Below are positions 1 to 64,000 of a stretch of DNA of 64,000 bases, one piece after another. Location: the IMG/VR virus record IMGVR_UViG_3300031466_000001, positions 1 through 64,000 of that record. The stretch is one strand, 5' to 3'. The notes under the pieces are model-generated. The model did no database searches. It saw only the letters and a list, made by a program, of their open reading frames with translations, and was not told where the DNA came from. The stretch's first letter is position 1, and every line of letters begins with the position of its first letter. The translations under genes and the position numbers were made by a program. The stretch is from a virus. Lineage: Duplodnaviria > Caudoviricetes.

Positions 1-113
1 ATATTAATAATAATATTAATAATAATATTAATAATAATAATATTAATAATATTACTAATAATAATATTAATAATAATATTAATAATAATACTAATAAAAT
101 ATTATTTATATAA
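1..113. repeat. Imperfect tandem repeat of (AAT)n-ATT units, about 12-nt period, nearly 100% AT
   Basis: ATATTAATAATA-type units repeated. The + frame from base 3 reads INNNINNN...TNKILFI* with stop at 111-113, so it may be the end of a gene starting outside the window. Confidence 0.85.
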
Positions 114-194
114 CTATTATATAATAAACACCGGGAGGAAGAGAAAAAACAATAAGAATCCCAAAGGATTTTTCTAAAAAAAATAAAAAGAAGA

Positions 195-238
195 AGAACG
201 GTTTGAGGAGGACGAGACTCAAACCGTTCTTTATTTTT
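195..238. terminator. Bidirectional intrinsic terminator
   Basis: AGAACGGTTTGAG/CTCAAACCGTTCT stem flanked by A- and T-tracts. Confidence 0.75.
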
Positions 239-273
239 CTATATTTGATAATTATTAATGTTGAATCTAGATG

Positions 274-480
274 TTAAATGTCTGCCGTGAACATGTATGT
301 TCTCCCGATGCTCTCAGCAGGTACACCTTTTTCAATCAGCACTTCTTTAATTGTTTCAAGAGGGAACGCTCCTTGGTAAGGAACGCCCACGAAAGTTTTA
401 CCCTTTCGTTTTTCCGTTACCAAACCCTTAATGGGTTCAATTTCTTTAGTCACACAGATGCCTATACAGTTGATGATCAT
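274..480 (-). CDS. Hypothetical protein (early)
   Basis: ORF with GGAGG before the ATG at 480; early-type motif at 512-521. Confidence 0.7.
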   Translation of the reverse strand: MIINCIGICVTKEIEPIKGLVTEKRKGKTFVGVPYQGAFPLETIKEVLIEKGVPAESIGRTYMFTADI

Positions 481-511
481 GGAGATCAACCTCCGTTTTT
501 ATTTATTATAT

Positions 512-521
512 ATAATATGTA
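512..521 (-). promoter_or_regulatory. Early-type phage promoter motif (TACATATTAT)
   Basis: Variant of the recurrent TATATATTAT motif upstream of small genes. Confidence 0.55.
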
Positions 522-552
522 GAGTTTTATACAACTCTACAATCTTGCTTAA

Positions 553-597
553 TCAAGCAACAAACGGTGGCACCAACGGTTCTTTAATACCTTTCAT
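553..597 (-). CDS. Micro-ORF MKGIKEPLVPPFVA (14 aa)
   Basis: AGGAGG 8 nt before the ATG; the RBS lies inside an inverted repeat (599-617/728-745). Confidence 0.4.
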   Translation of the reverse strand: MKGIKEPLVPPFVA

Positions 598-741
598 GCT
601 GATATCCTCCTAATGTAATTTTTTTCACGTGTTCCGTAATCGACATTTTTTTAGTCGGCGGAACATACAAAATTTCTCAGTTGCTACGACATTGATGTTT
701 AAACGACGTGAACTGCCACCAACATTGTACATTAGTGGATA

Positions 742-765
742 TCAGGTTTGAGTCACTTTTAACAT
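742..765 (-). CDS. Micro-ORF / candidate leader peptide MLKVTQT (7 aa)
   Basis: GGAGGTG 5 nt before the ATG; its TGA stop sits in the helix that pairs with the next RBS. Confidence 0.4.
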   Translation of the reverse strand: MLKVTQT

Positions 766-821
766 TTTTACACCTCCGCAATACCTGAAGCATTAGGTAA
801 TTATTTTGTTTATACACGAAA

Positions 822-831
822 ATAATGTATA
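822..831 (-). promoter_or_regulatory. Early-type promoter motif (TATACATTAT)
   Basis: Same motif as at 58910. Confidence 0.55.
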
Positions 832-886
832 ATTTTATATGCTTAAAATACGATTTTTTCAGTTATTATAATGAATTGTATTTTTC

Positions 887-1237
887 TTACATTAAAGTCT
901 TTCTTTCAATTTGGATATAGATGTCCAAAATTCCTTCTTCCTCATCATCATTTGTCAATTCTAAATTGAAAAGATATAACTTCAAATCATCACTTTCCTT
1001 AAGTACTTCAAAAACATCGTCATCATATACCTCCTCATCGATATTTTGTGCCTCAAAATACGAACGAAGACAGTCAAGGATCAAGGATTCATTGAACTCA
1101 GAAAAGACGAATGTGCTTATTGCAGCGCGATGTTCACTGTCTCTCGTCTTTATAGGAATCCTATCAATAGTTCCAAAACTACTGATAGCTACATGATCAG
1201 TTATTGATACTACCCATATACTTTTATTTTGTGTCAT
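887..1237 (-). CDS. Hypothetical acidic protein (early)
   Basis: 116-aa ORF, AAGGA RBS, early motif at 1270-1279. Confidence 0.8.
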   Translation of the reverse strand: MTQNKSIWVVSITDHVAISSFGTIDRIPIKTRDSEHRAAISTFVFSEFNESLILDCLRSYFEAQNIDEEVYDDDVFEVLKESDDLKLYLFNLELTNDDEEEGILDIYIQIERKTLM

Positions 1238-1269
1238 TTTTTTTCATCCTTTCACTTTGTGCTGCAAAT

Positions 1270-1279
1270 ATAATATATA
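1270..1279 (-). promoter_or_regulatory. Early-type promoter motif TATATATTAT
   Basis: Exact motif upstream of the gene starting at 1237. Confidence 0.6.
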
Positions 1280-1333
1280 ATCGTGATTTACGACCATATT
1301 AAAAAATGAAATATTTTTTATTGTCTGATTTAT

Positions 1334-1345
1334 AACATAAAAATA
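1334..1345 (+). promoter_or_regulatory. Late-type promoter AACA-N6-TA
   Basis: AACA TAAAAA TA; no long ORF downstream. Confidence 0.55.
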
Positions 1346-1581
1346 ATGGGGCAGACAAAGGACCCCAGGAGGCTATAGGTGACAACAGCCGTCGACTTTG
1401 CCCTATAGTATCAAAACTTTTGTCGTTTTCCCAAGAAATACTTGGGACAACGATCCCAAGTTGAGGGAATTTTATTATTAAAATTAATTAAAATAAAAAT
1501 AAAACGGTCAATCTTAGATCTATTAAAATCCCACTAGAAGAAATGGGGTTTTGATAGATTTGAGATTGACCGTTTTTTATT
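1345..1581 (+). ncRNA. Putative late structured RNA with a 9-codon ORF and a long 3-prime hairpin
   Basis: GC-richer than the flanks; helices 1346-1355/1397-1406, 1373-1379/1402-1408 and 1422-1435/1441-1454; 32-bp stem 1501-1532/1545-1576 whose four non-Watson-Crick pairs are all G.U on the + strand. Confidence 0.55.
1379..1408 (+). CDS. Micro-ORF MTTAVDFAL (9 aa)
   Basis: AGGAGG at 1367-1372 and GTG at 1379, 34 nt after the late promoter, matching the spacing of other late genes. Confidence 0.4.
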   Translation: MTTAVDFAL

Positions 1582-1588
1582 TGTGTTT

Positions 1589-1873
1589 TTAGCAGAAATT
1601 TTCATAGTCTATAATTTCTTTAATTAGATTATCTCTTGAGAATATTTGTTCATATAGCGAATTATCCATTATATTTTCCAATGTAGGTATAATGTGGTTG
1701 ATATTTAATATAACAGGAGAACGATATATTCCTTCTCTTAATAAATTATGATCAAATAATTTATGTAGTTTACTAACGAATTCTTCTTTATTTTCTTCTT
1801 TTTCATAAATTGCATATCTACACACATCTTTATACCTGACAGCAGCACCAATAACAAACCTTTTTTTGATCAT
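1589..1873 (-). CDS. Hypothetical protein
   Basis: 94-aa ORF with phage-like composition. Confidence 0.65.
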   Translation of the reverse strand: MIKKRFVIGAAVRYKDVCRYAIYEKEENKEEFVSKLHKLFDHNLLREGIYRSPVILNINHIIPTLENIMDNSLYEQIFSRDNLIKEIIDYENFC

Positions 1874-1973
1874 CTTTTCCCTATATACTATAGACTCAGA
1901 AAATAATTTTAATTTATTTGGACTAGGTACATTTAATAATTCTTCGAGAAAACGTATATATAATTAAACAATT

Positions 1974-2456
1974 TTATATTCCTATACGAATTTTGTTAAT
2001 GATATCTGACAAGTATTCTCCAGGTCCAAGAATTATATGATTAATAAATCTCCCGTCACTCATTAATCCTCTGATAAAAACATCCCAATTTTCATTTAGA
2101 AGTTTGATGAACTTTTCATCACTACCCCTTACACGAAATCTTTCAAGATATTCATCTTTGAGTTCGATTAGCGGGTAGACGAGATATGGTTGAAAACCTT
2201 CTTTGAAAAGAGAATCCAGAACTTCTTTATGCGTTGATACTAGAATGATGTCGGCATTATGTAAATTTGAGGAGATGTGATTAATATAGTTTGCTGGGAA
2301 CTCAGGATTTCGAACTCCCGGAGAAATCCAACTAAATTTACTGCTATCAGAATCCATAATTTTAAGTCCCAAAGATTTCTGGTTCTTAGTCAGAGTGGAT
2401 TTACCTACTCCCGGAAAACCACAGATAATTTTTGCCAGTTCTTTCATTTTTATCAT
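1974..2456 (-). CDS. P-loop NTPase / nucleotide-kinase-like protein
   Basis: N-terminal Walker A IICGFPGVGKS followed by DSDSS. Confidence 0.75.
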   Translation of the reverse strand: MIKMKELAKIICGFPGVGKSTLTKNQKSLGLKIMDSDSSKFSWISPGVRNPEFPANYINHISSNLHNADIILVSTHKEVLDSLFKEGFQPYLVYPLIELKDEYLERFRVRGSDEKFIKLLNENWDVFIRGLMSDGRFINHIILGPGEYLSDIINKIRIGI

Positions 2457-2557
2457 ACTCCGTTTAGATGATAAATTAAATAAATGTAATTTATATAATC
2501 ATTTTTAAAATGAATGATTCGGTATAATTATATAAACAAAGGGTTAAAAATAAGGGG

Positions 2558-3067
2558 GTGGACATATTGGCTTCTTCGTTCAGTCCCACAAAACCATCGT
2601 TTTATATTTTTATTAAAGGGATGCCTGAGATCATTGGGAGGGAATTCCCTAATTTTTCCAATACTATGACGAAAATGATCGAAGCCCTTACTTTTAACGT
2701 GGAATTATTTAAAAAAGATAAAGATGAGACCGAACTATTGATTACAATTTTTGAACTTGAGGGGGAACCCGTTGCTAATTTATTTAACCTTCTTCGGTAT
2801 TTATTCATTATTTCAAACGGAGAAGAAAATTATTTTAGGGATACTATTGAGGAAAAATTTGGTATAGATATGTATTTAGTTAAAACTGTAGATGGAAAAA
2901 TAGAGGATGCTTGCAAATTAAATGGTCTGATTGTTAAATCAATTGATGATGAAGAAATTGAACATTCTGGAATGGCTGGGGTTGTATGTCGTAAAGTTAA
3001 AATGATAACAAGGCATAAGCATAATCTCACCGAAGAAGAATTCGATGAAATAAAAAAATTGATGTGA
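2558..3067 (+). CDS. Hypothetical protein
   Basis: 169-aa ORF with RBS. Confidence 0.75.
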   Translation: MDILASSFSPTKPSFYIFIKGMPEIIGREFPNFSNTMTKMIEALTFNVELFKKDKDETELLITIFELEGEPVANLFNLLRYLFIISNGEENYFRDTIEEKFGIDMYLVKTVDGKIEDACKLNGLIVKSIDDEEIEHSGMAGVVCRKVKMITRHKHNLTEEEFDEIKKLM

Positions 3068-3121
3068 ATCTATGAATTGAAAATCAATATTTTGGCTTTA
3101 CTTTTAATATTTCCGATCACC

Positions 3122-3133
3122 AACAATGTGGTA
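3122..3133 (+). promoter_or_regulatory. Late-type promoter AACA-N6-TA
   Basis: AACA ATGTGG TA, 29 nt before the RNAP beta start. Confidence 0.7.
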
Positions 3134-3161
3134 AGTATACCATATTTGTGAGGTGATCGGA

Positions 3162-6100
3162 ATGATTTTTGTGGATTCTACACCACATCTTAGAGTTTAT
3201 AGACAAAGAGTAATTTTTCCGGTAGATCCTAAAATGCCGAGTAAGGGAAGTATGGCATTTATTATCAATAATGATATTGAGTCCTCTATTGCACTGATTA
3301 ATAGTAATAGAATTTCCCATAATAATCGTTTCCATATATATTTCATGGATAATATCTATGAGGGCAGATTCTTTGGTCGTTATTTTAGGGAAAATAAAAC
3401 CAAAGAACGCTTTGATCTATATGAAAAAGTCCAAGCTAAAGCTGGTAACATTATTTGTCAAAATAGCTTTGTCTCTATCGGTGGTAGAAACTTCTTTTTT
3501 GATCTTATTATGATCCATGAGATTTTCTTTAAAATTGCCGCAAAGAAAGTTGTTCCATATCGTATTAAATCAGAGCAATATATTGATTTTCTTAAAAATA
3601 TTTTTAACGATCAGAGATTCAATCAATACAGTAAAAAAATCATTCTTATTGATGTCAATTCCTGGGTTAAAAATATAAAGAAAGAAATTAAAGGGCGTAA
3701 ATTTTTTGACAATCCAATCTTCTTGTTATATTTTGCAATGACGAAAAACTTTAATAAATTCAAAGAGCTTGGAGATATGAATATTATCTTCTATTCGAAC
3801 GATATCTCCCTTAGATTGAATCCTTCCCTTGCGGATAAAATGTCTTATTCTCTTTTCCGCAATGAAATCTCGAAATTAACTGGTAAAATCACCCTCCCTG
3901 ATGAAAATACGATTGATAAAGAGCTCCAAAAAGATGAAGTCTTTGATGAAGTTATCAAAAACTTTTCTCAACATTACAGATTTACTGGCGATGATGAAGA
4001 ATCGGATAGTGAATTTGAAGAAAAAGTAAGAGATCGCCTCGATGAAATGACCGAAGAAAATAAAGAGCTCGGAAGTCTTGAAGGGAAAGAACTTGAAGAG
4101 CGTTTAACCAATGAACTTTTAGGCGACCAGAAAATTCTCAAAGATTTGAATGAAATTATCACTCAAAATCGTGTAGGTAAAAATATCGCATCTACCAAAC
4201 GAGATGAAGTACTCAGGGAGAAACAAAAAGAGCTCAAATTAGAAAATCAAACTCTCGAAGATCTGCAAAAAATGCTCGATAGATCTGCTACTCTTGAGAG
4301 CTATTCTGTTGAAGATAAAGTAAAAACGACAAATAAAAATGTTACTAAAATCAGATACCCTAATTTTGAAAAATCTTATAATGAAAAACTTTTTAGGCAG
4401 GATATGCTTAATATTCTCTTGTCGTTAAATGATAAATCTATTCCTATCTATATTAGAGATATTAAAGTGGAAGATACATCAGATGAGCTTAACTATAGAG
4501 ACACATATACGGTTCAGCTTGAAGATGCTAACCGTGTTCGACATACATTAAAATTTGACATGCCTAAATTCATTGACGATAAATTCATGTATATTAATGG
4601 CAACAAAAAGCTGATTATCAAGCAGCTTCTTATGAAACCTATCACTAAAACCGGACCTGATGAGGTTCAGATCGTATCTAACTATAATAAGATCTTCATT
4701 CGTAGATACGGACAAAAGACATCTTCTAAATTGGAGAAGTTTAAAAAGGCTATTTCCAAGACAAAAACTTCAGCTAACATTGTAGTTAAAAATGGCAATA
4801 ACCTTAAAGCAAATAGTAAATATCTCACGACCATTGAATATGACGAATTGGCTAAAGATTATACCAGCATTAGAATCAAAAAAACGGAATTTCTGTTCAA
4901 TCAGGATGAAGTTCGAAAAATTCTTGAAGAGAAAAAGATTAAAATTAATGACAATGAGTTGTGCATAGGTTTCATTGATAATAAAACACCGATTATCGTT
5001 AACCTTGATACGCAATTAATCGGTGATATGGATATCATTGATTTTATCCTTTCTATCGAAGCAGGTAAACCTATCAGGGACGTTTATGAAGGGGAAACAA
5101 GCGGTAAGAAATTTGTTTATTCTCGTGCTACTATAATGGCTAAGCAGGTTCCGGTTATTCTTCTTCTCGGTTATCTTGAAGGTCTTTCAACTATCCTGCG
5201 TAAAGCAGAAATTAAACACTATTTCACAGATAAACGTCCTCGTGACCTCACCGATAACCAAGGTGTAGTCCAATTTTCGGATGGTTTTCTGGTTTATGAA
5301 AAGTATCCGTTTGAAAATTCCCTTCTTATGAATGCATTTGCAGATATTCCTACAAAGGGATTCTCATATGCAGATTTTGATAGTAAAGAAGTTTACCTCG
5401 ACATTTTCGATACTATGTTTGGGACCAGAATTATAGGTAATGCATTCGATAACTTCTATGAATTGATGATCGATCCGATTACCAAGGAAGTTCTGGAAGA
5501 TCTCAATCTTCCCACTGATTTCGTCAATGTTGTTTTATATGCAAACTCATTGCTTGCCGACAACTCATATCTTAAAGAAAACAATATGAGTCTTTATCGC
5601 ATAAGATCTAATGAGCTTGTTAATGCATATCTCTATAAGGCAATTGCAACAGCTTATATTCAGTATAGACTGACCGCAAATAATAATAATCCTGTTAAAA
5701 TGTCAGTACCAAGAGATGTTGTAATAAAACAGATTTTGATGGCTCAAACGGTCGAAGATTACAGCACGTTGAATCCCATTGTTGAACTTGAAAAATCTCG
5801 TGCTATCACTCCTAAGGGACCCAGTGGCCTTAACCTGGAACAAGCGTACACACAGGATAAACGTTCTTATGATAGATCTATGCTTGGAATTATCGCAATG
5901 TCTACTTCACCTGACGCTAACGTAGGCGTGGTTAGACAATTGACGCTTGAACCTAGTATCAAGAGTCCGCGGGGCTATATTGAGATTGCAGGAGAAAATC
6001 TCGATCATCTTAAAGATGCAAATCTATTCTCTCCTGCGGAACTCCTCTCTCCTCTTGGCGTAACCCGCGACGACTCTAACCGTACAGCTATGGCTACAAA

Positions 6101-7331
6101 ACAATCAAAACACATTATTCCTGTAGAAAAAGCATCTCCAGTACTTATTTCCAATGGTGCTGAACAAATTATCCCGTATCATCTTTCCAACGATTTTACT
6201 GTTGTTGCGAAAGCAGATGGTGAAGTTGTTGAAGTAAATGAAGAGGCGGGATTAATTATTATAGGATATTATTCTGAAGATAAAAAAGCTGGTTCGAAGA
6301 AGACAAAAGCTGGTATTAGTTCTTATCAATCGATCGATATCAGTCCTCGCATCGTAAAGAACGGTGCGGGTGGCTTCTATCTTTCGAATAAACTTATTTG
6401 TAATCTTAAAGTTGGAGACAAATTTAAGAAAAATGACATTATTGCATCTGATGAAAAATTCTTCACTCGATCTAAAATCGATGGAACCAGATTTAATATT
6501 GGTTCCTTGCAGAAAATAGCATGCATGTCTAGTTACTCGACATATGAAGATTCTACGTTTATCACAAAGAAACTTACTGAGGATATGGCTTCCGAGATAG
6601 TAATGTGTAAAACTATTACTCTGGGTAAGAATGCAAACGTGGACTTTTTGGTCAAACCCGGAGATAATATTACTGTCGGAGACGATCTCATTAGATTTGA
6701 GATCTCTTTCGAAGATGATAGCCTTAATAAATTCCTTGAAACTGTAGGTGAAAATGTTAAAGAGGAAATCAAGTCTCTTGGTAAAACACCCATCAAATCT
6801 AAATATACTGGTGTAATTGAAGACGTTAAAGTGTACTCTACCGTAGAGCTTGATGAGCTTTCTCCATCTCTGAGAAAAATTGTCAGCAATTATTATAAGC
6901 GCATTGATAGAAAGAAAAATATTATCAATAAATATGATAAATCTAATTCTGTATACAAAATGGGAGTTCTTCTCAACGAACCTACAGGTAAGATAGAAAC
7001 TAAAGATGGTAAAGTTAAAGGTAATGAAGTTGGAGAAGGTGTTCTCATTGAAATTTATATCAAATACCGTGACGTAATGGGTATTGGTGACAAACTTGCA
7101 TTCTTTACTGCATTGAAGAGTATTAACGGGGAAATTATTCCTGAAGGGTATGAACCGTTCTCGGAATATAGACCCAATGAGGAAGTATCTTCATTCGTTG
7201 CTCCTGGTGCAGTATTGGCACGTATGACACCATCTATTCTCCTGACTATGTTTGGTAATAAAGTTTTGGTTGAATTGAAACGACATTTGCAGGAAATTTA
7301 TACAGGAAAACCTTGGGAACCTACAAAATAA
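3162..7331 (+). CDS. rpoB: Phage multisubunit RNA polymerase beta subunit, large N-terminal part (virion type, phiKZ gp178-like)
   Basis: Motifs FDMPKF..FMYINGNKK, GPSGL..RSYDRSMLG..SPDANVGVV, RTAMATKQSKH, TYEDST, GIGDKL and PGAVLARM; the C-terminal beta region is absent; about 400-aa N-terminal extension; late promoter. Confidence 0.92.
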   Translation: MIFVDSTPHLRVYRQRVIFPVDPKMPSKGSMAFIINNDIESSIALINSNRISHNNRFHIYFMDNIYEGRFFGRYFRENKTKERFDLYEKVQAKAGNIICQNSFVSIGGRNFFFDLIMIHEIFFKIAAKKVVPYRIKSEQYIDFLKNIFNDQRFNQYSKKIILIDVNSWVKNIKKEIKGRKFFDNPIFLLYFAMTKNFNKFKELGDMNIIFYSNDISLRLNPSLADKMSYSLFRNEISKLTGKITLPDENTIDKELQKDEVFDEVIKNFSQHYRFTGDDEESDSEFEEKVRDRLDEMTEENKELGSLEGKELEERLTNELLGDQKILKDLNEIITQNRVGKNIASTKRDEVLREKQKELKLENQTLEDLQKMLDRSATLESYSVEDKVKTTNKNVTKIRYPNFEKSYNEKLFRQDMLNILLSLNDKSIPIYIRDIKVEDTSDELNYRDTYTVQLEDANRVRHTLKFDMPKFIDDKFMYINGNKKLIIKQLLMKPITKTGPDEVQIVSNYNKIFIRRYGQKTSSKLEKFKKAISKTKTSANIVVKNGNNLKANSKYLTTIEYDELAKDYTSIRIKKTEFLFNQDEVRKILEEKKIKINDNELCIGFIDNKTPIIVNLDTQLIGDMDIIDFILSIEAGKPIRDVYEGETSGKKFVYSRATIMAKQVPVILLLGYLEGLSTILRKAEIKHYFTDKRPRDLTDNQGVVQFSDGFLVYEKYPFENSLLMNAFADIPTKGFSYADFDSKEVYLDIFDTMFGTRIIGNAFDNFYELMIDPITKEVLEDLNLPTDFVNVVLYANSLLADNSYLKENNMSLYRIRSNELVNAYLYKAIATAYIQYRLTANNNNPVKMSVPRDVVIKQILMAQTVEDYSTLNPIVELEKSRAITPKGPSGLNLEQAYTQDKRSYDRSMLGIIAMSTSPDANVGVVRQLTLEPSIKSPRGYIEIAGENLDHLKDANLFSPAELLSPLGVTRDDSNRTAMATKQSKHIIPVEKASPVLISNGAEQIIPYHLSNDFTVVAKADGEVVEVNEEAGLIIIGYYSEDKKAGSKKTKAGISSYQSIDISPRIVKNGAGGFYLSNKLICNLKVGDKFKKNDIIASDEKFFTRSKIDGTRFNIGSLQKIACMSSYSTYEDSTFITKKLTEDMASEIVMCKTITLGKNANVDFLVKPGDNITVGDDLIRFEISFEDDSLNKFLETVGENVKEEIKSLGKTPIKSKYTGVIEDVKVYSTVELDELSPSLRKIVSNYYKRIDRKKNIINKYDKSNSVYKMGVLLNEPTGKIETKDGKVKGNEVGEGVLIEIYIKYRDVMGIGDKLAFFTALKSINGEIIPEGYEPFSEYRPNEEVSSFVAPGAVLARMTPSILLTMFGNKVLVELKRHLQEIYTGKPWEPTK

Positions 7332-7373
7332 AAAAAATAAAGACCTGTACCAAAATGGTACAGGTCTTTATTT
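7331..7373. terminator. Bidirectional intrinsic terminator
   Basis: AAATAAAGACCTGTACCA-AAA-TGGTACAGGTCTTTATTT between convergent genes. Confidence 0.85.
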
Positions 7374-8025
7374 AAATCATTTTAAGGATTTTGAAAATGT
7401 TTTTCCAGGTGTATCTACGAGCAAATCTTCTTGCCTCCACTTCAACAGTCTGATTTTTATAATTGGTGTAATTGGTGGATGAGCTAATATAGTCGTTAAA
7501 TACTTCCTTATTGGTTTCTTTTTGATAGATATGATAAATTTCATGTGCCAATGTTAAAAAAGCTTTAAAAGTAATAAGGAATTTACTATTTTCGGACATC
7601 TGTCTCATCACACCATAATATAATCTTATTAAAGATTGCTCCTGAAAATCAGACGAAAATGTATTGAATTTCGTTACATCTACACGCATTCCCATTGTAA
7701 GGGATACATTTTTATTGAATCTGTGTAAATTGAGAAAAGGGTCGTTGCTCAGATCACTAGGATGTCTGTCTATAATTTGAATTTCGATTGGTTTGATTTT
7801 AAGTTTAGAAAACAGCTCAGATGAATAAAATTTAACAACTTTTTCAACGATTTCTTTCGCTTCTTCGTCGGTTTTCACTACCCCCATGGATCTGATTAAG
7901 AGTTGGAACACCCACACCGGTATCAACACAGGGATAGCGATAATCATGAAGATGAAGAGAAATAAATTTTTGACAATGTTGAAAACAATGCCTGCTTTCT
8001 TTGCGAGCTGTTTCTTTACATTCAT
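7372..8025 (-). CDS. Membrane-anchored zincin-like metallopeptidase domain protein
   Basis: N-terminal hydrophobic segment; HEIYH (HExxH) with downstream EVEAR. Confidence 0.65.
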   Translation of the reverse strand: MNVKKQLAKKAGIVFNIVKNLFLFIFMIIAIPVLIPVWVFQLLIRSMGVVKTDEEAKEIVEKVVKFYSSELFSKLKIKPIEIQIIDRHPSDLSNDPFLNLHRFNKNVSLTMGMRVDVTKFNTFSSDFQEQSLIRLYYGVMRQMSENSKFLITFKAFLTLAHEIYHIYQKETNKEVFNDYISSSTNYTNYKNQTVEVEARRFARRYTWKNIFKILKMI

Positions 8026-8117
8026 TTTTAAAATTCCTCCAGTTTATTTTTTTATCAATCTTGCATTCAATGAAATAATTTATAGATTAATAAATGAAAG
8101 ATACTACTTATTTAAAA

Positions 8118-8151
8118 TCTATATTATTATAAGTAATTTAACAATCAGCTA
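8118..8151 (+). promoter_or_regulatory. Tandem early-like (TCTATATTAT) and late (AACA-N6-TA, 8140-8151) promoter motifs of thyA
   Basis: Both motifs are present upstream of the RBS. Confidence 0.55.
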
Positions 8152-8177
8152 AATATAAAGGTCTGGGAGGAAATAAT

Positions 8178-9110
8178 ATGGGTATTGTCGATATTTACTT
8201 TAATAATCTTGTCGAAAAGATCATTCAACATGGTAAATGGCAACGGCAAGAGGACGTGCGGGCAATTTGGGAAGATGGGTCTCCGGCAATAGCTAAATCT
8301 GTCATTGACGTTCAATGGAAATTTGATAATGATGAACTTCTTTATCCCACCACAAAAAAATTTTATCCAATGAGTGCTATTCGGGAAATACGATGGATTT
8401 GGCAGAAAAAGTCTAATAGGTTGGAAGAACTTAGAAAATTGAATAAAAGTGATACTAGTATATGGGATAAATGGGAATACAAAAATGGTGACTGGGCTGG
8501 AACTATTGGTCCAGCATATGGCTACGTTCTTTCTAGAAAAATTAGACGTTGGAAATTAAAAGATATTAATCAAGATCACCTCGATCCAAATTCAGATCAG
8601 GTGATCGTTAGAGAAGACGGAGAGTATTTTATCTATCTTGATCAAGTAGATCATTTGATCCAGTCATTATTGAGATCTCCCGGCTCTAGAAGAAATCTAA
8701 CGACATTATGGGTTCCTGAATATTTGGATGAAATGAAGTTAACCCCTTGTGTCTGGAGTACTCAATGGAATTTTTGGGGTGGAAAATTAAATCTTACAGT
8801 TAATATTAGATCAAATGATATATGCGTTGGGAATCCATTTAATGTTTTCCAATATCAGGTTTTACAAATGATGATTTCTAAGATAGTCAATATTCCTATG
8901 GGTACAATTACATTTAATATTGCAGACGCTCACGTCTATGATCGTCATATTGATTTGGCGAAACAGCAAATCATAGAACCTATACAAGAGGCACCAAAAC
9001 TTATTTTAAATCCAGACATTAAAAACTTCTACGAATTTGATGATAAAGATTTCATTATTATAGATAAACCTCAAAATGTTAAAAGGTATGATTACGAGGT
9101 GGCTATATGA
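8178..9110 (+). CDS. thyA: Thymidylate synthase, B. subtilis ThyA/phi3T ThyP3 class
   Basis: VRAIWEDGSPA, SRR, LTPC (catalytic Cys), RSND..GNPFNVFQY (dUMP-specifying Asn), HVYDRH, C-terminal EVAI. Confidence 0.95.
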   Translation: MGIVDIYFNNLVEKIIQHGKWQRQEDVRAIWEDGSPAIAKSVIDVQWKFDNDELLYPTTKKFYPMSAIREIRWIWQKKSNRLEELRKLNKSDTSIWDKWEYKNGDWAGTIGPAYGYVLSRKIRRWKLKDINQDHLDPNSDQVIVREDGEYFIYLDQVDHLIQSLLRSPGSRRNLTTLWVPEYLDEMKLTPCVWSTQWNFWGGKLNLTVNIRSNDICVGNPFNVFQYQVLQMMISKIVNIPMGTITFNIADAHVYDRHIDLAKQQIIEPIQEAPKLILNPDIKNFYEFDDKDFIIIDKPQNVKRYDYEVAI

Positions 9111-9400
9111 TAAAACGAACAATTAAACCGACTTTACGGCTATGGAAGGTTGGAGATACTTATCGACCAATAGTTAAAATTAACTCTGTTAATCAAAATA
9201 TCCCTACTGAAATTACTGTGAGTGGAAGAAAATACATTTTGGATAGTGTGAAAAAGAAGAAATCTAAGTTAATACAATCGGAAATGGAGAAAGATATCAT
9301 TATATCTTTATTACAAAGAGTGGGGAAATGTCCGAATAGACCTCATGAGATGAAACTTTCCGAATTAAGAAAGATATTAATAGATTTAATATTAAAGTAA
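9107..9400 (+). CDS. Hypothetical protein
   Basis: ATGA overlap with thyA, GAGGTG RBS. Confidence 0.7.
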   Translation: MIKRTIKPTLRLWKVGDTYRPIVKINSVNQNIPTEITVSGRKYILDSVKKKKSKLIQSEMEKDIIISLLQRVGKCPNRPHEMKLSELRKILIDLILK

Positions 9401-9415
9401 AAGGAGGCAAACCAG

Positions 9416-9943
9416 ATGGCGATTCTCACAATGGGTAAAGACACCCGTGCTGTTATTAGAGAAGGTCATGTTGTTCTTGTCTATATGCGGTACGATGAAC
9501 CAGGTGTTAATGGTCGTAACAATGAGCCGCAATATAGACAGCAACTTTCTGTTGTACATTTCCAATGTGTTGGAAAAATAATGCTTGTCGCTATTGATGT
9601 ATTTGGTAATTTCATACCTGAAAGGACATTCGTTTGTAAACCTGAAGATATTATTGTCGAAGGTGAGCCAGACACTTCATCTAAAAAGAAATTTTATATC
9701 AAAGCATTGACTGAAAAAGGACAGATTTTGACAATAGAAGACGTTCTTGATGTAACTACGAATATCACTGAAAGAGTAAAAAAGATTCAGAACAGGGAAC
9801 CGGTCATGGAAATTTCCAAAAATGAGGAAATCTCTGTAAAAAAGATAGTATTTTTTAGACATCTTAAAGGACTTCTAGGAGTTTCCGCAATTTCGTCGTT
9901 AATTGGTGTGGTGATTGGTTTATTGATTGCCCAATATTTGTAA
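9416..9943 (+). CDS. Hypothetical protein with C-terminal membrane anchor
   Basis: AGGAGG RBS; hydrophobic C-terminus LLGVSAISSLIGVVIGLLIA. Confidence 0.8.
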   Translation: MAILTMGKDTRAVIREGHVVLVYMRYDEPGVNGRNNEPQYRQQLSVVHFQCVGKIMLVAIDVFGNFIPERTFVCKPEDIIVEGEPDTSSKKKFYIKALTEKGQILTIEDVLDVTTNITERVKKIQNREPVMEISKNEEISVKKIVFFRHLKGLLGVSAISSLIGVVIGLLIAQYL

Positions 9944-9971
9944 AATAAAAATTTTCTAAACTTAAATTATT

Positions 9972-9981
9972 TATATATTAT
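9972..9981 (+). promoter_or_regulatory. Early-type promoter motif TATATATTAT
   Basis: Exact motif upstream of the Lys-rich gene. Confidence 0.6.
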
Positions 9982-10016
9982 TTAGGTAGTCTGATCATGG
10001 TATGGGAGGTTACACA

Positions 10017-10361
10017 ATGGGTAAATTCGATAATTACAACGTCGATGAATTTTACATCGATGAAGTTCTTGCGGATCATAAAAAATCCGTAAAGAAAGGT
10101 CAACTTGATGAAAAGAAGGGAGAGGATAAAAAGAAAAAGAAGAAGCATAAGAAGAAAGACAAGAAGAAAAAGAAGAAGAACAAGTTCGAAAAAATCCCAC
10201 TTGTCTCTTCTAATGACGATGATGAAGGTCAAGTAGGAAAAAACAACAAAGGCACAGAAAAAAGTATCAAAAAGGCTATCAAAGAGATCCAAAAAAATAG
10301 GGAAGATAACGTGTACAGAGAACGGCGTGAAAATGGAACTTTGGTGATCAAAATTCTCTAA
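10017..10361 (+). CDS. Lys-rich basic protein, possibly nucleic-acid binding
   Basis: GGGAGG RBS; tract DKKKKKKHKKKDKKKKKKNK. Confidence 0.75.
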   Translation: MGKFDNYNVDEFYIDEVLADHKKSVKKGQLDEKKGEDKKKKKKHKKKDKKKKKKNKFEKIPLVSSNDDDEGQVGKNNKGTEKSIKKAIKEIQKNREDNVYRERRENGTLVIKIL

Positions 10362-10418
10362 TAATAATTTATTACGCCGGAAACTAATATGTAAAAAAAA
10401 GATTAGGAGGAAAAGCCA

Positions 10419-10982
10419 ATGGCACAAAAATCTTTCCAAGAAGTCTTTGATGAAATCAAGAGTAAAGTTTCCGTCAGCAACAAAGGCGGCAGCCCGCGCC
10501 CGGTCAAATCCTGGAGCCGTTCCGATTTTGACCGTCTTGCGAAAGCGCTGGTAAACGACGTCAATTACACGATCGATTCGGTTACCATCAAGAATGGTAA
10601 ACCGGAGAAGAAGGAAATCAAGCCGGTACAACTTTACCGCAATGCGATCCGCCAAATCCTGATCGACTTCGGTGTTGATAAGGAAGAAGCAAAGCGGATC
10701 ATGGACGAATCTTACGAAATCCGTAGCGTTGACGGCCTCTATGAACTTGCTTCTGAAATCATCTACAAGTACATCGAGGCCGGAAAGAAATTCGACTTCA
10801 TTCCGCGTCAAGATTTCGTTGGCTCTCTGACGCTTCGTGAAATCGGTGAAACTGTTACCGAGCACAAGACGATCAGCAAGAATGGTGAGCCGGCGAAGAC
10901 CATCAAGGTCAAGAAGCAAAAACACAAGCAGCTGGAGAAGAAGTCGAAAGCTCCGCGTTGGCTGAAAACGCATCTGAAGTAA
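10419..10982 (+). CDS. Abundant early protein, possibly HU-like DNA-binding
   Basis: AGGAGG RBS; strongly biased codons; C-terminal half follows the HU helix, beta-strand and basic-arm pattern (by eye). Confidence 0.55.
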   Translation: MAQKSFQEVFDEIKSKVSVSNKGGSPRPVKSWSRSDFDRLAKALVNDVNYTIDSVTIKNGKPEKKEIKPVQLYRNAIRQILIDFGVDKEEAKRIMDESYEIRSVDGLYELASEIIYKYIEAGKKFDFIPRQDFVGSLTLREIGETVTEHKTISKNGEPAKTIKVKKQKHKQLEKKSKAPRWLKTHLK

Positions 10983-10996
10983 TATCATCACAAACA

Positions 10997-11041
10997 GAAA
11001 TGGGGAAGAGTTCATCTCTTCTCCATTTCATTTATTTTTTT
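10997..11041 (+). terminator. Intrinsic terminator
   Basis: GAAATGGGGAAGAG/CTCTTCTCCATTTC plus T-tract. Confidence 0.75.
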
Positions 11042-11057
11042 CTGGGAGAGGATTTTC

Positions 11058-11315
11058 ATGTCCGAAAATAAAAATTCATCTTTTGAAGTTCCACCTGCAA
11101 AGAGAATAAAAGAGCATTTTGCTATGCCATTTGATAGTCCGTTTACTTTACCTGAAGATCCAGTATATGATATCAAAGATCTCCATGGTAAGAGAGCGGT
11201 CTTATTAGTTACAGAAGATAATGGATATAAATGTGTCTTTGCAAGGATTAAAGGAAAACTTTATTTTATTTCGTTAGTTGAGCCTGCTAAAAATAACCCC
11301 TCCCAAGAAAAATGA
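11058..11315 (+). CDS. Hypothetical protein
   Basis: 85-aa ORF with GAGG RBS. Confidence 0.7.
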   Translation: MSENKNSSFEVPPAKRIKEHFAMPFDSPFTLPEDPVYDIKDLHGKRAVLLVTEDNGYKCVFARIKGKLYFISLVEPAKNNPSQEK

Positions 11316-11360
11316 AAATGAAGACAGTTACATCTGACAACTGTCTTCATTTTTTTCGTT

Positions 11361-11370
11361 TATATATTAT
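11361..11370 (+). promoter_or_regulatory. Early-type promoter motif TATATATTAT
   Basis: Exact motif; supports a start at 11408 rather than 11312. Confidence 0.6.
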
Positions 11371-11407
11371 AGATGCATATAAAATATCACAAAGGAGAAT
11401 TAAAACA

Positions 11408-12004
11408 ATGCCGAAGATTAAAATTAGCGTAAAAAACCAAGATCTGTTCACTGATGTCATGGGTAATCTTCTTGAAGAAATTAAGGATAATTTTGGATAC
11501 AGAATAGGCATGTACTTTGATCCTGAACAAGAGCCGTTGAAAAATTTCACGAGTCAACAAATTGCAGAAATCCAATACATGCGTCAGCAAGGATATGAAA
11601 AATATTCTCATCTTCAGAAAAAGGTGCGGAAATTTATTGAGGCTGCAAGTGAAAAGATTATTGACGGTGAAAAGATAAAGATTAAGGTCTCTAAAGAACT
11701 CTTAGAAGAATTTGTAGGAGTCCTTAATCATCTGAAGAATATCTATCAAAAGTTCTCCGAATTTGTAAATAAAGAAGTTGAAATGGCTGTAAATGAAGAA
11801 AATGAAATTGAGGCCAGGCTCGCTGCAATTAGATCCTCTTGCAAATATGTAAAAATAGAGGTTGTTAATCCGTATACGACGGATAAACCCTCGGAATTTG
11901 GGGATATCGATAGCGATAACTTTAGCGTTATGAGAAACAATAGGAAGTTTGCGACGATTATAAATGAAATAGATAAAGTTATTAAAAAATTCACGAAGGA
12001 CTAA
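11408..12004 (+). CDS. Hypothetical helical protein (early)
   Basis: AAGGAG RBS before the ATG at 11408; terminator hairpin at 12003-12035. Confidence 0.8.
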   Translation: MPKIKISVKNQDLFTDVMGNLLEEIKDNFGYRIGMYFDPEQEPLKNFTSQQIAEIQYMRQQGYEKYSHLQKKVRKFIEAASEKIIDGEKIKIKVSKELLEEFVGVLNHLKNIYQKFSEFVNKEVEMAVNEENEIEARLAAIRSSCKYVKIEVVNPYTTDKPSEFGDIDSDNFSVMRNNRKFATIINEIDKVIKKFTKD

Positions 12005-12077
12005 AGCCTGGTGCCTATACCAGGCTTATTTTTTTCTAAACTAAATAATAATAGATAAAATAAAGGCGGTGGTCTTT

Positions 12078-12467
12078 ATGACGAAACTAACCATGTCCGA
12101 CCGCTATGCATTAATGCGAGGAATGTGCCCTTTTTTACATATCACATTTGAACAACTCATGAATAATTCTAAACTAGAATTCATATCATCAATAGTTGAA
12201 TCTATCAGACACGATGCTAAGATGATATTGGAGGAACTAAATGAGTTAAATATATCGATGAAAATTAAACATTATCAATTCTTCCAAGTCGAAGATGAAG
12301 AGGATTTACCATACAAAATGTTTATACTTGCAAGCGCTATAAAGAATATAGAAAATAATTTCAATCCCTCTGAAAACAGAGAAAATATTGTCGCTGCATT
12401 ATGTTGTACACTTCATCTTTCTACTAATATACTCGAATTTATCAATGATGTACTACTCGAAGCCTAG
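12078..12467 (+). CDS. Hypothetical protein
   Basis: ORF followed by a terminator at 12460-12498. Confidence 0.7.
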   Translation: MTKLTMSDRYALMRGMCPFLHITFEQLMNNSKLEFISSIVESIRHDAKMILEELNELNISMKIKHYQFFQVEDEEDLPYKMFILASAIKNIENNFNPSENRENIVAALCCTLHLSTNILEFINDVLLEA

Positions 12468-12524
12468 AACAAAAAAATGTTCTAGGCTTTATTTTTTTCT
12501 ATTTCTTTTAAAGTTTCGCAAGAA

Positions 12525-12536
12525 AACAATACAATA
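12525..12536 (+). promoter_or_regulatory. Late-type promoter AACA-N6-TA
   Basis: AACA ATACAA TA, 24 nt before the tape-measure gene. Confidence 0.7.
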
Positions 12537-12559
12537 AGTTATCGGAAAGGAGGATCTGT

Positions 12560-15500
12560 ATGGCTGATTTAAGACGTCGCAATTCCCAGACCGGCCGATT
12601 TGAGAAGAAAAGCCCGGCTGGTCTGTCGTGGTTTAAAAATGTTGCTAAATCATTGGGTTTTACAAGTGCCGAATTAATTTCACATCTTGCTCCCAGCATT
12701 CATGAATTTACTACAACTAACGTCGAATATGGCAAGGAGTTAGTTAAAGATATTAGAGAACTGCGCCCTACTGGGAGGAAAATTAAGGGCGTTTTCGATG
12801 CTAGCACTCAGATAGGAATTCTGAGGACAGCAATACAAAATGCGATTGACGACATCAAAAGCGGTAAAATATATAACATGGACCGCATTAATGAAGTAGA
12901 TGGTCAAGATGACTTCGGTGGAGATTTCGATTTTGATGTTGATTTCGGTGTAGAAGATTTTAATTTTGACGAAAAATCGAGCTCTACAGACAGTGGAAAA
13001 TCAGATGTTGTTGTTCCTGACGTTAAGGTAACGGTTAAAAATGTAACACCCCCAATTACTAAAAATAATCCTATGGTTAAGGCAGTTGAAAGACAAACAC
13101 AGGCTATTTATGAAACTGCCAAAATGACGTCTGATTTGAATGTTAAAATTGCACAAAATGAAATGATGATGAGTCATGCTCAACACGGTCGCACGTTGAG
13201 TGGACTCCAAACGATAAATGATAACATTGCGCTCCTTGTAAATTTCCACAATGAATCTATGAGTAAATATATTGGTGCATCGTTGAAATATTACGAAGAA
13301 AGCATCAATTTACTTACTCAAACAGTGGAAGAGCTTAAGAAATCAACTACTGCTCAACTTGTCAACACGTCTAATAGACCTGAAGATCCTACTCGGGATG
13401 TATTGCTTGTCCATGGTGGCCTCAATTTTAGAGGCTATATTAACATGGTTAAAGCTAACTTTAAGAAACAGCTTTCAGAGAACCCATTCCTTTCTCCTCT
13501 GAAATCGATGTTTGAAGATAAGATGACTCTTAAATATCTTGCAGCATCTCCATTGAGTTTTATTTCTACTAAAATAGTCACAACTCTCATTCCTAAATTT
13601 TTACAAGATTCGTTATCTAATTTAGATAAATCATTTTCTAACTTCTTCCCTGCTTTGTTTATGAGAATCAATAGGGAAACTCTCGGATCAGATAATGAAT
13701 TTTTGAGAATGCTTGGGGAAATCTTTGGGTTTGATGTTAAAAGTAAAACTAGCGTTGATCTCTCCAAGTACAATAAAGGACCTGTTCCTTTCGATGGATT
13801 GGTCCATAAAAGCATAACTGAAGTTATTCCCGGTTATTTACGTAAAATTCTCTCTGCATTGACAGGTAAGGAAGAGGTTGCGTTCGATTTTGAACGCGGT
13901 GTATGGAAATCTGTTTCTTCAATGAAGAAAGAGTTTGATTCAAATAGAGAGGGTATTATTCTTAACGCATTCTACGATTCTATCGAAGAACTTAAACAAA
14001 TGGCTGAAACTTTCCCGTTGGAAAGTAAAAAAGATAGAGAAGCTTTCTTAAAAGGTATTGATAAATTCTTTATTAACCTCGCCGATAAAAATACTTTGGT
14101 TAATCCCAATAAAAAGACCGATAGATACGGAATTCCTACTGATGAATTAAGAAACGTCTATGATTTCGAAGGAAATACTGAAATGCAACGCTTGTTCCGT
14201 CAAATGGTTCTCTCAATGAGTAGAACTAGCCAAATGAGAATGTTTGGTGCTCAACTCGTTGATGCCAGAAGACGGCTGCAAGATTTCATGATCGATGCTG
14301 AAGAAAGACCGTATGTTTATAACACGAATACTCTTTTCAATCAATTGGGATTCGATACTCATCTTGATAAAGAGAAAAGAGACGTAGAAGGTAATTATAT
14401 CGTCAAGAAAGGCTCTGGGATTCTCAATCCCGCAGATCGACTTGGATTCACTAGTCTCGATTATCTGCGTGATATCAAGAGAATTCTTGCTACTGGCATT
14501 AGAGTATTTGTTGCCGGTGGTGGTCTTGGTCGATCGGGTAAGCAAACGGCTGATTATAACCCTCAGGAAAAAATTCTTAAAAGTATGGATACAGAAGAAA
14601 CATCGTTTTCAATTATTGAAGATAGAAGAAATGCTGATACCGTTCGTACTTTCTCAGATAATGATCGTCGAAAATATATTGCATCCGGACAATACCCTTT
14701 ATCTAATTTCTACGATCTTTCCGATAAGTCTGACGATGAAATCAGACGCATGATTCAAAGTAGAGCTGATTATTTAAATGCAACAAAAACACCCGAGCAA
14801 GGTAATAAAGTTCTTGGATTCTTAAAAGGTATGTTGAGTCCTAAAGCACAAGATAATATCACTAGTATCAGAGAGAAAATTAATGATATTTTGCAAAAAC
14901 CCGCAGAATTGCTCAAGGGCGTTGTAGATAAAATTGATCAAACTTTATATACTTTAATTTTTGGTAAAACTGGTGATACTGAAGAACCCTCTTTCATGAG
15001 CGCTGTGATGGCGAAAATGAGAGAGACGTTTGGTAAATTTCTCAAATGGACTGATGAAAAGGTAATTAGCCCTATTCATGATCGTCTGTTTGGTAAAGAT
15101 GGTATTTTCACAAAGATAAAAGATAGCGAGTTTATGAAAAACTTTAGAAAGGGTTTCAATAGAGTAGCCGACTTCTTCTTTGGTAAGCAAACTGGCCCTG
15201 ACGGAAAACGTGAGGGTGGTATGTTTTCCGATGTGGCCAATAGTTTTGCCGATATGTGGTCGGGTGTAAAATATTATTTCACAGGTAGAGCATATACAGA
15301 TAGAGCGGGAAGACGTTTCCCCGATAACACTGAGAAAAGTGTATTTGGGGAAGTTCGATCTATGTTTAAATCGTTCAGAGATAGCGTTAAAACATACCTC
15401 TTCGGTAAAAAGGGAGAAGGTAAAGAAGATTCTGAAAAAGGCATTCTTAGTGGCGTCTTTGAAACTTTAAAACAAGGTTTTCATAATTTCAGCGAAGCTA

Positions 15501-18500
15501 TCTTTGGTCCTAAATCTGTTCGTGGCATGAACCCTAACGAAACGGTTCAGGCCATGATTAAGAAAATTAAGGAAAGAGCACCCAAGACAATTGCTGGTGG
15601 TATCGTAGGTGGCGGTATAGGACTGTTGGCCGGTGGTGGATTGCTCGGTGCCATGATTGGCGGTCCTTTCGGTGCAGCTATTATCGGTTCTGCCACCGCG
15701 TATCTTTCCCAATCTGATAAGTTTAAAGATTGGGTATTTGGTAAAATGGATAAAGATGGAGAACGTATTGGCGGAATTATTAGCAAATCTACTCAAGACT
15801 TCTTAAAGAAAAATAGACTTGCTATCCTCGGTGGTGCTGGGCTCGGTGCATTGAAGTCTATCCTCGGATTTGGACTTCTTCCGTCGTTCCTTTTGCCTGG
15901 TGGACCTATCGGCGGAGCAATGTTGGGTATTGCGGGAGCACTTGCTTATCGTTCTGAAGCATTCCAGAACTTCCTGTTTGGTCCGAAAGATGCTGATGGA
16001 AAACGTTCTGGTGGTATTCTTCATAAGGCATTTGGCTCAAATCCGCAAGCTAAAAAGATTCTCGGAAATGTTGGTGCAGGAGCAATTAGTGGTACGGCAT
16101 TAGGAATGGTCACTAGCCATATGGGCCTTCTTGGTGCTATGCTGGTCCCTGGTGGTCCTATTGGTGGAGCCATTCTTGGTGCTGCGGCTGGTATTGCACT
16201 CAGTTCTGAAAGATGGAAGACTGCTCTGTTCGGAGACTGGGATGAAAAGACCGGTAAGCGTAAAGGTGGTCTTCTGGGTAAATTCCAAAATTGGTTTAAA
16301 CTCGAAGTGATGGAGCCCCTTAAACTTCAATTCAAAGAAATCAGTATTAACATAAAGGAATGGTTTACTGAAAGAATTGCAAATCCATTTAGAGAAGCAT
16401 TGGCCCCAATTAGAAAAGAATTCCAAAACATGACGGAACGCTTAACTAAGTTTTTCAAAGATGGATGGGAATCTTTCAAGAGTAAAATTGGAGAAGTGTT
16501 CGAGAATCATGTAGGAAAACCGTTCGGGCAATTTATGAAAGAAAATGTCATGGACCCGCTGAAGAGATTCTTCTCTAGAATTCTTGGCGGTATTGGAAAA
16601 ATCTTTGGCGCAATTCTTTCGTCTCCATTTAAAGCACTCAGTGCAATAGGAGAAGGGCTCACTGAACGACATAAAAAACAAGGATTAAAAAAGTTCCTTG
16701 ATGACGAACGAGATGAAATGTTTAGCCGTCGTGCTAGACATGAGAGATTTGAACGAGGAGAAAAACTCGGATTATTTAGTCATAAAGATGCTGAAGGTAA
16801 TGTAATTGGTCCTGGTATTCTTCAGCGCATGTTCAGAAATCATTTCGATAAAGAGACTCGTGAACGTGCACAAACGAGCCAATTTGGTGCAGATTATTTA
16901 AAAAATCCAGCAGTATCAGATGAAGAAAAAGCAGCACAAAAAGAATATTTTAAGAATGAACGAGAAAAATTAAAACTCGAAAGAGAGAAACTTAAGGTTT
17001 ATCGTCAGCTTGGTCTTAAGTATGATTATGATAACTTTACTCCGGAAGGACAAGATATTTCGAGAATTTATGATGGACTTGCTAACGCTAGAAGAACTGT
17101 TAAGAAGGGAAGAAAACTTTCTTCCTTAGATGATGAAACATTCGAAAAGCTCACGGGGTTCTCTCTGAGTTCGTTGTTCGGAAAAGATATTACCATTGCA
17201 AGTATGAGTCCCGAAGATCGTCAAACGATGATCGATATTATGAATAGTAAAATCTCCGGTGATAGATTACAAAAATTCATTATGGCTAAATTCGGCTTAG
17301 TTAATAAACAACAGGCCGGACAAGATGCGATACAACTTGGTCCTGCTCAGGAAGCGGGAGAAAGTGATACAGGAGGAACTGTTGATGACGCTGCAGATAA
17401 AATAACCGACGCAATTAGAGAAGAATCACCTAAAGGCGTGATTGAGAAAGAACTTATCCCCGAAGTTAAAGAAACCAATAAAACTCTTAAAACAATTGAA
17501 GGTCTGTTGAACGCAGGTAGAAAATTCGGTAAAAATGTGGCTGGGAAGTTTACTCTGGGCAATAAGCTTTCTAAATTTATGGGCACTAGTGACGACGATG
17601 ATGTAGATGGATCACACGAAGATGGATTAGATAATGTACCTCATGATAATTATCGTGCAAACCTTCATAAAGGTGAAGCTGTTATCCCTGCCGATGAAGC
17701 TAAGAAGCTCCGGAAGGGTAAAACAATGCTTCTCGCAGATATTGCAACCAACGTCAAAATTATTGCCCAAGAAGTCAAAGGACAACTTGATGGTGTAGGT
17801 AGTAACGTATATAAAATTAGAAAAATACTTCAGCAGTCTCAAGGTATCGAAGATGAAGATCTTACGGGTAGCGCTAATCGTGATCGTGTAGGTTTTTGGG
17901 GTAAAATACGTAGAGCGTTTTTCCGCCCCTTTGATGCTATACGGAATAAAATTATGCAAGGAATTGATTTTGTAGTAGGTAAAATTAGAGCCTTCGGCGA
18001 CGCAGTCTTAAAAGTGGGTAAAGCAATTATCGACATTCCTGTTAAAATTGGTAAGGTTATATGGGATTTCACAAAGCATGTGGGTAGTGTTATTAAAGAA
18101 ACAGCGCTTCAATTAGTAAGAGTTCCTGCTATTATAGGAAAATTAATGTTGGGGGCTATGGAGGCCACTGTTGAGGCAGTTAAGGCTGTCGGTCCCGCTA
18201 TCGGTAAAGTCATTTCCGGTGTTGGTTCATTGATCCAAGGAGCTGCTAAGATGGTTTCTGGCGCTCTTATTGGATTCGGTAAAGGTGTAGGAAGTTTATT
18301 TGAAGAACTCGGTAGAGGCACAGGTAAATTCATCGGAGCATTAGCTAATTTCTCCGTAAGTATGGCAACTAATATCGGAAAACTTCTCACTGGAACAACT
18401 GAAGCAATTATTAAATTTACTACGAAGACTGTAAGTACAGCAGTTGACGTTACCTTAGGGGCAATTAAGACAATTTCTGAAAAAGTAATTGATGTTGGTA

Positions 18501-21500
18501 AATCTATATTGCAAATAGCTGTTAGTCCTATAAGATTCATTGCTACTGCAATCGGTAAATTAGCAAACCTTGGTCCCAAAGAAGTAGTTGTCAAAGGCGG
18601 ATATCTTGATTATATTGGCAGAATTGGTTCAGAAGAAAAACCGTCGGCAAGAGATAGGATGGAACCCATCCGTGTAACTATTGCTGATGTGGAGAAATGT
18701 ATGCCGGTTTATCTCTGTGGTGATAAAGTAAGGGAATCTTTCGAAAAGATATTCCCCGTTCCTGTGCAAATTGTAAAAGAAGATGTCGAGGCTGGTAGTG
18801 GTGTGTCTAGAAGAGGTGCAGCTACTGCTACGACTGCTCAAGGAGAAGAAATTCCGACGCCCAATGTACAAAATCTGGCTGATTCTATTACTAAAACAAT
18901 GATTAATATTGATCGTGAAAACGATCGAGAAAAAATGATTGCTGAAGCTAAAGAAGAACGTAAAGCAAAGCTTGCTAATGTTACACGTAAAACAGCAGAA
19001 TATCAGAAAAACATTCTCGCACAGATCGAAGAGAAAGAATTCATGCGTAATGCAACAGAACGTCAAGTTAGCCTTCTTGAAAGAATTGCAAATTCCTCGG
19101 AAGAACACAAAAATAGCTGGTTAGACATCTTTGGACGTAAAGGTATTATTACCGCTGCACTTCTTATGGCACTACCGTTCGCTAAGAAGATATGGGATTG
19201 GCTTCGTGGTTTCTTTGGAAACGGTAACGATGGTGAAGGAAACCAATCTGGCGAACGTGCTATGGATAATGCCCTTAAGTACGGTGCTCAAAAAGTTCTT
19301 AAGCACGTACCTGCTAAAGCATCTATTGTGGCAGTTAAGGGAGCTTTCAACGTAGGTAAGAAAGTCGTAGATGTAGTAGGAAATAGTAAAATTGGAAAGG
19401 CACTGACATCCTCGGTAACTAATTTTGCAGAAAAAGTGTCGAATAAAGTTGCTTCCACACAAATGGGTCAAGTTGCTATTAGAACCGTTGATATAGTCAA
19501 AGAAAATGGACAAAGGGTTATGGATAATCTTAAGGCATTCTTCGAGAAATTATTTGACTACAAAGTTATCAAAGAAAAGATTGGTAACAACGGTAAGAAA
19601 ATAGTCGAAAGTATCATGAAGGAATTGTATAAATTTGCTAAGAATCCTACGTTCATTAGTAAAATGCTTAGTGGTATGGCTAAGGGTGCCGCCAAAGTTT
19701 CAGCATCCGTTTCCACCGCCGGACTCTTAGAAATTGGATTTGGCATTTGGAACTTTGCTACAGCCCTAATTAATAAGGGAGATGCTGCGTACCTATTCAA
19801 TGTTTATGAAAAAGATGTAACTCCGAAGATGAGACTCGTTGCATCTATCATGAAAACCATCTTAGGCGTAAGTTTTGTGTTTATATTAGAATTATTAAAT
19901 GCTGTTGTTGTTGAACTTACTCAGGGTAAAGTCAACGTTATTAAAATGATAGCAATGAAGATTTATGATGCTATCGCCGACGATGAAGCATATGAAAACC
20001 TCAAGGAAGCACAATTTAAATTTGAAAAAGACGCAGAAGAAGCTGGTTATAGTTTGTCTGCGTGGAACGAAAAGCAAAATAAAACTGCTGAGCGTAAAAT
20101 AGTTGATGCTACCAATACTGCATTGAAGAATATTCGGAATGTATCAAATAAAGCAGTACAGACTATCAAAACTGGATGGAATAATTTTTGGGGAATTGGT
20201 GGCGGAACTGATAAAGGAAATGTCATTGTAACAAATAATTATTATACGTATAATTATGGCAATGCTCCTTCAGGTGGAGGAGTTGGAGGTCCTGCGGATG
20301 TACAAAATATGGATCTAACCACTCCTTCAGCGCTGGATGTAAGTAAAAAATTATTCTCCGGTTGGAATATAACAAGTCAGTATGGTCCTCGTATAGATCC
20401 TATCGATAAGACCCCAGGAACGATGCACCGAGGGATTGACCTTGTAAGAGGATTTGATAGCCCTATTGGTGCATTCGTTGGTGGTACAGTAATCTATGCT
20501 GATGAAGGAAGATCAGGAACAGGGTATAATGGCTTAGGTAAAACAGTTGCAATTAGAGATGATTATGGATATACACACGTTTATGGACACCTTAATTCGA
20601 TTCGTGTAACAGTAGGTAGAAGAGTTCAGCCTGGTGAAGTGATTGGAACTGAAGGTACTACGGGTAGAAGTACCGGAAGTCACTTACACTATGAGGTTCG
20701 TCAAGGAAATTATGGAACTGATGTTGATCCTACTAAATATCTTATTTCTTATGCTAATAAATCACCGTTGTCGACATTAAACAATCTTAAATCTGCAGCA
20801 CTTGATACCGGATTTAATGTAGATAGTGCAAAAGAACTGAAAAATCAATTCGCAGAACTTTCTATTCTCGATATTTTCAGTAAGATGACAGAAAACTTCT
20901 CGTTATATGCAGAAAATATATTCAAAGGTCAAGCAAAAGAGTTTAGCCTGTTTGGTGAAAATGATTCTGATATAGCAGACTGGGTAACTGAAACTGGGCT
21001 GAATTTTACTCCTCTTTCCGTTAAAAATATTTCACCACAATGGCAACAAGCAATCGTCGATAAAGCTGTTGAACTTATCATAAAAGGTGAAGGCGGTAAA
21101 ATTGACGCAGTCACCAAGGATGTATCAGCAGGTAGTAGGACCCCGCGAGGCATGTCTCTTGGCCTAATGCAATGGAATGGTGAACGAGCTCGTTCTATGC
21201 TTCAAGAGGTTCACAACGCCATTCCTAATGCGGGATTCGCTAAATTTATAAACGATCAGTCACTCTGGACTAATAACTGGTGGCCGGATCACCTCATTGC
21301 AGAGTATAAATCCATCGTAAATCGTTATCCATACCAAGTTGAAGCGGTTCAACGTAGAATACTCGAAAGAGATGTATTAAACACAAATCTTAAACCAATA
21401 TTCCAGAGCGGTAAACTTACAGATCCTAGATCTATGGTATTGCTTGCAGATATCGGTAATACAGGCCCAGCTCATATTACTACATTCTTGAATAAATACA

Positions 21501-22159
21501 CACCTCCTTCCGGAAATCAACCGGAGTTCCCACATTTCTTCAATGAACTTAGGGAAAAGAGTTACTGGGGTAATCATATTAAAACCTATAAAAATCGACT
21601 CGACAGTGCATATACGACCCTTCAAAGCTGGAATCCCAACGTTGGTGGACAAGGTGGACCCAGTGAAACCCAAGACACAACAGAGCTTGCAAACAGGATT
21701 CTGGGTAACGTTAGCGAAGAACGGCTTAAAGCAATTAGGGCAAAAATCCCAACTCTTGCAGGTAGTGAATTTGTTGATTCCTTTAGGTCTATGCAAACTA
21801 GATCTATTAGGATTGAAGGTGCGGATGGAAATACCGAACTTATTGCTGAAGCCATTAAGGTCCTCAAGGAAATTGCTGCTAACACTGGTGCAACTTCTAA
21901 AGGTATTGATGAGCTCAGCGAAAAAGAACCAGTTATTAACATTTATACGTCTTCGTCCGATAGTAATAAAGCGTCAAATGAAGAGGAAACAAGAGTTGAA
22001 GTTGACAGTCAAGGAAATAGGAATATCTTTTTGAATGCAGCAAATACGATGTATAACGCTAATCCTATTCTTGGTGCTATGGATCAACTCAGAGATGGTA
22101 GAACTAGGTCAGAATATATCAAGGCTAAATCTATTGCAGCGGGTGGTAGATATAAATAA
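12560..22159 (+). CDS. Tape-measure-like tail protein with M23 peptidase and lysozyme-like domains
   Basis: 3199 aa; helical and Gly-zipper repeats; M23 motifs HRGIDL, VYGHL, STGSHLHYEV; lysozyme-like GEGG...SLGLMQWNGERA; lies among baseplate genes. Confidence 0.88.
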   Translation: MADLRRRNSQTGRFEKKSPAGLSWFKNVAKSLGFTSAELISHLAPSIHEFTTTNVEYGKELVKDIRELRPTGRKIKGVFDASTQIGILRTAIQNAIDDIKSGKIYNMDRINEVDGQDDFGGDFDFDVDFGVEDFNFDEKSSSTDSGKSDVVVPDVKVTVKNVTPPITKNNPMVKAVERQTQAIYETAKMTSDLNVKIAQNEMMMSHAQHGRTLSGLQTINDNIALLVNFHNESMSKYIGASLKYYEESINLLTQTVEELKKSTTAQLVNTSNRPEDPTRDVLLVHGGLNFRGYINMVKANFKKQLSENPFLSPLKSMFEDKMTLKYLAASPLSFISTKIVTTLIPKFLQDSLSNLDKSFSNFFPALFMRINRETLGSDNEFLRMLGEIFGFDVKSKTSVDLSKYNKGPVPFDGLVHKSITEVIPGYLRKILSALTGKEEVAFDFERGVWKSVSSMKKEFDSNREGIILNAFYDSIEELKQMAETFPLESKKDREAFLKGIDKFFINLADKNTLVNPNKKTDRYGIPTDELRNVYDFEGNTEMQRLFRQMVLSMSRTSQMRMFGAQLVDARRRLQDFMIDAEERPYVYNTNTLFNQLGFDTHLDKEKRDVEGNYIVKKGSGILNPADRLGFTSLDYLRDIKRILATGIRVFVAGGGLGRSGKQTADYNPQEKILKSMDTEETSFSIIEDRRNADTVRTFSDNDRRKYIASGQYPLSNFYDLSDKSDDEIRRMIQSRADYLNATKTPEQGNKVLGFLKGMLSPKAQDNITSIREKINDILQKPAELLKGVVDKIDQTLYTLIFGKTGDTEEPSFMSAVMAKMRETFGKFLKWTDEKVISPIHDRLFGKDGIFTKIKDSEFMKNFRKGFNRVADFFFGKQTGPDGKREGGMFSDVANSFADMWSGVKYYFTGRAYTDRAGRRFPDNTEKSVFGEVRSMFKSFRDSVKTYLFGKKGEGKEDSEKGILSGVFETLKQGFHNFSEAIFGPKSVRGMNPNETVQAMIKKIKERAPKTIAGGIVGGGIGLLAGGGLLGAMIGGPFGAAIIGSATAYLSQSDKFKDWVFGKMDKDGERIGGIISKSTQDFLKKNRLAILGGAGLGALKSILGFGLLPSFLLPGGPIGGAMLGIAGALAYRSEAFQNFLFGPKDADGKRSGGILHKAFGSNPQAKKILGNVGAGAISGTALGMVTSHMGLLGAMLVPGGPIGGAILGAAAGIALSSERWKTALFGDWDEKTGKRKGGLLGKFQNWFKLEVMEPLKLQFKEISINIKEWFTERIANPFREALAPIRKEFQNMTERLTKFFKDGWESFKSKIGEVFENHVGKPFGQFMKENVMDPLKRFFSRILGGIGKIFGAILSSPFKALSAIGEGLTERHKKQGLKKFLDDERDEMFSRRARHERFERGEKLGLFSHKDAEGNVIGPGILQRMFRNHFDKETRERAQTSQFGADYLKNPAVSDEEKAAQKEYFKNEREKLKLEREKLKVYRQLGLKYDYDNFTPEGQDISRIYDGLANARRTVKKGRKLSSLDDETFEKLTGFSLSSLFGKDITIASMSPEDRQTMIDIMNSKISGDRLQKFIMAKFGLVNKQQAGQDAIQLGPAQEAGESDTGGTVDDAADKITDAIREESPKGVIEKELIPEVKETNKTLKTIEGLLNAGRKFGKNVAGKFTLGNKLSKFMGTSDDDDVDGSHEDGLDNVPHDNYRANLHKGEAVIPADEAKKLRKGKTMLLADIATNVKIIAQEVKGQLDGVGSNVYKIRKILQQSQGIEDEDLTGSANRDRVGFWGKIRRAFFRPFDAIRNKIMQGIDFVVGKIRAFGDAVLKVGKAIIDIPVKIGKVIWDFTKHVGSVIKETALQLVRVPAIIGKLMLGAMEATVEAVKAVGPAIGKVISGVGSLIQGAAKMVSGALIGFGKGVGSLFEELGRGTGKFIGALANFSVSMATNIGKLLTGTTEAIIKFTTKTVSTAVDVTLGAIKTISEKVIDVGKSILQIAVSPIRFIATAIGKLANLGPKEVVVKGGYLDYIGRIGSEEKPSARDRMEPIRVTIADVEKCMPVYLCGDKVRESFEKIFPVPVQIVKEDVEAGSGVSRRGAATATTAQGEEIPTPNVQNLADSITKTMINIDRENDREKMIAEAKEERKAKLANVTRKTAEYQKNILAQIEEKEFMRNATERQVSLLERIANSSEEHKNSWLDIFGRKGIITAALLMALPFAKKIWDWLRGFFGNGNDGEGNQSGERAMDNALKYGAQKVLKHVPAKASIVAVKGAFNVGKKVVDVVGNSKIGKALTSSVTNFAEKVSNKVASTQMGQVAIRTVDIVKENGQRVMDNLKAFFEKLFDYKVIKEKIGNNGKKIVESIMKELYKFAKNPTFISKMLSGMAKGAAKVSASVSTAGLLEIGFGIWNFATALINKGDAAYLFNVYEKDVTPKMRLVASIMKTILGVSFVFILELLNAVVVELTQGKVNVIKMIAMKIYDAIADDEAYENLKEAQFKFEKDAEEAGYSLSAWNEKQNKTAERKIVDATNTALKNIRNVSNKAVQTIKTGWNNFWGIGGGTDKGNVIVTNNYYTYNYGNAPSGGGVGGPADVQNMDLTTPSALDVSKKLFSGWNITSQYGPRIDPIDKTPGTMHRGIDLVRGFDSPIGAFVGGTVIYADEGRSGTGYNGLGKTVAIRDDYGYTHVYGHLNSIRVTVGRRVQPGEVIGTEGTTGRSTGSHLHYEVRQGNYGTDVDPTKYLISYANKSPLSTLNNLKSAALDTGFNVDSAKELKNQFAELSILDIFSKMTENFSLYAENIFKGQAKEFSLFGENDSDIADWVTETGLNFTPLSVKNISPQWQQAIVDKAVELIIKGEGGKIDAVTKDVSAGSRTPRGMSLGLMQWNGERARSMLQEVHNAIPNAGFAKFINDQSLWTNNWWPDHLIAEYKSIVNRYPYQVEAVQRRILERDVLNTNLKPIFQSGKLTDPRSMVLLADIGNTGPAHITTFLNKYTPPSGNQPEFPHFFNELREKSYWGNHIKTYKNRLDSAYTTLQSWNPNVGGQGGPSETQDTTELANRILGNVSEERLKAIRAKIPTLAGSEFVDSFRSMQTRSIRIEGADGNTELIAEAIKVLKEIAANTGATSKGIDELSEKEPVINIYTSSSDSNKASNEEETRVEVDSQGNRNIFLNAANTMYNANPILGAMDQLRDGRTRSEYIKAKSIAAGGRYK

Positions 22160-22160
22160 T

Positions 22161-22208
22161 AAAAACATAGAGATAAGAGAGAAAATCTCTTATCTCTATG
22201 TATTTTTT
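22161..22208 (+). terminator. Intrinsic terminator
   Basis: ACATAGAGATAAGAG/CTCTTATCTCTATGT plus T-tract. Confidence 0.8.
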
Positions 22209-22228
22209 CCTCAGGGAGGGTGACAATA

Positions 22229-23977
22229 ATGGCTACAGTGGACTTAGACGTTCAATGTATAGTCCATAGCGTCAATATAAGGACGGGTCCGAGTACTTCT
22301 TTTAAAGTAACAGGAAAATATGTTATGCAAGGACAGATTGTTCGAGTAATTGAAAAAGATAATACAACCGGTTGGTATAAGCTCGCAGATGGTCGTGGTT
22401 GGATAACAGGTAGTAGTCAATATGTAAAGGTTGTTAAAAATAATGACCAACAAAAAACCGTAACTCCTACAGACACAAAAACTCCAGTTCCAAAGGAGAC
22501 AGAGCCTGTCAGAGAAACATCTTTGAGTACGGTAATGAGTCAGGGTTTAGATAAACGAATTGTGGAAATGCTATATAATTCAACGAATGCCAAACGTGGT
22601 AAGAATGAAATTGATGCCTCTACCCGTATTTTTGGCGGACCTCATCAATTCATAAGCCAGACTGACTTTAGAGTTACCGATGGTCAATTTCAATTAGGAA
22701 GAAAATTCTATGAAACGGTCTTTTCTGAGGCTCCAATTGTGTACTTTATGCCAGGTAAACCTAACTATTTGCCTGATATGGATGCAGATCAACGCTCGGC
22801 TTTTGTTCAATATATAGCAGGTAAGGATAGTGAGAACAAAGACATTCTTGACGCCATTTTGAATAATGACGGTGACTTTAGATATTTTACTTTTATTACA
22901 GACTATGCATCCTATATGAGATACGTCAATCTTCTTTGTAGATTTTGTGCTATTTATATGGGTCTAGGGGATGAAACAGCTCCAGGATCAACTGTAAAAT
23001 ATAAGTTCTATGATTGGAGTAACTATAAATTCCAATCATCGTATAGCAATCCTGACACGAAGGAACAATCTGGATTCTTTAATTTGAAAGAATTGAAGAC
23101 TGACCTCTATAAAGGTCTTTTTGGGGATTATCAGTACGTTCAATTTTTTGCAGATCCGACCCTTTCTTTTAATGAAAGTACTAGTAACAATACGTCTCAA
23201 TCTAAAATTGAGGGATTTTTCGATAGTGCTGAAGGTATTGTTAAAGAGCTTGCTTTTCTCTTTGATGCTGCTGCTATCAACAATAATGCTGAAGCATTAC
23301 AAAAGTTTGCTGGTGGTATCGAAGAGCTTAGTCAACATCTTTCGGGTAAGAATGAAAACTTTTTCTCTCGTTTATTAGGTATGACATCTAATGTTATCAG
23401 TGGTGCAAACTTACTCTTCCCGCAAATTTGGACAGATTCTATTTATAACAAATCGTATAACATAACAATAAATTTAGTTTCGCCTTATGGCCATAAAGAA
23501 AGCGTTTATTTAAATTGCATTGTTCCTTTGATGCATCTTATAGCATTGGCACTACCTAGACAGGCATCTGCCAACAGCTATGCTTCCCCGTTCCTAATTC
23601 GCGCTTTTGCGAAGGGATGGTTTACGTGTGAAATGGGTATTGTTGATAATATCGTAATTGAGAAAGGTGGACAAGGTTCCTGGACTATTGACGGGCTTCC
23701 AACAGAAATACGTGTATCTTTAGGGATCAGGGACCTTTACGCTAATCTCATGATTACTCCTAACTCTAAACCCTTTGCATTTTTCCAAAATGCTGGTCTG
23801 ATCGACTTCCTTGCGGTTACATGCGGTGTCGATATCACCAGGCCTCAATTCCGCATCCAATTAGAAGCACTCTTATACACTTTAACTAACTCTGTTATTG
23901 ACATTCCGTTTAACTTGGCGAGGGATACCATCCAAGCAATTAGAAGAAGACTTGATTTCTTTTACAAGCTTCAATAA
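22229..23977 (+). CDS. SH3b-domain baseplate / tail-tube-initiator-like protein
   Basis: N-terminal SH3b (VNIRTGPST...GWY...GWI), P/T linker, C-terminal tube-like motifs (FPQIW, CEMGIVDNIVIEKG, GLPTEIRVSLGIRDL). Confidence 0.65.
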   Translation: MATVDLDVQCIVHSVNIRTGPSTSFKVTGKYVMQGQIVRVIEKDNTTGWYKLADGRGWITGSSQYVKVVKNNDQQKTVTPTDTKTPVPKETEPVRETSLSTVMSQGLDKRIVEMLYNSTNAKRGKNEIDASTRIFGGPHQFISQTDFRVTDGQFQLGRKFYETVFSEAPIVYFMPGKPNYLPDMDADQRSAFVQYIAGKDSENKDILDAILNNDGDFRYFTFITDYASYMRYVNLLCRFCAIYMGLGDETAPGSTVKYKFYDWSNYKFQSSYSNPDTKEQSGFFNLKELKTDLYKGLFGDYQYVQFFADPTLSFNESTSNNTSQSKIEGFFDSAEGIVKELAFLFDAAAINNNAEALQKFAGGIEELSQHLSGKNENFFSRLLGMTSNVISGANLLFPQIWTDSIYNKSYNITINLVSPYGHKESVYLNCIVPLMHLIALALPRQASANSYASPFLIRAFAKGWFTCEMGIVDNIVIEKGGQGSWTIDGLPTEIRVSLGIRDLYANLMITPNSKPFAFFQNAGLIDFLAVTCGVDITRPQFRIQLEALLYTLTNSVIDIPFNLARDTIQAIRRRLDFFYKLQ

Positions 23978-24024
23978 AAGGGTGTGATGCACCCTTTTAT
24001 TTTTTTTATAGAAAGGATGATATT

Positions 24025-24690
24025 ATGAATAAAAAGGAATTAAGGGAGTATCGTGAAAAATATGGAAGTATTCCTAATGATTATTTTGATAGATTTCGAT
24101 ACATACTTGACGAACTTAGGGTATCAGACAAAGATCTTAAGAAAATTCGTGAAGGTTTGAGAAAACTTTTACAGACCGAATGGGATATATTAAACTTTGT
24201 ATTCTATTTCATACCCAAAGCTACTCCCCGAGCCAGACTCTCGCCAAAGACTAAAACTTTTTATGTGAGAAATGCAAGTTCAAATCATCAGCTATTTAAA
24301 GAATTCATCGAAAATGAAGGGCATAAATTTGATATTATAACAACACCATGTAAATTATTACTGGATCTTTATATGCCTATGCCATCAGGAATGACTAAAG
24401 AGGAAAAAATTTATGCTGAACTCAGACAAATTAGAGCGATATCAACACCTGACTGGGATAATGCTGGTAAAACATATTCAGATATGATTCAAAAGTCTCT
24501 TTTATTGACAGACTCTTTAATTTGTGAAGGTGTGGTTAGAAAATTTTATTCATTCAAGCCTCGCATTGAAGTTAAAATAGAAAGTATGAAGATGTATGAT
24601 TGTAAATATAATAAAAAGAAAATTGAAAGTTGGAAAATTTATCAGGAACTCGCAGATAAAATTGTGGAAAAAAGTTATATTTGTAAATAA
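24025..24690 (+). CDS. rusA: RusA-family Holliday junction resolvase
   Basis: PKATPRAR; PDWDNAGKTYSD (DxDN..K...D); KFYSFKPRIEV. Confidence 0.8.
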   Translation: MNKKELREYREKYGSIPNDYFDRFRYILDELRVSDKDLKKIREGLRKLLQTEWDILNFVFYFIPKATPRARLSPKTKTFYVRNASSNHQLFKEFIENEGHKFDIITTPCKLLLDLYMPMPSGMTKEEKIYAELRQIRAISTPDWDNAGKTYSDMIQKSLLLTDSLICEGVVRKFYSFKPRIEVKIESMKMYDCKYNKKKIESWKIYQELADKIVEKSYICK

Positions 24691-24756
24691 TTATTATTCG
24701 CAGTACATTTAATAAACATAAATAAAACCAGACCACACAGAGAGGGGTGTATTTAT

Positions 24757-25092
24757 ATGACTACACAACAACTTGGTCTCGACAACGAAAATGTGAAGGA
24801 AAAAATAAAGAGTCAACTTCGCATGGTACGCAAAGAAAAGATTGATAGCTTCAACATCCTCTCTAAGGTGGCTTACGATTTGAAGGATGTTTACACTATC
24901 ACAAAGAAGACAAATTGCGAATTGACCATAAAAGTTGATAAAAAACGCAAACCGGAAGAGATTGAATCCGAAGTAAGAAGATTTCTTACTTCTTATATAA
25001 ACAACGAGAATATAGATGTGGATCTTCTTTTCCGTATCATTGTAAGGGAAAATGATATTACTATTCAGACAAAAAGATATAATGAACGATAA
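24757..25092 (+). CDS. Hypothetical protein
   Basis: GAGGGGTG RBS; terminator at 25081-25123. Confidence 0.75.
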   Translation: MTTQQLGLDNENVKEKIKSQLRMVRKEKIDSFNILSKVAYDLKDVYTITKKTNCELTIKVDKKRKPEEIESEVRRFLTSYINNENIDVDLLFRIIVRENDITIQTKRYNER

Positions 25093-25123
25093 GGAGATTT
25101 AACTCCTTATCGTTCATTTTTTT
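25081..25123. terminator. Bidirectional intrinsic terminator
   Basis: AATGAACGATAAGGAG/CTCCTTATCGTTCATT between convergent genes. Confidence 0.85.
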
Positions 25124-25125
25124 AT

Positions 25126-26307
25126 TTAGTTCAAAAGTTTTTGAGAAATTTTTTGAATTTTTTGATAGTTGTAATCTTCGAGCATAATCGTAAATGCTAC
25201 TTCCATCAGAGTGTATTTTGTAATCGATTCCGCAAGAATGAGATCCATGTCGAGCTTGTACGAATCGTCATCAAGCGGATCTTCACTATCGTTTTCATAT
25301 TCATTCCTTTCGGTTTCAACCGAATATTCCCCACGTTTCACGTCAGACATTTTGTAAGGATGCCATTCATTACCTTTTATATCATCAACTTCATGGTTGA
25401 CGATCATATCGGTATCCATATTGGCATCGTAATTATCTTGATGGAGATATCCAGAATTTTGAGCCATAATGGATTCGAGGGCAATCTTATAGGTATTCCG
25501 GAAGATAGAATCAAACAGAGTCGATTCCTCATAGCCTTTACGGGCGGGAAGAACGTATGCGCGATATGCTTCTTCAACAGTCGTTCCGTCCATTTCAGCT
25601 TGTGCTTCGAGTTCTTTTTGAAGTTCTTCTTCTTTAATCTTACGTTCTTTTTCATCTTTGACGACCGTCAAGACCTTATCTTTAACAAGATCTGCAAGGT
25701 CGTCAATACTAAGATTGGCTTTTCTATACTTGAGTTCCTCTTTTTCTTCGTCGTTGAGTTCAAAGTTGATATCTTCAATTCCGATCTTCTTATCTTTACA
25801 TTCGCACATCTTACGAGTGCAAACTTTACCGGCAATGGATTCGCAGCACTCCATAATTGCTTTCAAAATAGGAGATTTTGTCCGTTGATATGCGGATTTA
25901 AGATACTCATAACCGCCATTTTTATCAACGAAAGATTCTATTACATACCGAAGATTTTCTTCTTGCTCTCTCTTGAACGGTTCGTCAAGAAGGAGAGATT
26001 TATAGAAGAATTCAAAGAGAATATCCTTGAAAATAATGTCTCGACCTTTTTTATTGAGGTCGTTAATTACAATTACAAGACGAGATTCAAGTAAAGAATT
26101 TTCAACCACCGATGAAAGGACTTTCTGTTCTTCTTTCCGCTTTTCAGCAGCTTCAATAGCCCGTTCAATTTCACGATTTTTTCTTTCGAGTGTAACATTT
26201 TCGAGAAACTTAGCAGTAACCACAGCCTCAGATACCATATCAAGCTGTGTAGGTTGTTTTTTTCCCACCGAGTGTCTAGTGACTTGTCTATTAAACATAA
26301 CTTCCAA
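25126..26307 (-). CDS. Putative virion head protein (late, Glu-processed)
   Basis: Late promoter at 26336-26347; several [ILV]xE-[SAN] motifs; start may be the ATG at 26298. Confidence 0.6.
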   Translation of the reverse strand: MEVMFNRQVTRHSVGKKQPTQLDMVSEAVVTAKFLENVTLERKNREIERAIEAAEKRKEEQKVLSSVVENSLLESRLVIVINDLNKKGRDIIFKDILFEFFYKSLLLDEPFKREQEENLRYVIESFVDKNGGYEYLKSAYQRTKSPILKAIMECCESIAGKVCTRKMCECKDKKIGIEDINFELNDEEKEELKYRKANLSIDDLADLVKDKVLTVVKDEKERKIKEEELQKELEAQAEMDGTTVEEAYRAYVLPARKGYEESTLFDSIFRNTYKIALESIMAQNSGYLHQDNYDANMDTDMIVNHEVDDIKGNEWHPYKMSDVKRGEYSVETERNEYENDSEDPLDDDSYKLDMDLILAESITKYTLMEVAFTIMLEDYNYQKIQKISQKLLN

Positions 26308-26335
26308 ACTCCTTCCGGGAACACCCCTATATTTT

Positions 26336-26347
26336 TAGTATAATGTT
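26336..26347 (-). promoter_or_regulatory. Late-type promoter AACA-N6-TA
   Basis: + strand TA GTATAA TGTT. Confidence 0.65.
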
Positions 26348-26352
26348 TTTCC

Positions 26353-29013
26353 TTATTCCTCGTTGATGATATCAATGATAATATCGTCCAACCCAATGGT
26401 TAAATATTCAGGCACATATTGTCTTAATTCTTCCTTTGTCATCGATTCAATGTTAATACCCCTGTTTCTAATTACTTGTACGGACGAATTGTAGTTGTTT
26501 ATTCTTACAAATTTCAAATATTCAACCTCACTGAAGTTGTTTTCAATTTCTCTAATGAGGTTAGATACATAGATTGAGTTATATCCAGAATTATTGATAT
26601 TTTCAATAAAGTTCTTAATAAAGATTTTCAGGTCCCTAATGAGATCTGCCTCGACTGTACCAATAACAGGATATACGCTAAATTTAATACTAATATTAAC
26701 CTTATCGAGACGGGCATTATTTTCACCAACGGTGAAGTTTTTGGAACGACCATATGTCTTATAGAATTTCATGTCTATACCGAAATTATTTTTAATCAGA
26801 TCAAAGATAGATTGAAGGAAGTTGTATTGTTTATAAATTAGATTGATTAAGTTCTCATATTGTTCTTTAATCTTCATAGTGGATGCTTTAACAAAAGGAA
26901 CGAACGATATCCTCATATAGTATGGAGGGAGATCTGGATCAGGAGTAGGATTCTGTGCCCTCTCAATGTATTTAATTTGGCTTCGCATACTATTGATTGG
27001 GGTGATAAAATTCACTCTATCATCAATAGTCGAATACGTATTCGTGAGTGTATACGGGTAAAGTTCAGAAATATAATCATATTTATGATTGATCTTAGTA
27101 TCCGGAAATTTGTAAAATGCATGAAGATTAATAATAGCGCTATACATTGGGATCACTTTATCTTGAATTGACTTATCGTCCAAGTCAAAGACATTTTTAA
27201 CTCTGAATTTTTCAGCCATAGTCATATAATCATCGGTTGATAATTTTGCTTCAAATGTGTAGAAATTGTTTTCAGTATCTGCGGATACTAGAGAGAAATC
27301 AAACATGCAAAGTTCAGATGATTCATCTTGTATGGTTCCTTTTACGATAAGATTTCCTGTCGGATGACCACTATCATCTACAACGTTAAGCTCCTCGTCT
27401 GTTGTAGGCATAAGGGTTATTCTCAGGGTATAAAAATCTTCTCCGATCAAAGCATTACGACTAACAGATAAGTTGTTTGCAATAAATTGAATGGGGGAAT
27501 CATTATTAACATAGCTATAATCGAGAACGTGTCCCGATTTTACAGAATTCAAATAGTAACCAACGATACCAGGACTCTTTGTAACCACAATCAAATATGG
27601 ATTAGTGAAGATAAATTCTTCTGGGATATCACTCAGATCGTCTGAAAGTGTCTTACCACGAATATTTTCTACGATGTCCGCACTGTTTCCCTTATATCTG
27701 AAGAGATGGCCAGGTCTGAAGAGGAATCTTCCCGAAACGTCGAATTGATCGTCAAAGTCATTGTCATCGATTTCGAGATCGAGTGTATTTGTAGGATAAA
27801 TGTCTCCGTTCTTATCTTTGAATAGAGAGAATGCAGAGAAGAGTCTTTCCAATGCATCATCTCTACGCTTTACGAACAGAACGTTCGAATCAAGGATACT
27901 TTTATTATTGTCAAAGAATAGTTGTAAATCGTTTTCGGTTGTATAAGCACCCATGGTCGAAATTCTCTCAACTATAAGACTACGAAGTTCTTCGAGAGAA
28001 AGTCTTCCACGACCGCCTCTACTTTCTGTTTGGGCAATACCCATTACGATAAGGTTATTATTGTATTCATAGACCTCAGATTGAGGTATGACGACAAAGT
28101 TATTGCCCGTATAGAGAGGGAAATTTCCTTTGTCTCCTTTGGTTGTATAATAACGAATAAGGATTTCTGAGTTGAATTGAGGTTGAAAATATTGTTCTTT
28201 TAATGTGAAAGTAATCTCAACCGTCTGGTCATCTTTTAGTTTGTAAAAACAGAAAGGTTCTTTCAACGGTGTAGAATTAAAGAGTCTCTTGATGAGTTGA
28301 GTATATTCTGTAGCTCCAGGAGGTCTATAGAAAACTTCGAAATTAGCAAGTTGGTCATTGTATTCGAACGATAAAGTAGGAAGATTAATCCTATCGTTAC
28401 TAATAAGTGTCTCAAGTTGTTCGAAACGATTCACTTGATGAACCGTAACGATAAGACCCAAATATTTTTCATTTTGAATCTTAACCCTACGAGTCTTAAC
28501 GTAGGGATTTTTAATTTGACTGAGTGAGTTATTGAAATTCATGTTATAAGCAGCACTAAAAATGTAGTCTCCCCGATAGGATTTAGCGTTAATAATAATG
28601 TCATAGTCGAGCATAAATTGTACGCCTTCTATATCAATAATCATATTTGAATCAAGGATAAACTCGATACGACCACCAGTTCTAGGGGTTCCTTTACTTA
28701 AGATATCCTTCTCACTAATGAAGAGAATTACATCCATAGATGCCGCTGTCGCCATAAGTTGATCAATTTGAAGGCGAGCTGCGTTGTTGTAAAGGGTTTC
28801 AGGAAGTTCTGCAATATTAGGAAAGATTTCTCTAATATACATCGAAAGAGAGTTCATCGTGTCTTCTGTGGTATTTGCAATAAGGTCGGTGACATATGCA
28901 AATAAACCGGTATTAAGTTGGTTAATATCGTTAACCTCAAAATATTTGGGAGCAAGTTCAGTAAGAGCAAACTCCCGAATAGAGTTTACGCTACTATAGT
29001 CACGTGTAGCCAT
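26353..29013 (-). CDS. Baseplate wedge subunit (T4 gp6-like)
   Basis: 886 aa; N-terminal GLFAY..D, AELPETLYNNA, YYTTKGDKGNF, SRGGRGRLSLEELR and TENDLQ pattern; tail gene context. Confidence 0.7.
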   Translation of the reverse strand: MATRDYSSVNSIREFALTELAPKYFEVNDINQLNTGLFAYVTDLIANTTEDTMNSLSMYIREIFPNIAELPETLYNNAARLQIDQLMATAASMDVILFISEKDILSKGTPRTGGRIEFILDSNMIIDIEGVQFMLDYDIIINAKSYRGDYIFSAAYNMNFNNSLSQIKNPYVKTRRVKIQNEKYLGLIVTVHQVNRFEQLETLISNDRINLPTLSFEYNDQLANFEVFYRPPGATEYTQLIKRLFNSTPLKEPFCFYKLKDDQTVEITFTLKEQYFQPQFNSEILIRYYTTKGDKGNFPLYTGNNFVVIPQSEVYEYNNNLIVMGIAQTESRGGRGRLSLEELRSLIVERISTMGAYTTENDLQLFFDNNKSILDSNVLFVKRRDDALERLFSAFSLFKDKNGDIYPTNTLDLEIDDNDFDDQFDVSGRFLFRPGHLFRYKGNSADIVENIRGKTLSDDLSDIPEEFIFTNPYLIVVTKSPGIVGYYLNSVKSGHVLDYSYVNNDSPIQFIANNLSVSRNALIGEDFYTLRITLMPTTDEELNVVDDSGHPTGNLIVKGTIQDESSELCMFDFSLVSADTENNFYTFEAKLSTDDYMTMAEKFRVKNVFDLDDKSIQDKVIPMYSAIINLHAFYKFPDTKINHKYDYISELYPYTLTNTYSTIDDRVNFITPINSMRSQIKYIERAQNPTPDPDLPPYYMRISFVPFVKASTMKIKEQYENLINLIYKQYNFLQSIFDLIKNNFGIDMKFYKTYGRSKNFTVGENNARLDKVNISIKFSVYPVIGTVEADLIRDLKIFIKNFIENINNSGYNSIYVSNLIREIENNFSEVEYLKFVRINNYNSSVQVIRNRGINIESMTKEELRQYVPEYLTIGLDDIIIDIINEE

Positions 29014-30534
29014 TCATCGACCCTCCTTGAACTCCTTGCGGAATCTAAGCTTATAAATATATTGATCTGTCCCATTGGCTACTTTATTACTACCGTGAGA
29101 ATTGATGAAACCCGGATCACCCCTAAATGTTTCGATAAAAGGTGGTCCAGCAAGTGTTTTACCAGTAGAAAGAACATCGGCTTCATAAGTTCTAACATAA
29201 TTTAGATCCATTCTACTATTCATATTAAATTCGGCTAGGGAAAGTGGGTTCAAATCCTCCTTAAATGCATATGCATAGTTGATAGTAAATTTAGGAAGAC
29301 GGACGTTTGCACCACTAGCCCAACTGTATGCGCTCGAAGGGGTATTAGTCGGAAATACTCCGAAATATTTCGTCCAGAAGAGTATGGTTTCATTATCCGG
29401 ACCAAGAATAAAATAATAAACACTACAGGTGTAGTCCAAAATTTTCTTTTTAATGTATTCTTTCTTCGGTATAGCTTCACCACGGAATACTTTCGAAATA
29501 TATTCAATCCATGCTTTATGCATTTTATAAATATTGGCATCCTTATCATCAGTATATGAAACAGAGAAAGATCCTGCTGTATTAGATTTGATATTGTGCT
29601 TACCATATTGAACCTTATAGCCAGTAAGTGTTTCACCATGTTCAATGGTTTCAATAAATTCATCAGGAACTTCAAACGATTCTGCGCTATTGGAAAGATA
29701 AACATTGAAGTCGTGTTTCCAAGTGTAATGTTTCGTTAAGGATAAAAGCATTCTTCTTTCGTTGTTAAATAAATAATAGAATGTCGGGTCATTGCTAAAA
29801 TGATCATTTAGTTTGGCTTCCCAGATAGAACCGGAAGCTCCCAATGCATTGTCAATCTCACCGTCCTTGAGAAGATTTAAGTCAGGACGGGTGAAGAATA
29901 CATGGGAGAATGTCTTTCCGGCATAGATTTCAGGAAAAGGTTTCTTAAATCTATTGAATTTGACATATAGCTCGTGTCTAGCATCACTGAAGTGAGTTTT
30001 GTCGTGAATTATACCAAGATTTCTTCTAATTATATCCATATTTTGTGCAATGTATAATTCATCCCAAGGTACAACACCCTCATAGACTGCATAACCTGAT
30101 GAAGATGTTGTGGATGATAATAGTTCTAAATCTGTCGTCTCTGTTATAGGATCGTTAGACGGACCATCGAAATCTTTAAAGACTATACCATTAGAATCCT
30201 TTTCTTTTTTAAGCTGTTTAAGTAATTTGTCTGCTGCAGGGTCGACGGGCGTTGGTGGTGTGTCAGGTTTATTATTTGTAGGTGCCGGAGATGCCTTGGG
30301 AGTGGGTTGAACAGGATTATTCTCAAGATCCTTGACAACCTTTACATATTGAGTAGATGCCGTTATCCACCCTCCCGTGTTCAATTGATACCAATTGCCT
30401 TCTTTTTTAACGACAGTAACAGTTGTATTTGGTCCCAGCCAACTAATTCTAGCTGAGGATGAAGATGGAAGTTGACGTACGTTTACACCATGAGGGTCAT
30501 TTATAATCTTAACCTCAAGCCGCAATTGAGCCAC
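29014..30534 (-). CDS. SH3b-domain tail-tube-like baseplate protein
   Basis: N-terminal SH3b and Pro-rich linker; HVFFTRPDLN, FSVSYTDD..IYKMHKAWIEY, YFGVFPTNTP tube-fold motifs. Confidence 0.65.
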   Translation of the reverse strand: MAQLRLEVKIINDPHGVNVRQLPSSSSARISWLGPNTTVTVVKKEGNWYQLNTGGWITASTQYVKVVKDLENNPVQPTPKASPAPTNNKPDTPPTPVDPAADKLLKQLKKEKDSNGIVFKDFDGPSNDPITETTDLELLSSTTSSSGYAVYEGVVPWDELYIAQNMDIIRRNLGIIHDKTHFSDARHELYVKFNRFKKPFPEIYAGKTFSHVFFTRPDLNLLKDGEIDNALGASGSIWEAKLNDHFSNDPTFYYLFNNERRMLLSLTKHYTWKHDFNVYLSNSAESFEVPDEFIETIEHGETLTGYKVQYGKHNIKSNTAGSFSVSYTDDKDANIYKMHKAWIEYISKVFRGEAIPKKEYIKKKILDYTCSVYYFILGPDNETILFWTKYFGVFPTNTPSSAYSWASGANVRLPKFTINYAYAFKEDLNPLSLAEFNMNSRMDLNYVRTYEADVLSTGKTLAGPPFIETFRGDPGFINSHGSNKVANGTDQYIYKLRFRKEFKEGR

Positions 30535-30563
30535 CCTCCTCTTTATATCTTTTAATTATAGCT

Positions 30564-30575
30564 TATATAACTGTT
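30564..30575 (-). promoter_or_regulatory. Late-type promoter AACA-N6-TA
   Basis: + strand TA TATAAC TGTT, 30 nt from the start. Confidence 0.7.
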
Positions 30576-30606
30576 TCAATATCAAAAAAGTAAGAAAATT
30601 AATAAA

Positions 30607-30616
30607 TATATATTAT
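30607..30616 (+). promoter_or_regulatory. Early-type promoter motif TATATATTAT
   Basis: Exact motif upstream of the small ORF at 30750. Confidence 0.6.
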
Positions 30617-30749
30617 ATGCGTGTAACTTTAGTATATACTAGAAAACTGTCATCTATAATTACAAGTAGAATAGTTATCCCCCTGCATAAAAAAACAATA
30701 TTCGTAGATTAGTCCAAGTAAAAAAAATTATAAAAGGGGATTGATAACT

Positions 30750-30911
30750 ATGATGCGTGTGATTATTTTAGTGACAGCAGCAGTTAAATCAATTGACCAA
30801 ACAATCAATCGACACAAATATAAGGAAAAAGTGCAAAAACGACGGGAGGAATGGAATAAGCTTACGCCAACACAGCAAGCTGATCAGGCAATTTATTCCA
30901 TATTTGCCTAA
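30750..30911 (+). CDS. Small 53-aa protein, not in the ORF track
   Basis: AAGGGGA RBS; MMRVIILVTAAVKSIDQ...AIYSIFA; own early motif and terminator at 30957-30990. Confidence 0.65.
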   Translation: MMRVIILVTAAVKSIDQTINRHKYKEKVQKRREEWNKLTPTQQADQAIYSIFA

Positions 30912-31043
30912 TAGCCAATTCCTTCCGTTGTGTAACTATACCATACCCATGATCTAAACCACCTTAATTATTAAGGTGGTTTCTTTTTTTGTCTATTCGT
31001 ATATTTTTTTCGACTCTTTATCATCTATTTTTTTTCTTTTCGA

Positions 31044-31055
31044 AACATACTAGTA
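31044..31055 (+). promoter_or_regulatory. Late-type promoter AACA-N6-TA
   Basis: AACA TACTAG TA, 31 nt before the start. Confidence 0.7.
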
Positions 31056-31085
31056 AAAAATTATATAGAAAGGAAAGGGATAGCT

Positions 31086-32594
31086 ATGGGCATCTTTAGG
31101 GATGTACTCGATACCGTTCGTGATCTCCGCACGATCGGATCGGTCGAGGATTTCTTCTCGAAGAAGAAATATTCGTCTATTTCAAAGAGGAGCCTTGAGG
31201 GGACTCTTCAATTTCCCGTCATCGTTTCTCGTTCTATGGATATTGATACTTTGCAAATGATCTCTAAGGCTCTGGAGCGGCAATTTGCATCGTTCGTTCA
31301 AATTTCTTTGACGATGGACCCGTCTCTCAACCTTGAAAAGGAAAAAGACATCATTGGATATCTTAGAAAGTTCCATCAAAATACCGGTGTTAAAACTGAT
31401 ACATTTGACACCATGCACTCGCTTGGTGAAATCTTTGAAAACTTTAGCACTGGTATTATGACTGATGAGAATGAAAGTATGTATCTTGCTGGTGTCATCT
31501 GTGAGGGTTCTACCGGGAATGTTGTCATTTCCAATAAAGAGCAGCTTGATGATCTTGGCAGATATGTTAGAACGGAAATTTTGAACGAAATGTTTAAACC
31601 CAAACAAGATGTTTATAAATTCCCGAATCAAAACCTTAATGACTATTTTAATCAATCTATGCAACCTGTAACAGAAGCTCCTTCTGCTGATGATATTGTA
31701 AACGCTAGGGCTGAACTTAGCAGGGCTCGATTGCGAGATGTTGATCCTTATAAGTACGCCCTTGATAATGAGAAATTGGATATTGAAAGACGTAAGATTA
31801 GCGAAATGGAAAGACAAAATGAATTCAGTCGTAAACTGGCAGAAGATAAGCTCGCAATGGAGAGAGAAAAAAATAAACCTTCGTCTCCGTCTATTAAGGA
31901 TAAAGATATTACGTATGTACCCAGTAATATTTTGAAAGACAACGATGTTCGTAAAGCGAATGAGCTTGTACCGACAACTCTCCATATTCGGGTAAATGTG
32001 TTCGACGGTGAAAAGAAGAATCAGGGATTCTTTGATTTTATTATTGGCATTAAAACCACCATGCACCCGGTTCCTTCTGATGAAATGATCACGAATGTTG
32101 TTGGTGCTTGTCGCAACAACAATAAAATTTTTAATTTCATCCGGTGGACTACTGGTGAAATTAACTTCTTCAAAGACTTCCTCTTTAATATTAAGGAAAT
32201 CAAAGATGATGTTTTTAATCGTAGTGCCGGAGCTTCTCCGTGGTGGATTACTCTGAAACGCCGTCGTGCTCTTGCTAAGATGAAACGGCTTACTTTTATG
32301 CCGAATCAGCTTCTCCCGAATACAACGATTGTTATCTCCATGGATGAAGTTGAATACATCAAATCCGAGTACGGATTTGACCTCATGAATCCGGCGTTTG
32401 TAGATAAAATCATGAAAGAATACTTCCTCCTTTCGTTTGTTGTAGTTGACAATTCGACTCAAATTGCACACTTTATGTTCGATGGACAGACATCTTATCA
32501 ATCCATTACGTTCTCTGCTCTTGAAAAGGAAAACACCAATAAAGCAGATCTTAAAGAAGTTCTCAAAATTCTTAATAGGTCTAATATAGTTTGA
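31086..32594 (+). CDS. Putative virion structural protein
   Basis: 502 aa; late promoter; internal PVTE-A motif and coiled segment. Confidence 0.65.
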   Translation: MGIFRDVLDTVRDLRTIGSVEDFFSKKKYSSISKRSLEGTLQFPVIVSRSMDIDTLQMISKALERQFASFVQISLTMDPSLNLEKEKDIIGYLRKFHQNTGVKTDTFDTMHSLGEIFENFSTGIMTDENESMYLAGVICEGSTGNVVISNKEQLDDLGRYVRTEILNEMFKPKQDVYKFPNQNLNDYFNQSMQPVTEAPSADDIVNARAELSRARLRDVDPYKYALDNEKLDIERRKISEMERQNEFSRKLAEDKLAMEREKNKPSSPSIKDKDITYVPSNILKDNDVRKANELVPTTLHIRVNVFDGEKKNQGFFDFIIGIKTTMHPVPSDEMITNVVGACRNNNKIFNFIRWTTGEINFFKDFLFNIKEIKDDVFNRSAGASPWWITLKRRRALAKMKRLTFMPNQLLPNTTIVISMDEVEYIKSEYGFDLMNPAFVDKIMKEYFLLSFVVVDNSTQIAHFMFDGQTSYQSITFSALEKENTNKADLKEVLKILNRSNIV

Positions 32595-33616
32595 TGGAAA
32601 GGATGGGTGAGAAACCGATGTTCTATACAAATGAAGCAATTAAGATTCTCTTGGAGAATGCGACAACCCTCTCTGAACGCAATGAAATTACTACATTGAC
32701 AGAGCAGGAGTCGGTAAAAGTCAATAATGCGATGGTAACCAACCTTTATAAATCTGCGATCGAAAAGGCTCATGTTGATTTCGAAGATATCCCTAACAGC
32801 GCTGGTAATATTACCAGATACTCTGGTTACAAATCCTTGATGGAGACCATTGAACTCCTCAAGTCTCTTGCGGCTAAAGGTGGAACTAAAATTCCCGAAC
32901 TCGATACTGTTGAACAGGCAATTAGTAATATTATTGCCGGACGAGAAATCTTCGAAAAAGGATTTGTATTTGAAAAAGATTTCATCATTTTGCAGTACAA
33001 CACCCTTGTTTTTGCAGTTGTAGAAGCAGTTTCTATCATTATTTCTTCGTATGTAGATTTTGTTAAGCGTCCAGATAGGGTCGAATTTGTCATTCTTAAA
33101 TCCAAAGACCGCTCTGGTAGCTTAGCGATTAAGAACCTTGAGAAATTCAATGCAGTATTTAAGTCTGGTGAATTCAGTAAGGTAAATAATGCTGTTATCC
33201 AATCTGGACGTGAAAATCTTGTCGGATCGGTTACTGCGACCACCATTACAACACCTATTCTTGTTGTTGCAGGAGCACTCGCAATCGTTCCGATTATTCG
33301 TGAACTCATTTTCTTGTACTACTATTCTCGCATGAGACTGTCTGATTTCCTGGAGCAACAAGCTGCTCTTCTGGAGATTAACAAAACAAATGTACAAGCT
33401 AGCACTTTGCCTGCAGCCAAAAAGAACCAAGTACTTAAGAAACAAGATGAGACAATTAAAAAGCTCCAACAACTGTCAGATAAAGTAAAAGTTAATAGGG
33501 CTACATCCGAACAATCTACAGTTAAAGAAATCAAGAAAGAAAATACTAAATGGACTATCAATGAGGTTAAAACCCAAGCTGCTTCGACAGATACAACAGG
33601 TTTTCAACTTCTTTAA
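32591..33616 (+). CDS. Putative virion protein with a hydrophobic helix
   Basis: Co-transcribed with the previous gene; LLE-N motif; PILVVAGALAIVPII segment; true start may be 32618. Confidence 0.65.
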   Translation: MMERMGEKPMFYTNEAIKILLENATTLSERNEITTLTEQESVKVNNAMVTNLYKSAIEKAHVDFEDIPNSAGNITRYSGYKSLMETIELLKSLAAKGGTKIPELDTVEQAISNIIAGREIFEKGFVFEKDFIILQYNTLVFAVVEAVSIIISSYVDFVKRPDRVEFVILKSKDRSGSLAIKNLEKFNAVFKSGEFSKVNNAVIQSGRENLVGSVTATTITTPILVVAGALAIVPIIRELIFLYYYSRMRLSDFLEQQAALLEINKTNVQASTLPAAKKNQVLKKQDETIKKLQQLSDKVKVNRATSEQSTVKEIKKENTKWTINEVKTQAASTDTTGFQLL

Positions 33617-33661
33617 TTTATAAAAACGGGAAAAAATCGTATAATTGAACTGCTAGCACTA

Positions 33662-33673
33662 AACATATTTATA
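33662..33673 (+). promoter_or_regulatory. Late-type promoter AACA-N6-TA
   Basis: AACA TATTTA TA. Confidence 0.7.
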
Positions 33674-33701
33674 AAAAATTAAGGAAAGAAAGGTGAAAAC
33701 T

Positions 33702-34832
33702 GTGAGTGCTATTTTCGGCAAACAAAAGTCCCAAAATTGGGATGAAGGTTTCGACGTACCGGTTATCGAAGGGTACGATGTTGAAGACAATGGTGATCTG
33801 ATCGCACTTCAGGAATCCTACGACGATCAACTTAGGATCATTCAAAGCCTCCATGCTATTGATACCGAAGTTATTGATTTCAAGAGCGAATATGACTCGC
33901 TTAAAGAATCTGCTTCGGAACATGAACTGGAAACGTTCGTTGAAGAACGTGAAGCAGTTCTCGAAGCTAGCTTCAAGGATGCATGGGAGAAGGTTAAACA
34001 ATTCTTCCAAAATCTTTGGGCAAAGCTCAAATCGTTCATCCTCACGGCTGTACGTTATTTCGACAAGTACTTCCGTAGCTCCAAAACTTTCATCGAAAAG
34101 TATGAGGATGATCTGAAGAAGCTCAACCTTAACGGATTCAAATTCAAGATGTTCGAATATACGAACCTTGAAACCAATCACTTCACCTCCTATAAGGATA
34201 GCCGTGAAGTGAAGAAGCTGTACGATCTGGTATTCTCGACTGCAACCAACGAGAACCTCATCGAGGATCTTCGTGGGGCCGTCAGATCGACCAAAGAAAC
34301 TCGTGAAGAGTATCTCAATGGTAGACGCGGTCAAATGTTTAACAAACCGTTCCTCACTCCGGACGAATATCGTCGTGAGCTCTATGCATTTTTCCGCAAT
34401 GGTGCAGAGAGCCCTGAGGATCGCAAAGAAATCCCGGTTAATATTGACGATGTTATTTCCGGCCTCAAAAACACGTCGTCTCTCAAGAAGAATATCGAAG
34501 AACTTCAAAAGGTTGTCAATAAGGACTTTGCTGAAGTTCTCCGTGACGTTGAAGCTCTCAGGAAGAACCTGATGAGTGCAAAGGCCGGAGAAAATGGCAC
34601 CGAAGTAGCAAACGTGAAGGACACGGATGGCGAAAGAAAGGACGTTGTCCTCTCCGCTGAAAATCGTGGACTGCGTCTTGAAGGTGTTCGGGCGCTGGCT
34701 TCCATGCTTTCTGGTGCACAAGATATTTCTCTCACGTATTTCCGTGCATGGCGCGAAGCTGTGATGGAACGTGACCGTACCTATCGTTCGGTTGTAATGG
34801 CCGCATTCCGCTATAAGCCGGACAAGAAATAA
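33702..34832 (+). CDS. Internal head (inner-body/ejection-type) protein, paralog 1
   Basis: Acidic propeptide, then VLE-ASFKDAWEKVKQFFQNLWAKLKSF amphipathic helix; strongly biased codons; GTG start after AAGGTGA. Confidence 0.7.
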   Translation: MSAIFGKQKSQNWDEGFDVPVIEGYDVEDNGDLIALQESYDDQLRIIQSLHAIDTEVIDFKSEYDSLKESASEHELETFVEEREAVLEASFKDAWEKVKQFFQNLWAKLKSFILTAVRYFDKYFRSSKTFIEKYEDDLKKLNLNGFKFKMFEYTNLETNHFTSYKDSREVKKLYDLVFSTATNENLIEDLRGAVRSTKETREEYLNGRRGQMFNKPFLTPDEYRRELYAFFRNGAESPEDRKEIPVNIDDVISGLKNTSSLKKNIEELQKVVNKDFAEVLRDVEALRKNLMSAKAGENGTEVANVKDTDGERKDVVLSAENRGLRLEGVRALASMLSGAQDISLTYFRAWREAVMERDRTYRSVVMAAFRYKPDKK

Positions 34833-34889
34833 TATCACATTATAAAATTAACGACAGTATGTCGGATTAAATAAAGGAGGAAAAGGAAA

Positions 34890-36032
34890 ATGTCGATTAT
34901 CTTTGGTAGTCGTCAAAGACCGTCTGCTGATGAGGCGGTCCTTGAATCTCTCAATACCATTAAAACCGGCTTCATCGATGAAACTCCGGCCGGTCTGCAG
35001 CAAATTGTTACCGAATCTGCTGAAGAAATGTACCGTCTGTCCGGAAGTCTGTATATTTCCGACGTCATGATTACCGAGTCCGTTGTTATGGAAGGGGCTC
35101 AATTGGAACCCTTGGTTGAAAATTTCGTAAAGAACACCTGGGACAAACTGAAAGAAGTTTTCATGAAGCTTTGGGCAAAGCTTCGTGAGTGGTTCAACAA
35201 GGTCAAAACTTTCCTGAAGCGCGTGTTCCTGAGTGGCGAAAAATTCATCAAGGAATTTGGTGAAATTATTCGCAGCAAGAGCGACGAAGGCTTTACTTAT
35301 ACTGGCTATCAGTACAATGTAGATGCCGGTGATAAAGCTGTCGACGCAAAACGTCGTATTATCGACGGCTTCCTCGCTGAACAAATCAAGTTTGAAATCA
35401 GCGACGCTCAGAAAGAAGTAATCGGTATTAACACCGATGGTGAAGGTCAAGAAGGTTCTATCCGTAAGAATGCGGCTACGCTGGACCAAGATAAACTGAA
35501 GACCGATCTCCGCAAGAGCCTGGGTGATGAAAACTTCACCGAAGTTCTCAAGGAAATTCGTCTTATTTATCGTGGCGGCAAAGATGAGCCGGTTGAAATC
35601 AAGGGTATTGACAAAGACCGGATGATCAACTTTATCCAAAAGAATGCAAGCAGCGTTAAAGAAATTGAAGAAAGACAAAAACGTATGGATGCTGACTTCA
35701 AGCAAGTCTTGGGAGCTATCGACAAAGCTCGTTCCAAGATTCAATCCAACAAAGAACTCAGCGAAGCTGAGAAGGCTAAGCTGACCACGTATGCTACGAC
35801 CAAGTATCGCGTAGCTCACTACGCACTGGGTCTGCAACAATCGCTGACCTCGGTCACGGTTGACATGTATCGTGAAGTGGCGTCGAAGTATGAGTCGGTT
35901 CTCAAATCTTTCCTCCGATTCAAACCGGCTAAAGAAAGCTACGGTTTTGACAATGAGGAAGAAGAAAATGCATCGGCTCAACAACATTCGACTTCTCAAT
36001 CCATTCTGGAATCGGCCGCTAAGTGGCTGTAA
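34890..36032 (+). CDS. Internal head protein, paralog 2
   Basis: LVE-NFVKNTWDKLKEVFMKLWAKLREWF; same architecture as paralog 1. Confidence 0.7.
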   Translation: MSIIFGSRQRPSADEAVLESLNTIKTGFIDETPAGLQQIVTESAEEMYRLSGSLYISDVMITESVVMEGAQLEPLVENFVKNTWDKLKEVFMKLWAKLREWFNKVKTFLKRVFLSGEKFIKEFGEIIRSKSDEGFTYTGYQYNVDAGDKAVDAKRRIIDGFLAEQIKFEISDAQKEVIGINTDGEGQEGSIRKNAATLDQDKLKTDLRKSLGDENFTEVLKEIRLIYRGGKDEPVEIKGIDKDRMINFIQKNASSVKEIEERQKRMDADFKQVLGAIDKARSKIQSNKELSEAEKAKLTTYATTKYRVAHYALGLQQSLTSVTVDMYREVASKYESVLKSFLRFKPAKESYGFDNEEEENASAQQHSTSQSILESAAKWL

Positions 36033-36043
36033 TACCTGAACCC

Positions 36044-36087
36044 AAAGTACACTAGATGACTTAAATTGTCATCTAGTGTACTTTTTT
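36044..36087 (+). terminator. Intrinsic terminator
   Basis: AAAGTACACTAGATGAC/GTCATCTAGTGTACTTT plus T-tract. Confidence 0.85.
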
Positions 36088-36094
36088 CTGTTTA

Positions 36095-36106
36095 AACAGA
36101 ATATTA
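36095..36106 (+). promoter_or_regulatory. Late-type promoter AACA-N6-TA
   Basis: AACA GAATAT TA. Confidence 0.7.
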
Positions 36107-36133
36107 ATAATTCGTTAGAGGGAGTGTATTAAG

Positions 36134-37213
36134 ATGATCATTAATGAACCTATTTTTGGAAGGAAACCAGTCGAGGTTTCTAGGATTTCTTATGAAGACG
36201 ATGATTTTAATGCAACTAGCTCGATGCTGGAAGCTTTGATTCCTTTGGAAGAATCCTTTATGGAAATTACCAGGGAGCAAATCGAAGCAATGTACTATGG
36301 AATTATTGATGATAATATTGAGATTTTAGAAGAGGGTCTTGGGGATACATTGGTAAAGGCAGCAGGATTTTTCATCAATTTAGTTAAAAAATTTGTCGGC
36401 CTCCTCAAGAAAATTTTCATGGTGATTAGAGCATTTATTGGAAATTTCGAAAATTTCATCAAAAAATATAAGAAAAAAATCGAAGAAGCTAATCCCGATT
36501 TTACAATTAAAGGGTATAACTACGACTTCGAGGCGAGTATCCCTCGAACGGATAGAGTATCTGCTATTGTTCAGCATTTTAATAACGAACTTAGCTCTAT
36601 TGATAAGATGAGTAAAGAAGATATTGCAAAAGAAAGAGAAGAATTCATTAGTGATCACACTTTGAATAAAATTAGGGGCGAAGTTATTGGTGCAGGTGGT
36701 CCTGTCACCAAAGAAGATTATGTTTCGGAATTGAAAAAGAAATATCGTAGCGGAACCACAGATCCTATTGAGATTAAAGTCGATAAAGCATATCTCAATA
36801 AAGTATTAAATGGTTATTCGGATCTTAAGAAGGTTCTGAATGATACAGTTAAAGAACAAGACAGAATTGTCCTTTTGATCAATAGTATGAAAACGTTCTT
36901 TGAACGCGGTGTTAAATACTCTAGATCTGGAAATCTGACCACTGTACAGGCACATAAAATTGATTTTAATGAAAGTAAATCCGGTGTAAATAAATCGGAA
37001 ACTATTGCGGCAGAGGGAACTACGGAAAACTATGAAAAGCTCAATGTCTTCTATAACTTTAAATTCTATCAAGCTAAAGAAATTGGATCTATTGTAACAA
37101 TTGCACTGGTTCAAAAGGTTGACGCACTTAAAGAGGCTCTGAAACAATATGAGGGTGTGGTTCGTAAAGCTGTTTTTACTAAGAGTGATCCGGTAAAATC
37201 CGTAGAAAAATAA
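36134..37213 (+). CDS. Internal head protein, paralog 3
   Basis: ILEE-GLGDTLVKAAGFFINLVKKFVGLLKKIF; FTIKGYNY corresponds to FTYTGYQY of paralog 2. Confidence 0.65.
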   Translation: MIINEPIFGRKPVEVSRISYEDDDFNATSSMLEALIPLEESFMEITREQIEAMYYGIIDDNIEILEEGLGDTLVKAAGFFINLVKKFVGLLKKIFMVIRAFIGNFENFIKKYKKKIEEANPDFTIKGYNYDFEASIPRTDRVSAIVQHFNNELSSIDKMSKEDIAKEREEFISDHTLNKIRGEVIGAGGPVTKEDYVSELKKKYRSGTTDPIEIKVDKAYLNKVLNGYSDLKKVLNDTVKEQDRIVLLINSMKTFFERGVKYSRSGNLTTVQAHKIDFNESKSGVNKSETIAAEGTTENYEKLNVFYNFKFYQAKEIGSIVTIALVQKVDALKEALKQYEGVVRKAVFTKSDPVKSVEK

Positions 37214-37235
37214 GTGGGAAAATGGAGGGTAATAT

Positions 37236-38402
37236 ATGGATTATACGATTGATGCTCTCAATCATAGTCTGGAACTCAATAGTAGTCTTTCCGAAGCTCT
37301 TATTGAAGGGTATATGCAAATTTATAAGCAATTCACAGGTGTAGTTGAATCATATGTGTATCTGCTTGAAGCGGCAGAGGGAAACAATAATCAGAACCAG
37401 AATGCAGTTCGTACCGGTGTCAAAAAATTTAGTGTTAGAAATATCGTTGAAAAAATTAAGGAATTTTTTAAACGTATTCTTGGCACGTTTAAAGAGAAAG
37501 CACGAGCAATTGCAAAGAAGAATGAGAATTGGCTCGATTCGAATAAACAGGTTTTTGAAACCATGAGCTACGATGGTCTGCAAATTGAGATGATTCCTTT
37601 TTGGGAAATGGACCCTAGGACTATTGTCAATACGGTAAAAAATAGCGTCAATTTTGTTGCGAATGTTGTAAATGGTAATAAATTTGAAGAAAAATATAAA
37701 AATATTGAAACGGTTAAAAAAGAGCTGTTTGATTTTTATCTTGATGAGAAAGGTAATATTTCTAATGGTGCGAAGAACTATTTCAGGATTGGTAAAAGTA
37801 AAAACTCTGATGTTAAACCTGTAAGACTCGCTGGTGATGATCTTAAGAGAAGAATCCTTAACAATTTTTACCCGTACTGTAAAACGTATGAAACTGATAT
37901 TGTTAATAATTTGACCAATGCAATCAATACTTTAAATAATAGAATGGATGCTATTATTAACAGATTGGGCGGCGACAATGAAGCCACAGCAACAAAAGAA
38001 TCTTTTGTTGACGATGGTTTTATCAACGTTCTCGATTTTTCTATTCTGCTTGAGGCTGAAAGACCTGCCGCGAATGCTCAAAATAACAATAATAACCAGA
38101 ATAAATCTACAAATGATCAAGATGATAAACCTTCTCCTACAGAAGTAAAATTACAAGATAATTCAAATAATGCCGAAACCAAAGTTCGGAATGCTATTTC
38201 TGACATGTCTAGTAATAATCTGACAATTGTTAAAAATATTCTCCAATGTGAGCAAATTGTCATTGCAGCGGCTCTGACTGCCGCTGAGGAACGTTTTAAC
38301 GCATACATGAACGCAATGAGACAAATTCACGAAGCTAGGAAAGATACAGCACAATCTCAGCAGCAAGGAGAAGGAAACAATCAGAACAACCAAAAGAAAT
38401 AA
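37236..38402 (+). CDS. Internal head protein, divergent paralog 4
   Basis: LLE-A..IVEKIKEFFKRILGTFKEK; internal ATKE-S and ILLE-A motifs; Asn-rich linkers. Confidence 0.6.
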   Translation: MDYTIDALNHSLELNSSLSEALIEGYMQIYKQFTGVVESYVYLLEAAEGNNNQNQNAVRTGVKKFSVRNIVEKIKEFFKRILGTFKEKARAIAKKNENWLDSNKQVFETMSYDGLQIEMIPFWEMDPRTIVNTVKNSVNFVANVVNGNKFEEKYKNIETVKKELFDFYLDEKGNISNGAKNYFRIGKSKNSDVKPVRLAGDDLKRRILNNFYPYCKTYETDIVNNLTNAINTLNNRMDAIINRLGGDNEATATKESFVDDGFINVLDFSILLEAERPAANAQNNNNNQNKSTNDQDDKPSPTEVKLQDNSNNAETKVRNAISDMSSNNLTIVKNILQCEQIVIAAALTAAEERFNAYMNAMRQIHEARKDTAQSQQQGEGNNQNNQKK

Positions 38403-38450
38403 AAAGTTAGATATGAGAGGTAAAATCCTCTCATATCTAACTTATTTTTT
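38401..38450. terminator. Bidirectional intrinsic terminator
   Basis: AAGTTAGATATGAGAGG/CCTCTCATATCTAACTT. Confidence 0.85.
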
Positions 38451-39693
38451 TGAAGAGAGCCGATGCACTGATTGCGAAAGCCTCACCTTGTTTTGTGAAA
38501 GTAAAAACAGATCTCGACAGTCTATAGTTACCTCCACGAGTACTAGAGATGGATTTGTCCTCAAAGGTGAACACAAATTCTTTGTTGGGAGTAATTGCAT
38601 CTATATCAAAGTCGCCCATTGTTACTTCAATAATGTTTTTCATTTCCTCACGCCTTAATCTTTGTGAGGTTCGGATGAATACATTATTATATTTATCAAC
38701 CATCACGCGATAGCTTCCTTCTCCGCGCTCATAAGTTTCAGCTTTATGCATATTTACCGCACCAGTTACAGGGTCAACGAAATAAATATTATTACCTTCG
38801 ATGTGGTCTGCAGTAAATGAGGGACTTTTCATAACTATGCCGCCTGGAAAGATGTTGATATAATATGTTTTTTGATTTTCGTCATTAAATAGACCGGGTG
38901 AAAGATTATCTGGGTTAGTGTCATATTTGACGTTAAAAACAGTCTTTTTATATTCTCCTTTAGCCCAAGCTTTACATTTACCACTGTAGTCAATCATATA
39001 GGTTCTATCTAAATCAAAAAAAGCAAGTAGTCCCGCATAAAAAAATCCATATTGATTTTCCAAATACTCCAAATTACCAAGTAACGTAAATGGAGGTAAT
39101 AAGACATCTTTGTAGGATCTTTTATTGTCAAGAGGAGCGAGAAGTATATTTTTAATTCCTGCTGTAGCCAAGCAGTATGTCAGGGCCCCAGTCATAGTAA
39201 CTGGTCCAATGACGTTATTTATGATTTTTTTTGAATTGGTAAGGTCAGATTCTTTGAATAAAAATAATGTGAACTCCTTACCGCCAACATCCTGTGGGGC
39301 AGACCCTTCACCCAGCATACTTTTTGTTCTTTCGTACATCTGTTTTTCGATAAACGGTGTATTTTCATCTAAAAAAATAGTGAAAATATCATTAAAGACA
39401 TCCTTTTTAAATGGAGGAGTTGAACTATTGGGGTCGTAAATATATTTTTGCATTCTAAATCTAAATTTAACACTATCTTTATTTTCTACGATCCGGAAAT
39501 ATAAATCAGATGTCAACATAACCTTTACTGCTAAAATAGGAAAGTAATCAACATCAAAGTCTTTCTCGATCATTACTGAATTGACCATTGAAGGAGGAAT
39601 GACCACAGGTTGATCATCCCCCTCAAAAAGAACGTTAAAGGATTCTACTGTATAGCGATAGAATCTCTGGTTAAGAGGAGTTATATTCGCCAC
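38437..39693 (-). CDS. Putative baseplate hub-like structural protein
   Basis: 418 aa, beta-rich; begins VNSVMIEKDFD..FP and ends GNYRLSRSVFTF, as in hub folds (by eye). Confidence 0.5.
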   Translation of the reverse strand: MANITPLNQRFYRYTVESFNVLFEGDDQPVVIPPSMVNSVMIEKDFDVDYFPILAVKVMLTSDLYFRIVENKDSVKFRFRMQKYIYDPNSSTPPFKKDVFNDIFTIFLDENTPFIEKQMYERTKSMLGEGSAPQDVGGKEFTLFLFKESDLTNSKKIINNVIGPVTMTGALTYCLATAGIKNILLAPLDNKRSYKDVLLPPFTLLGNLEYLENQYGFFYAGLLAFFDLDRTYMIDYSGKCKAWAKGEYKKTVFNVKYDTNPDNLSPGLFNDENQKTYYINIFPGGIVMKSPSFTADHIEGNNIYFVDPVTGAVNMHKAETYERGEGSYRVMVDKYNNVFIRTSQRLRREEMKNIIEVTMGDFDIDAITPNKEFVFTFEDKSISSTRGGNYRLSRSVFTFTKQGEAFAISASALFKKIS

Positions 39694-39891
39694 TTAATTA
39701 ACACCCCCGCAAACCACTTCAGGTAAATATCATAGATACTTTCAAGTATCACGAAGATGATGAGAACTACCGCGAATATTATTATCAATGTAGGTAGATT
39801 TACATCTTTCTTCAAAAGATAAATAGATTAACTTATATAAGAGATAGCATAATGTCAGCGTGACTATTACATCTAATAAGAGAGCGAGCAT
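39681..39891 (-). pseudogene. Frameshifted two-TM small membrane protein (holin-like)
   Basis: GGGAGG RBS and ATG at 39891; first TM in frame 0, second TM in the +1 frame after the T4 run at 39814-39817. Confidence 0.5.
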
Positions 39892-39912
39892 TTTTTATAC
39901 CTCCCTAGTTAT

Positions 39913-41019
39913 TTATTGTAAAAATATATCTTTTTTCGGTCCTTTTAATAGTTTGTTTGCCTCGGTCAATTCAATCAAGTGAATAGGATAAAGTCTGAAG
40001 AATTGATCGTTCAATCTTTTGAGAGAAACATTGTCGAATTTATCCTTTATTTGAGATAAAATGTTGTGTTTTACTCTAATATTTAGTCTCATGTATTGAG
40101 CATCAACATCAGTACATAGGTAATTTGTACGTAAGATAGGTATATAATCAGACCTAACTATCTTTTCCAGAAGGTTTATATTGGTAACATCTTTACTTAT
40201 TAGATTTTCCTCAATTGCTTTATTTAAAATCTTGAGAATTCCTCCAACTCCAACACCTTTCAATTTCCCAATGTTTCTATATTTATCACCCGTCAGAGAA
40301 AGAATGAAGGGAAGGAAGTTGCTACCAACTTCGATTTCATTAAGCAGTTTTTCTTCTAATTTAATCATTCTTATTGCATTTTCTTTAGATAGTAAATAAC
40401 TATCGTTTTGCTTTGGACGAAGGATGTAACACAATTTATTTACATACTGATATTCATATCTATCAGTAGTTAGAATGAAGTTTAATGAATCGCTTTTATT
40501 TTCTTCTATAATTAATTTTGGAACTACCGACGGTTCGACTGTATCGGATGTTATAAAATACACACCCTCTACATACTCTAGTATTGTTTTGACGTGATCT
40601 ATTGCATACTCAATAGTTTTAGACAAGTGAAAGTTTTTCCTATCCTTGGTGTATTTATGTTTATATTCCGAACGATAATCCGGAATAATTTCTTGATTGA
40701 GGTAATTCGTATTGAACGGGTAACCCATATACACATAGATCTTTGAATAAAGTTTATTCTTAGTAAAGTACATGCGATAGTGGCTAATAAGATTAATTAT
40801 TTCAGCAATCATTTCATATATTTTCTCCGAGTTTCGCACCTTAAGATACTCATCTATATTCGAAGCAGAAAGTTTCTTTAGTACTGATTCAAAGTTGATA
40901 AAAAAATTAACCCTAGATTTAGGGTTAATTTCTTTGCAATACTTCATGATAAGCTCATCTAACTTCACATATTTAATTTTGAACAAGTTGAATATGATTC
41001 CAAGATCAACTCCGCTCAT
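39913..41019 (-). CDS. FEN / 5-prime-3-prime exonuclease-fold protein with degenerate active site
   Basis: Helix-hairpin motif LSLTGDKYRNIGKLKGVG; PIN-like strand order; AAGGAG RBS before 41019. Confidence 0.6.
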   Translation of the reverse strand: MSGVDLGIIFNLFKIKYVKLDELIMKYCKEINPKSRVNFFINFESVLKKLSASNIDEYLKVRNSEKIYEMIAEIINLISHYRMYFTKNKLYSKIYVYMGYPFNTNYLNQEIIPDYRSEYKHKYTKDRKNFHLSKTIEYAIDHVKTILEYVEGVYFITSDTVEPSVVPKLIIEENKSDSLNFILTTDRYEYQYVNKLCYILRPKQNDSYLLSKENAIRMIKLEEKLLNEIEVGSNFLPFILSLTGDKYRNIGKLKGVGVGGILKILNKAIEENLISKDVTNINLLEKIVRSDYIPILRTNYLCTDVDAQYMRLNIRVKHNILSQIKDKFDNVSLKRLNDQFFRLYPIHLIELTEANKLLKGPKKDIFLQ

Positions 41020-41023
41020 ATTA

Positions 41024-41347
41024 TTATGACACTCCTTGTTGTTCCTGACGAATTTTAATCGCTTTTTCAATGATCTTTACACGCTCATCCGTTTCATTAA
41101 GAGAGTTCTCAACTCTTTTTAGAAAATCCAATGACTCACGGCGAAGATGTTCAGCCTTATCGACATTTTCCTTAGATTTAGCAAGAATTTCTACAGCATC
41201 ATCATTAAATTTTTTAGCTTTGGCAGATTCCTTTTTACCCATTTCAAAATAAATTTTACTTTGACGCAAATTCCAAATTGAAAATGCCAAAAAAGCAGAT
41301 GAGCAAATAAACAGAATGATCGAAATTACCATGATGAATTCTTTCAT
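41024..41347 (-). CDS. Membrane-anchored coiled-coil protein (early)
   Basis: N-terminal TM segment; early motif at 41381-41390. Confidence 0.7.
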   Translation of the reverse strand: MKEFIMVISIILFICSSAFLAFSIWNLRQSKIYFEMGKKESAKAKKFNDDAVEILAKSKENVDKAEHLRRESLDFLKRVENSLNETDERVKIIEKAIKIRQEQQGVS

Positions 41348-41380
41348 TATAACCATCTCCTTATTATTTATTACAATGAT

Positions 41381-41390
41381 ATAATATATA
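41381..41390 (-). promoter_or_regulatory. Early-type promoter motif TATATATTAT
   Basis: Exact motif. Confidence 0.6.
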
Positions 41391-41422
41391 TTTATATAGT
41401 AGTTCATGTGCATTTACGAAAG

Positions 41423-41472
41423 AAAAAATAAAGTGATATCCATAGTAGAGATCCTATGGATATCACTTTATC
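41423..41472 (-). terminator. Intrinsic terminator
   Basis: ATAAAGTGATATCCATAG/CTATGGATATCACTTTAT. Confidence 0.8.
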
Positions 41473-41474
41473 TA

Positions 41475-41783
41475 TTATTCCATTAATTCTGTGTAAACGT
41501 ATGAGATTTGATTTGAATTGGGAATACTACGCTTTTCAATCCTCTTGATTTTAAACATGATTTTATCTTTGGGAGCTCTAGGAGTAATTTTTGTTTTACT
41601 AAAAAGTTCTATTTTCACAATATCATCAGGCTTGGTAGCATTTCCCAACCTATTACTTATTACCATACCATGCTTGATAAATCTTTTTATGAGCCAAAAT
41701 TCCCGTCTAATCTTTCCAGATCCTCCACCATATTTACTATGGACTCTATCATTGATTGTGATTTTCATATACATGTTTATCAT
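41475..41783 (-). CDS. Hypothetical basic protein
   Basis: ORF within a minus-strand operon. Confidence 0.6.
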   Translation of the reverse strand: MINMYMKITINDRVHSKYGGGSGKIRREFWLIKRFIKHGMVISNRLGNATKPDDIVKIELFSKTKITPRAPKDKIMFKIKRIEKRSIPNSNQISYVYTELME

Positions 41784-42204
41784 CTCCTAATATGTGTTTG
41801 GTTATTTCCCACAGAGCATCACACAATTCCACGTTAGATGATTCATATGTTTGGTCAGTTGTACCGATAAGGGTGATTTTTGGATTCCAGATAATACCAT
41901 CTTTAGCCTCATGTCGAGTGATAATTAAGGTTGAGGAAAATTCAGAAATAAACTCGATCATTTGACCAATAGTTAGGAGTGGAAGGGCTTCACACTCGTT
42001 AAAATGATTGAATAATTCGGAAGGTTTGTTATCTAAGAAGTAATCTCCATAGTATGCAGTTTTACAAAGTTCTCCTCTGTCGAAATAAATGTATTGATCC
42101 AATAATCTTACTTTATTAGGATAATACCAGTTTCGTAAATTTATTTTTTGTTCGTCACTCAATTCACCAAATTGCTCAGGATAGATTCTTTGTCTCAAAT
42201 GCAT
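41749..42204 (-). CDS. Hypothetical phage protein
   Basis: GGGGAG RBS; LPLLTIGQMIEF...ELCDALWE pattern. Confidence 0.75.
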   Translation of the reverse strand: MHLRQRIYPEQFGELSDEQKINLRNWYYPNKVRLLDQYIYFDRGELCKTAYYGDYFLDNKPSELFNHFNECEALPLLTIGQMIEFISEFSSTLIITRHEAKDGIIWNPKITLIGTTDQTYESSNVELCDALWEITKHILGDDKHVYENHNQ

Positions 42205-42228
42205 TTAAATCTCCCCTACAATGATTTT

Positions 42229-43431
42229 TTAAATTAAATTCCAGAATCTATTTCTCCAAGGATTAAGTCTCCAGCCCCAATTAGCGCGTGATCCATGGTT
42301 GAACTCTCGCCGCCAAAATAGACCGTCTGCCCGACTAAGACCAAGCTCGGCACACCATTCAGAATATACAAAGTATTCAAAAGGATGATTCCTAGCCCAC
42401 TTGTTAAGAATCTTATAATATTCTTCCCAATTCATGTCTTTCTTCCACTCTGGTTTATTACGAACAATCAGACGTTTGATTTTTTCAGTTAACCATTTAT
42501 TATAGTAATAGAAGTGAATACCAAAAATACAGAATTGAAAACCGTATCCATCTTCTCCGTGACTTTGGATTTTGAAAGAAAGAAGATGGGTATGTCCTGA
42601 AAGATCATGATTGAGAAAAGGAAAGATCGCAGTAAAAATACCAAATCTAGTATTCTTAGTATAACCGTTCACCAACATCCTATTTCTCCAGGATTTTTTC
42701 TCAGCACGTTCTTTTTTATATTTTTCTTTTTTATATAGTGGGTCGTAATCTTTTAAGATCAGTTCCAAATTTTTATAGACGTTTTCATATGAAGTGTCAA
42801 ACTTCCCATCATCTGATGGATCTAGTCTAAAACTAAATTCATATACAGCGTCGTTACCTTCTTTAGTAAACGGCCCAAGAAAATCTTTATCACGATTTTC
42901 TCTGATGGGAGAAGACGGTTTAACTTCGACGTAAAAAGAATGGTCCGGCTGTTTAAATACATATTTTTCAACAGCAGTAATATGATTCTTATCGAAGAAT
43001 CTTTTAAAAACTTCACATTTGAAAGTTATTATTTGTAAACCTACATTGGTCTTTACCGGAACTTCGTGAAAGAAATACGACGTTACGAAAATATCAGGTT
43101 GACTTTTAAAATTAACCATAACGTTATAGTTATTCTGAATATACGAAGAAATAATATTTCCTAAGTGGGTAAAAGTTTTACCTTTATTGAAATCCAATTC
43201 TTTTTTCTCTATAAGTCTAAAGACTGTACTCGATTTCCCATTAAATATATTTTGTTCTTCGTTATCAGAGTTAGTTGCTCTTACCCTGATGGCATATGTA
43301 CTAGGAGTACCTTGAAAGCTCTTTTTCTTAAAAACCTCGATAGGAAAACGCAGGTAAACTAATTTTTTGTCGATAGTTACCGAAGTATTGTGGACAAACT
43401 TAACAATTGGTTCTTTTGTAAACACAAACAT
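42229..43431 (-). CDS. Hypothetical protein
   Basis: 400-aa ORF, AGGAGG RBS, Trp-rich C-terminus. Confidence 0.8.
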   Translation of the reverse strand: MFVFTKEPIVKFVHNTSVTIDKKLVYLRFPIEVFKKKSFQGTPSTYAIRVRATNSDNEEQNIFNGKSSTVFRLIEKKELDFNKGKTFTHLGNIISSYIQNNYNVMVNFKSQPDIFVTSYFFHEVPVKTNVGLQIITFKCEVFKRFFDKNHITAVEKYVFKQPDHSFYVEVKPSSPIRENRDKDFLGPFTKEGNDAVYEFSFRLDPSDDGKFDTSYENVYKNLELILKDYDPLYKKEKYKKERAEKKSWRNRMLVNGYTKNTRFGIFTAIFPFLNHDLSGHTHLLSFKIQSHGEDGYGFQFCIFGIHFYYYNKWLTEKIKRLIVRNKPEWKKDMNWEEYYKILNKWARNHPFEYFVYSEWCAELGLSRADGLFWRREFNHGSRANWGWRLNPWRNRFWNLI

Positions 43432-43472
43432 CGGTTTGACCTCCTATTTATATCTTTTTATATTGAGATTAA

Positions 43473-43967
43473 CTATCTATTTCCCCATATCTCAGGATAT
43501 ACTCTGCGTAGTATTCGAAGGGCGATTATCTGCTGACAATTACGTATTCCTGAAGTATAAACGCTGGTATCTATCATAGTGATTCCGTTCAATTTTTGAA
43601 ATAATTTCCAGGAATCTGAGAGATGATTTAAAATTTGCCTCTCATCATCTTCTAGATTTTCCTTTAAAAAAGAAAAAAGTTCAGAATCAATATCAAATAT
43701 CCTACCCTCTAACAAATATCGAATCGCATTCCATTGTTTTTCATCAGGTAGGGAAGAACATTCATCATCATTTACTTCAGCTGCTTCTATGTCATTAGCT
43801 CTACCGGCATAAATACCACCACAAATTAAATTAATTTCGGGACTATTTCTGGCATTTGTGAGAACTACATTGTCTGTTATGATAGCAGTCCACTTAAAGT
43901 CATCGTGAATGAATTTTGCATCAGGATAGAACTTCAAAACTTTAGCCTTAAATTTGGCTAGTTCCAT
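43473..43967 (-). CDS. Hypothetical protein
   Basis: 164-aa ORF in the operon. Confidence 0.7.
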   Translation of the reverse strand: MELAKFKAKVLKFYPDAKFIHDDFKWTAIITDNVVLTNARNSPEINLICGGIYAGRANDIEAAEVNDDECSSLPDEKQWNAIRYLLEGRIFDIDSELFSFLKENLEDDERQILNHLSDSWKLFQKLNGITMIDTSVYTSGIRNCQQIIALRILRRVYPEIWGNR

Positions 43968-43972
43968 CCATT

Positions 43973-44350
43973 TCAGCTCCCGACTTTAATTTCGATTTTT
44001 AAGATTTTATTGTCAACATCTTCCCCAAATGCATTGACTGCATCAGCAAGAACAGTAAATCGAGATTTTTTACGTCTAAGGGCTTCTTCAAGAGCTTCGA
44101 TACTACCATAGTCTTGATCAAGCAAAATATCTGTCAATCTATCCGCTTCTTCGTCTGTCAAGCTGATTCCAGACGGCCAGATTTCCGGTTTGGACATATT
44201 TCTCTTTCTAATATCAAGTGTTGCAGGTCGACCATTCCAGGAGATTCTGTCGACCGCTTTAACCCAATCGTTTTTATCATTTTCAGACAATACTGCAATA
44301 TGCTCTTCAATGTTAAATGTAACTTCGTCTTTTTTAATTCTTTTGCTCAT
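43973..44350 (-). CDS. PC4/YdbC-family ssDNA-binding protein
   Basis: IEEHIAVLSE...WVKAVDRISWNGRPATLDIR...GISLTDEEA. Confidence 0.8.
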   Translation of the reverse strand: MSKRIKKDEVTFNIEEHIAVLSENDKNDWVKAVDRISWNGRPATLDIRKRNMSKPEIWPSGISLTDEEADRLTDILLDQDYGSIEALEEALRRKKSRFTVLADAVNAFGEDVDNKILKIEIKVGS

Positions 44351-44940
44351 TTGGTAATCTCCCTCCATATGTTAATTATTTCTCCTAATGAATTGTACCT
44401 CCAAAAACTATTTTTGATGACATCTGTTTCCATATTTTTAGAAAATAGTGTAAAAGTATATTGAATGGAGCCTTCAAAGAAAGGTTCAGATCTTATGATA
44501 GGACGAAAAACTTTTATATCAAAGTTTGGAAAGAAAGCATCCCCTTCACATTCAGTATATACCTCAGTCAAATAAATTCTATCTGTATATGGAAGAAACA
44601 AATTGTATATTTCTCCACCACCAATGACAAAAACTTCATTGATTTTATCGGGGTAAACACTGTTTTTATAATTCTTTGCTTCTTCAATAGCTTCTTCGAT
44701 CGAGCAAACTTTGTATGATCCGTCAAGTATAGAGGCATTGGGATTTTTTGTGAGAACTATATTTTTTCTATTAGGAAGAACTCGTCCCAAAGATTCATGT
44801 GTTTTTCTTCCCATTATTATAGGACAATGGGTAGTAAGAAGCCCAAAGTATTTCAAATCTCTACCCAGTTTCCATGGAATAATCCCATTAGAGCCTATTA
44901 CCATATTTCTACTAACTGCAGCAATCATGGAAATAATCAT
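44347..44940 (-). CDS. folA: Dihydrofolate reductase
   Basis: ISMIAAVSRNMVIG, IPWKLGRDLKYF, IMGRKTHESL, LPNRKNIVL, VIGGGEIY, EGDAFFP; GAGGAGG RBS before 44940. Confidence 0.95.
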   Translation of the reverse strand: MIISMIAAVSRNMVIGSNGIIPWKLGRDLKYFGLLTTHCPIIMGRKTHESLGRVLPNRKNIVLTKNPNASILDGSYKVCSIEEAIEEAKNYKNSVYPDKINEVFVIGGGEIYNLFLPYTDRIYLTEVYTECEGDAFFPNFDIKVFRPIIRSEPFFEGSIQYTFTLFSKNMETDVIKNSFWRYNSLGEIINIWREITK

Positions 44941-44967
44941 TAAATCCCTCCTCATATTCTCTAGTAT

Positions 44968-45018
44968 AAAAAAAATAAGAAAGATATGTGGAAGTTTTAA
45001 TCCCACATATCTTTCTTA
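44968..45018 (-). terminator. Intrinsic terminator
   Basis: TAAGAAAGATATGTGG/CCACATATCTTTCTTA. Confidence 0.8.
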
Positions 45019-45031
45019 CCATGAAGTGTGA

Positions 45032-45640
45032 TCAATATCTTTCTTCCCGAATCATTTGGGTGAGGCGATCATATTTGTCAGTGATAACGGTCGCTTTCTC
45101 GGACAGAGATTGAATCTTTGCGACCATGAACACGCAGTTGTTCTTGCCCACCCGTTTGACATCAAGTACACGGACCATGTGGATTCCGCGTTTCACGGCA
45201 AACATCAGGGCGAGAACCTTGATCAGGTCAAGGTGTGCATACGCAATGTTATCTTTCACGCTCGCATCCAGGTTCAGGCCCTTGGTGATCGGCAACAGTG
45301 CGTCAACCAGCTTTTGAGAAGGCTGGAGCGAAGACGGAGCCATCAGCTTCCGCAGGTGCTGAGGAATCCGATTGATATCGCTGACGATATCCTCAGAGTT
45401 CAGATCCATGAACAAGATGAAGTTCAGATCCGGAGCAACGCCTTTCTCAATATGGCCCTCATTATGCACAAAGAGGCGAGCCGTTTCAACGCCACGAATG
45501 CCCTTGACGTCACGCAGGTACGATTCCACGAATTCTTCGATTTGTTTGTTGGTTACATTGTAGATAGCTCCGATCGGGTCGATATCCACAACCCTCTCCA
45601 TAACATCTACTGCAGCGACAGCACTTTCTTGATTTGCCAT
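45032..45640 (-). CDS. Abundant protein of unknown function
   Basis: AGGAGG RBS; GC-rich biased codons; late (45666-45677) and early (45711-45720) motifs upstream. Confidence 0.8.
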   Translation of the reverse strand: MANQESAVAAVDVMERVVDIDPIGAIYNVTNKQIEEFVESYLRDVKGIRGVETARLFVHNEGHIEKGVAPDLNFILFMDLNSEDIVSDINRIPQHLRKLMAPSSLQPSQKLVDALLPITKGLNLDASVKDNIAYAHLDLIKVLALMFAVKRGIHMVRVLDVKRVGKNNCVFMVAKIQSLSEKATVITDKYDRLTQMIREERY

Positions 45641-45665
45641 CTTTTTTAACCTCCTAGTTTTGATT

Positions 45666-45720
45666 TATATTCTTGTTTCCAAGAATATATTTTTATATTG
45701 ATACTCTCAAATAATATATA
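45666..45720 (-). promoter_or_regulatory. Tandem early TATATATTAT and late AACA-N6-TA motifs
   Basis: ATAATATATA at 45711-45720; TA TATTCT TGTT at 45666-45677. Confidence 0.6.
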
Positions 45721-45721
45721 T

Positions 45722-46786
45722 TTATAAAAAGTTTTTCTTTTTGAGCTTATCTAGATCTTTCTTAATTATTGATGAAACTTTATTTTTCCAATTTTGATCC
45801 GATGCATATTTCTTATTTATCTGAGATATGGTTGTACGACCTTTTTCGATATAACGTTCATTTATGATCTCACCAAATTCTAGAACACATTCTTCCATAC
45901 TTTCATAAGATGAAGCATTTTTATATGGATCAGAACCATAAGCATTTAGACCAAATAGATTATTTTTATTCTTAGCCAGTTTGCTGTTTCCATTTGCACT
46001 TTCAAGTTTAGCAACCGCAACGGTAAACAGAGCATTTACGTTTTCGTTCTTCTCAGCTTCAATAATAGCTTCTTCAATACCAGCAAGATTTGTTCCTTCG
46101 AGAATAAACTCAATTTGTTCTACGGTCAGATTAGAAATAGTATTAACACCATGTTCGATCGGGTTAATAATTTCGTCGTAGATTACATTTGTGTTAATTG
46201 CGTGAGTAGGCTCATAAGAAAGAATTTTGACTTCCGGTTTCTTTGTATTCGTTTCGATAACCGATTCATCTTGAGCTTGAGCTTCTTCTTCCTCTACAAG
46301 TTCTACGTAATTAGAGTGGACAAAGCCGCCCCTTACCAATTCAAGCCACGTTCCGTTAGATTCAGGTTTAATTTCAATAACGGTATCCTTTTCCAACACA
46401 TCAAGAATCTTGGTTTGGCTACTAGGACCTTCCCGAAGATTGAGATAATACGCCGTTACCATATATTTTTTAGCGGAAATAATTTCCACCGGATTTTCCT
46501 CTATAATAACGGATTCCTGTTCTTCCAATTGAGAAACATCAACATCGGTGTTATCCTGCATCACATCTTCTGCAGGAACATCTTCTTGAATGAAAAGATC
46601 AACAGGTTGTTGTTGAAGAGAAATATCTTCAACTTTTTCTTCTTCAATAATATTAGGTTGTACAGCAGCCGTGCTACCTTGTGCATAACCAGAATTGACA
46701 TTATTATCGTAAAGGAGAACCATCGTGGTAAGAAGCAGGAGTAGAGAGGTAACATATGCGAAATAATTTATATTATTTCGTTTCAT
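45722..46786 (-). CDS. Signal-anchored SH3b + GH73 glucosaminidase (cell-wall hydrolase)
   Basis: N-terminal TM, acidic linker, SH3b (LNLREGPS...GFVHSNYV), GH73 motifs AKLESANGNS, NNLFGL, YASDQNW. Confidence 0.85.
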   Translation of the reverse strand: MKRNNINYFAYVTSLLLLLTTMVLLYDNNVNSGYAQGSTAAVQPNIIEEEKVEDISLQQQPVDLFIQEDVPAEDVMQDNTDVDVSQLEEQESVIIEENPVEIISAKKYMVTAYYLNLREGPSSQTKILDVLEKDTVIEIKPESNGTWLELVRGGFVHSNYVELVEEEEAQAQDESVIETNTKKPEVKILSYEPTHAINTNVIYDEIINPIEHGVNTISNLTVEQIEFILEGTNLAGIEEAIIEAEKNENVNALFTVAVAKLESANGNSKLAKNKNNLFGLNAYGSDPYKNASSYESMEECVLEFGEIINERYIEKGRTTISQINKKYASDQNWKNKVSSIIKKDLDKLKKKNFL

Positions 46787-46844
46787 GTCAAACACCCCTT
46801 AAAAGTTTTTACTTTATCTGTTCGGTCCTCGTAAAAAATAATTT

Positions 46845-46884
46845 TCCCGTATGTAGGGGACACTTTCCTACATACGGGATTTTG
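46845..46884. terminator. Hairpin / intrinsic terminator
   Basis: TCCCGTATGTAGG/CCTACATACGGGA. Confidence 0.65.
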
Positions 46885-46890
46885 CATGTT

Positions 46891-47451
46891 TTATACTGTG
46901 GGTCCGTGAATCACATTTTTAATTTTTTGAAGGGTTCTAATTGTTTTATCAAGTTCTTCTCCCAACTGCTCTCTGAAATCAAAATCTACTGTAAATGAAT
47001 AGATGTTATTAGACGACAATGGGAAGCAGTTATTCACATTTCTATCATCCGGAGAATCATGCACCTCACGGGTTTCGAATCCATCAGACAGAGTGATATT
47101 GAGCACACCGTCCTCAGAATTAATAGTGAAATAAATGTTAGGGAGATTGACTTCTGATCTAACATTTACCTTTTGGAAAGAAATTTTCTCACTAAAAGAA
47201 TCGGATATAAATTTTACTTCTTGAACGATATCATCTTCATTAAAAATTTCTGCTTTATATTGAGGCCTTCTGGTAAGGTCATCATAATACTTATTACCGT
47301 CATAAACAGCAAGTGCAAGAACCCTTTTGTGTGTAACACCTTTTTGCATAAATACAATATTGGGAAATCTTTCACTTTTAAACAGAGCAAAATTGTCAAG
47401 TTCGGAGAGTTTTACAGGCTCGCCAACTCTTTCAATTTTGATTACGGGCAT
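46891..47451 (-). CDS. Hypothetical protein
   Basis: AGGAGG RBS before the ATG at 47451. Confidence 0.7.
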   Translation of the reverse strand: MPVIKIERVGEPVKLSELDNFALFKSERFPNIVFMQKGVTHKRVLALAVYDGNKYYDDLTRRPQYKAEIFNEDDIVQEVKFISDSFSEKISFQKVNVRSEVNLPNIYFTINSEDGVLNITLSDGFETREVHDSPDDRNVNNCFPLSSNNIYSFTVDFDFREQLGEELDKTIRTLQKIKNVIHGPTV

Positions 47452-47482
47452 TTTTTTAATAACCTCCTGAAGCGATTTGTGA

Positions 47483-49444
47483 TTATGAATAAAGTATGGT
47501 TCGCAGTAATTTTTTAAGACCCACAATTTCCTCTTTTTTGACACTGACTACAAATTTACCATAGTCACTTTCTTCATAGTATTTCATAAAATCGAAATTA
47601 GGTTCAGCTTTCTGAATTTCTTTCATATAGGTTTTGAAATCATTGATTGCAAACATCCTTGCTTTCTTGGCATTTTCAATATATTCTTTGGAAAATTTAC
47701 TTGTATCACCATGAATTACTTCACGCTCAATTTGATTAATAAGAGCGAAAAGGAATGCAAGATTGTTTTTCATACCTTCGTAATTCTTTCCTTTACTATT
47801 CATGACGAGAATTTTATGATTTTCAGCATATTCATCCATATAAGTCTTACGAGGTTTGAATTTAAATTTCATATTTCCATCTTCGTCAATAAAGAATCCT
47901 TCGGTAACAGGATTCATTAAGAATTCCTGTAATTCTTTATTGATCGGAGAAATTTTTATTGCTTTCAATGAGTGTGATTTATCAAAATCAATCTCTCTGC
48001 AAATTAGGTTGATATCATTACTCAGCTTTTCTCCGTTCTTATAAAGAACCAACAGGTAATAATCTTTATCGTTTCTTTCATCCTTTGTCAAAAGATATAA
48101 TCTATCTTTACAAATACCAAAATAGATTGGTTCGTTATTGTAATCGTGGGCCACAAATAAACGTTGGTACTTATTGGTTTTATTCATAAACAAAAGATCG
48201 GAACCGTCAAGTTTAGTTGTAAGATGTTTATTATACATCTTAATATTTTCATCACTAATTGCACTATCGAGATAAGTGATAGTGTTAATAATTTCGGCAT
48301 CCGCAAAGTTTACCAAGTCATCAAGCGAGAAGAAAGACATTTGTAATTCACTATCAGAACCATCAATGTTTGCGGCCATTTTAATAATATCTATTTCATT
48401 ATCAAGTTCTTTTTTGAGCGTCTTGAGATTTGTTTTAAGAAGAGAAAGTTTAAAATCTCTTTCATTTATGGAATTAATATATGAATTAGCAATATTGGGA
48501 TCAATAACTATCACAGAATCTTCCAATTTGTCTTTAATCCCAAGTAATACATCATTGATATCACTGGTGACTTTACTAAGGAAAGAAGCAACCGTATACA
48601 TTTCGGGTTTTGTAGAATCATGTACTTCATTATCAATAAGATTGATTGCTGAAGTAAAATACAGTTCGATCAATTTCCTACGTACGTGGTAGTAGTTACA
48701 GGGATAGTTATTAATGATTTCTTTAAACTTAGTAAATTGCTGATCAAATTTTTCTTTGTTATTAATAAGAATGCTATCACCTAAGCTAAAACTAATGTCT
48801 TCGATAATATCATAGATAAGCCTACTATTTTTCGTATCGAAATCGGAATTATACTCAATAAATTTAAAGATCATTTTATACGAATCTTTCATTGCATTAT
48901 TGATAAGTTTAAATGGATTGATACAGTGTACTTTTCTTTTAACTTGCTCAAGGCTTTTATTGTAAAAGATTCCGTCAAGGTCAAATATTTTTTGCATATC
49001 AATTTCGATTTTCTTAATTGCATCAATTGAAGATTTATCAAAAAGTTGGTCGAACATACCCGACAAAGAAAGACCAAATTCTTGATTTATTTTGTCCAGA
49101 ATCTCCTGAATTTCTTCAGTGCCAGATTCGATTAAACGATTAACCAACTCTTCCGGAACACCATAAGATTCAATCAGAATGGATTTGTCTGCGTATTTAT
49201 AAAAGGGACTATCTTTACTAATTCTGAGTTTCATACCAAGTTTAACGGCTCTTTTATTAATATTATTAGCAAGCTCGTTACGCTTTCTAGGCGGTGCGTA
49301 ACGAAAGAATTGAATGGCTTTCCTTACATGCTCTTCATCTGTAAGAGGGTACTTTCTTTCCCTAGGAAGACCGAACAATTCATCCGGAAGATTTTTTCTT
49401 TCTTCCGTAGACAATTTACTCTCGATAGTAATAAATGTTTTCAT
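47483..49444 (-). CDS. Modular virion protein with N-terminal DUF6582-like domain
   Basis: LSTEERKNLPDELFGLPRERKYPLTDEEHVRKAIQFF; xIE-S and PVTE-G linkers; late promoter at 49473-49484. Confidence 0.65.
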   Translation of the reverse strand: MKTFITIESKLSTEERKNLPDELFGLPRERKYPLTDEEHVRKAIQFFRYAPPRKRNELANNINKRAVKLGMKLRISKDSPFYKYADKSILIESYGVPEELVNRLIESGTEEIQEILDKINQEFGLSLSGMFDQLFDKSSIDAIKKIEIDMQKIFDLDGIFYNKSLEQVKRKVHCINPFKLINNAMKDSYKMIFKFIEYNSDFDTKNSRLIYDIIEDISFSLGDSILINNKEKFDQQFTKFKEIINNYPCNYYHVRRKLIELYFTSAINLIDNEVHDSTKPEMYTVASFLSKVTSDINDVLLGIKDKLEDSVIVIDPNIANSYINSINERDFKLSLLKTNLKTLKKELDNEIDIIKMAANIDGSDSELQMSFFSLDDLVNFADAEIINTITYLDSAISDENIKMYNKHLTTKLDGSDLLFMNKTNKYQRLFVAHDYNNEPIYFGICKDRLYLLTKDERNDKDYYLLVLYKNGEKLSNDINLICREIDFDKSHSLKAIKISPINKELQEFLMNPVTEGFFIDEDGNMKFKFKPRKTYMDEYAENHKILVMNSKGKNYEGMKNNLAFLFALINQIEREVIHGDTSKFSKEYIENAKKARMFAINDFKTYMKEIQKAEPNFDFMKYYEESDYGKFVVSVKKEEIVGLKKLLRTILYS

Positions 49445-49472
49445 TTAGAGTCACTCCTCGTTTTTACTTACT

Positions 49473-49484
49473 TATTTATTTGTT
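49473..49484 (-). promoter_or_regulatory. Late-type promoter AACA-N6-TA
   Basis: + strand TA TTTATT TGTT. Confidence 0.7.
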
Positions 49485-49594
49485 TCATAGAAAATATTTG
49501 CCTCTACATTCATTCACTCGTAAATTAAATCCTTGATTTTATTTATTATATCATTGATATACAATAAAAAACTATTTTAAAGGGGATGAAATAA

Positions 49595-49909
49595 ATGAAA
49601 ATCTTTAAAATTCTTTATTTGATTCTGGCCGTTGCGGTAATTTCGTCATTCAGTACCGCGGCCGTCGCTGAAGCAGCATCAATAAAAGTCGTATCTGTCA
49701 AAGTCATAAAGAAAAAAAACGACTGGCGTGCTAAACTTACCAAGGAGCAAATTAGAGAAAAGGAAAACTATGCAAAGACAGTAAAAATTTATGTTAAAAA
49801 AGAAATTGATAACGTTGAATATTTGATTACTTATGGTGCTGGTTTCCGATTGGCTAATGGTTATATTGTTACAAATGAACACGTTGTTTCCAATGGGGGG
49901 TACTTATAG
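49595..49909 (+). pseudogene. Truncated secreted trypsin-like serine protease (N-terminal fragment)
   Basis: Signal peptide ending AEA; GAGF...GYIVTNEHVV (catalytic His motif), then a stop; no Asp or Ser motifs. Confidence 0.65.
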
Positions 49910-49941
49910 GGTGGGGGAGCTTTCCTACGAGATATCTCTCT

Positions 49942-50439
49942 ATGTTCCCTATGGCTGGCTATACGTCTATCAATAACTACGAGCAACCAGCGATTTTTGT
50001 ACCGGCTGTCTTTGATCAATTTTCTGAAAAAATGCAACGGTTTTTCCTTTATCATGAATTGGGTCATATCGTTAACAATCATGTTCCAGTACCGACTCAA
50101 GAAATGATGGAGAAAATCCATAACGTAAGCCATCAGGAGATTCTTCAAACGCTCGAACAACATCTATTAAGCGAAGAAGTCGACCCGAACGAGCTTATCG
50201 CTGACGAATATGCCGCAGAACATTGTGGCGTCGGTGATGTTATCGACTCCCTGAAAGATGCTATAGGCATTTTGGAAGAGATCAATCAGGGAATAGTACA
50301 AGGAGAATTTCTGGGTTTCGATGAGCAAACAAAGAAATATTTAATTGAAACTCACAATAAATCCATTGAGGAATTGAAAAAACGCATAGACCACCTTCGT
50401 AAAAAATATTTCTACTTCGATGATTTTGAACACGTATAA
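49942..50439 (+). CDS. HExxH metallopeptidase-domain protein, possibly 5-prime truncated
   Basis: FFLYHELGH and ELIADEYAA (M48/ImmA-like); no well-spaced RBS. Confidence 0.6.
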   Translation: MFPMAGYTSINNYEQPAIFVPAVFDQFSEKMQRFFLYHELGHIVNNHVPVPTQEMMEKIHNVSHQEILQTLEQHLLSEEVDPNELIADEYAAEHCGVGDVIDSLKDAIGILEEINQGIVQGEFLGFDEQTKKYLIETHNKSIEELKKRIDHLRKKYFYFDDFEHV

Positions 50440-50489
50440 AAAATAAAGGTGTCGAGGTAAGGTACAAACCTCGACACCTTTATTTTTTT
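50438..50489. terminator. Bidirectional intrinsic terminator
   Basis: AAAAAATAAAGGTGTCGAGG/CCTCGACACCTTTATTTTTT. Confidence 0.85.
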
Positions 50490-52740
50490 AATAAGATATT
50501 TTACGAATATCATCAATCTTGTATCTAAATGGTAAAAGGACCGCAATCATATCATAATTTTCATCAAATTCCACACTATCGTCCACATAAAATTTACTGA
50601 CAGGAATTCTGCTATAGTACTTGATTTTATCCGTCAAGTCGTTATCTTTAAGGAATTTAATAAGACCATCTAAAGATAAATTAACGCCTTTTAATGAATA
50701 TCGTCTGGTAATAAAGTAGTTTATTTCTTTCAGTTCTTTTTCTTTCTCGGTCAGTCCGAAATAAACCATAGGGTTGGGATCATTTTTAAATCTAGCTGGA
50801 AGGGCCGGAATGCTCCTGAACTTTCTCAAAACTTCCTGCTCCATTTCCTTTTTTATTTCAGAATATCTATTGATGAAATTTTCTCTAACCGCTTGATCAT
50901 ATGAATTTAGTGCCTCAATCGATTTTTCGATGTATTTAACCTTTTTATCTACAAGATCTTTATTGTAGTTCTTAAGTTTACCCCTAGTTACGAAATGTAC
51001 ATCTTCGATTTCAGACAGATCATATGGTGTATATAAACTGGTATCCTTTTTCAACAAATTGGGATCTCCGGCTTTAATAATTTCGGCAACGAATTGACTA
51101 CAAAAATATTCATTTTCCCTTGAGGTTTCCTTACCTCTAGCGATATTAAATAAACCGATAAAGCTAAATTTGAGTTTGTTGGCGTTTTTCTTAAATTCTT
51201 CGAGCCTCTTTTTCATCAATCTGTATTTATCGTCATTGACAAACATAACATATAGCGAATAATTAGCATGATCTGATACGTCTTTGAAGATACCATCCCG
51301 GATATCTTCGTTAATAAAAGTCATTTTGTCATCTTTATATTTACGCCCAAAGCTATAAACATCCCTCATACTACTATCGAAACTAATACTTGCATGACTA
51401 TAAGGATCTCCGGTGAAGAATCGTATCAGTTTAGCCATATTAGTGTTGGTATATGTCAGGAGTATGAATACAGGGTGTCTCTTTTCTTTTGAGTCCATTC
51501 TTTCTAATAAAATTGTCCTATATTCTAATGCCATTTCTAAGGTTTTCTCCATGAAAATAGATTCATCGACTTTATAATTTTCTTCTACCATATTCTCTTG
51601 ATGATTGACAACTTGTGGCATCAATTCTGTATCAATAAAAATAACATGTTCTTGAGAATATGGTGATTTAGAATGTTGGAGAGCATAGGCTCTTTCACCA
51701 CGTAGAGTTGTTTCGAAACGTCTAAGAACATCTTTATTATTTTTATACTTATTCACAAATTCTTTTTGCTTTCTTTGATATTCGGAGAGAATTTCTCCGC
51801 CGTTTATAACACCCATAACAAAATCATTATTTGTATTTCTAATAAAATCATTAACAATTTCTTTTGCCGCTCTTTTTCCCTGATTAATTAACATATTCTC
51901 GTTCACAGGTTCTGCATCAGAAATAGCAGATCTACGATCGGTTAAAGTATTTTTAACAATGAAGATAGGTTTGAATTTAGGTTCAGATCCATCTGTTTTT
52001 TCATTCATTTCACTATACTGCTGTTTTAATCTATAAAGGAATTCGAAGAACGGATCATAATTTTTATTAGTTAACTTAATATAGCTGAACTGATTTTGGC
52101 TCATGATCACAGCATCTTTAAGCTGCTCTTTCTTCTTGTCAACATTTTGAATTTTATGATGTTTGTTTGGATTATCTCCACCGTCTTTGATCTCGATTTC
52201 GAGGCCAAGAGACGGAATGAAGAAATCTGGGATATAGAATTTCTTCTCTCCTTCATACTCATAATAATAAGTATGGGGTGAAGGAGACATTATGTCATCG
52301 GAGTCAAAATCCATAAATACGTCAAGAAATTTCAAAAAATCTAATTCATATGAGCCAGTATAGGGAATTTTTTTGCCATCAGACCAAGTATATTCACCGG
52401 AAATAGATCTCTTTGAAAGCATTTCTCGTTGTTTATCAGGATCGCTGAGAAGATGAACCTTACCATATTTACCAATCATACGGTTCTTAAAAATATTCCG
52501 GTATGTTTCTTTACATTTAGGATTTTTACAAAACCGATGGTATTTACCGGTTTTTTCATTCCATTCGGTAGGACGTTTGTCAATTACACATCGTCCTTCG
52601 GTTTTTCCAGTTCTTAGGGCATATTCGAATTGTGCGACAGTGAAATTTTTGGGAATTTTATCTTCATGCTCGTTGCCAATATGATCGATAAGTGATTCGT
52701 AAGAATTATATTTCTCATCACATAATTTACATTTAAACAT
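50488..52740 (-). CDS. Multidomain late protein: C2H2 zinc finger + TnsA-like PD-(D/E)xK nuclease + permuted papain-like amidase
   Basis: CKLC..HIGNEH; SYELDF..YIPDFFI..EIEIKD; YSHASISFD...YFCSQFVA (His before Cys); late promoter at 52768-52779. Confidence 0.75.
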   Translation of the reverse strand: MFKCKLCDEKYNSYESLIDHIGNEHEDKIPKNFTVAQFEYALRTGKTEGRCVIDKRPTEWNEKTGKYHRFCKNPKCKETYRNIFKNRMIGKYGKVHLLSDPDKQREMLSKRSISGEYTWSDGKKIPYTGSYELDFLKFLDVFMDFDSDDIMSPSPHTYYYEYEGEKKFYIPDFFIPSLGLEIEIKDGGDNPNKHHKIQNVDKKKEQLKDAVIMSQNQFSYIKLTNKNYDPFFEFLYRLKQQYSEMNEKTDGSEPKFKPIFIVKNTLTDRRSAISDAEPVNENMLINQGKRAAKEIVNDFIRNTNNDFVMGVINGGEILSEYQRKQKEFVNKYKNNKDVLRRFETTLRGERAYALQHSKSPYSQEHVIFIDTELMPQVVNHQENMVEENYKVDESIFMEKTLEMALEYRTILLERMDSKEKRHPVFILLTYTNTNMAKLIRFFTGDPYSHASISFDSSMRDVYSFGRKYKDDKMTFINEDIRDGIFKDVSDHANYSLYVMFVNDDKYRLMKKRLEEFKKNANKLKFSFIGLFNIARGKETSRENEYFCSQFVAEIIKAGDPNLLKKDTSLYTPYDLSEIEDVHFVTRGKLKNYNKDLVDKKVKYIEKSIEALNSYDQAVRENFINRYSEIKKEMEQEVLRKFRSIPALPARFKNDPNPMVYFGLTEKEKELKEINYFITRRYSLKGVNLSLDGLIKFLKDNDLTDKIKYYSRIPVSKFYVDDSVEFDENYDMIAVLLPFRYKIDDIRKISY

Positions 52741-52767
52741 AGCTATCCTCCGTTCTTACGTTAGTAT

Positions 52768-52779
52768 TAACTAATTGTT
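52768..52779 (-). promoter_or_regulatory. Late-type promoter AACA-N6-TA
   Basis: + strand TA ACTAAT TGTT. Confidence 0.7.
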
Positions 52780-52856
52780 TCTTTGCTTAAATAGTGTATT
52801 TTTGATTATATATTGTTAAAATAACAAATAGATATATCTTTGGGTGGTGATTGTTA

Positions 52857-53432
52857 ATGAGACTTTCTACTACCGAAGCTCATACGTTATATGTGTTGAT
52901 TAAAACGGTAAAAGATTTAATAAATGAAAATGATTTTTCTACACTGAATAGGATTAATGAAAGGTATATCGAATTGATTCCTATGTGGGAATCTTTGCTA
53001 AATAAATATAATTCTAGAATTATGGACTATCTAAATATTATAGGTCATCAATTTATAGAAGATTTTGAAGACGGTTATAGAATTTATCATGATAGAGTCA
53101 TATTGGTAGATGATAATTATATGAGAGATATATCAGAATTCGTAGACGATTTCAAACAGTATTCCTTATTGATCTTAGAAGGATTTAAAGGACTAAAAAA
53201 TAAACTTGACCAATTTATTGATCAATTAAAAGAAATAAATAAATCGATGAAGGAAATCGGTGTTCAGGTAGATTTTGAAATATCTTCTATCATAGAAGGA
53301 AATTTATTTTCTAGTGGGCAAAATGGGTGGTATGATCTATACAAAATGGCTACCTTTATCTTTAGCGAAATTGAAAAAGTGGAAAAAATAACTGAAGAGT
53401 GGAAATGGTCTTATATTCAAAATAATAAATAA
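52857..53432 (+). CDS. Hypothetical protein, paralog A
   Basis: Early-like TATATATTGT at 52807; terminator at 53427-53460; similar to the next gene. Confidence 0.75.
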   Translation: MRLSTTEAHTLYVLIKTVKDLINENDFSTLNRINERYIELIPMWESLLNKYNSRIMDYLNIIGHQFIEDFEDGYRIYHDRVILVDDNYMRDISEFVDDFKQYSLLILEGFKGLKNKLDQFIDQLKEINKSMKEIGVQVDFEISSIIEGNLFSSGQNGWYDLYKMATFIFSEIEKVEKITEEWKWSYIQNNK

Positions 53433-53532
53433 GGAAGAGAAGTACTTCTCTTCCTTATTTATTATTGGAAATTTATATATTTTATTTATATATAATAATT
53501 TTGAATAACGAATAGGAGGATAAATAAAAAAT

Positions 53533-54084
53533 ATGAGTACGAGAAATATTACAACAAAAGAAGCCGGTAAGATCTATAACTTCTTATGCATTACAATTCT
53601 TATCATCGACAATAATGATTTTCGTATTCCCGGAAAGGAAGGTAAAACTAAGACTAAAAGAAACGAATTATTACATAACAAACTCAAAGAACTCAATAAA
53701 TTTTATGTGGATAATTTTAACCATATTGATAAATTTAAAAATGCTCTCAACTTATATATCGGTGGAAGTTACAGTGTATCTGATTTGGAAAAAATGATGT
53801 TGGAGCGAGATGCGACCATTGACTTCATTAATCAGGCACGCTCATATTTCAAGTTATATCTACTAACATTTAAAACATCAGCAGAAAGATTTGGCATGAT
53901 CTTATTTCGTCTCAGACAAATTAATGCAATGATGAGAAAGAATCTGGATGTTGAATTTGATGAAGATGCAATAATAAATGTTGATGAAGATGGAAATATC
54001 AACAACTGGCTCACTATATATAAAAGAATAGAGCCTCTATATAGAGACAGCAATCTAGTCCTGAAGTTCCTTAAGAAAATATGA
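53533..54084 (+). CDS. Hypothetical protein, paralog B
   Basis: AGGAGG RBS; shares TTxEA..Y...IxxNDF and LxxIN.M...VxF..W..Y with paralog A; terminator at 54076-54114. Confidence 0.75.
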   Translation: MSTRNITTKEAGKIYNFLCITILIIDNNDFRIPGKEGKTKTKRNELLHNKLKELNKFYVDNFNHIDKFKNALNLYIGGSYSVSDLEKMMLERDATIDFINQARSYFKLYLLTFKTSAERFGMILFRLRQINAMMRKNLDVEFDEDAIINVDEDGNINNWLTIYKRIEPLYRDSNLVLKFLKKI

Positions 54085-54166
54085 GAGGGTAATAAACCCC
54101 TCTCATATTTTTTTGTTTTTTTTTTCTCTATATACAGGAAACGCTTATATATTTTTTCATTAGGGA

Positions 54167-54178
54167 GACATATTAATA
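54167..54178 (+). promoter_or_regulatory. Late promoter variant GACA-N6-TA
   Basis: 34 nt before the gp25-like start. Confidence 0.55.
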
Positions 54179-54211
54179 AAATTCTATATCTAAGAAACGA
54201 GGTGATGTAGT

Positions 54212-54637
54212 GTGGCTAATGGAATAGGGAGGGAAGTGCTATTCGGTCTGGATAATTTCCATAAACCCAAAATGCTCTCCCTGAAAGATAGCATCGCCCA
54301 GCAATTAATTAATCTGCTCCTTATGAGGCCGGGTAATATTCCTTCTCAGCCTAATTTGGGTATTAACATAAGCAAGTATCTTTATAGTATTCAAGATGGG
54401 TTTGATGCTGAGATAATAAAACAGCAAATATACAGCCAGTGTTCCCAACTCATGCCATATATTTCTCTTGGTGAAGTTATGATTTTTGTAACCACATATA
54501 AAGGATTAGACTTACTTTTGGTTTCTATCCCAATCGTTTTACCTAACGATCAAACAAATCTTCTCATCGGTTTTTCAAATACTCAAAATGATATAAATAT
54601 CGCATATCAATTCGAAGAAATGTCGGCCGCGGTTTAA
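54212..54637 (+). CDS. Baseplate wedge subunit, T4 gp25-like
   Basis: SIAQQLINLLLMRPGNIPSQPNLGINISKYL motif; size. Confidence 0.75.
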   Translation: MANGIGREVLFGLDNFHKPKMLSLKDSIAQQLINLLLMRPGNIPSQPNLGINISKYLYSIQDGFDAEIIKQQIYSQCSQLMPYISLGEVMIFVTTYKGLDLLLVSIPIVLPNDQTNLLIGFSNTQNDINIAYQFEEMSAAV

Positions 54638-54675
54638 TACCCTGAAAAAAAATAAAAGAAGAGAGGTAGAACCAC

Positions 54676-56307
54676 ATGTCCAACGAAAATCTCAATTCTA
54701 ATGGAATGAATTTGAGCGACATTAAAAGACAGGCTATGGAGCAAGAAGCTCAAAGGCAACAAGAAGAGAATAATGAAGCAGTAAACAACTCTAACTCTTC
54801 GCCTAATGAACAAGAAAACGAAAGCTCTGCAGAAAATTCATCTGTTAATTCTAAACCCGTTGATGAAAAAGGGAGTTCTGTTGTTCTCCCCAAAGACGAT
54901 TCGTTTATTATGGCAGTCGATACCAAAAAAGGTTTCCATGTTGTTCATGCTGATCAAGCACAACCCCCAGAATCCCCTTCGGGTTCGGGTCTGATCATCG
55001 AGAATAATAGAGAAGAAAATGCACAACATGGAGCCCTTGCAAATGCTCTCCCTTATGGTGTTATGCCTGAAACTGCTGAAAGTATTGCCAACTATATGAG
55101 GGAAATGGATAAGCAAATTGAAGAAGAACGACAAAAAGCTTTGGCTGCAGGTTACAATGAAGAAGCTGCAGCAAGAGGAGAAAAACAAACTCCCAAAAGA
55201 AGTGACGATGAAACCGATGAAGAGGAAGAATTTGATCAAGAGAAGTATGATAAAGCTATTGTCATTATTGATAAATCTGGAATGGGTCAAGTTATTAACT
55301 TCACCGACGAAGAGCGTGAGAAACTTAAAAAGGTTCGCTCCATAACTCTCAAAGAAGTCGAAGTACAACAACTTGAAACCCTGAAAATCCGTAAAGCTAA
55401 GAAGAATTCGGTTGATAAAATTCTCAATTACACTTCGCACGTACACACTACCCCCATCGTTCTTACGGCATCTGGCTATACTGCTGTGATGAAGGGACTC
55501 TCTACCTATGAGCTTATTTCCCTCATGAGCAGCAGCCAAAATGCTCTCATTGATGCTAGGACCAGATGGAGTTTGTTGCACAGCAAGATTGTCGATAGTA
55601 GCATTGGTAAAATGGATTTCGACGCATTCCTCAAAAATACTGCTGCTGTTGACTATAACACCCTCATTTACGGTGTGCTTGTTGCAACATATCCGGATGA
55701 TGACAAATATCCTCTCAAATGTCCTAAATGTGACAAGAACTTTGAACATCCGTACAGTCCACGCTCTCTCATTAGAGCCGAGAAGATGTCTGACAGGCTG
55801 ATGGAGCTCGTTAAGACCATTGTTGACGGTTCTCATACTGCCCAATCCGCTAAGGAAGTTCATGAGAGCTCTCCGCTCAATACGGTTAAACGTATTCTCC
55901 TACCTGTTAGTGGCTTCTATGTGGATCTCCATGTCCAAAGCGCATACGATCTTATCAATAATTCCATTGAAGCACTTACCAGAAATAATGAAGAGAAATA
56001 TAACCAAGCTGCGGTTCTGGGTACGGCAGTTAAGCAATTTATTACTCCTGACCCGGAAAATCCTGGCGAATGGCTTGGATATGAAGACGCACTTGATATC
56101 ACCAAACTCATTTACAATCTGAGGGATACTGACATTCTCGCATTGACGAAACAAACCGAAATTATTATGGGTGATCTCTCGTTTGATTTCGGTCTGATGG
56201 ATGTTAGATGTCCGCATTGTGCACATCACGAAAAAACCATTCCGATTGACATTGAATCTGTCCTTTTTTACCGGTATCGACAGGCGATGAATACAGAAAT
56301 CGAGTAA
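54676..56307 (+). CDS. Baseplate hub / tail assembly chaperone, T4 gp26-like, with acidic N-terminal extension
   Basis: VMKGLSTYEL, DYNTLIYGVLVATYPDD, CPKC and CPHC zinc knuckles, C-terminal IDIESVLF. Confidence 0.7.
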   Translation: MSNENLNSNGMNLSDIKRQAMEQEAQRQQEENNEAVNNSNSSPNEQENESSAENSSVNSKPVDEKGSSVVLPKDDSFIMAVDTKKGFHVVHADQAQPPESPSGSGLIIENNREENAQHGALANALPYGVMPETAESIANYMREMDKQIEEERQKALAAGYNEEAAARGEKQTPKRSDDETDEEEEFDQEKYDKAIVIIDKSGMGQVINFTDEEREKLKKVRSITLKEVEVQQLETLKIRKAKKNSVDKILNYTSHVHTTPIVLTASGYTAVMKGLSTYELISLMSSSQNALIDARTRWSLLHSKIVDSSIGKMDFDAFLKNTAAVDYNTLIYGVLVATYPDDDKYPLKCPKCDKNFEHPYSPRSLIRAEKMSDRLMELVKTIVDGSHTAQSAKEVHESSPLNTVKRILLPVSGFYVDLHVQSAYDLINNSIEALTRNNEEKYNQAAVLGTAVKQFITPDPENPGEWLGYEDALDITKLIYNLRDTDILALTKQTEIIMGDLSFDFGLMDVRCPHCAHHEKTIPIDIESVLFYRYRQAMNTEIE

Positions 56308-56534
56308 AACAGTACTATCAGTTTTACGACGAATTCCTTGAACTCTTCAAGGGACAAATCAGTCTTGATCAGGTGAAGCATGAGCTTCCCTATAGGGAAG
56401 CTCTCCTTCTCCGAGATGTGAGGATTGAACGTCTCAAAAAGGAGAGAGAGGAATTGGAAAAAGAGCGCAAAGAAGAGGCTGCTAGACAGCAAGCTGAAGC
56501 TGCGCGCAACAAAATTTACATCGCCAGACGGTGA
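56268..56534 (+). CDS. gp51/gpGT-like extension probably reached by -1 frameshift
   Basis: The -1 frame is open over 56256-56534 with no ATG or RBS; encodes YYQFYDEFLELFKGQISLDQVKHELPYREAL plus a charged helix; T6 run at 56264-56269. Confidence 0.6.
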   Translation, partial: LPVSTGDEYRNRVKQYYQFYDEFLELFKGQISLDQVKHELPYREALLLRDVRIERLKKEREELEKERKEEAARQQAEAARNKIYIARR

Positions 56535-56582
56535 GCACCCCTTCCTGTCGATACTGAAAGCTTTTGAAAGGGGTAAAGAGAA

Positions 56583-56882
56583 ATGGCGAGAACCTCTGTT
56601 GATTCTTCCGCAGATAGTACTCATACGCTTATTTCGACCAATATTGTGAGAACTCCGGTTAACCATTTCTGGCTTGTGAAATTATCTGGAGGTTATCTCA
56701 CCTATACTGAAGTAAAAGCAATGGAAGATTACGAGTTCTATGAGATCTTGAATCATTTATTACACTATGGTAAAGAATATATGTCCAAACAAGTAAGACC
56801 CTCCCAACAGGCTTCGATTGAAAATCCGGAGGAGAATGATACATTGGCTTCTTCTCTGGAGGAGGGAGGGCATCATGCTTGA
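56583..56882 (+). CDS. Small protein resembling a gp51/T-type chaperone module
   Basis: AAGGGGT RBS; LVKLSGGYLTYTEVKAMEDYEF. Confidence 0.55.
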   Translation: MARTSVDSSADSTHTLISTNIVRTPVNHFWLVKLSGGYLTYTEVKAMEDYEFYEILNHLLHYGKEYMSKQVRPSQQASIENPEENDTLASSLEEGGHHA

Positions 56883-57267
56883 TGTAATTACACTTTTCAA
56901 TCAGCTAACTCACGATGAGTTAGCTGATTATTCACTATTCGAAAAAGTTTTGGATTCGCACTACGAAAAATTTAAATATTTCTATCGTTTGATGGAAAAT
57001 ATTTCCCTTGAAGGAGTTAATAAGATACGCTGTTCTAATTCTGACAGTCCGGGAGCAATTGAATTTAGAATCGACTTCGAAAGTAATAAAAATCTCAGAG
57101 AATTTAATAAGGAATTTTCTAATATTGCAAAAACCTTTAAAGGTTATCCTGCAAAGTATTTTTCAGTCGATATTAAAGTCGATAAAAAATCCCTCTACAT
57201 CACTATAGAGAACAAAAACATCTGTAGTGAGGAGGATATTTATGAAGATAGATTTAATTCCAACTAA
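56875..57267 (+). CDS. Hypothetical protein
   Basis: GGAGG RBS before the ATG at 56875; overlaps the rpoC-like start. Confidence 0.7.
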   Translation: MLDVITLFNQLTHDELADYSLFEKVLDSHYEKFKYFYRLMENISLEGVNKIRCSNSDSPGAIEFRIDFESNKNLREFNKEFSNIAKTFKGYPAKYFSVDIKVDKKSLYITIENKNICSEEDIYEDRFNSN

Positions 57268-58822
57268 AGAATTTATAGTTATAAACCGCTTAAAAGAAGT
57301 ATCTGATCCCATTCTCTTTGAGAAGGGTAATATTCCAACAGCAAAGGGTTTGTTGTCTACTGAAATTTTCGGTGTATCTGTAAAAGAAAGACAAGAAAAC
57401 TGGGGTTTTATTGACCTCGGTGGTCATTTCCTTCAACCTTTCATCTACAAACTTCTCAGAAGAATGAATAGAAACTTTGAGCATATTGTTCACGGTACGA
57501 AACGCTTCAAAGTCGAAAAGGGTAATCTTGTTGTAGATGAAGAAAATGGAGACACTGGCTTAGAATTTCTCTATAAAGTATGGGATGAATTAAATTTTGA
57601 GAAAAATAACAGTATGATGCGTAATGAGCGTATCGACGTTTTGAACGCATATAAGAAAGACACAATTTTTACGACCACATGTATCGTTATTCCCGCATTT
57701 TATCGGGATGTTAATCTTCAGTCTTCCCAGGTGGGTAAGATCTCCCACCATGAGATCAACGACAAATACTCGAAACTGATTCGCAATGCATCAATTCTCA
57801 AAAACGGAAACAGTTTTGAATTTGAGCTTAATGGTGTAAGAGCAAAAATTCAAATGACCTTAGTAGAAATTTATGATCTCTTGAAATCTAGAATTGAGAA
57901 AAAGCATGGTCTTATAAAGAAATCTCTTCTCGGTAAATCAATTGACTACGGTGCTCGCTCAGTTATTTCTGCTCCTGTATTTAAAGCAGAAAGACCTGAG
58001 GACATGATGGTGGATTTCTACCATTGTGGTATTCCTCTGGCCCAATGTTGTTCCTTGTTCACTCCATTTATTGTGGCATGGGTGAAAAGGTTCTTCCAGC
58101 GGGAGATTGAGAGACTTGGTAATAGATACCCTGTGATGAAGAAAAACGGAGAAATCAAGTATGTGCATTTAAAAGATCCTGAGCTTTATTTCAACGAAGA
58201 ATATATAAAGAAACAAATCGACAAATTTATTTTCAGCTATGGGGACAGATTCGAACCCATCATGCTTCCTGTAGATGATCCTGAGTTCAAAGATGGCGTC
58301 TATATGAGTTTTGCAGGACGTTTCTTCAAACAAGGTGTACCTGAAGAAGAATCACCTCTTGTTGATCGTCCCGCAACATGGTGTGACGTATTGTTCCAAG
58401 CTGCAGTTGATGTTACATCTAATAAAATGGTATATATCACACGATATCCCGTACTCGACTATTTCGGAATGTTCCCTTCGAAAGTTACAGTACTTAGCAC
58501 GCATGATACGGTGCCTATGTATGTTGGTTCTAAACTCTATAAAAATTATCCCAATGTTGATATCAAAATGCCCAAAGATAAAGTATCTGTATATTTCGTC
58601 GATACCATAACAATGTCAAATCTTTTCCTTCATGGTCTCGGTGGGGACTACGATGGGGACCAGGTTACAGTAAAAGGTCTTTATTCGCAGGAAGCTAATA
58701 GAGAGGCTGAAGAGATAATGATGGGGAAACATCACATCTTGAATATCTACGGACAGAATATGCGTAAAACGACCAACGAAGGTATTCAGACGCTTTACAT
58801 GCTTACTAAATTTGAAAAATGA
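57242..58822 (+). CDS. rpoC: Phage RNA polymerase beta-prime subunit, N-terminal part with catalytic motif (virion type, phiKZ gp180-like)
   Basis: GLLSTEIFG, VIPAFYRD, LLGKSIDYGARSVI, ITRYP, GGDYDGDQ; ends before the bridge helix and trigger loop. Confidence 0.92.
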   Translation: MKIDLIPTKEFIVINRLKEVSDPILFEKGNIPTAKGLLSTEIFGVSVKERQENWGFIDLGGHFLQPFIYKLLRRMNRNFEHIVHGTKRFKVEKGNLVVDEENGDTGLEFLYKVWDELNFEKNNSMMRNERIDVLNAYKKDTIFTTTCIVIPAFYRDVNLQSSQVGKISHHEINDKYSKLIRNASILKNGNSFEFELNGVRAKIQMTLVEIYDLLKSRIEKKHGLIKKSLLGKSIDYGARSVISAPVFKAERPEDMMVDFYHCGIPLAQCCSLFTPFIVAWVKRFFQREIERLGNRYPVMKKNGEIKYVHLKDPELYFNEEYIKKQIDKFIFSYGDRFEPIMLPVDDPEFKDGVYMSFAGRFFKQGVPEEESPLVDRPATWCDVLFQAAVDVTSNKMVYITRYPVLDYFGMFPSKVTVLSTHDTVPMYVGSKLYKNYPNVDIKMPKDKVSVYFVDTITMSNLFLHGLGGDYDGDQVTVKGLYSQEANREAEEIMMGKHHILNIYGQNMRKTTNEGIQTLYMLTKFEK

Positions 58823-58835
58823 TAGAACCAAAATA

Positions 58836-58888
58836 AAAAAAGATAATAGACTATATGCATAAAGCATTTATAGTCTATTATCTTTTTT
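58836..58888 (+). terminator. Intrinsic terminator
   Basis: AAAAAAGATAATAGACTAT/ATAGTCTATTATCTTTTTT. Confidence 0.8.
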
Positions 58889-58909
58889 CGTATTTTATTG
58901 GTTATTAAA

Positions 58910-58932
58910 TATACATTATAGACACGAGTATA
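58910..58932 (+). promoter_or_regulatory. Early TATACATTAT plus late-variant GACA-N6-TA motifs
   Basis: 58910-58919 and 58921-58932. Confidence 0.55.
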
Positions 58933-58965
58933 AGAAATAAAAACCAATAACGCGGGAGGTGCCGT

Positions 58966-59040
58966 ATGAGAATTACACTCACGGACAGGATTCTGAGAAG
59001 CGGTCCCTATGAGGGCGAGACCGTTGGTAGACCGGCTTGA
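58966..59040 (+). CDS. Micro-ORF MRITLTDRILRSGPYEGETVGRPA (24 aa) in a structured RNA
   Basis: GGGAGGTG RBS; own promoter motifs and terminator. Confidence 0.55.
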   Translation: MRITLTDRILRSGPYEGETVGRPA

Positions 59041-59057
59041 TTAAAGTTTGGTCGTCG

Positions 59058-59096
59058 AAATATCCCATAGGGGGTCTTCCCCCTATGGGATATTTT
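59058..59096. terminator. Bidirectional intrinsic terminator
   Basis: AAATATCCCATAGGGG/CCCCTATGGGATATTT. Confidence 0.85.
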
Positions 59097-59097
59097 C

Positions 59098-59562
59098 TTA
59101 TTTCTTAGTAACCTTATCCGGCTTAATATCTTTTTTTTCTTGATTTCGTGCATTTGCATTATTCTTATTGGAGTTATTTTTTTCTTGTTGTTTATTTTCT
59201 TCCGAGGAAGGTTCATTTCCCTCTACCTTATTATTTTCTTCACTTTCTTCAGGTTTTTTGTCAACTTCAGTATCCTCAACCTTGGTAAAATCAGAGGGTA
59301 CAGGAATTTTGGGGTTTTTGTCAACGGTAACTTTTTCTTCTTGTTCTTGCTTAGTAAAATCTTGCTTGAAGTTACTAAGGGTAAGTTTAATTTCTCTTCC
59401 GTCAACAACTTCGTACACAGGGATTCCTGCAACCAGCATTTGTTGGATCACATCAAGATCTTCCTTGTAAGGAGTGACAATAGGTCCATAGACGCCTTGT
59501 TTGGCATAAATGGGACCATTATATGGAATATGAATACGTTTCGTTGGTTTCATTTGTTCCAC
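59098..59562 (-). CDS. Late protein with low-complexity charged C-terminus
   Basis: Ordered N-terminal domain (GPIYAKQGVYGPI), E/K/N-rich tail. Confidence 0.75.
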   Translation of the reverse strand: MEQMKPTKRIHIPYNGPIYAKQGVYGPIVTPYKEDLDVIQQMLVAGIPVYEVVDGREIKLTLSNFKQDFTKQEQEEKVTVDKNPKIPVPSDFTKVEDTEVDKKPEESEENNKVEGNEPSSEENKQQEKNNSNKNNANARNQEKKDIKPDKVTKK

Positions 59563-59571
59563 CCTTTCATA

Positions 59572-60036
59572 TTAGTTATTACGGATGTCTTCTTCGATGC
59601 GATTGATCCGTCGCTCGTTTTCTTCAATCTCTCGCTGACAACGCATGGACTGCATAGTGTTACCACGTTTACGGAAGAATTCTAATTCTCCACGAAGACG
59701 TTCATTTTTTGCCTTGAGTTTGTTAATTTCCCGCTTCAGCTCTTCAATATGTTGAGGTGAGAGCTTCGTTACTGTAGCAGCAAGATTTTCTACAAGGGTA
59801 GAAATCTCTTGCTCAACCTCTGCTTCCTCGACTTCAGAGCCACTATACTCGGGAATAGTCTCTACGAGTGCTTTGATTTCAGGATCATTTTCAGCACCGA
59901 TTACAACATAGTCAATATCATCGAGAAATGCATCACGGACTTCATCAGAAGCCTCGCTTGCATTTTCAAGAATAGCATCAAAGAGAAAATTTTCATTCTC
60001 TTCAGAACGCAAGGCTTTCTTCAATCCTTCAATCAA
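59572..60036 (-). CDS. Acidic prohead core/scaffold-like protein, paralog with C-terminal coiled coil
   Basis: IGAENDPEIKxLV motif shared with the neighbouring gene; late promoter at 60072-60083. Confidence 0.6.
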   Translation of the reverse strand: MIEGLKKALRSEENENFLFDAILENASEASDEVRDAFLDDIDYVVIGAENDPEIKALVETIPEYSGSEVEEAEVEQEISTLVENLAATVTKLSPQHIEELKREINKLKAKNERLRGELEFFRKRGNTMQSMRCQREIEENERRINRIEEDIRNN

Positions 60037-60071
60037 ATTACCCCAACCTCCTTTCAGGTAGACATAAAGAT

Positions 60072-60083
60072 TAAGGATTTGTT
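60072..60083 (-). promoter_or_regulatory. Late-type promoter AACA-N6-TA
   Basis: + strand TA AGGATT TGTT. Confidence 0.65.
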
Positions 60084-60112
60084 TAATTAATATACGAGAT
60101 AAATTAGTTTGA

Positions 60113-60382
60113 TTAGTTATTATCTTTTACCAATGACGTCTCAGTCAAACTTTCAGAAACAGACTTGATTTCATCTTCGATCTCTTCTTCTTCGCCCCCA
60201 TATTCAGGGAGATCATTGACAAGCGACTTAATTTCCGGATCGTTTTCAGCACCAATGGTTACAACATCCGGATCGTCCAAAAACATACTCTTAATTTGGT
60301 CTGCAGAATTTTCCAGCAGAACGTCATTAAAGAGCTCAGCCTGCCGATGTTCGTTAATAGCCTTTTTCAGACCGATAAGCAT
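60113..60382 (-). CDS. Acidic prohead core/scaffold-like protein, short paralog
   Basis: GLKKA..LLEN..FLDD..IGAENDPEIK; late promoter at 60414-60425. Confidence 0.6.
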   Translation of the reverse strand: MLIGLKKAINEHRQAELFNDVLLENSADQIKSMFLDDPDVVTIGAENDPEIKSLVNDLPEYGGEEEEIEDEIKSVSESLTETSLVKDNN

Positions 60383-60413
60383 TGCTTTATTCCACCTTTC
60401 TCCTAAATCTTTT

Positions 60414-60425
60414 TATGGTAATGTT
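60414..60425 (-). promoter_or_regulatory. Late-type promoter AACA-N6-TA
   Basis: + strand TA TGGTAA TGTT. Confidence 0.65.
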
Positions 60426-60433
60426 TCGATAAT

Positions 60434-61642
60434 TCAATTAGTTCCCATAAATTCAGCATATTTTTTCTTAATAATGAATAATACGATGGGAAGTAGTATG
60501 AAAGTTTCAAAGTTATAATCCATATAAGTATTATAGTCTCGTAATTTATCTATATCAATTGTATAAACGGAATCAATTCCTTTGTTGAAGTATTTAATGA
60601 TGAGTTCCCATACAATATTATCATCATCCACGATTTCATTCTTTGCAATTTTCGTGATTAATTCATATGGAACATAGAAATTATCCCCTCTACCTAGCAC
60701 TATATCACGAGCTCTATGCTCACGATAGACTGAGAAAATTGAGGTAGGATTATTAATATAATCTATACGATACATATATTTTTTGTTATAATCTATTTTA
60801 CCCATTTCCAATGCTTTATAAATACTATCATTATATTCAATAAGGAATCTATGGTCTTTCCGTTCAGCCGTTAGATAGCAAGTCATATAATTATTCTTCT
60901 CTCTAAAGAGTTCATTGCTGTTAATAAATTCCGATTGATATCTGTCATAAAGTAAATTATACGTGAGTTTACCTGCTTCAGCTTCATTAAATAAGAAAGC
61001 GTTATATTTTTTATTATAGAAGAAAATTTTGTATCGTTCAGCGATTAAAGTATAGACTTTATTCAATTCTATAAGACGAGAGACATCTTCTTCTTTGATG
61101 AGGCACTTTTCCGCTGTCCCAATGTTAGTAAAAATACAATTATATTTATCAGTTACTTGTTTTTCGATTTCATTTTTATCATTATCTGTATATTTTATCT
61201 TAAAACCAATTCTATAAAAATTGTTACTCTTGATAGTGTCATATGAAATAGTCGTTACTTGGAAAAGATATTGTTTACCAAGATAATCGATGATAAAAAA
61301 ATCATAAGGGAGGGGTTTAACTGTATTAGGGAGAATAATACCTTCTCCGTCATATTCACTGTCAAGACCTTGATCTTCATCTTGTAAATCAAGAATTATT
61401 TGCTCTATTCCGTAAATAGGGAAATTTGTAACCTTATTGTATCGAATAGGTGAATCGGCCCCAATAACCCTTTCTACTGATTGGAAACCACTATCGGCGG
61501 TGCTTTCGATATTGTTAACATTGTAGTATGTTGTAAACGTAGGAGTTTTATCTAGAAATCTTGAGTATTGTGAATTTAGTCTATCTTCCATCATGAAGAC
61601 ACTGTCATTTATAAACTTTCTCTCATCTAAGAGAAAAGCCAT
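60434..61642 (-). CDS. Virion structural protein (possible neck/head-closure)
   Basis: 402 aa; SPIRYNKVTNFPIYG..GIILPNTVKPLPYDFF; late promoter at 61675-61686. Confidence 0.55.
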   Translation of the reverse strand: MAFLLDERKFINDSVFMMEDRLNSQYSRFLDKTPTFTTYYNVNNIESTADSGFQSVERVIGADSPIRYNKVTNFPIYGIEQIILDLQDEDQGLDSEYDGEGIILPNTVKPLPYDFFIIDYLGKQYLFQVTTISYDTIKSNNFYRIGFKIKYTDNDKNEIEKQVTDKYNCIFTNIGTAEKCLIKEEDVSRLIELNKVYTLIAERYKIFFYNKKYNAFLFNEAEAGKLTYNLLYDRYQSEFINSNELFREKNNYMTCYLTAERKDHRFLIEYNDSIYKALEMGKIDYNKKYMYRIDYINNPTSIFSVYREHRARDIVLGRGDNFYVPYELITKIAKNEIVDDDNIVWELIIKYFNKGIDSVYTIDIDKLRDYNTYMDYNFETFILLPIVLFIIKKKYAEFMGTN

Positions 61643-61674
61643 TATAACCTCACCTCACAGATTTTACACTTAAT

Positions 61675-61686
61675 TATATACTTGTT
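61675..61686 (-). promoter_or_regulatory. Late-type promoter AACA-N6-TA
   Basis: + strand TA TATACT TGTT. Confidence 0.7.
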
Positions 61687-61728
61687 CCCCTTTAATATTT
61701 TCCATGGAATCATTGCACAAAAATAAAA

Positions 61729-61772
61729 AAAAAATAAAGTACAGTCACTATGATGACTGTACTTTATTTTTT
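61729..61772. terminator. Bidirectional intrinsic terminator
   Basis: AAAAAATAAAGTACAGTCA/TGACTGTACTTTATTTTTT. Confidence 0.85.
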
Positions 61773-61809
61773 CACTCATTTCTTTTATTAATTTATTACC
61801 CAGTTTATA

Positions 61810-62207
61810 TTAATCATCAACCCATGGACCTTTCATTTTCCAATAAAATGGTCTAAAAAACTTATAACGTGAATCTCTAACTAATATACACTCATCTTCA
61901 ATACGAATGTAAACGATAACTCCATTGTAATATTTATATTTATCGCTTACAGCGGCATTATATGGCACTAAAACAAGATTTTTCTACTAAAACTATTTTA
62001 GAAAAATGAAATGCTGGACGATAATTGCTATCAAATGTACGCATTTTATCATAAATTTTACCCGGTAAAGCAGAGATATTTAATTTCTTCATTTCCTTTA
62101 AAGTTACTAAACCTTTTTCTTCGATTATTTTTGTCAGAAAATAAATGTGTATAAAATTTTTTAAAATTATCCAAAGCATTAAACAGTCTGTAATTAAAGA
62201 TAATCAT
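61810..62207 (-). pseudogene. Fragmented hypothetical gene (three overlapping frames)
   Basis: ATGA-coupled start at 62207 (49 aa), 73-aa frame at 61958-62179, 52-aa frame at 61810-61968; the last join is at the A5 run 61979-61983. Confidence 0.45.
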
Positions 62208-63247
62208 ATCCGCACCCTCTTTATTTTTATTTTATTAGCAGGAACTCCATAGTCAGCTTTACCATTTACAAATATTTCGTTATAAAATACATTGAATTCA
62301 GAAACCCATACCTTAAGTTCATCAATCATTTTTCTATAAATCCTAGGACTGACATTACTATCTGAAAATATATTTACTACCACATTTCCTACAACGCCCA
62401 TCTGAATAAAGTACTTTATAACATTTGTGAAAGCCGCACCATTTACTGCGGCATAAATCATATTTTCTTTTTCCCCGTTAAATATGTGACTGTATATTCC
62501 GAGGATGTCAAATATACCTTCCGCCACATTCAAATAAATGGCTTTATTTGAAAGAAGATCGATTTCGTTCGGAATTGTATAGAATTTTCTAGTGTTGTCT
62601 ATATTTTGGTAAATCGAATATTTTTCATATCTTCTGAGTTTATTGTCAAATATATTTCTAAAGTTTATAAATTCGTTTCTAGTTGTCAAGAACCCAACAT
62701 AGTTTTCATGAAGTAATAATGCTTTCTCTTTAGAAACAGTCAACTTTTCTATCCCATTATGTCTAAGAAACTGGGGAAAATTAAATATAACTTTCATTTT
62801 AGTTAACTCACCGAAAGAGAAATCTGTCCCGAGCCGATTGTTAATATAATCTCTCTTTAAAATATTCAATTTATTATTTACATCAACATCCGGCACTTCA
62901 AGATCAAAATTGTTGTCTTTAATACCGAATTGCTTGTTAACTGACTTCATAGCTTTTTTGTTATAAGAGATGAGATTGCTGTTAAGTTGTAAATCATTAA
63001 TTTTCAGAGTTCTGAGGATCGAGGGGGTCAGTATTCCCGACATCCCACAATCAGCTCTGAAGCAATTGAACAATACTGGTTCATCATCCATTAGATTTAT
63101 TCGTATATAAAAGTGAGCACTTCTTTCATTTTTCTGACTGTCCCCACAAAAAGGACATCTTATTGCAACCTCAGTTCCTTTTGGATAGAAAACATCAAGT
63201 TCAGAAAGTTTATTATACAGACGAAGTTTAAATTCTCTGTTATTCAT
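62204..63247 (-). CDS. DNA primase (T4 gp61-like zinc finger + TOPRIM)
   Basis: RCPFCGDS..HFY..FNCFRADCG; VAEGIFDIL; FSDS; KADYG; early motif at 63308-63317. Confidence 0.85.
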   Translation of the reverse strand: MNNREFKLRLYNKLSELDVFYPKGTEVAIRCPFCGDSQKNERSAHFYIRINLMDDEPVLFNCFRADCGMSGILTPSILRTLKINDLQLNSNLISYNKKAMKSVNKQFGIKDNNFDLEVPDVDVNNKLNILKRDYINNRLGTDFSFGELTKMKVIFNFPQFLRHNGIEKLTVSKEKALLLHENYVGFLTTRNEFINFRNIFDNKLRRYEKYSIYQNIDNTRKFYTIPNEIDLLSNKAIYLNVAEGIFDILGIYSHIFNGEKENMIYAAVNGAAFTNVIKYFIQMGVVGNVVVNIFSDSNVSPRIYRKMIDELKVWVSEFNVFYNEIFVNGKADYGVPANKIKIKRVRI

Positions 63248-63307
63248 TATTATCACCACCTATCTCATATTTGTTGATCCGTTTATATAAATCTAGGTTT
63301 CGATTTA

Positions 63308-63317
63308 ATAATATATA
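63308..63317 (-). promoter_or_regulatory. Early-type promoter motif TATATATTAT
   Basis: Exact motif upstream of the primase gene. Confidence 0.6.
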
Positions 63318-63345
63318 AACTAAAAAAAATAGAGGGGAGAACTAT

Positions 63346-64000
63346 TTAGGTTCTCCCCTCCTTTTTATAATTGAAACCGAGCATGAAGTATCTTCCTGTT
63401 GACGGATGAACTACACCTATTTCATATACCACAGTTTCATCATCTCTTGCTTCCTCAGCAATTCGTTCATATATGAACTTATCTTCTTCATTACCGAGTT
63501 CATAAATTCGATGATGTGTGACGGTTTGTACCCTATTTTCTGTGACAACTTTAATCGTATTACTGAGTACGTTAAACAACCATTGACCAATCTCTTTTCC
63601 ATATTTATCGATAATAGAGTCAAGATTTGTTGTTACACTTTTCATTTTTTGATCAAAAGCTTTGAAAGATATATTTTTGAATTTATGTGGTGTGTTTAAG
63701 TAATAAGGGTTAATACCCAGACAACCTTTCAAAATGTCTCGGTATTGATACTTATAAATAGTTTCAGCTTGTTTTAGACGCAGATTGATGTAATTGTATA
63801 GTTCCCTCTTTATCTGTTCATCTATAAAAGAATAAGAATATCTTTCTTCTAACTTTTTTATATCGATATTGGCGTCAATAAATACTTTTTCAGAGAATGA
63901 TTCTATAATGGCTTTTATTTGATTTGTGTGCTCATCAGAAATTAGATCAGTTAATTCATCGAAGGCACTAATGTCAAACAAGGTTATGTAAATTCGATTT
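63346..64000 (-). CDS. Hypothetical protein, 5-prime end probably outside the window
   Basis: Frame is open to the window edge; no RBS before the TTG at 63981; terminator hairpin at 63323-63367. Confidence 0.7.
   Translation of the reverse strand, partial: NRIYITLFDISAFDELTDLISDEHTNQIKAIIESFSEKVFIDANIDIKKLEERYSYSFIDEQIKRELYNYINLRLKQAETIYKYQYRDILKGCLGINPYYLNTPHKFKNISFKAFDQKMKSVTTNLDSIIDKYGKEIGQWLFNVLSNTIKVVTENRVQTVTHHRIYELGNEEDKFIYERIAEEARDDETVVYEIGVVHPSTGRYFMLGFNYKKEGRT

Follow-up and report, generated by a model that had tools for sequence, protein, structure and literature searches.

The window, by which we mean the whole 64-kb stretch of viral DNA that was analysed, is AT-rich, with a GC content of 35%. 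It encodes a divergent RNA polymerase beta-like protein of the multisubunit type that is 35-38% identical to proteins of the Bacillus phages AR9/PBS1 and of Staphylococcus jumbo phages, and the DNA was therefore assigned to an uncultured AR9-like jumbo phage. Transcription in AR9-like phages is independent of the host and, to our knowledge, little has been described on translational control in this group. The element under study lies on the minus strand and occupies the 406-nt gap that separates a 116-aa gene (1237-887) from a 68-aa gene (480-274). Neither neighbour belongs to a Pfam or PHROG family; the 68-aa protein is distantly related to the repeats of a protein full of MBG (YGX-type) domains. 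The early region is hypervariable among strains (the gene content upstream differs and contigs break at ~1966), and the GC content of the element region, 0.38-0.41, is gene-like. The features of the gap, together with the polymerase gene, are listed here.

845-856, minus strand: upstream element AAATCGTATTTT, a single copy in the window, common to the early promoter-leader cassettes of the related genome G002.
822-831, minus strand: early promoter motif of the virion RNA polymerase type, TATACATTAT, followed by N6 and G815, assigned by the AR9 early consensus and the recurrent motif of the window.
771-777, minus strand: SD1, GGAGGTG, 7 nt 5' of ATG 765.
742-765, minus strand: ORF1, 7 codons (MLKVTQT), with its stop TGA 744-742 inside the P1 5' arm.
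728-745, minus strand: 5' arm of helix P1, CTGATATCC-A-CTAATGTA, the Watson-Crick complement of 617-599.
678-715, minus strand: P2 hairpin (715-711/682-678, 709-707/688-686, 705-702/693-690), pairing probability ~0.94.
630-671, minus strand: 14-mer TTTGTATGTTCCGC (671-658) running into the P3 hairpin, then GTGAAAAA; the 14-mer is identical in the G002 cassettes and GTGAAAAA is as in G002.
623-634, minus strand: speculative late-promoter-like AACA-CGTGAA-AA, one mismatch from AACA-N6-TA, 25 nt before ATG 597, inside the region enclosed by P1.
599-617, minus strand: 3' arm of P1, TACATTAG-GA-GGATATCAG, containing SD2; G609 and A608 are unpaired in an internal loop.
553-597, minus strand: ORF2, 14 codons (MKGIKEPLVPPFVA), stop 555-553, in the same frame as ORF1.
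545-560, minus strand: small hairpin UUGCUU/AAGCAA (560-555/550-545), overlapping the ORF2 stop, pairing probability 0.77.
518-541, minus strand: terminator-like hairpin of 9 bp (541-533/526-518) with an AU-rich tail, pairing probability 0.98.
505-514, minus strand: second early-like motif, TATATATAAT, with one mismatch, immediately 5' of the RBS of the 68-aa gene.
274-494, minus strand: SD3 (GGAGG, 494-490) and the 68-aa gene (480-274) with the distant MBG (YGX-type) repeat relation.
3153-7331, plus strand: RNA polymerase beta-like gene.

The early consensus of AR9 is AAATATATATTAT-N6-G(+1) (PMC5312081) and its late consensus is AACA-N6-TA/G (PMC9209446). The motif TATACATTAT at 831-822 fits the early consensus and also a motif that recurs in the window, TATA[TCA]ATTAT-N6-G/A/T, with 11 copies of which most lie 25-60 nt 5' of gene starts; at position 827 three relatives (L001, L002 and L005) have the consensus T. 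Judged by the motif, transcription would proceed from this promoter, with G815, N6 after TATACATTAT, as the putative start site. Late sites of the form AACA-N6-TA number 19 in the window, mostly 20-35 nt before starts. The candidate at 634-623 lacks the conserved T at -1 and fails a late-motif scan with AAC[AT]-N6-T[AG]. Neither an early nor a late phage promoter motif was found on the opposite (plus) strand between 400 and 950, and sigma-70-like matches opposite the leader were weak, at chance level. At the downstream end, a lax terminator scan accepts the hairpin 541-518 with the tail TATTATATAT, the U-tract being weak. The early-like motif at 514-505 may be the 68-aa gene's own promoter and, as it comes right after the hairpin, the unit may be either a self-contained RNA (~300 nt) or a leader that belongs to the 68-aa gene.

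Within the putative transcript, each micro-ORF follows a canonical Shine-Dalgarno sequence, SD2 being AGGAGG (611-606), 8 nt before ATG 597. Across 128 kb (both strands) GGAGG is followed by ATG at 4-10 nt in 26 places; ~18 of these are real gene starts and ~5 are apparently spurious. Since such sites are mostly true starts, two of them on the coding strand within 170 nt of intergenic DNA are not a chance expectation (~0.01 expected for each, a chance of roughly 1e-4 for the pair). Either ORF may be translated. Neither putative product is hydrophobic; ORF2 contains a Pro-Pro pair and shows zero variants among all relatives. From the end of ORF2 to the next start is 73 nt, and the next gene carries its own RBS. 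Recoding or read-through of the frame common to ORF1 and ORF2 was rejected, as it would require TGA, TGA and TAG all to be read, and so was a bypass of the T4 gene-60 type, the landing codon having no match.

The two arms of P1 pair as 745-737/607-599 (9 bp) and 735-728/617-610 (8 bp), all Watson-Crick, around a 1x2 internal loop in which A736 faces G609 and A608; the duplex has an energy of -21.4 kcal/mol. If the AT-only repeat at 1-130 is set aside, the 64-kb window contains just two long-range helices (loop 50-300 nt) that reach 17 bp or more, P1 and a long hairpin at 1497-1582. By chance 0.2 such helices per window are expected from shuffles, and 0.07 with a stricter two-part descriptor. 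The main observations of the preliminary description were borne out: the early motif is present, the strings and minus-strand coordinates of both Shine-Dalgarno/micro-ORF pairs were confirmed in full, and the 17-bp near-perfect complement between the segment with the ORF1 stop and the second RBS holds as 9 + 8 bp. Its minor helices (712-706/630-624, 665-659/636-630, 720-714/572-566 and 788-783/747-742) are indeed perfect complements of 6-7 bp, but a rough estimate places them at chance level.

In the 346-nt transcript 815-470 the pairing probability of P1 is 0.92-0.94. The repeats that form it lie 110 nt apart, around a two-hairpin domain, and P1, P2 and P3 (665-659/636-630 and 657-654/644-641, pairing probability ~0.75) are predicted to fold together as a three-way junction of which P1 is the closing helix. 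The inner helix 712-706/630-624 loses to the P2 hairpin (P 0.94). The stability of the fold is moderately unusual, with a z of -2.66 relative to shuffles for 840-540 and a composition-adjusted z of -2.4 for 750-596 (rank 91 of 3186 windows, the top 3%); the fold energy shows no strand asymmetry (-43.2 vs -42.3). On these predictions P1 may form in vivo.

The predicted cost of opening the initiation site is 13.3 kcal/mol for ORF2, compared with 5.2 for ORF1 and 8.0 for the 68-aa gene. The SD2 site cannot be told from ordinary genes by its mean SD pairing probability; many real genes of the window have an SD that is predicted to be paired, so that a paired SD alone tells little. When 759-730 was blocked in a constrained fold, as a model of a ribosome at the ORF1 stop, P1 was abolished and the unpaired probability of SD2 rose from 0.29 to 0.43. 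This release is only partial because CCUAAUG (797-791), a second perfect partner, can re-pair with CAUUAGG (615-609). A ribosome modelled at the ORF2 stop did not free SD3. The design would allow coupling by unfolding, though not in a clean form.

The sequence of events that these data would allow is as follows. The virion-polymerase-type promoter (831-822) would initiate an early RNA at about G815, in which P1 closes the three-way junction and would bury the AGGAGG, the 8 nt after it and the AUG of ORF2. ORF1, with an accessible canonical RBS, would be translated and would terminate at UGA 744-742, just within the 5' arm of P1. From this position a terminating ribosome must melt most of the arm, and ORF2 could then be initiated only while ORF1 is being translated, that is, by translational coupling through unfolding. 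The unit would stop at, or read through, the weak terminator-like hairpin 541-518 before the 68-aa gene. Its output, whether the 14-aa peptide or ribosome traffic acting on the hairpin 541-518 and the 68-aa gene, may be important to the phage.

A hairpin that resembles P1 was found at the start of the RNA polymerase beta-like gene.

3112-3164, plus strand: RBS-masking hairpin CCGATCACC-A-ACAATGTGG..CCATATTTGT-GA-GGTGATCGG-A-ATG at the RNA polymerase beta-like gene start.

It is the one other match in the window (3108-3163, 23.9 bits, E 2.6e-4 on a rough calibration) to R1, a covariance model of the P1+P2+P3 domain. Both structures have a 9-bp helix, an A opposite GA, a second helix and the SD in the 3' arm, with the pattern GAU..CC-A..AAUGU / GA-GG..AUC.G in common; the AUG of the beta gene follows the stem by 1-2 nt, as for P1 and ORF2, and three base pairs are compensated between the two. 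The beta-start hairpin also holds a perfect late promoter, AACA-ATGTGG-TA (3122-3133), so that late transcripts would lack the masking arm. In G002 (L028), whose RNA polymerase beta is 61% identical to that of the window, the outer helix and the embedded late promoter are both conserved. The resemblance may reflect reuse of a module or, as there are only two members of this hairpin type, convergence imposed by the masking of GGAGG. Pairing in trans between the P1 arms and the beta-start hairpin was considered and dismissed, being weak by hand alignment.

G002 also contains two full copies of a homologous early cassette, one of which recurs unchanged in L051 as a third copy. The order in the G002 cassette is AAATCGTA-TTT, early promoter, TTTGTATGTTCCGC, a small hairpin, GTGAAAAA, GGGAGG and ATG, and the two copies drive different real genes, one of them 128 aa in length. 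All of these landmarks are present and collinear in the window element (local alignment score 453, compared with 384 +/- 18 for shuffles), which carries ~125 nt extra, comprising SD1, ORF1, the P1 5' arm and P2, ahead of the 14-mer. SD2 and ATG 597 occupy the position of the real gene start in G002, yet only 14 codons follow. As the G002 cassette fronts real genes, the ORF2 start may be what remains of a gene that was lost. ORF1 itself begins with 13 bases (ATGTTAAAAGTGA) similar to ATGTTAAAAATGA, which lies close to the start of the 128-aa gene of G002. A decayed gene, which the preliminary description would have recognised by a longer intact ORF at this place in relatives, is thus partly indicated by the real genes at the ORF2 position in G002, but translated similarity is missing: neither tblastx of the region nor tblastn with the 128-aa protein of G002 returned anything beyond the promoter/leader similarity. 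A resemblance between VVATE and IIATE was at chance level and was discarded.

Searches for described relatives of the element gave little. A cmscan of 1-3200 (both strands) against Rfam 15, up to E = 10, gave no match within the P1-ORF2 core (792-553), in agreement with the earlier view that this is not a described element. The sole Rfam overlap was with caiA RNA at 548-478 (26.6 bits, against a threshold of 55.5), a match that runs from the tail of the hairpin 560-545 across the terminator-like hairpin to the RBS that follows. A search for tRNA and tmRNA was negative. Neither the region nor 8 kb of sequence had a match among GenBank phages by blastn and megablast, and tblastn of the 116-aa and 68-aa neighbours was likewise negative. 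Peptide-pattern searches of IMG/VR with three neighbouring proteins gave no relatives, and in the nearest record (G001, 29 kb) the region is absent. In a search of 5.8 billion proteins both neighbours matched only clusters at >=97% identity; an exhaustive HMMER search with the 68-aa protein recovered two small distant homologs, P0011 and P0012, and in the short upstream DNA of their contigs no comparable leader was found. R1 had no homolog in 12 related jumbo-phage records or in 23 further loci. When metagenomes were scanned for the pattern of the outer P1 arms, 17 matches came up, none of which scored with R1 and which are therefore taken as chance matches.

Exact-protein look-ups yielded 24 metagenomic loci that are 98-100% identical to the window and therefore too similar for covariation. 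Six variants occur within 815-518 among these relatives and none breaks a predicted pair. Loops or linkers hold three of them, namely G668A, the duplication of GTTG and, in the loop of the hairpin, G532A. The other three turn a C that faces G into U: C745U in P1, C519U in the hairpin 541-518 and C797U in a hypothetical alternative helix. The first of these, C745T in L003, is synonymous in ORF1 and retains a G.U pair in P1. In the hairpin 541-518 the stem is kept, C519T giving G.U, and the loop has a 4-nt insertion and a G>A change. On the opposite strand the C-to-U variants would be A.C mismatches. This preservation of pairs is directional but weak and not significant (p about 0.1). The variant density is 2 per 248 nt in the core 792-545, compared with ~2% in the flanking genes and spacers.

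The features are real and the P1 core is non-random. As to their role, a coupled-translation switch in which ORF1 unmasks ORF2 is the best single reading, held tentatively and on anatomy and thermodynamics only. In the form first suggested, an RNA switch gating a 14-aa peptide, it is favoured by the ORF1 stop in the P1 arm, by the P1 probability of 0.92-0.94 and by the 13.3 kcal/mol needed to open ORF2; it is weakened by the partial release of SD2 and by the real genes at the ORF2 position in G002, and 14 codons would be an odd regulated output. Further points in its favour are the rarity of P1 and of two canonical RBS sites so close together, the pair-preserving variants and the hairpin of like design at a bona fide gene; against it stand the absence of R1 homologs from the 12 records and 23 loci and a fold whose stability is only moderately unusual and equal on both strands. 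The G002 cassettes favour a rival that is almost as probable, namely that the locus is evolutionary debris, a recombination or deletion scar among modular early promoter-leader-RBS cassettes. SD1/ORF1 and SD2/ORF2 would then be stumps of lost gene starts, the hairpin 541-518 the terminator of a lost gene, and P1 a helix that arose by coincidence or inverted duplication and serves no function of its own. Homologous copies that each front a real gene, the same landmarks leading here to SD2/ATG 597 and then to 14 codons only, the likeness of the ORF1 start to the G002 128-aa gene, the hypervariability of the early region between strains and the gene-like GC all agree with such a scar. It leaves unaccounted for a 17-bp helix placed exactly over the second RBS (0.07-0.2 expected per window) and two Shine-Dalgarno sequences that are both still perfect; translated similarity to the 128-aa protein or to other genes was not found, the variant density is not above that of coding DNA, the stem variants preserve pairs, and a compact early region would not usually carry ~340 nt of DNA that has no use. 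If the debris explanation holds, the locus shows the shuffling of modular promoter-leader-RBS cassettes in hypervariable early regions, and it warns that units of promoter, SD and micro-ORF in such phages can be gene stumps. If ORF1 does unmask ORF2, the early transcriptome of an AR9-like jumbo phage would contain an RBS lock worked by a leader ORF, and together with the near-twin hairpin at the RNA polymerase beta start it would point to a reusable temporal or translation-dependent gating module.

The RNA might also act without its peptides. Early RNAs of T7 and SP82 are cleaved at similar bipartite hairpins, and by this analogy the product could be a non-coding early RNA (815 to ~515) or the target of a protein or RNase, P1 being an RNase III-type processing site or an operator, present at the RNA polymerase beta start as well, for a phage regulator of translation; the micro-ORFs would be fortuitous, or would only load ribosomes for stability. 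A promoter and a terminator-like hairpin bound the unit, the next gene possibly has a separate promoter at 514-505, the three-way junction has robust P2 and P3, and the beta-start hairpin repeats the pattern with compensated pairs and an outer helix conserved in G002. We nevertheless regard this as unlikely, given the lack of an Rfam match, of an R1 homolog in relatives and of more than two members of the hairpin type, the poor U-tract in the hairpin tail, and the embedded late promoter or terminator overlap, which explains the beta-start hairpin better. A more ambitious version of the switch, and a distinctly unlikely one, would be a dedicated ribosome-engaging early RNA in which the 7-codon ORF is the translation-dependent key to a 17-bp lock on a three-way junction and releases the second cistron, reporting on, or timing itself by, the translational capacity of the host in the first minutes of infection; it would be one of a wider set of overlooked units of promoter, structured RNA and micro-ORF in this phage, its lock design common to the RNA polymerase beta start. 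Very unlikely, in our estimate, is an attenuator or riboswitch-like leader of the 68-aa gene, in which P1-P2-P3 senses a ligand or ORF2 ribosome traffic and sets read-through of the hairpin 541-518. The order of promoter, structured domain, terminator-like hairpin, RBS and gene is that of Firmicute leaders, the edge of a ribosome at the ORF2 stop would lie beside the first bases of the hairpin, and ORF2 has its Pro-Pro pair; but inspection revealed no antiterminator pairing, the hairpin has a weak U-tract, Rfam offers no known aptamer match, the short DNA upstream of P0011 and P0012 has no comparable leader, and the 68-aa gene may have its own promoter. A T-box was rejected on a merely loose GGUG..ACCG resemblance with no Rfam match. 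That P1 is entirely Watson-Crick and that both strands fold equally well would suit a feature of the DNA itself, the inverted repeats serving as a protein-binding site, a cruciform or the ends of a mobile element. Such a role is highly improbable: the arms coincide precisely with the stop codon and RBS of the transcribed strand, and the C-to-U stem variants keep pairing in the minus-strand RNA only. A mobile element with inverted ends in particular was rejected, there being no second copy in the window or related genomes and no target-site duplication visible on inspection.

The unmasking of a sequestered RBS by a leader ORF is already known, and the present element would be a variant of it. 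In the RNA phages MS2 (the Min Jou interaction) and Q-beta (PMC2978339), a downstream initiation site is concealed by a long-range helix until ribosomes on the upstream cistron open it. The cistrons there are full-length genes of an RNA genome, whereas here they are micro-ORFs in an early transcript of a DNA jumbo phage. With hok/mok the element has in common a leader frame that would govern a masked downstream RBS via long-range pairing; it differs in having no hydrophobic toxin ORF (~25-50 aa), no antisense promoter motif and no 5'-3' fold-back pairing of the hok type. In cat-86 and ermC a very short leader ORF (9 codons, MVKTD..., in cat-86) precedes inverted repeats that sequester the next RBS; drug-induced stalling in the leader is the signal, the repeats are adjacent with a small loop, and a resistance enzyme is regulated. 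ORF1 (MLKVTQT) is likewise a short leader upstream of RBS-masking repeats, but these are 110 nt apart and are followed by a 14-codon ORF and the MBG-like 68-aa protein.

In the T4 genes e (lysozyme), soc and I-TevI, the RBS is masked in early read-through RNA and free in late RNA started inside the hairpin. The beta-start hairpin (3112-3160) appears from its sequence to have exactly this layout, with a late AACA-N6-TA inside. P1 offers only the one-mismatch late-like motif 25 nt before ATG 597, without the conserved T at -1; a leader ORF is no part of the T4 design, and the product behind P1 is a 14-aa ORF. A further parallel is offered by the replication genes repA/tap of IncFII and repZ/repY of IncB/IncI-alpha plasmids, in which a leader ORF with its own RBS ends at an RBS-sequestering helix and its translation unfolds that helix; the output is a full Rep protein and the regulator an antisense RNA. 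The masked cistron here has 14 codons and is not a gene for a functional protein, no phage promoter motif is seen on the opposite strand, and the helix encloses a 110-nt two-hairpin domain. As in those systems, ORF1 has its own RBS and a stop in the helix that hides the downstream RBS, and the candidate 7-bp pairing of a loop with downstream sequence (720-714/572-566) recalls the activator pseudoknot of repZ.

The start of the RNA polymerase beta-like gene is most likely ATG 3162 (window, +), which follows GAGGTG at a spacing of 6 nt, rather than GTG 3153, the start given by the mechanical ORF list. The Shine-Dalgarno sequence of this gene is buried by a 22-bp bipartite hairpin (window 3108-3165, +; -30 kcal/mol), inside which lies a perfect late promoter, AACA-ATGTGG-TA. 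With this arrangement, the masking arm would be absent from late transcripts, giving a gating of the type found in T4 e/soc. Alternatively, the hairpin may double as the terminator of the upstream gene. In the related phage (fetched locus L028, record G002), the outer helix of the beta-start hairpin is kept, together with an embedded AACA-TTCTTA-TA.

The GGAGG of a 526-codon ORF (ATG 57242; window 57150-57245, +) is also masked by a hairpin, in which an upstream CCUC...UCACUAUAGA pairs with UCUGUAGUGAGGAGG; the start region has a folding energy of -26 kcal/mol.

In G002, one cassette of early promoter, 5' leader and ribosome-binding site occurs as approximately 85% identical copies ahead of different genes, and its RBS-proximal module, GATTCTGTGGGAGGAATTAAAT, is found again at two further places. 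The copies represent modular reuse of a regulatory cassette in a jumbo phage. The loci concerned are as follows.

L054 (fetched locus), 1690-1860
L052 (fetched locus)
L051 (fetched locus)
G002, 90588-90758
G002, 187147-187300

The C-variant early motif, TATACATTAT-N6-G, occurs only once more in the window, within 58910-59040 (+), where it is followed by GGGAGGTG and a 24-codon ORF; the region may be a second early mini-cistron in the style of the studied leader.

The module of approximately 1.9 kb running from the 94-aa gene through the 68-aa gene forms a conserved block with variable flanks. Metagenome assemblies of relatives tend to end at approximately 1966 and at window 1-120, a tandem repeat of A/T-only ATTATTAATATT-type units. 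An imperfect inverted repeat with 44-nt arms (1490-1587), situated in a spacer, contains the most stable 155-nt windows of the entire window (z about -6), and looks like a long terminator behind the 94-aa gene.

The 68-aa protein itself (274-480, -) had no Pfam match. It resembles repeats in a 1365-aa protein (E 6.7e-8) carrying 13 MBG (YGX-type) domains and a type IX secretion signal domain, and also matches two proteins that stand alone, 75 and 79 aa long. A free-standing MBG-like domain is a possible identity for the 68-aa protein.

At 33669-36032, two tandem head-paralog genes are each opposed by an antisense ORF of near-equal length, as in these examples.

33693-34832 (+) opposite 33669-34838 (-)
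34890-36032 (+) opposite 34848-35999 (-)

Such near-equal antisense ORFs are unusual for a genome of 35% GC, and are probably an effect of codon bias.

Follow-up and report, generated by a model that had tools for sequence, protein, structure and literature searches.

The lambda bar minigenes consist of two codons and act via peptidyl-tRNA drop-off, and their peptides are not known to be conserved. Conserved bacterial ORFs of 9-11 codons are usually leader or arrest peptides. The first-pass annotation of the DNA analysed here, a 64,000-nt stretch of a Caudoviricetes genome from IMG/VR (the window), had speculatively gathered three short loci into a single layer, overlooked in AR9-like jumbo phages, of gated micropeptides or RNAs engaging ribosomes or tRNAs. 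This grouping is not supported, because the loci have no peptide or RNA homology and differ in their promoters and in the depth of their conservation. It is likely that they are three different things and not one system, and that they resemble each other because all three are short transcription units located in intergenic gaps. The best explanation, which we regard as probable, is a micro-gene at locus 3, a translational relay at locus 1 and a non-coding RNA at locus 2. Of the original proposal there remain the overlooked micropeptide, since locus 3 appears to be a translated and conserved micro-gene, and the predicted RBS-masking helix of locus 1.

Promoters and general features of the three loci

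Early promoters of AR9 have the consensus AAATATATATTAT-N6-G, and the AR9 virion RNA polymerase is reportedly sensitive to single deviations from it (PMC5312081). Like these promoters, loci 1 and 3 match the core (11 and 12 of 13 positions, respectively) and the N6-G start, and both are predicted promoters; a difference is the additional upstream CGTATTTT element 12 nt away, which is absent from the quoted consensus. In both promoters the same core position has changed from T to C, and this change counts against their activity given the sensitivity of the AR9 polymerase. The statement that the loci share no obvious primary sequence is incorrect for this pair, as both contain exact TCGTATTTTA, 12 nt, TATACATTAT and N6-G, together with a similar A-rich leader. 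At locus 1 the promoter occupies 815-853 on the minus strand (TCGTATTTTA 853-844, TATACATTAT 831-822, predicted start G 815), and at locus 3 the bipartite early-type promoter occupies 58888-58926 on the plus strand (TCGTATTTTA 58888-58897, TATACATTAT 58910-58919, predicted start G 58926). The AR9-type early motif is not present at locus 2. The phage promoter described for all three loci is there a match of AACA-N6-TA at 1334-1345 to the AR9-type late motif (AACA-N6-TA/G), six fixed bases that, given the base composition, are expected by chance about once per 1.5 kb per strand, and hence a weak promoter call. Exact TATATATTAT cores occur seven times in the window. In the related complete genome G002 the CGTATTTT element accompanies about one quarter of the cores, and 10 of 13 instances of the shared promoter subclass serve ordinary genes.

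The coordinates first given and the four micro-ORFs of 7, 14, 9 and 24 codons were confirmed, and each ORF is preceded by a strong Shine-Dalgarno (SD) sequence. A locally higher GC content is found for locus 3 (0.45; ORF 0.53) and for the core of locus 2 (0.47), but not for locus 1 (0.355 versus 0.354 in the window). Whole loci fold better than shuffled controls (z of -4.1, -10 and -4.7), but these values derive mainly from terminators, and clear structure is confined to the central domain of locus 1. Similarly, the dense pairing proposed over ribosome binding sites (RBS) or start codons applies to a specific helix of locus 1, while the RBS accessibility of the micro-ORFs (0.21-0.62) does not depart from the values of 36 ordinary window genes (0.09-0.82). 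Masking of the RBS is no general property. Searches of the window with Rfam (gathering and E-value thresholds) and ARAGORN gave no gathering-level match, only sub-threshold hairpin matches.

These data bear on whether the three loci could form one class of structurally gated micropeptide units or ribosome/tRNA-engaging RNAs, as a hidden layer of regulation in AR9-like jumbo phages. We counted units of a 6-mer SD, a start codon and an ORF of 2-30 codons within intergenic segments, and the window contains five of them versus 0.62 expected, a number reached by none of 200 dinucleotide shuffles. This enrichment speaks for a class, as do the promoter subclass and leader common to loci 1 and 3, further stand-alone small units in G002 and the second tiny ORF that lies over the SD of the conserved micro-ORF in two relatives of locus 3. 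However, the test was post hoc, run on the very loci that prompted the idea, and the related complete genomes G002 (5 versus 2.3) and G003 (3 versus 2.9) are not enriched. Adding to this, the three loci have no common peptide or RNA motif, their RBS are as accessible as those of ordinary genes, the RNA of locus 3 is not unusually structured and the shared promoter subclass serves mostly ordinary genes in G002. A single class is therefore very improbable.

The putative micro-gene of locus 3

Judged from its sequence elements, locus 3 (58888-59095) is a stand-alone unit of early promoter, SD, 24-codon ORF and terminator. Upstream lies the gene for the N-part of RNAP beta-prime (57242-58822), whose terminator hairpin (58836-58888, plus strand; 20-bp perfect inverted repeat, fold -24.9 kcal/mol, z -9.3) forms the left border of the unit. 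The SD GGGAGGTG (58954-58961, plus strand) is placed 4 nt upstream of the ATG of the micro-gene (58966-59040, plus strand; 24 codons and stop), which ends in the conserved part S-G-P-Y-E-G-E-T-V-G-R-P. A bidirectional terminator with a 17-bp perfect stem (59058-59095; -31.5 kcal/mol on the plus and -29.8 on the minus strand) is common to the micro-gene and a convergent late operon. The last gene of this operon, which contains a virion structural protein, encodes a conserved protein of ~150 aa (59098-59553, minus strand) and stands tail-to-tail with the micro-gene; a PDB profile search with this gene gave no match, and phrog_3013 matches at 60434-61642 in the same operon. Homologues of the ~150-aa gene are found tail-to-tail with the micro-ORF at six loci (alignment A3). 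The syntenic site of relatives has the same promoter architecture, and promoter and terminator are conserved around the micro-gene. Without its terminator, the locus 3 RNA folds with a z of only -0.43.

Alignment A4 places the ORF in a family with 13 distinct members, which have 9-30 codons and the core motif [DE]-G-[DE]-T-[IVM]-G; in one of them the motif is degenerate but unchanged in length. Across the six motif codons of 11 members, entropy by codon position is 2.70/2.87/10.06 bits, hence variation is concentrated in third positions, and comparison of 12 codons between the window and its closest relative, L216, reveals nine synonymous and two non-synonymous changes and one identical codon. 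Third-position variation and synonymous excess together make it likely that the locus 3 ORF is a translated micro-gene. A strong SD with proper spacing precedes 9 of the 11 members examined. Two members, L140 and L136, have no SD, which counts against the micro-gene. In 1.53 Mb read in six frames the core motif occurs in nine distinct frames, eight short ones and one inside a 539-codon frame, and the reversed-sequence control gave no match. Each complete genome has one copy of the micro-gene motif, with zero control matches. In the phages that carry the family, the neighbouring RNAP subunit is 36-80% identical, so that locus 3 is conserved down to relatives in which this subunit is 36% identical. 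The motif pattern has no match in four cultured AR9-like phages, and Pfam and PHROG searches with six micro-peptides gave none. A heptapeptide pattern retrieved 17 matches from all of IMG/VR but no new family members: two are the phage analysed here and 15 lie in unrelated contigs, 12 inside long ORFs and three in short frames that are not members (L249 was inspected directly, L245 and L250 were assessed from their GC and context). The search provides a chance baseline.

Two members, L206 and L209, have a second tiny ORF that overlaps the SD of the conserved micro-ORF. The median RBS accessibility of the family is 0.42 compared to 0.40 for ordinary genes, indicating that RBS masking is not conserved, and this computation rules out gating as a family trait.

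The early-type phage promoter would give rise to a monocistronic RNA of ~170 nt, from which the strong SD would direct translation of a 24-residue peptide, the bidirectional terminator closing the unit. Selection would act on the peptide, at the core [DE]-G-[DE]-T-[IVM]-G and at some residues next to it, and not on RNA structure. The N-terminal half appears free in sequence and length, and members therefore span 9-30 codons. We infer that it is the peptide itself that is active, most likely in trans, as a short ligand or inhibitor produced early in infection. The shortest members, L209, L206 and L072, have 9-11 residues, which is short for a stable trans-acting product. The motif precedes the stop codon by three residues in 8 of 13 members, a spacing that would also be compatible with a nascent-peptide mechanism.

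A cis-acting regulatory nascent peptide that stalls the ribosome near the stop codon is an alternative that we consider possible but not probable. What the stalled ribosome controls would be the bidirectional terminator, the read-through of antisense transcripts into the late structural operon, or the fate of the RNA that carries the micro-ORF. Such a function would fit the mostly fixed distance of the conserved residues from the stop behind a freely variable N-terminus, the minimal members of just 9-11 codons and the constant tail-to-tail position towards a conserved late gene. However, no same-orientation gene follows the micro-ORF, and the motif is located 4, 6 and 10 residues before the stop in L218, L224 and L060, respectively. 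The gap between stop and terminator varies from ~11 to 70 nt, and thus in most members a stalled ribosome is unlikely to occlude the hairpin directly. The more specific idea of a nascent-peptide device, in which the G-E-T-V/I-G core acts inside its own ribosome at or near termination, is rather unlikely. If true, the device could set when antisense read-through reaches the late virion operon, or it could mark or trap ribosomes of the host at an early stage of infection, and it would be a phage-encoded arrest peptide without a downstream cistron. For the trans-acting peptide that we favour, locus 3 would be among the shortest conserved phage effectors; a cis-acting one would be a new arrest-type peptide.

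Loci 1 and 2

Locus 1 contains two micro-ORFs that are connected by a predicted fold. Micro-ORF 1 (742-765, minus strand; seven codons and UGA) has GGAGGTG 7 nt upstream, and micro-ORF 2 occupies 553-597 on the minus strand (14 codons and stop; within the full transcript its RBS is unpaired with a probability of 0.21). Between them, a structured domain (598-746, minus strand) is closed by a 16-bp (8+8) helix, and its 16 Watson-Crick pairs link the UGA of micro-ORF 1, where the 5' arm (744-728) starts, to the SD of micro-ORF 2, whose AGGAGG is covered by the 3' arm (617-600). The domain has a z of -4.56 and none of 200 shuffles folds as well. A ribosome that ends translation of the 7-codon ORF would melt the helix and thereby free the SD of the 14-codon ORF, so that a translational relay is the most likely reading of locus 1. 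Coupling of this kind, with a leader ORF altering an SD-sequestering helix, was found at locus 1 only, as a geometric relation within a predicted fold. Further downstream of the putative relay follows an orphan 68-aa gene, which has its own promoter-like core.

Locus 2 has a GC-richer core with three hairpins (1345-1470, plus strand) that folds with a z of -2.9 on the plus and -3.5 on the minus strand. Two tiny plus-strand ORFs lie within the core, one of 10 codons with an ATG start (1346-1378) and one of nine codons with a GTG start (1379-1408). The core is followed by a very long hairpin terminator (1497-1582), for which the plus strand is the better one (-46.3 versus -34.7 kcal/mol on the minus strand, a difference of 11.6), and which also terminates the minus-strand gene 1589-1873. 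Among 16 strain variants the core has no variant site, compared to about 10 in the flanks. From these features, locus 2 is probably a plus-strand non-coding RNA of ~235 nt, and its tiny ORFs are without support and probably incidental.

Both loci occur only in strains in which the flanking 116-aa gene has at least 98.9% nucleotide identity, the locus 1 helix is likewise found only in near-identical strains, and very little variation exists among the available strains. Searches with the flanking 116-aa and 68-aa genes also returned relatives from near-identical strains only. Megablast and blastn of the loci against phage records gave no match, the 24-nt cores of the two loci had no exact match in IMG/VR, and synteny is absent in G002 and G003. 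This orphan status of the loci and of their flanking genes, in a hypervariable early region without counterpart in G002 or G003, would be in line with non-functional or structural spacers, that is, decayed early genes or foreign fragments that retained an SD and a start codon next to the terminators and promoters of flanking genes, with micro-ORFs not expressed as functional products. The double use of the long locus 2 hairpin as terminator of gene 1589-1873 fits as well. We nevertheless judge spacers possible but not probable, because the locus 1 helix sets stop codon and SD in register within a domain with a z of -4.56, the locus 2 core is invariant between variable flanks, the hairpin of locus 2 is tuned to the plus strand and traces of a longer reading frame were not found. 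A decayed gene was rejected for locus 1, where three-frame translation gave no long interrupted frame.

Comparison with known systems

Gene callers skip ORFs this small and therefore annotations of jumbo phages miss them. Locus 3 provides a concrete case of a gene of 9-30 codons with an unambiguous coding signature and its own predicted promoter and terminator, whose conservation spans a deep, uncultured clade of AR9-like giant phages. At the same time, the three loci are a warning against grouping small intergenic units by appearance, as there are ordinary reasons for promoters, SDs and hairpins to recur.

The lambda bar minigenes are likewise phage-borne and have an SD, but the precedent drawn from them is a misfit: the ORFs described here are 7-24 codons long, and for one of them selection acts on the peptide, whereas bar minigenes have two codons and no conservation at the peptide level. 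A bar-type minigene is ruled out by the ORF sizes of 7, 14, 9 and 24 codons and the selection on the locus 3 peptide. A type I toxin or an arbitrium-type signal peptide is also ruled out, since the family peptides (A4), short and mostly acidic, have no hydrophobic stretch; the neighbouring RNAP subunit and structural genes were counted against this reading, too.

Closest to the predicted relay of locus 1 is the SD unmasking of the ermC leader and of mok-hok, in which a tiny upstream ORF also ends inside an SD-sequestering helix. The unmasked ORF of locus 1, in contrast, has only 14 codons, is not hydrophobic, is not known to involve an antisense RNA or an inducer, and is conserved within one phage species only. 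The arrest peptides of TnaC and of the cat/cmlA and erm leaders resemble locus 3 in the very short ORF with a variable N-terminus and in conserved near-C-terminal residues at a mostly fixed distance from the stop, but locus 3 lacks a downstream gene in cis, its terminator distance is unconstrained and it is not known to respond to an effector. Small phage proteins (<50 aa) predicted or detected with comparative genomics and Ribo-seq share with locus 3 the own SD and start codon, amino acid conservation with free third positions, and a place among accessory genes where standard gene callers miss them. The locus 3 family differs in that it has no match to a Pfam or PHROG family, that its 9-30 codons are at or below the usual lower size limit, and that it forms a monocistronic unit with a promoter and a terminator of its own.

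A micro-gene family beside the RNA polymerase beta-prime gene

The window is DNA of an AR9-like jumbo phage with a GC content of 35%, whose RNAP beta-like gene product has 38% protein identity to that of the Bacillus phages PBS1 and Goe21. A 29-kb fragment in IMG/VR matches part of the window without a difference, and two near-complete relatives, G002 (227 kb) and G003 (234 kb, complete), were used as whole genomes. From position 3162 onward the window is collinear with G003, and the first 3.1 kb, holding locus 1 (545-831, minus strand) and locus 2 (1334-1581, plus strand), have no counterpart in that genome. Locus 3 (58888-59095, plus strand) contains a 24-codon micro-gene at 58966-59040, between the gene for the N-terminal part of RNAP beta-prime and a convergent gene of about 150 aa (59098-59553, minus strand). 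The RNAP gene has hundreds of relatives, and among approximately 170 flanking loci that were fetched we found 13 distinct short ORFs with the common core [DE]-G-[DE]-T-[IVM]-G (alignment A4), carried by phages with 36-80% identity to the window in the RNAP subunit. In 1.53 Mb searched in six frames the core motif occurs in nine distinct frames, eight of them 24-32 codons long, and in none of the reversed-sequence control. A single copy is present in the complete genome G003, and a pattern search of four cultured AR9-like phages found none.

Over the six motif codons of 11 members the summed entropy is 2.70 bits at the first codon position, 2.87 at the second and 10.06 at the third. Compared with L216, the closest relative (80% identity in the RNAP subunit), the window shows nine synonymous and two non-synonymous changes and one identical codon in the C-terminal 12 codons, and L216 also keeps the promoter, the SD sequence, the terminator and the convergent neighbor. 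The N-terminal part of the family is freely variable, and its smallest members have 9-11 codons. In at least six loci the micro-ORF lies tail-to-tail with the conserved ~150-aa gene, which is the end of an operon with a virion structural protein. Pfam and PHROG hold no family match for the micro-peptides, and a heptapeptide scan of all IMG/VR returned elsewhere chance occurrences only, mostly inside long ORFs. Sequence analysis shows that selection on locus 3 acts on the peptide and that the unit carries a full set of signals for monocistronic expression; it represents a new, well-supported micro-gene family.

The peptide itself would be the effector of locus 3. That it acts in trans as a ligand is a serious candidate, held at somewhat under even chances. 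An unlikelier reading is a nascent peptide acting in cis, in line with the fixed three-residue spacing between motif and stop in 8 of 13 members and with the very existence of the shortest ones; however, there is no downstream cistron, and the distance to the terminator varies from ~11 to 70 nt. In a near-identical strain (L006, L057) the terminator loop at 59075-59078 is reverse-complemented (TCTT vs AAGA) on an unchanged stem, which looks like a loop flip of the bidirectional terminator via hairpin-mediated inversion. In some relatives (L058, L062, L148, L149) the match to the RNAP beta-prime N-part gene ends at residue ~470 and is followed by a structured RNA and an endonuclease-like ORF, an arrangement resembling an intron that carries a homing endonuclease.

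Micro-ORF frequency and early-type promoters

The first-pass annotation had tentatively grouped the three loci as one layer of gated micropeptides or ribosome/tRNA-engaging RNAs. All four of its micro-ORFs (7 and 14 codons at locus 1, nine with a GTG start at locus 2, 24 at locus 3) and their SD sequences are present at the positions it gave. Intergenic segments of the window contain five units in which a 6-mer SD and a start codon open an ORF of 2-30 codons, vs 0.62 expected from dinucleotide shuffles (0 of 200 shuffles have as many as five); four of these five units are the annotation's own ORFs. The enrichment holds in the window but not in the relatives (5 vs 2.3 expected in G002, 3 vs 2.9 in G003), therefore the excess is local and post hoc and not a property of the clade. 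In G003, an ORF-free gap of 281 nt just before the RNAP beta gene (55344-55624, L231) holds AGGAGG and an 18-codon ORF. The window opens (1-100) with an ATAATA-type AT-only tandem repeat that may mark a repeat region or genome end. An orphan GGGAGG at ~133-138 is followed by no start codon, and a terminator hairpin downstream of the 68-aa gene (196-240) carries GAGGAGG in its loop.

The core TATATATTAT of the published AR9 early consensus AAATATATATTAT-N6-G (PMC5312081) occurs seven times exactly in the window and 39 times with at most one mismatch, vs 19 expected. Loci 1 and 3 have a common layout of TCGTATTTTA, 12 nt, TATACATTAT, N6 and G. Both exact 10-mers are confined to these loci in the window, so the two share primary sequence, contrary to the earlier statement that the loci have no obvious one in common. 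In G002 an upstream CGTATTTT element accompanies 13 to 15 of 53 cores, and of 13 such promoters, 10 serve ordinary genes; the shared sequence is therefore a promoter subclass and no signature of micro-ORF units. The AACA-N6-TA motif of locus 2 is too short to count as evidence. Another stand-alone small unit is found in G002 (L018, ~129980-130150): downstream of a bipartite early promoter come ~150 nt that lack a real ORF, and then a strong terminator.

RNA structure and strain variation at loci 1 and 2

Whole-locus folding z-scores of the three loci (-4.1, -10 and -4.7) are dominated by the terminators, which on their own give z between -6 and -11; the locus 3 RNA minus its terminator has z -0.43. 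Locus 1 has genuine structure in its central domain (z -4.56), which is closed by 16 Watson-Crick pairs, with the 5' arm of the helix beginning at the UGA of the 7-codon ORF and the 3' arm covering the AGGAGG of the 14-codon ORF. RBS accessibility of the micro-ORFs falls within the spread of 36 ordinary genes, and with a median of 0.42 in the locus 3 family RBS masking is no family trait. The geometry of locus 1 favors a possible relay, in which ribosomes terminating on the 7-codon ORF would unmask the SD of the 14-codon ORF.

For the core of locus 2, z is -2.9 on the plus and -3.5 on the minus strand. The long hairpin of this locus folds better by 11.6 kcal/mol as plus-strand RNA, which argues for a plus-strand transcript ending there. 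Our best guess is that locus 2 would be a small RNA; the window has no match to Rfam families or tRNA. Loci 1 and 2 are almost invariant in ~28 strain contigs and have no related sequence in phage records or IMG/VR, and the gene between them has near-identical relatives only (at least 98.9% nucleotide identity). Variant sites are absent from the locus 2 core and number about 10 in its AT-rich flanks, the only hint of constraint at these two loci. Different strains (L024-L051) have exchanged the gene that precedes locus 2 (products of 78 to 227 aa), and locus 2, the 116-aa gene, locus 1 and the 68-aa gene remain together as a block.

The three loci and known phage elements

The initial observation thus holds in part. 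One unifying system for the three loci is unsupported, given the lack of excess in G002 and G003, the ordinary promoter subclass and the ordinary RBS access; one component, locus 3, is a new micro-gene family. In Bacillus phage Goe21 (L213), the interval between rpoC1 and the convergent gene holds an unannotated hydrophobic ORF of ~59 codons with an SD (3524-3703), at the site where the uncultured clade has the micro-ORF. Downstream of the ~150-aa gene, loci L227 and L228 carry GGGAGG and then a two-codon ORF (ATG AAT TAA) directly beside a terminator, the only bar-like minigene of two codons seen.

Follow-up and report, generated by a model that had tools for sequence, protein, structure and literature searches.

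A candidate late gene for a conserved structured RNA in AR9/PBS1-like jumbo phages

Positions 1334-1586 of a metagenomic jumbo-phage sequence probably constitute a stand-alone late gene for a non-coding structured RNA of about 240 nt. Comparison of homologs shows that the 126-nt core of this RNA (1345-1470, plus strand) is under purifying selection as a plus-strand RNA in a clade of jumbo phages, while the transcription, the ends and the abundance of the molecule are predicted. The family consists of the window, i.e. the whole stretch of 64,000 nt that was analysed (positions 1 to 64,000 of the IMG/VR virus record IMGVR_UViG_3300031466_000001), and of ten other distinct metagenomic jumbo phages, with virion RNA polymerase (RNAP) beta subunits that are 50-69% identical.

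Viral gene expression that does not depend on the host has a model in the jumbo phages that carry two multisubunit RNA polymerases. The RNA family makes a concrete candidate for regulation by RNA in such phages, and it is ready to be added to RNA family databases. Moreover, the late promoter rule of phage AR9 seems to extend to distant uncultivated relatives, and the leader of the neighbouring virion RNAP gene appears to reveal a T4-like masking of the ribosome-binding site.

Genomic setting and late promoter

The window, which is AT-rich, comes from an uncultivated jumbo phage of the AR9/PBS1 type. An RNA polymerase beta-like protein of 1392 aa, encoded at 3153-7331, matches the PHROG RNAP-beta families; its best known relatives belong to the Bacillus phages PBS1, AR9 and Goe21, with 38% identity, and its AR9 ortholog, g189, is annotated as the virion RNAP beta subunit. 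The RNA locus is flanked by two minus-strand genes, at 887-1237 and at 1589-1873, the latter convergent with the RNA and ending at 1589; no relatives of the two flanking proteins were found outside their own 90% clusters. The third gene, at 1974-2456, is homologous to g174, a gene that belongs to an early operon in AR9. The gene at 887-1237 has its own early promoter, with an exact AR9-type core (TATATATTAT, 1270-1279, minus strand) lying beyond the RNA locus. Seen from the minus strand, the locus therefore falls between a terminator and a promoter, and seen from the plus strand it is flanked by a late promoter and a terminator, an arrangement which speaks for its autonomy.

The surroundings of the locus vary among strains. 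Within the region at approximately 1589-1970, the ORF of 94 aa is called as 78, 87, 161, 167, 192, 225 or 227 aa across near-identical strains, and indels in and around it separate the window from L002, L014-L016, L024, L025 and L027. To the right of approximately 1959-1966 the strains diverge fully and carry other small genes instead of the ATPase gene, so that the interval between the RNA and the RNAP operon, occupied here by the early cassette, can be regarded as a hotspot of accessory genes. At the left end of the window, positions 1-100 are a near-pure A+T tandem or palindromic array (2% GC, with units such as ATATTAATAATA), which is followed by a bidirectional terminator at approximately 198-232.

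In AR9, late promoters, recognised by the non-virion RNAP, were mapped experimentally as AACA-N6-TA/G, the final base being the start site; the early class has the consensus AAATATATATTAT-N6-G (Lavysh et al. 2017, PMC5312081). An exact match to the late motif, AACATAAAAATA, occupies 1334-1345 on the plus strand; it is intergenic, correctly oriented for the RNA and predicts a start at A1345. Like other late promoters of the window, it is preceded by a T-tract (approximately 1313-1320). The first-pass annotation had pointed to an exact late promoter with no normal gene behind it, and the promoter is kept in the whole family: AACA-N6-TA marks the 5' end of the RNA in all 11 members, with the +1 position two nucleotides before the first helix. 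A further 16 copies of the motif occur 25-45 nt upstream of gene starts in the window, usually as AAACA-N6-TAA with a T-tract upstream, so that this phage, too, follows the rule for late promoters established in AR9. We infer that the RNA would be transcribed late by the non-virion multisubunit RNAP of the phage.

The late promoter motif is read on uracil-containing template DNA in AR9. The window phage encodes a thymidylate synthase (8178-9110) despite the presence of the same motif, and its template may be either T-DNA or U-DNA.

A conserved fold on the plus strand

Homologs were collected by a protein search with the RNAP beta sequence, which gave access to the DNA around relatives at 59-73% identity, and by gathering 24 additional IMG/VR loci through the RNAP alignment. 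With window positions 1330-1600 as the query, nhmmer recovered L030 (E 1.7e-18), L031 (9.6e-10) and L032 (3.2e-9), all on the RNAP strand. A covariance model built from five training sequences (R1) then yielded six full-length matches outside its training set (L038, L061, L062, L063/L064, L065 and G006, i.e. L068). Models R1 and R2 score the window core at 124 bits and define the members besides the window as L030, L031, L036 (G002), L037 (G003), L038 (G004), L061, L062, L063, L065 and L068 (G006). All homologs are on the RNAP strand, with the promoter placed exactly at the 5' end. The complete genomes G002 and G003 carry one copy each, and no further copy or repeat of the element is present within the window. 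A third model (R3), trained on the nine other members with the window and L030 left out, recovered positions 1345-1470 of the window at 92.4 bits (E 4.4e-19) with 32 of 32 pairs standard; the family alignment holds 11 sequences, and model E-values are rough. Nine further loci (L034, L035, L076, L077 and L079-L083) were rejected by model R2, the first two of them also by alignment.

The element was found only in related phages. No match was obtained by the model search in the AR9 genome, AR9 being the only relative with RNA-seq data, nor in 20 more distant jumbo-phage records with RNAP beta at most 47% identical. Likewise, a blastn search of window positions 800-2600 against 50,697 phage records gave no match, an exact-word scan over viral contigs was negative, and three degenerate-pattern scans of three large collections returned only the known contigs and false positives. 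The nearest virus record, G001, does not span the RNA region. These searches leave the family at 11 distinct members forming one clade.

The consensus fold consists of a 5'-terminal hairpin, a long bulged stem and a helix enclosing a further hairpin. P1 (1347-1351 with 1363-1367) begins at +3, and all five of its pairs are kept across the family, four being changed on both sides; GGGG/CCCC in the window, for example, becomes GATG/CATC in L030. At the junction of P1 and P2 lies the sequence AGGAGG (1367-1372), kept in nine of the 11 members, replaced by GGGAGG in L063 and degenerate (UAAGGU) in L068. It is partly paired, through G1369-C1412 (10 members) and the invariant G1372.U1409. The long stem P2 (1369-1388 with 1396-1412), to which the arms CTATAGG and CCTATAG belong, is paired in 89.8% of alignment cells and has 10 of 16 pairs double-changed. 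It includes an invariant motif made of the bulged U1380 and A1382 and of the non-covarying pairs G1381-C1401 and C1383-G1400, and its loop ends in GAC in all members but one. P3 joins CCC at 1430-1432 to GGG at 1465-1467 and is paired in every member, the GGG arm being part of a conserved UGAGG (UUGAGGGA in the window); it encloses the P4 hairpin (1440-1447 with 1454-1461; 96% paired, five of eight pairs double-changed). The core is followed by an AU-rich linker (1471-1500), which is not conserved and carries a strain variant at 1493/1494.

A small hairpin of the form (A)UAC-ACUC-GUA(U), with a conserved ACUC loop, lies just 3' of the core in four members (L037 9924-9940, L065 5927-5943, L038 9871-9888 and L068 1625-1640); the window is without it.

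The region 1334-1600 has a minimum free energy of -95 kcal/mol, compared with -50.3 +/- 4.9 for shuffled sequences (z = -9.1), and its minus strand folds 12 kcal/mol worse than the plus strand. In the 11-sequence alignment, which had been fitted to the covariance model, 92.7% of cells are standard pairs and 20 of the 32 pairs are double-changed, in 56 cells. None of 500 shuffles equalled these pairing and double-change values, and sliding the partners by 1-3 columns as a control reduced pairing to 35-45%. An independent alignment with MAFFT, folded with RNAalifold, gave helices that are essentially the same; of their 31 pairs, 21 are double-changed. Furthermore, the promoter and the core align between homologs while the surrounding intergenic DNA does not. 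G.U cells number 36 in the family alignment against four A.C cells, which identifies the plus-strand RNA as the molecule under selection. The first-pass annotation had proposed selection on a plus-strand RNA on the basis of one sequence; the family covariation, the G.U bias and the promoter at each 5' end bear this proposal out, and the upstream helices, whose lack of conservation it had named as a ground for refutation, are conserved.

Strain variation agrees with constraint on the same segment. Through the clusters of the flanking proteins, 28 metagenome contigs were gathered, which match window positions 800-2100 with 98.3-100% identity. They hold 53 variable columns in 1300 nt, none of them within 1324-1492, which covers the promoter and the core. 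Because the strains are so similar, this lack of polymorphism is modest and only suggestive evidence of constraint, and the contigs are of no use for covariation.

Two switching elements had also been proposed. The competing 10-bp helix between 1346-1355 and 1397-1406 (eight Watson-Crick and two G.U pairs) does occur in the window, as does TCCCAAG on both sides of CTTGGGA, which would give mutually exclusive hairpins. Neither is retained by the family: neither shows covariation, and the two alternative pairings reach 60.0% and 71.7% against 59.3% and 70.4% in shuffles. Bistability is thus at most a property of the window sequence alone.

Part of the core also bears a striking resemblance to a translation start. 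A 9-codon ORF from GTG to TAG (1379-1408, plus strand; MTTAVDFAL*) lies inside P2, and AGGAGG (GGGAGG in L063), a 6-nt spacer and GTG or ATG are kept in 10 of the 11 members, a spacing ideal for Gram-positive ribosomes. This could denote a genuine start, with a micropeptide or leader peptide as the functional product or with the act of translation as the function. Such a reading, which the first-pass annotation had entertained as a micropeptide gene, is very unlikely, since the predicted products are not conserved as coding units. ORFs read from AGGAGG-N6-RUG span 5, 9, 10, 18, 26, 26, 27, 37, 38 and 41 codons, end at unrelated places and share only the residues 'MT', their sequences being otherwise unrelated. 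The frame is shifted by a 1-nt indel in L030, the closest relative, the Shine-Dalgarno (SD) sequence is degenerate in L068, and in most members stops interrupt all six frames of the core. Moreover, helix formation takes up the start codon and half of the SD. The R of RUG shows covariation with the base it pairs with (G-C in six members, A-U in five), and the U and G are part of the invariant bulge-and-pair motif. The AGGAGG-N6-RUG arrangement is better explained as RNA structure or a recognition surface than as a translation start, although ribosomes may conceivably initiate there.

The 3' hairpin and the virion RNAP leader

Downstream of the linker, a 33-bp hairpin pairs 1501-1533 with 1544-1576 around the loop 1534-1543 and is followed by a T-tract (1577-1586). 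It contains 29 Watson-Crick and four G.U or U.G pairs (1515.1562, 1517.1560, 1524.1553 and 1529.1548), where the minus strand would have A.C. The long stem with four G.U pairs reported by the first-pass annotation is therefore present, although it measures 33 bp and not 32; the other sequence features which that annotation had listed were all found in place. The hairpin has a free energy of -49.6 on the plus strand against -35.5 on the minus strand, and is usable, with its T-tract, as a terminator or 3' structure of the RNA and, more weakly, by the minus-strand gene ending at 1589.

Long hairpins, mostly with a T-tract, follow the RNA in the window, L030, L036, L038, L062, L068 and perhaps L061 (six or seven of the 11 members). 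Those of L030, L036 and L061 are homologous or analogous to the window hairpin and share its plus-strand bias; in four genomes, where the hairpins are imperfect, the plus strand is better by 9-14 kcal/mol. In L036 and L061 the bias is found although no minus-strand gene ends there, which extends the G.U argument of the first-pass annotation to homologs and indicates that the stem does not serve solely as a minus-strand terminator. In the window and in G006, genes of the opposite strand flank the RNA on both sides, and a bidirectional terminator of its own is present.

These observations also bear on a sceptical account of the locus, in which the promoter is a chance match, the stem does no more than terminate the minus-strand gene that ends at 1589, and what remains either has no function or acts at the DNA level as a cruciform or protein-binding site. 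The motif AACA-N6-TA is not enriched across the whole window (44 sites against 56 expected), and the stem could indeed also terminate the minus-strand gene. Nevertheless, this account is extremely improbable: the promoter and core persist among phages whose RNAP beta subunits have diverged to the extent given above and whose intergenic DNA cannot be aligned, the covariation includes G.U pairs valid on one strand only, and the same arrangement recurs where no minus-strand gene ends. The proposal of a late phage small RNA made in the first-pass annotation is strongly supported by the family conservation, the promoter and the compensatory changes.

In nine of the 11 genomes the virion RNAP beta gene or operon follows the RNA on the same strand. 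It does so directly in eight, where 85-190 nt separate the end of the RNA from the RNAP beta start codon, and with one gene between in L030. In the window the two are separated by an early cassette on the opposite strand and by one gene. In G006 the RNA and the RNAP gene are 12 kb apart, and the RNA has a minus-strand gene on either side.

The RNAP beta gene has its own AACA-N6-TA promoter in all of the ten genomes examined (all members but G006). In eight of these ten, the promoter is enclosed by a hairpin in which the outer arms bring together an anti-SD mimic (UUUCGAUCACC) and the SD (GGUGAUCGAAA) as pairing partners. In the window this leader hairpin spans 3104-3155, with the AACA of the promoter at 3122 and the arms CCGATCACC and GGTGATCGG; an inner hairpin includes the N6-TA part of the promoter. 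The structure recurs in L031 (9955-10003), L036, L037, L061, L065, L030 and L063; pairing in its arms amounts to 80.6%, with compensatory changes at three pairs. The RNAP SD would be exposed only in transcripts starting at the internal promoter. The 5' arm is present only in transcripts started upstream, so that read-through from the RNA promoter is expected to be translationally silent for RNAP.

The conserved position raises the alternative of a cis-acting role, regulatory or stabilising, for the RNA as the 5' leader of the operon of virion RNAP beta. The RNA would then be the ancestral start of a long RNAP transcript, from which the window copy was cut off by the insertion of the early-gene cassette. 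We consider this unlikely, although it accounts for several observations besides the synteny in nine of the 11 copies. There is no terminator between the RNA and the RNAP leader in L031, L037, L063 and L065, and in these genomes the RNA must therefore be the 5' part of a longer transcript. The next gene of L030 is without a recognisable promoter of its own, and the placement of the 5' arm of the RNAP hairpin upstream of the proximal promoter implies that upstream-initiated transcripts must exist. Furthermore, an SD-like sequence near the 5' end is known to stabilise mRNA in Bacillus (STAB-SD).

On the other hand, the displaced copies in the window and G006 keep every helix and have their own terminators, the window scoring 92 bits in the leave-out model. 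A hairpin and T-tract follow the RNA in most genomes, and the core is not connected with the downstream hairpin by any alternative pairing. The masking of the RNAP ribosome-binding site in upstream-initiated transcripts also indicates that the RNA promoter does not serve RNAP translation; the RNA unit would be insulated from RNAP expression. For a riboswitch or attenuator, which would call for an expression platform that competes with the sensor domain for pairing, the position upstream of RNAP beta in nine of 11 genomes is to be set beside the gene's own promoter, the two copies without a downstream gene and the lack of covariation in the alternative pairings tested. We regard a stand-alone late RNA gene as the best-supported reading.

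Possible function and comparison with known systems

In the model proposed for this gene, the non-virion multisubunit RNAP would produce the RNA as a late transcript. In a Gram-positive host this RNA would be long-lived, the 5' hairpin together with the SD-like AGGAGG protecting it from 5'-to-3' decay. The RNA would then act in trans by binding protein, with the non-covarying bulged motif of P2 as the recognition site. This trans-acting, protein-binding mechanism, proposed from the anatomy of the RNA alone, is one possibility that we advance tentatively.

As for the partner, synteny points weakly to the virion RNAP or its expression. A more specific and improbable proposal makes the RNA a dedicated partner of the phage transcription or translation machinery. 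In one version it would hold newly made virion RNAP inactive, or enter the capsid together with it; in the other, the AGGAGG-N6-RUG start mimic locked in P2 would serve, late in infection, to titrate either a repressor of translation or a C-rich anti-SD small RNA. If either is true, this would be the first example of a regulatory RNA linked to the non-canonical multisubunit RNAPs with which jumbo phages transcribe. Duplex prediction for the RNA and the translation start of RNAP was uninformative, the predicted pairings being long, non-specific and inconsistent in position.

A separate unit was observed in the complete relative G002 (L091) at 154217-154330 on the plus strand, where an orphan late promoter (AACATATAAGTA) is followed by approximately 60 nt with C-runs and by a strong terminator. 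The unit lacks an ORF and may represent a second late small RNA; when it was considered as a C-rich partner RNA in that genome, no convincing complementarity was seen by eye.

Searches of the window against Rfam 15 gave no family match at the gathering threshold, including pRNA, 6S, CsrB/RsmZ-type RNAs, riboswitches and ribozymes, and at E <= 10 only miRNA- or snoRNA-like matches on the long hairpin. In four homologous loci no Rfam match fell within the core, the nearest being sraA (E 4.2), in L068 only, which reaches its last 20 nt or so. ARAGORN found no tRNA or tmRNA. A full-text literature search retrieved no paper describing such an RNA and no conserved structured RNA for the AR9-like group. 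Two known types of regulator were considered and rejected on their anatomy. A CsrB/RsmZ-like sponge has at least five exposed GGA motifs; here the several GGA motifs on which the first-pass annotation had based a protein sponge reduce to two conserved ones, in AGGAGG and in UGAGG/UUGAGGGA, both held in helices (P2 and P3). A 6S-like decoy of RNAP is a long rod whose large central bubble imitates an open promoter, which the consensus fold, with its three local domains, is not, and the 6S families of Rfam gave no match.

Among known systems, phage T4 offers a parallel for the neighbouring leader. The ribosome-binding site of its gene e (lysozyme) is masked in read-through transcripts; the likeness is with the RNAP beta leader hairpin and not with the RNA, and extends to eight of ten genomes with modest covariation, as judged from sequence.

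The RNA itself can be compared with the phi29 pRNA, the species 1 and 2 RNAs of T4 and the non-coding RNAs of PA5oct, which are likewise discrete, highly structured molecules of 100-250 nt with their own promoter, and in which the fold is conserved more than the sequence, as it is here. In small podoviruses the pRNA is transcribed early and assembles into a multimeric ring by loop-loop pairing; the window RNA has no match to it in Rfam.

As a transcription unit, the locus resembles the late units of AR9 and PBS1, with which it shares the promoter motif, the start rule, the T-rich upstream tract and the terminator made of a hairpin and T-tract (PMC5312081). As far as its text was covered, that account names no stand-alone structured non-coding RNA in AR9, only seven antisense late promoters and one tRNA. 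Unlike the AR9 late units, the unit in the window encodes no protein.

The 5' end of the RNA recalls the Gram-positive mRNA stabilisers, namely the STAB-SD of cryIIIA, the aprE leader and the SP82 polypurine stabiliser, which are short cis modules. In both cases a hairpin within 3 nt of the 5' end is followed by an SD-like AGGAGG without a conserved ORF. Here, in contrast, the module heads a 126-nt multi-helix RNA, which in two genomes stands without a downstream gene.

Follow-up and report, generated by a model that had tools for sequence, protein, structure and literature searches.

The stretch of viral DNA analysed here (64,000 nucleotides in all, hereafter the window) carries a set of AACA-N6-TA motifs that lie, in sense orientation, a short distance before start codons. 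It comes from a phage that is a member of a large uncultured clade, and its gene order is syntenic with g205-g233 of the Bacillus phage AR9. The reading of the phage genome extends only to 64 kb plus 15.5 kb, and a contig 99.4% identical to the window (L003) carries a homolog of AR9 gp226 that lies outside it. The features are as follows.

1334..1345 (+): exact motif that no ordinary gene follows
2535 (+): doubtful extra motif
3122..3133 (+): late-promoter motif AACAATGTGGTA, predicted transcription start site (TSS) 3133; precedes the virion RNAP beta gene 3153-7331
8118-8127: early-type motif with one mismatch, near the ThyA late promoter
8140..8151 (+): late-promoter motif; precedes ThyA
8178..9110 (+): thymidylate synthase ThyA, 310 aa, intact (PF00303, E 9e-58)
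12525..12536 (+): late-promoter motif; precedes 12560-22159, a 3199-aa virion protein with an M23 peptidase domain
26336..26347 (-): late-promoter motif; precedes 25126-26307 (-)
29060 (-): GACA variant
30564..30575 (-): late-promoter motif; precedes the tail-tube-like SH3 protein gene 29014-30534 (-)
31044..31055 (+): late-promoter motif; precedes 31086-32594, homolog of AR9 g214 (minor virion protein)
33662..33673 (+): late-promoter motif; precedes 33693-34832
36095..36106 (+): late-promoter motif; precedes 36134-37213
44347..45006 (-): dihydrofolate reductase, DHFR, intact (PF00186, E 5e-46; NCBIfam DHFR models)
45666..45677 (-): late-promoter motif; precedes 45032-45640 (-), which is followed immediately by DHFR
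45711-45720 (-): exact early motif, near the 45666 late motif
49473..49484 (-): late-promoter motif; precedes 47483-49444 (-)
52768..52779 (-): late-promoter motif; precedes 50488-52740 (-)
52823..52834 (+): late-promoter motif, divergent from the 52768 site; precedes 52851-53432
54167..54178 (+): GACA variant; precedes the gp25-like baseplate wedge gene 54212-54637
60072..60083 (-): late-promoter motif; precedes the real conserved gene 59572-60036 (-)
60414..60425 (-): late-promoter motif; precedes 60113-60382 (-)
61675..61686 (-): late-promoter motif; precedes the head-tail joining / virion protein gene 60434-61642 (-)
63346..64000 (-): last window ORF (257 aa when complete), flanked by the genes for primase and the gp226 homolog
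L003:7291-8808: gp226 homolog, about 457-1980 nt past the window end (~0.5 kb), on the strand of the 63346..64000 ORF

Placement of the promoter motif

The original prediction listed 15 AACA-N6-TA sites and two GACA variants. All 15 are exact, with coordinates and strands as claimed, and both variants are present; the list nevertheless missed one clear site, at 52823 (+), and the doubtful one at 2535 (+). The 24-36 nt said to separate motif end from start codon becomes 16-35 nt when start codons are re-chosen.

The bare motif is not enriched across the whole window, where 44 copies compare with 56 +/- 8 in dinucleotide shuffles. Its signal is one of position and orientation rather than bulk count. 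Among the 57 window ORFs of at least 80 aa, with motif starts counted 25-55 nt before the start codon, 13-14 have AACA-N6-TA at 17-36 nt upstream on the sense strand and one has it antisense, while other spacers remain at background in the same upstream regions (N5, 0; N7, 1; N8, 1). When these regions were shuffled individually in 5000 trials, 1.66 genes on average carried the motif and never more than 8, against 13 observed (P below 2e-4). An unbiased scan of all 4-mer-N4..8-2-mer patterns placed AACA-N6-TA first, with 13 genes versus 0.6 expected.

The same pattern is the top gapped motif in two other genomes of the clade (G002 and G003) and in AR9 itself, which served as a positive control (55 sense versus 3 antisense among 254 genes). 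The published AR9 late-promoter consensus is AACA-N6-T(A/G), and its sites are mapped TSSs in that phage (PMC5312081). The window motif has this consensus, stands on the sense strand just before genes, keeps its spacer at 6 nt and leaves a predicted leader of about 28 nt; by these features it is of the AR9 late-promoter type. Not only is the median distance from predicted TSS to start codon 28 nt in both phages, but the single-base tolerance profile of the motif equals that of AR9. What is shared with AR9/PBS1 (PDB 7S01, 7UM0) is the consensus, the leader length, the tolerance profile and a homologous sigma-like subunit under an early-type promoter.

Thymidylate metabolism in the phage and its clade

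An intact, dUMP-type ThyA and a DHFR had been claimed for this phage, and profile searches, together with alignment of the ThyA motifs to 1B02, confirm both. ThyA scores 195.9 bits against PF00303 (cut-off 24.3) and 116.5 bits against the thymidylate synthase equivalog TIGR03284 (cut-off 108.35). Among PDB entries it is closest to B. subtilis ThyA (1B02, E 4e-67), and the alignment retains the catalytic Cys, RSND, PFN (with the Asn of the dUMP type), DxHxY and SRR. The DHFR product scores 156.8 bits against PF00186 (cut-off 25) over profile positions 2-153 of 159, the domain beginning near residue 23 of the ORF; no promoter motif precedes its gene directly, and co-transcription with 45032-45640 is probable.

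Relatives extend this picture. All nine complete clade genomes encode either ThyA with DHFR (G002, G006, G008) or ThyX (G003, G004, G007, G009, G010, G011), never both, and DHFR is seen only with ThyA. This alternation is intelligible only with dTMP as the product required. Genomes with ThyA and DHFR are interspersed among ThyX genomes on the tree, from which we infer that one synthase replaced the other. Thymidylate kinase (Tmk) is present in 9/9; it clusters with a dCMP deaminase and ThyX or ThyA in G003, G004 and G006, and G008 has Tmk, ThyA and a gene of the dUTPase family within 8 kb of one another. For the window phage itself, Tmk and dUTPase are known from relatives only. ThyA, ThyX, DHFR and Tmk were all absent from AR9, BpSp, LPJP1, S6, phiR1-37 and JD-Fnp1.

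The biosynthetic set for dU-DNA in PBS1, DSS3_VP1 and phiR1-37 comprises Dcd plus Dtm or Dtt (PMC12697855). AR9 g151 is presumed, from annotation and family rather than by accession, to be the PBS1 dTMP phosphatase Dtm of that study. In the U-type phages this protein carries the HAD motif I DCDEV, invariant in 5/5. The window phage has a positional ortholog (L003:3715-4431) in which this motif reads I-Y-E-E-V, and across the clade it takes the form x-Y-[ED]-[ED]-[VI], the catalytic aspartate being gone in 20/20 orthologs, the window phage included. Gene content thus runs opposite in the two phages: AR9 lacks ThyA, ThyX, DHFR and Tmk and keeps an intact phosphatase motif, whereas the window phage has ThyA, DHFR and a Dtm ortholog without the nucleophile. 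The 79.5 kb of window-phage sequence that could be read yielded no close ortholog of the dCTP deaminase of PBS1 type; clade relatives carry generic dCMP deaminases beside ThyX or ThyA and Tmk. Taken as it stands, the gene content argues that dU would be unavailable in the window phage.

The specificity subunit and the AR9 uracil pocket

A search for a homolog of AR9 gp226, put forward with the original prediction, was successful. The product of L003:7291-8808 matches AR9 gp226 (PDB 7S01_A) over nearly its full length (E 1.3e-19) and PHROG 25005 (E 5e-31). Its AF2 model (pLDDT 85) returns 7S01_A as the top Foldseek hit (E 4e-19, TM 0.51/0.55), and an exact early-type motif, TATATATTAT, stands 54 nt upstream of the gene. 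The second-best structural match, much more distant (TM 0.36), is gp68 of phiKZ (PDB 8QUE, 7OGP), a jumbo phage whose DNA contains thymine and whose non-virion RNA polymerase (nvRNAP), also of five subunits, is homologous. Late promoters of phiKZ are TATG-type, without the AACA element (PMC5312081).

The AR9 enzyme requires dU at -11 and -10 of the template strand (PMC5449584; PMC9209446). Val206 of gp226, the uracil-selecting residue, is invariant in five gp226-bearing cultured relatives, and U-type phages share the helix 2.1bis pattern D-x-V-I-W-x-[YF]. In the window phage, whose proteins are only 24-40% identical to those of AR9, the helix reads N-S-V-I-W-N-Q: Val, Ile and Trp are kept at AR9 positions 206-208, and D204N and Y210Q distinguish it from AR9. 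These changes recur in the clade (n=140), with Asn at 204 in 129 and Gln at 210 in 118, and position 206 is, on the evidence of these alignments, unconstrained (V28, L27, T18, P13, R13, G11, I9, K7).

An AR9-type holoenzyme that takes thymine at -10 does exist, in the form of the laboratory gp226 mutant V206G (PMC9209446). According to the same study, a Cbeta clash should exclude thymine with any non-glycine residue at 206 unless the backbone or DNA path differs. The clade, however, mostly lacks glycine there (Gly in 11/140). Because the window phage keeps Val, any thymine tolerance does not come by the V206G route and the pocket would have to be altered elsewhere. Discrimination at -11 is a matter of DNA backbone packing (PMC9209446); V206G left it unaddressed, a natural thymine-reading clade would need to solve it, and it is not obvious that a change in the protein would relieve it.

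Uracil or thymine in the DNA

The original prediction inferred a thymine-DNA relative of AR9 whose specificity subunit accepts T, and gene content supports this as the best reading, in the absence of chemical or TSS data. That an AR9-type promoter is used here on thymine DNA we consider well supported but chemically unproven, at a probability of about 0.8. In molecular terms, the sites would be late promoters for a non-virion multisubunit RNA polymerase of the phage itself, equipped with a sigma-like subunit, putatively the gp226 homolog encoded ~0.5 kb beyond the window behind an early-type promoter motif. Transcription would begin at the final A of AACA-N6-TA, ~28 nt ahead of the start codon. 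Late promoters would drive virion genes, and late and early-type promoters together would drive ThyA and the DHFR-containing operon. The clade is predicted to make dTMP, by ThyA and DHFR or by ThyX, and to phosphorylate it with Tmk, its dTMP phosphatase being disabled, so the DNA is most likely thymine. On such DNA the polymerase would recognise 3'-TTGT-5' on the template strand via the remodelled 2.1bis helix; alternatively, it may use this helix to depend more heavily on the non-template strand, whose AACA has no pyrimidine at the positions concerned. That a T-tolerant nvRNAP of the phage reads its late promoters on thymine DNA seems likely to us, although TSS, strand read, DNA chemistry and T tolerance are all inferred; what the analysis observes directly is the placement and statistics of the motif, the gene content, the homologies and the residue patterns.

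Could the DNA still be fully uracil-substituted, as in AR9? ThyA, DHFR and Tmk would then serve another purpose, with ThyA inactive or acting on host pools and Tmk working as a dUMP kinase; dUMP is also a possible substrate of Tmk-family kinases. A helix 2.1bis that retains Val, Ile and Trp and a promoter grammar identical to that of AR9 are what such a phage would show. In keeping with this, none of the clade members yielded a UDG gene, and a trimeric dUTPase family match is missing from G002 and G006, the complete genomes nearest to the window phage. Yet thymidylate synthase occurs in none of the known dU phages tested here, and the strict alternation of synthases, with DHFR only beside ThyA, is hard to square with uracil DNA, as are a Dtm ortholog without its nucleophile in every case and a residue 206 free to become Gly, Pro or Arg. 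We judge full substitution very unlikely.

Mixed or modified pyrimidines, whether partial dU or a thymine-derived modification, might still offer an accepted base at -11 and -10, and would make the retention of Val206 in the window phage easier to explain. At 2-4 kb beyond the gp226 homolog there are two ORFs resembling glycosyltransferases, although their Pfam matches are weak and below family cut-offs. Known thymidine hypermodifications begin with 5-hmdU from a ThyA-like hydroxymethylase, but the ThyA here exceeds the thymidylate synthase equivalog cut-off, and ThyX, no stand-in for a hydroxymethylase, swaps with ThyA and DHFR in the clade. A C5 group larger than H would, moreover, worsen the published clash. 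We regard mixed or modified pyrimidines as unlikely. Hardly tenable is the idea that the phage polymerase does not read the motif at all, and that it arises by chance or from the composition of AT-rich leaders or serves a host sigma factor as promoter: a window-wide count no higher than in shuffles speaks for it, but position, strand and spacer specificity, the equal pattern at mapped TSSs in AR9, and the lack of likeness to a sigma-A -35/-10 pair speak against it.

Beyond the single phage, we raise only tentatively, and with more doubt than belief, the prospect that this widespread, uncultured, AR9-related jumbo clade of Firmicutes phages consists of natural thymine-tolerant readers of template-strand promoters. 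Such phages would have retained the AACA-N6-TA grammar exactly while abandoning uracil DNA, unless they never had it. An ancestor with dU-DNA, and thymine regained later, is hinted at by two features of the clade, its catalytically dead ortholog of the dTMP phosphatase and the exchange of ThyX for ThyA and DHFR. If so, no earlier case has been inferred of a virus reversing a wholesale base substitution, and some 140 natural versions of the helix that selects uracil could be mined for rules of U/T discrimination.

Template-strand reading of the promoter is known for no multisubunit RNA polymerase other than the AR9 nvRNAP, and the uracil dependence of AR9 is taken as part of both its mechanism and the discrimination of phage from host DNA. 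If the same consensus is indeed used on thymine DNA, uracil dependence would be an add-on rather than the basis of template-strand recognition, and its determinants could be mapped by helix 2.1bis swaps between natural proteins. A gene-content rule for uncultured jumbo phages follows the same lines: thymidylate synthase, Tmk and a dead Dtm would denote dT, whereas no synthesis genes and a live Dtm would denote dU. How host and phage polymerases are kept separate without a uracil mark is a question this raises.

RNA data, available as contigs only, add no more than a weak hint: three contig ends fall 13-17 nt inside predicted TSSs, with contigs beginning at 31072 (by the 31044 motif) and 33687 (by the 33662 motif) and high-depth contigs ending at 45653 (by the 45666 motif).

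Setting of the window and its probable late promoters

Judged by its sequence, the window comes from a jumbo phage that is a distant relative of Bacillus phage AR9/PBS1. Its genes are arranged as in AR9 g205-g233, with protein identities of 24-44%; no close cultured phage was found for the window at the DNA level. Two further IMG/VR fragments, L003 (also G001) and L004, share its right end (99.4% identity) and continue for another 15.5 kb, such that readable sequence of this phage amounts to 79.5 kb only. Besides tail and baseplate genes, primase, ThyA and DHFR, the window carries the following.

Selected genes of the window
3153-7331, virion RNA polymerase beta gene
57227-58822, virion RNA polymerase beta'-N gene
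12560-22159, plus strand, single 3199-aa ORF; M23 peptidase domain near residue 2620, late-promoter motif in front

The product of the 3199-aa ORF is probably virion-borne, either cell-wall-degrading or tape-measure-like. The 1392-aa beta subunit matches none of the solved chains of the non-virion RNA polymerase (nvRNAP); it is the virion enzyme, so it offers no check on which residues beta-N contributes to the -10 pocket. A 750-aa protein at 50488-52740 (minus strand) matches the AR9 g233 endonuclease over its first 240 residues (44% identity), with a crotonase/ClpP-like region (PHROG 1128) fused behind.

The AR9 nvRNAP consensus, AACA-N6-TA, was originally noted at fifteen positions, and every one is present in the window. 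Over the whole window the motif is not enriched (44 seen, 56 expected). In the interval 25-55 nt before start codons, the sense-strand motif precedes 13-14 of 57 genes and the antisense motif one, while N5, N7 and N8 spacers remain at background level across the same 57 window genes. Shuffled upstream regions gave a mean of 1.66 genes and a maximum of 8 in 5000 trials, and AACA-N6-TA ranked first among all 4-mer-gap-2-mer patterns scanned. As a control, the same script returned 55 sense and 3 antisense hits in AR9, where sites of this type are mapped start sites (PMC5312081) and where the median leader (28 nt) and tolerance of single-base variants are identical to those found here. Two complete relatives behaved likewise: G002 with 45 sense versus 6 antisense sites, and G003 with 38 versus 3. 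Homology to relatives bore out the gene directions that had been in doubt at 33.7-36 kb and 59-60 kb, so site 60072 is valid; site 1334 has no ordinary gene downstream. A further late motif, at 52823, had been missed.

Thymidylate genes, phylogeny and a presumed dTMP phosphatase ortholog

Whether the DNA contains uracil or thymine was approached along four independent lines: synthesis genes, phylogeny, the dTMP phosphatase and helix 2.1bis of the promoter-specificity subunit. Profile cut-offs and active-site motifs identify ThyA as a bona fide thymidylate synthase, and the DHFR gene is intact, in agreement with the original observation. Six-frame searches, in which controls worked, found no ThyA, ThyX, DHFR or Tmk in AR9, BpSp, LPJP1, S6, JD-Fnp1 or phiR1-37. 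In the clade of uncultured AR9-related jumbo phages around this one, three of nine complete IMG/VR genomes encode ThyA with DHFR and six encode ThyX, with none encoding both or neither; Tmk occurs in all nine, and in several it adjoins dCMP deaminase and thymidylate synthase. Because DHFR is required by ThyA chemistry only, this pattern makes no sense unless dTMP is the relevant product. Four clade genomes (G007, G008, G011, G013) have dUTPase-family matches that could be either dUTPase or dCTP deaminase; UDG (PF03167) is absent from all genomes searched and hence uninformative; and avoidance of palindromes or restriction sites did not separate AR9 from the clade.

In six genomes (G003, G004, G005, G007, G010, G014), ThyX is represented by two tandem domain matches within one frame of 445-491 aa, which appear, from the reading frames, to be fused in one protein. 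DHFR lies at 44347-45006 in this phage and at 22354-22869 in G002, its closest complete relative, whereas ThyA is syntenic between them, so the two genes moved independently.

A tree built on the virion beta'-N protein unites the ThyA/ThyX genomes with a long-branch Fusobacterium phage (95/93), and places this group beside the Firmicutes group (99/98) of U-type phages, the cultured dU relatives with gp226. ThyX occupies deep branches and ThyA with DHFR is scattered through the crown, implying that one synthase displaced the other. The position of phiR1-37, basal or not, is left unresolved by this tree, which therefore does not show which way the U/T change went.

The dTMP phosphatase used by PBS1, Dtm, is a member of the deoxyribonucleotidase family (PMC12697855); AR9 g151 is equated with it by inference from annotation and family, not through a verified accession. 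Strong homologs of g151 occur in BpSp, LPJP1, S6 and phiR1-37. Its positional ortholog in the clade is flanked by the GroEL and DNA polymerase genes, and was found by synteny and transitive homology; direct single-sequence searches with AR9 g151 missed most orthologs.

g151 ortholog of this phage
L003:3715-4431, lying roughly 4.8 kb beyond the end of the window; G002 and G003 also have orthologs

HAD motif I reads DCDEV in 5/5 U-type phages and x-Y-[ED]-[ED]-[VI] in 20/20 clade sequences, a replacement by which the clade ortholog has lost the nucleophilic aspartate. Kept in all 20 without its nucleophile, the protein has probably acquired a new non-catalytic role. PF06941 (NT5C) matched nothing, AR9 g151 included, and is uninformative. 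Also beyond the window's end, adjoining ORFs at L003:1976-2656 and 2665-3699 have weak glycosyltransferase-family matches below Pfam cut-offs.

The gp226 homolog and the choice between thymine and uracil

No match to AR9 gp226, the sigma-like promoter-specificity subunit of the nvRNAP, was found inside the window. The AR9 gene adjoins primase, and the window's primase homolog is its second-last gene; the homolog, for which a search had been proposed, was found beyond the window's end as the second ORF past primase (L003:7291-8808, 505 aa). It matches AR9 gp226 (PDB 7S01_A; E 1.3e-19, residues 38-471) and PHROG 25005 (E 5e-31), has more than 370 metagenomic relatives, and its AlphaFold model (pLDDT 85) retrieves 7S01_A as first structural match, with phiKZ gp68 next.

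The AR9 enzyme works only if the template strand carries dU at -11 and -10 (PMC5449584, PMC9209446). Val206 of gp226 blocks a methyl group at -10, a block relieved by V206G (PMC9209446), and all twelve homologs known at that time share the valine (PMC5449584, PMC9209446). Five U-type phages share the helix 2.1bis pattern D-x-V-I-W-x-[YF]. In 140 clade sequences, position 204 (AR9 D) is N in 129, position 210 (AR9 Y) is Q in 118, and position 206 varies widely (V28, L27, T18, P13, R13, G11, I9, K7), without correlation to ThyA/ThyX status.

The most economical reading is a phage with thymine DNA and AR9-type late promoters, although neither chemistry nor TSS data are available. A dU genome might seem to be favored by this phage's own helix, N-S-V-I-W-N-Q, which keeps Val206; given the variable clade pattern at 206, this residue need not be a sign of uracil selection, and with the thymidylate genes and the lost phosphatase nucleophile also to be explained, we regard dU DNA as possible but improbable. 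Mixed or modified pyrimidines, proposed originally as the alternative, retain a slim chance in the absence of chemistry.

The thymine reading has to accommodate the published clash in AR9, which involves Cbeta of residue 206 at -10 and DNA backbone packing at -11 (PMC9209446), and the clade would consequently have to hold DNA differently. Y210Q and D204N would be candidates for such a change; the pocket itself is formed together with beta-N and DNA. Alternatively, recognition may rely more heavily on non-template AACA, which contains no pyrimidine and is also bound by the AR9 gp226 N-terminal domain (PMC9209446). The literature searched, including a 2026 jumbo-phage review, describes gp226-type recognition for dU phages only, and phiKZ-type promoters for thymine phages; neither this clade nor thymine DNA with AACA promoters was found described there.

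Early-type motifs and RNA contigs

A second set of motifs resembles AAATATATATTAT-N6-G, the consensus of AR9 early promoters (virion RNAP).

Exact TATATATTAT early-type motifs
1270-1279, minus strand, upstream of gene
9972-9981, plus strand, upstream of gene
11361-11370, plus strand, upstream of gene
30607-30616, plus strand, upstream of gene
41381-41390, minus strand, upstream of gene
45711-45720, minus strand, upstream of gene
63308-63317, minus strand, upstream of gene
L003:7228-7237, 54 nt upstream of the gp226 homolog

One precedes the primase gene and another the gp226 homolog, just as early promoters are annotated for AR9 g226 (PMC5312081). The ThyA gene has a late and a near-early motif upstream, and the DHFR-containing operon a late motif together with an early one that is exact, combinations that match the continuously expressed class of AR9.

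The region is present in four metatranscriptome runs as contigs only, from which start sites cannot be read. The ends of three RNA contigs fall within predicted late transcripts, 13-17 nt from the TSS, and the contig over 30635-30963 begins 12 nt downstream of the TSS that early-type motif 30607 predicts; neither is counted as evidence. That stretch, between divergent late promoters and just downstream of the early-type motif, is covered by RNA contigs in two runs at a depth of 23-34, well over its neighbors, and holds a 56-codon ORF at 30741-30911.
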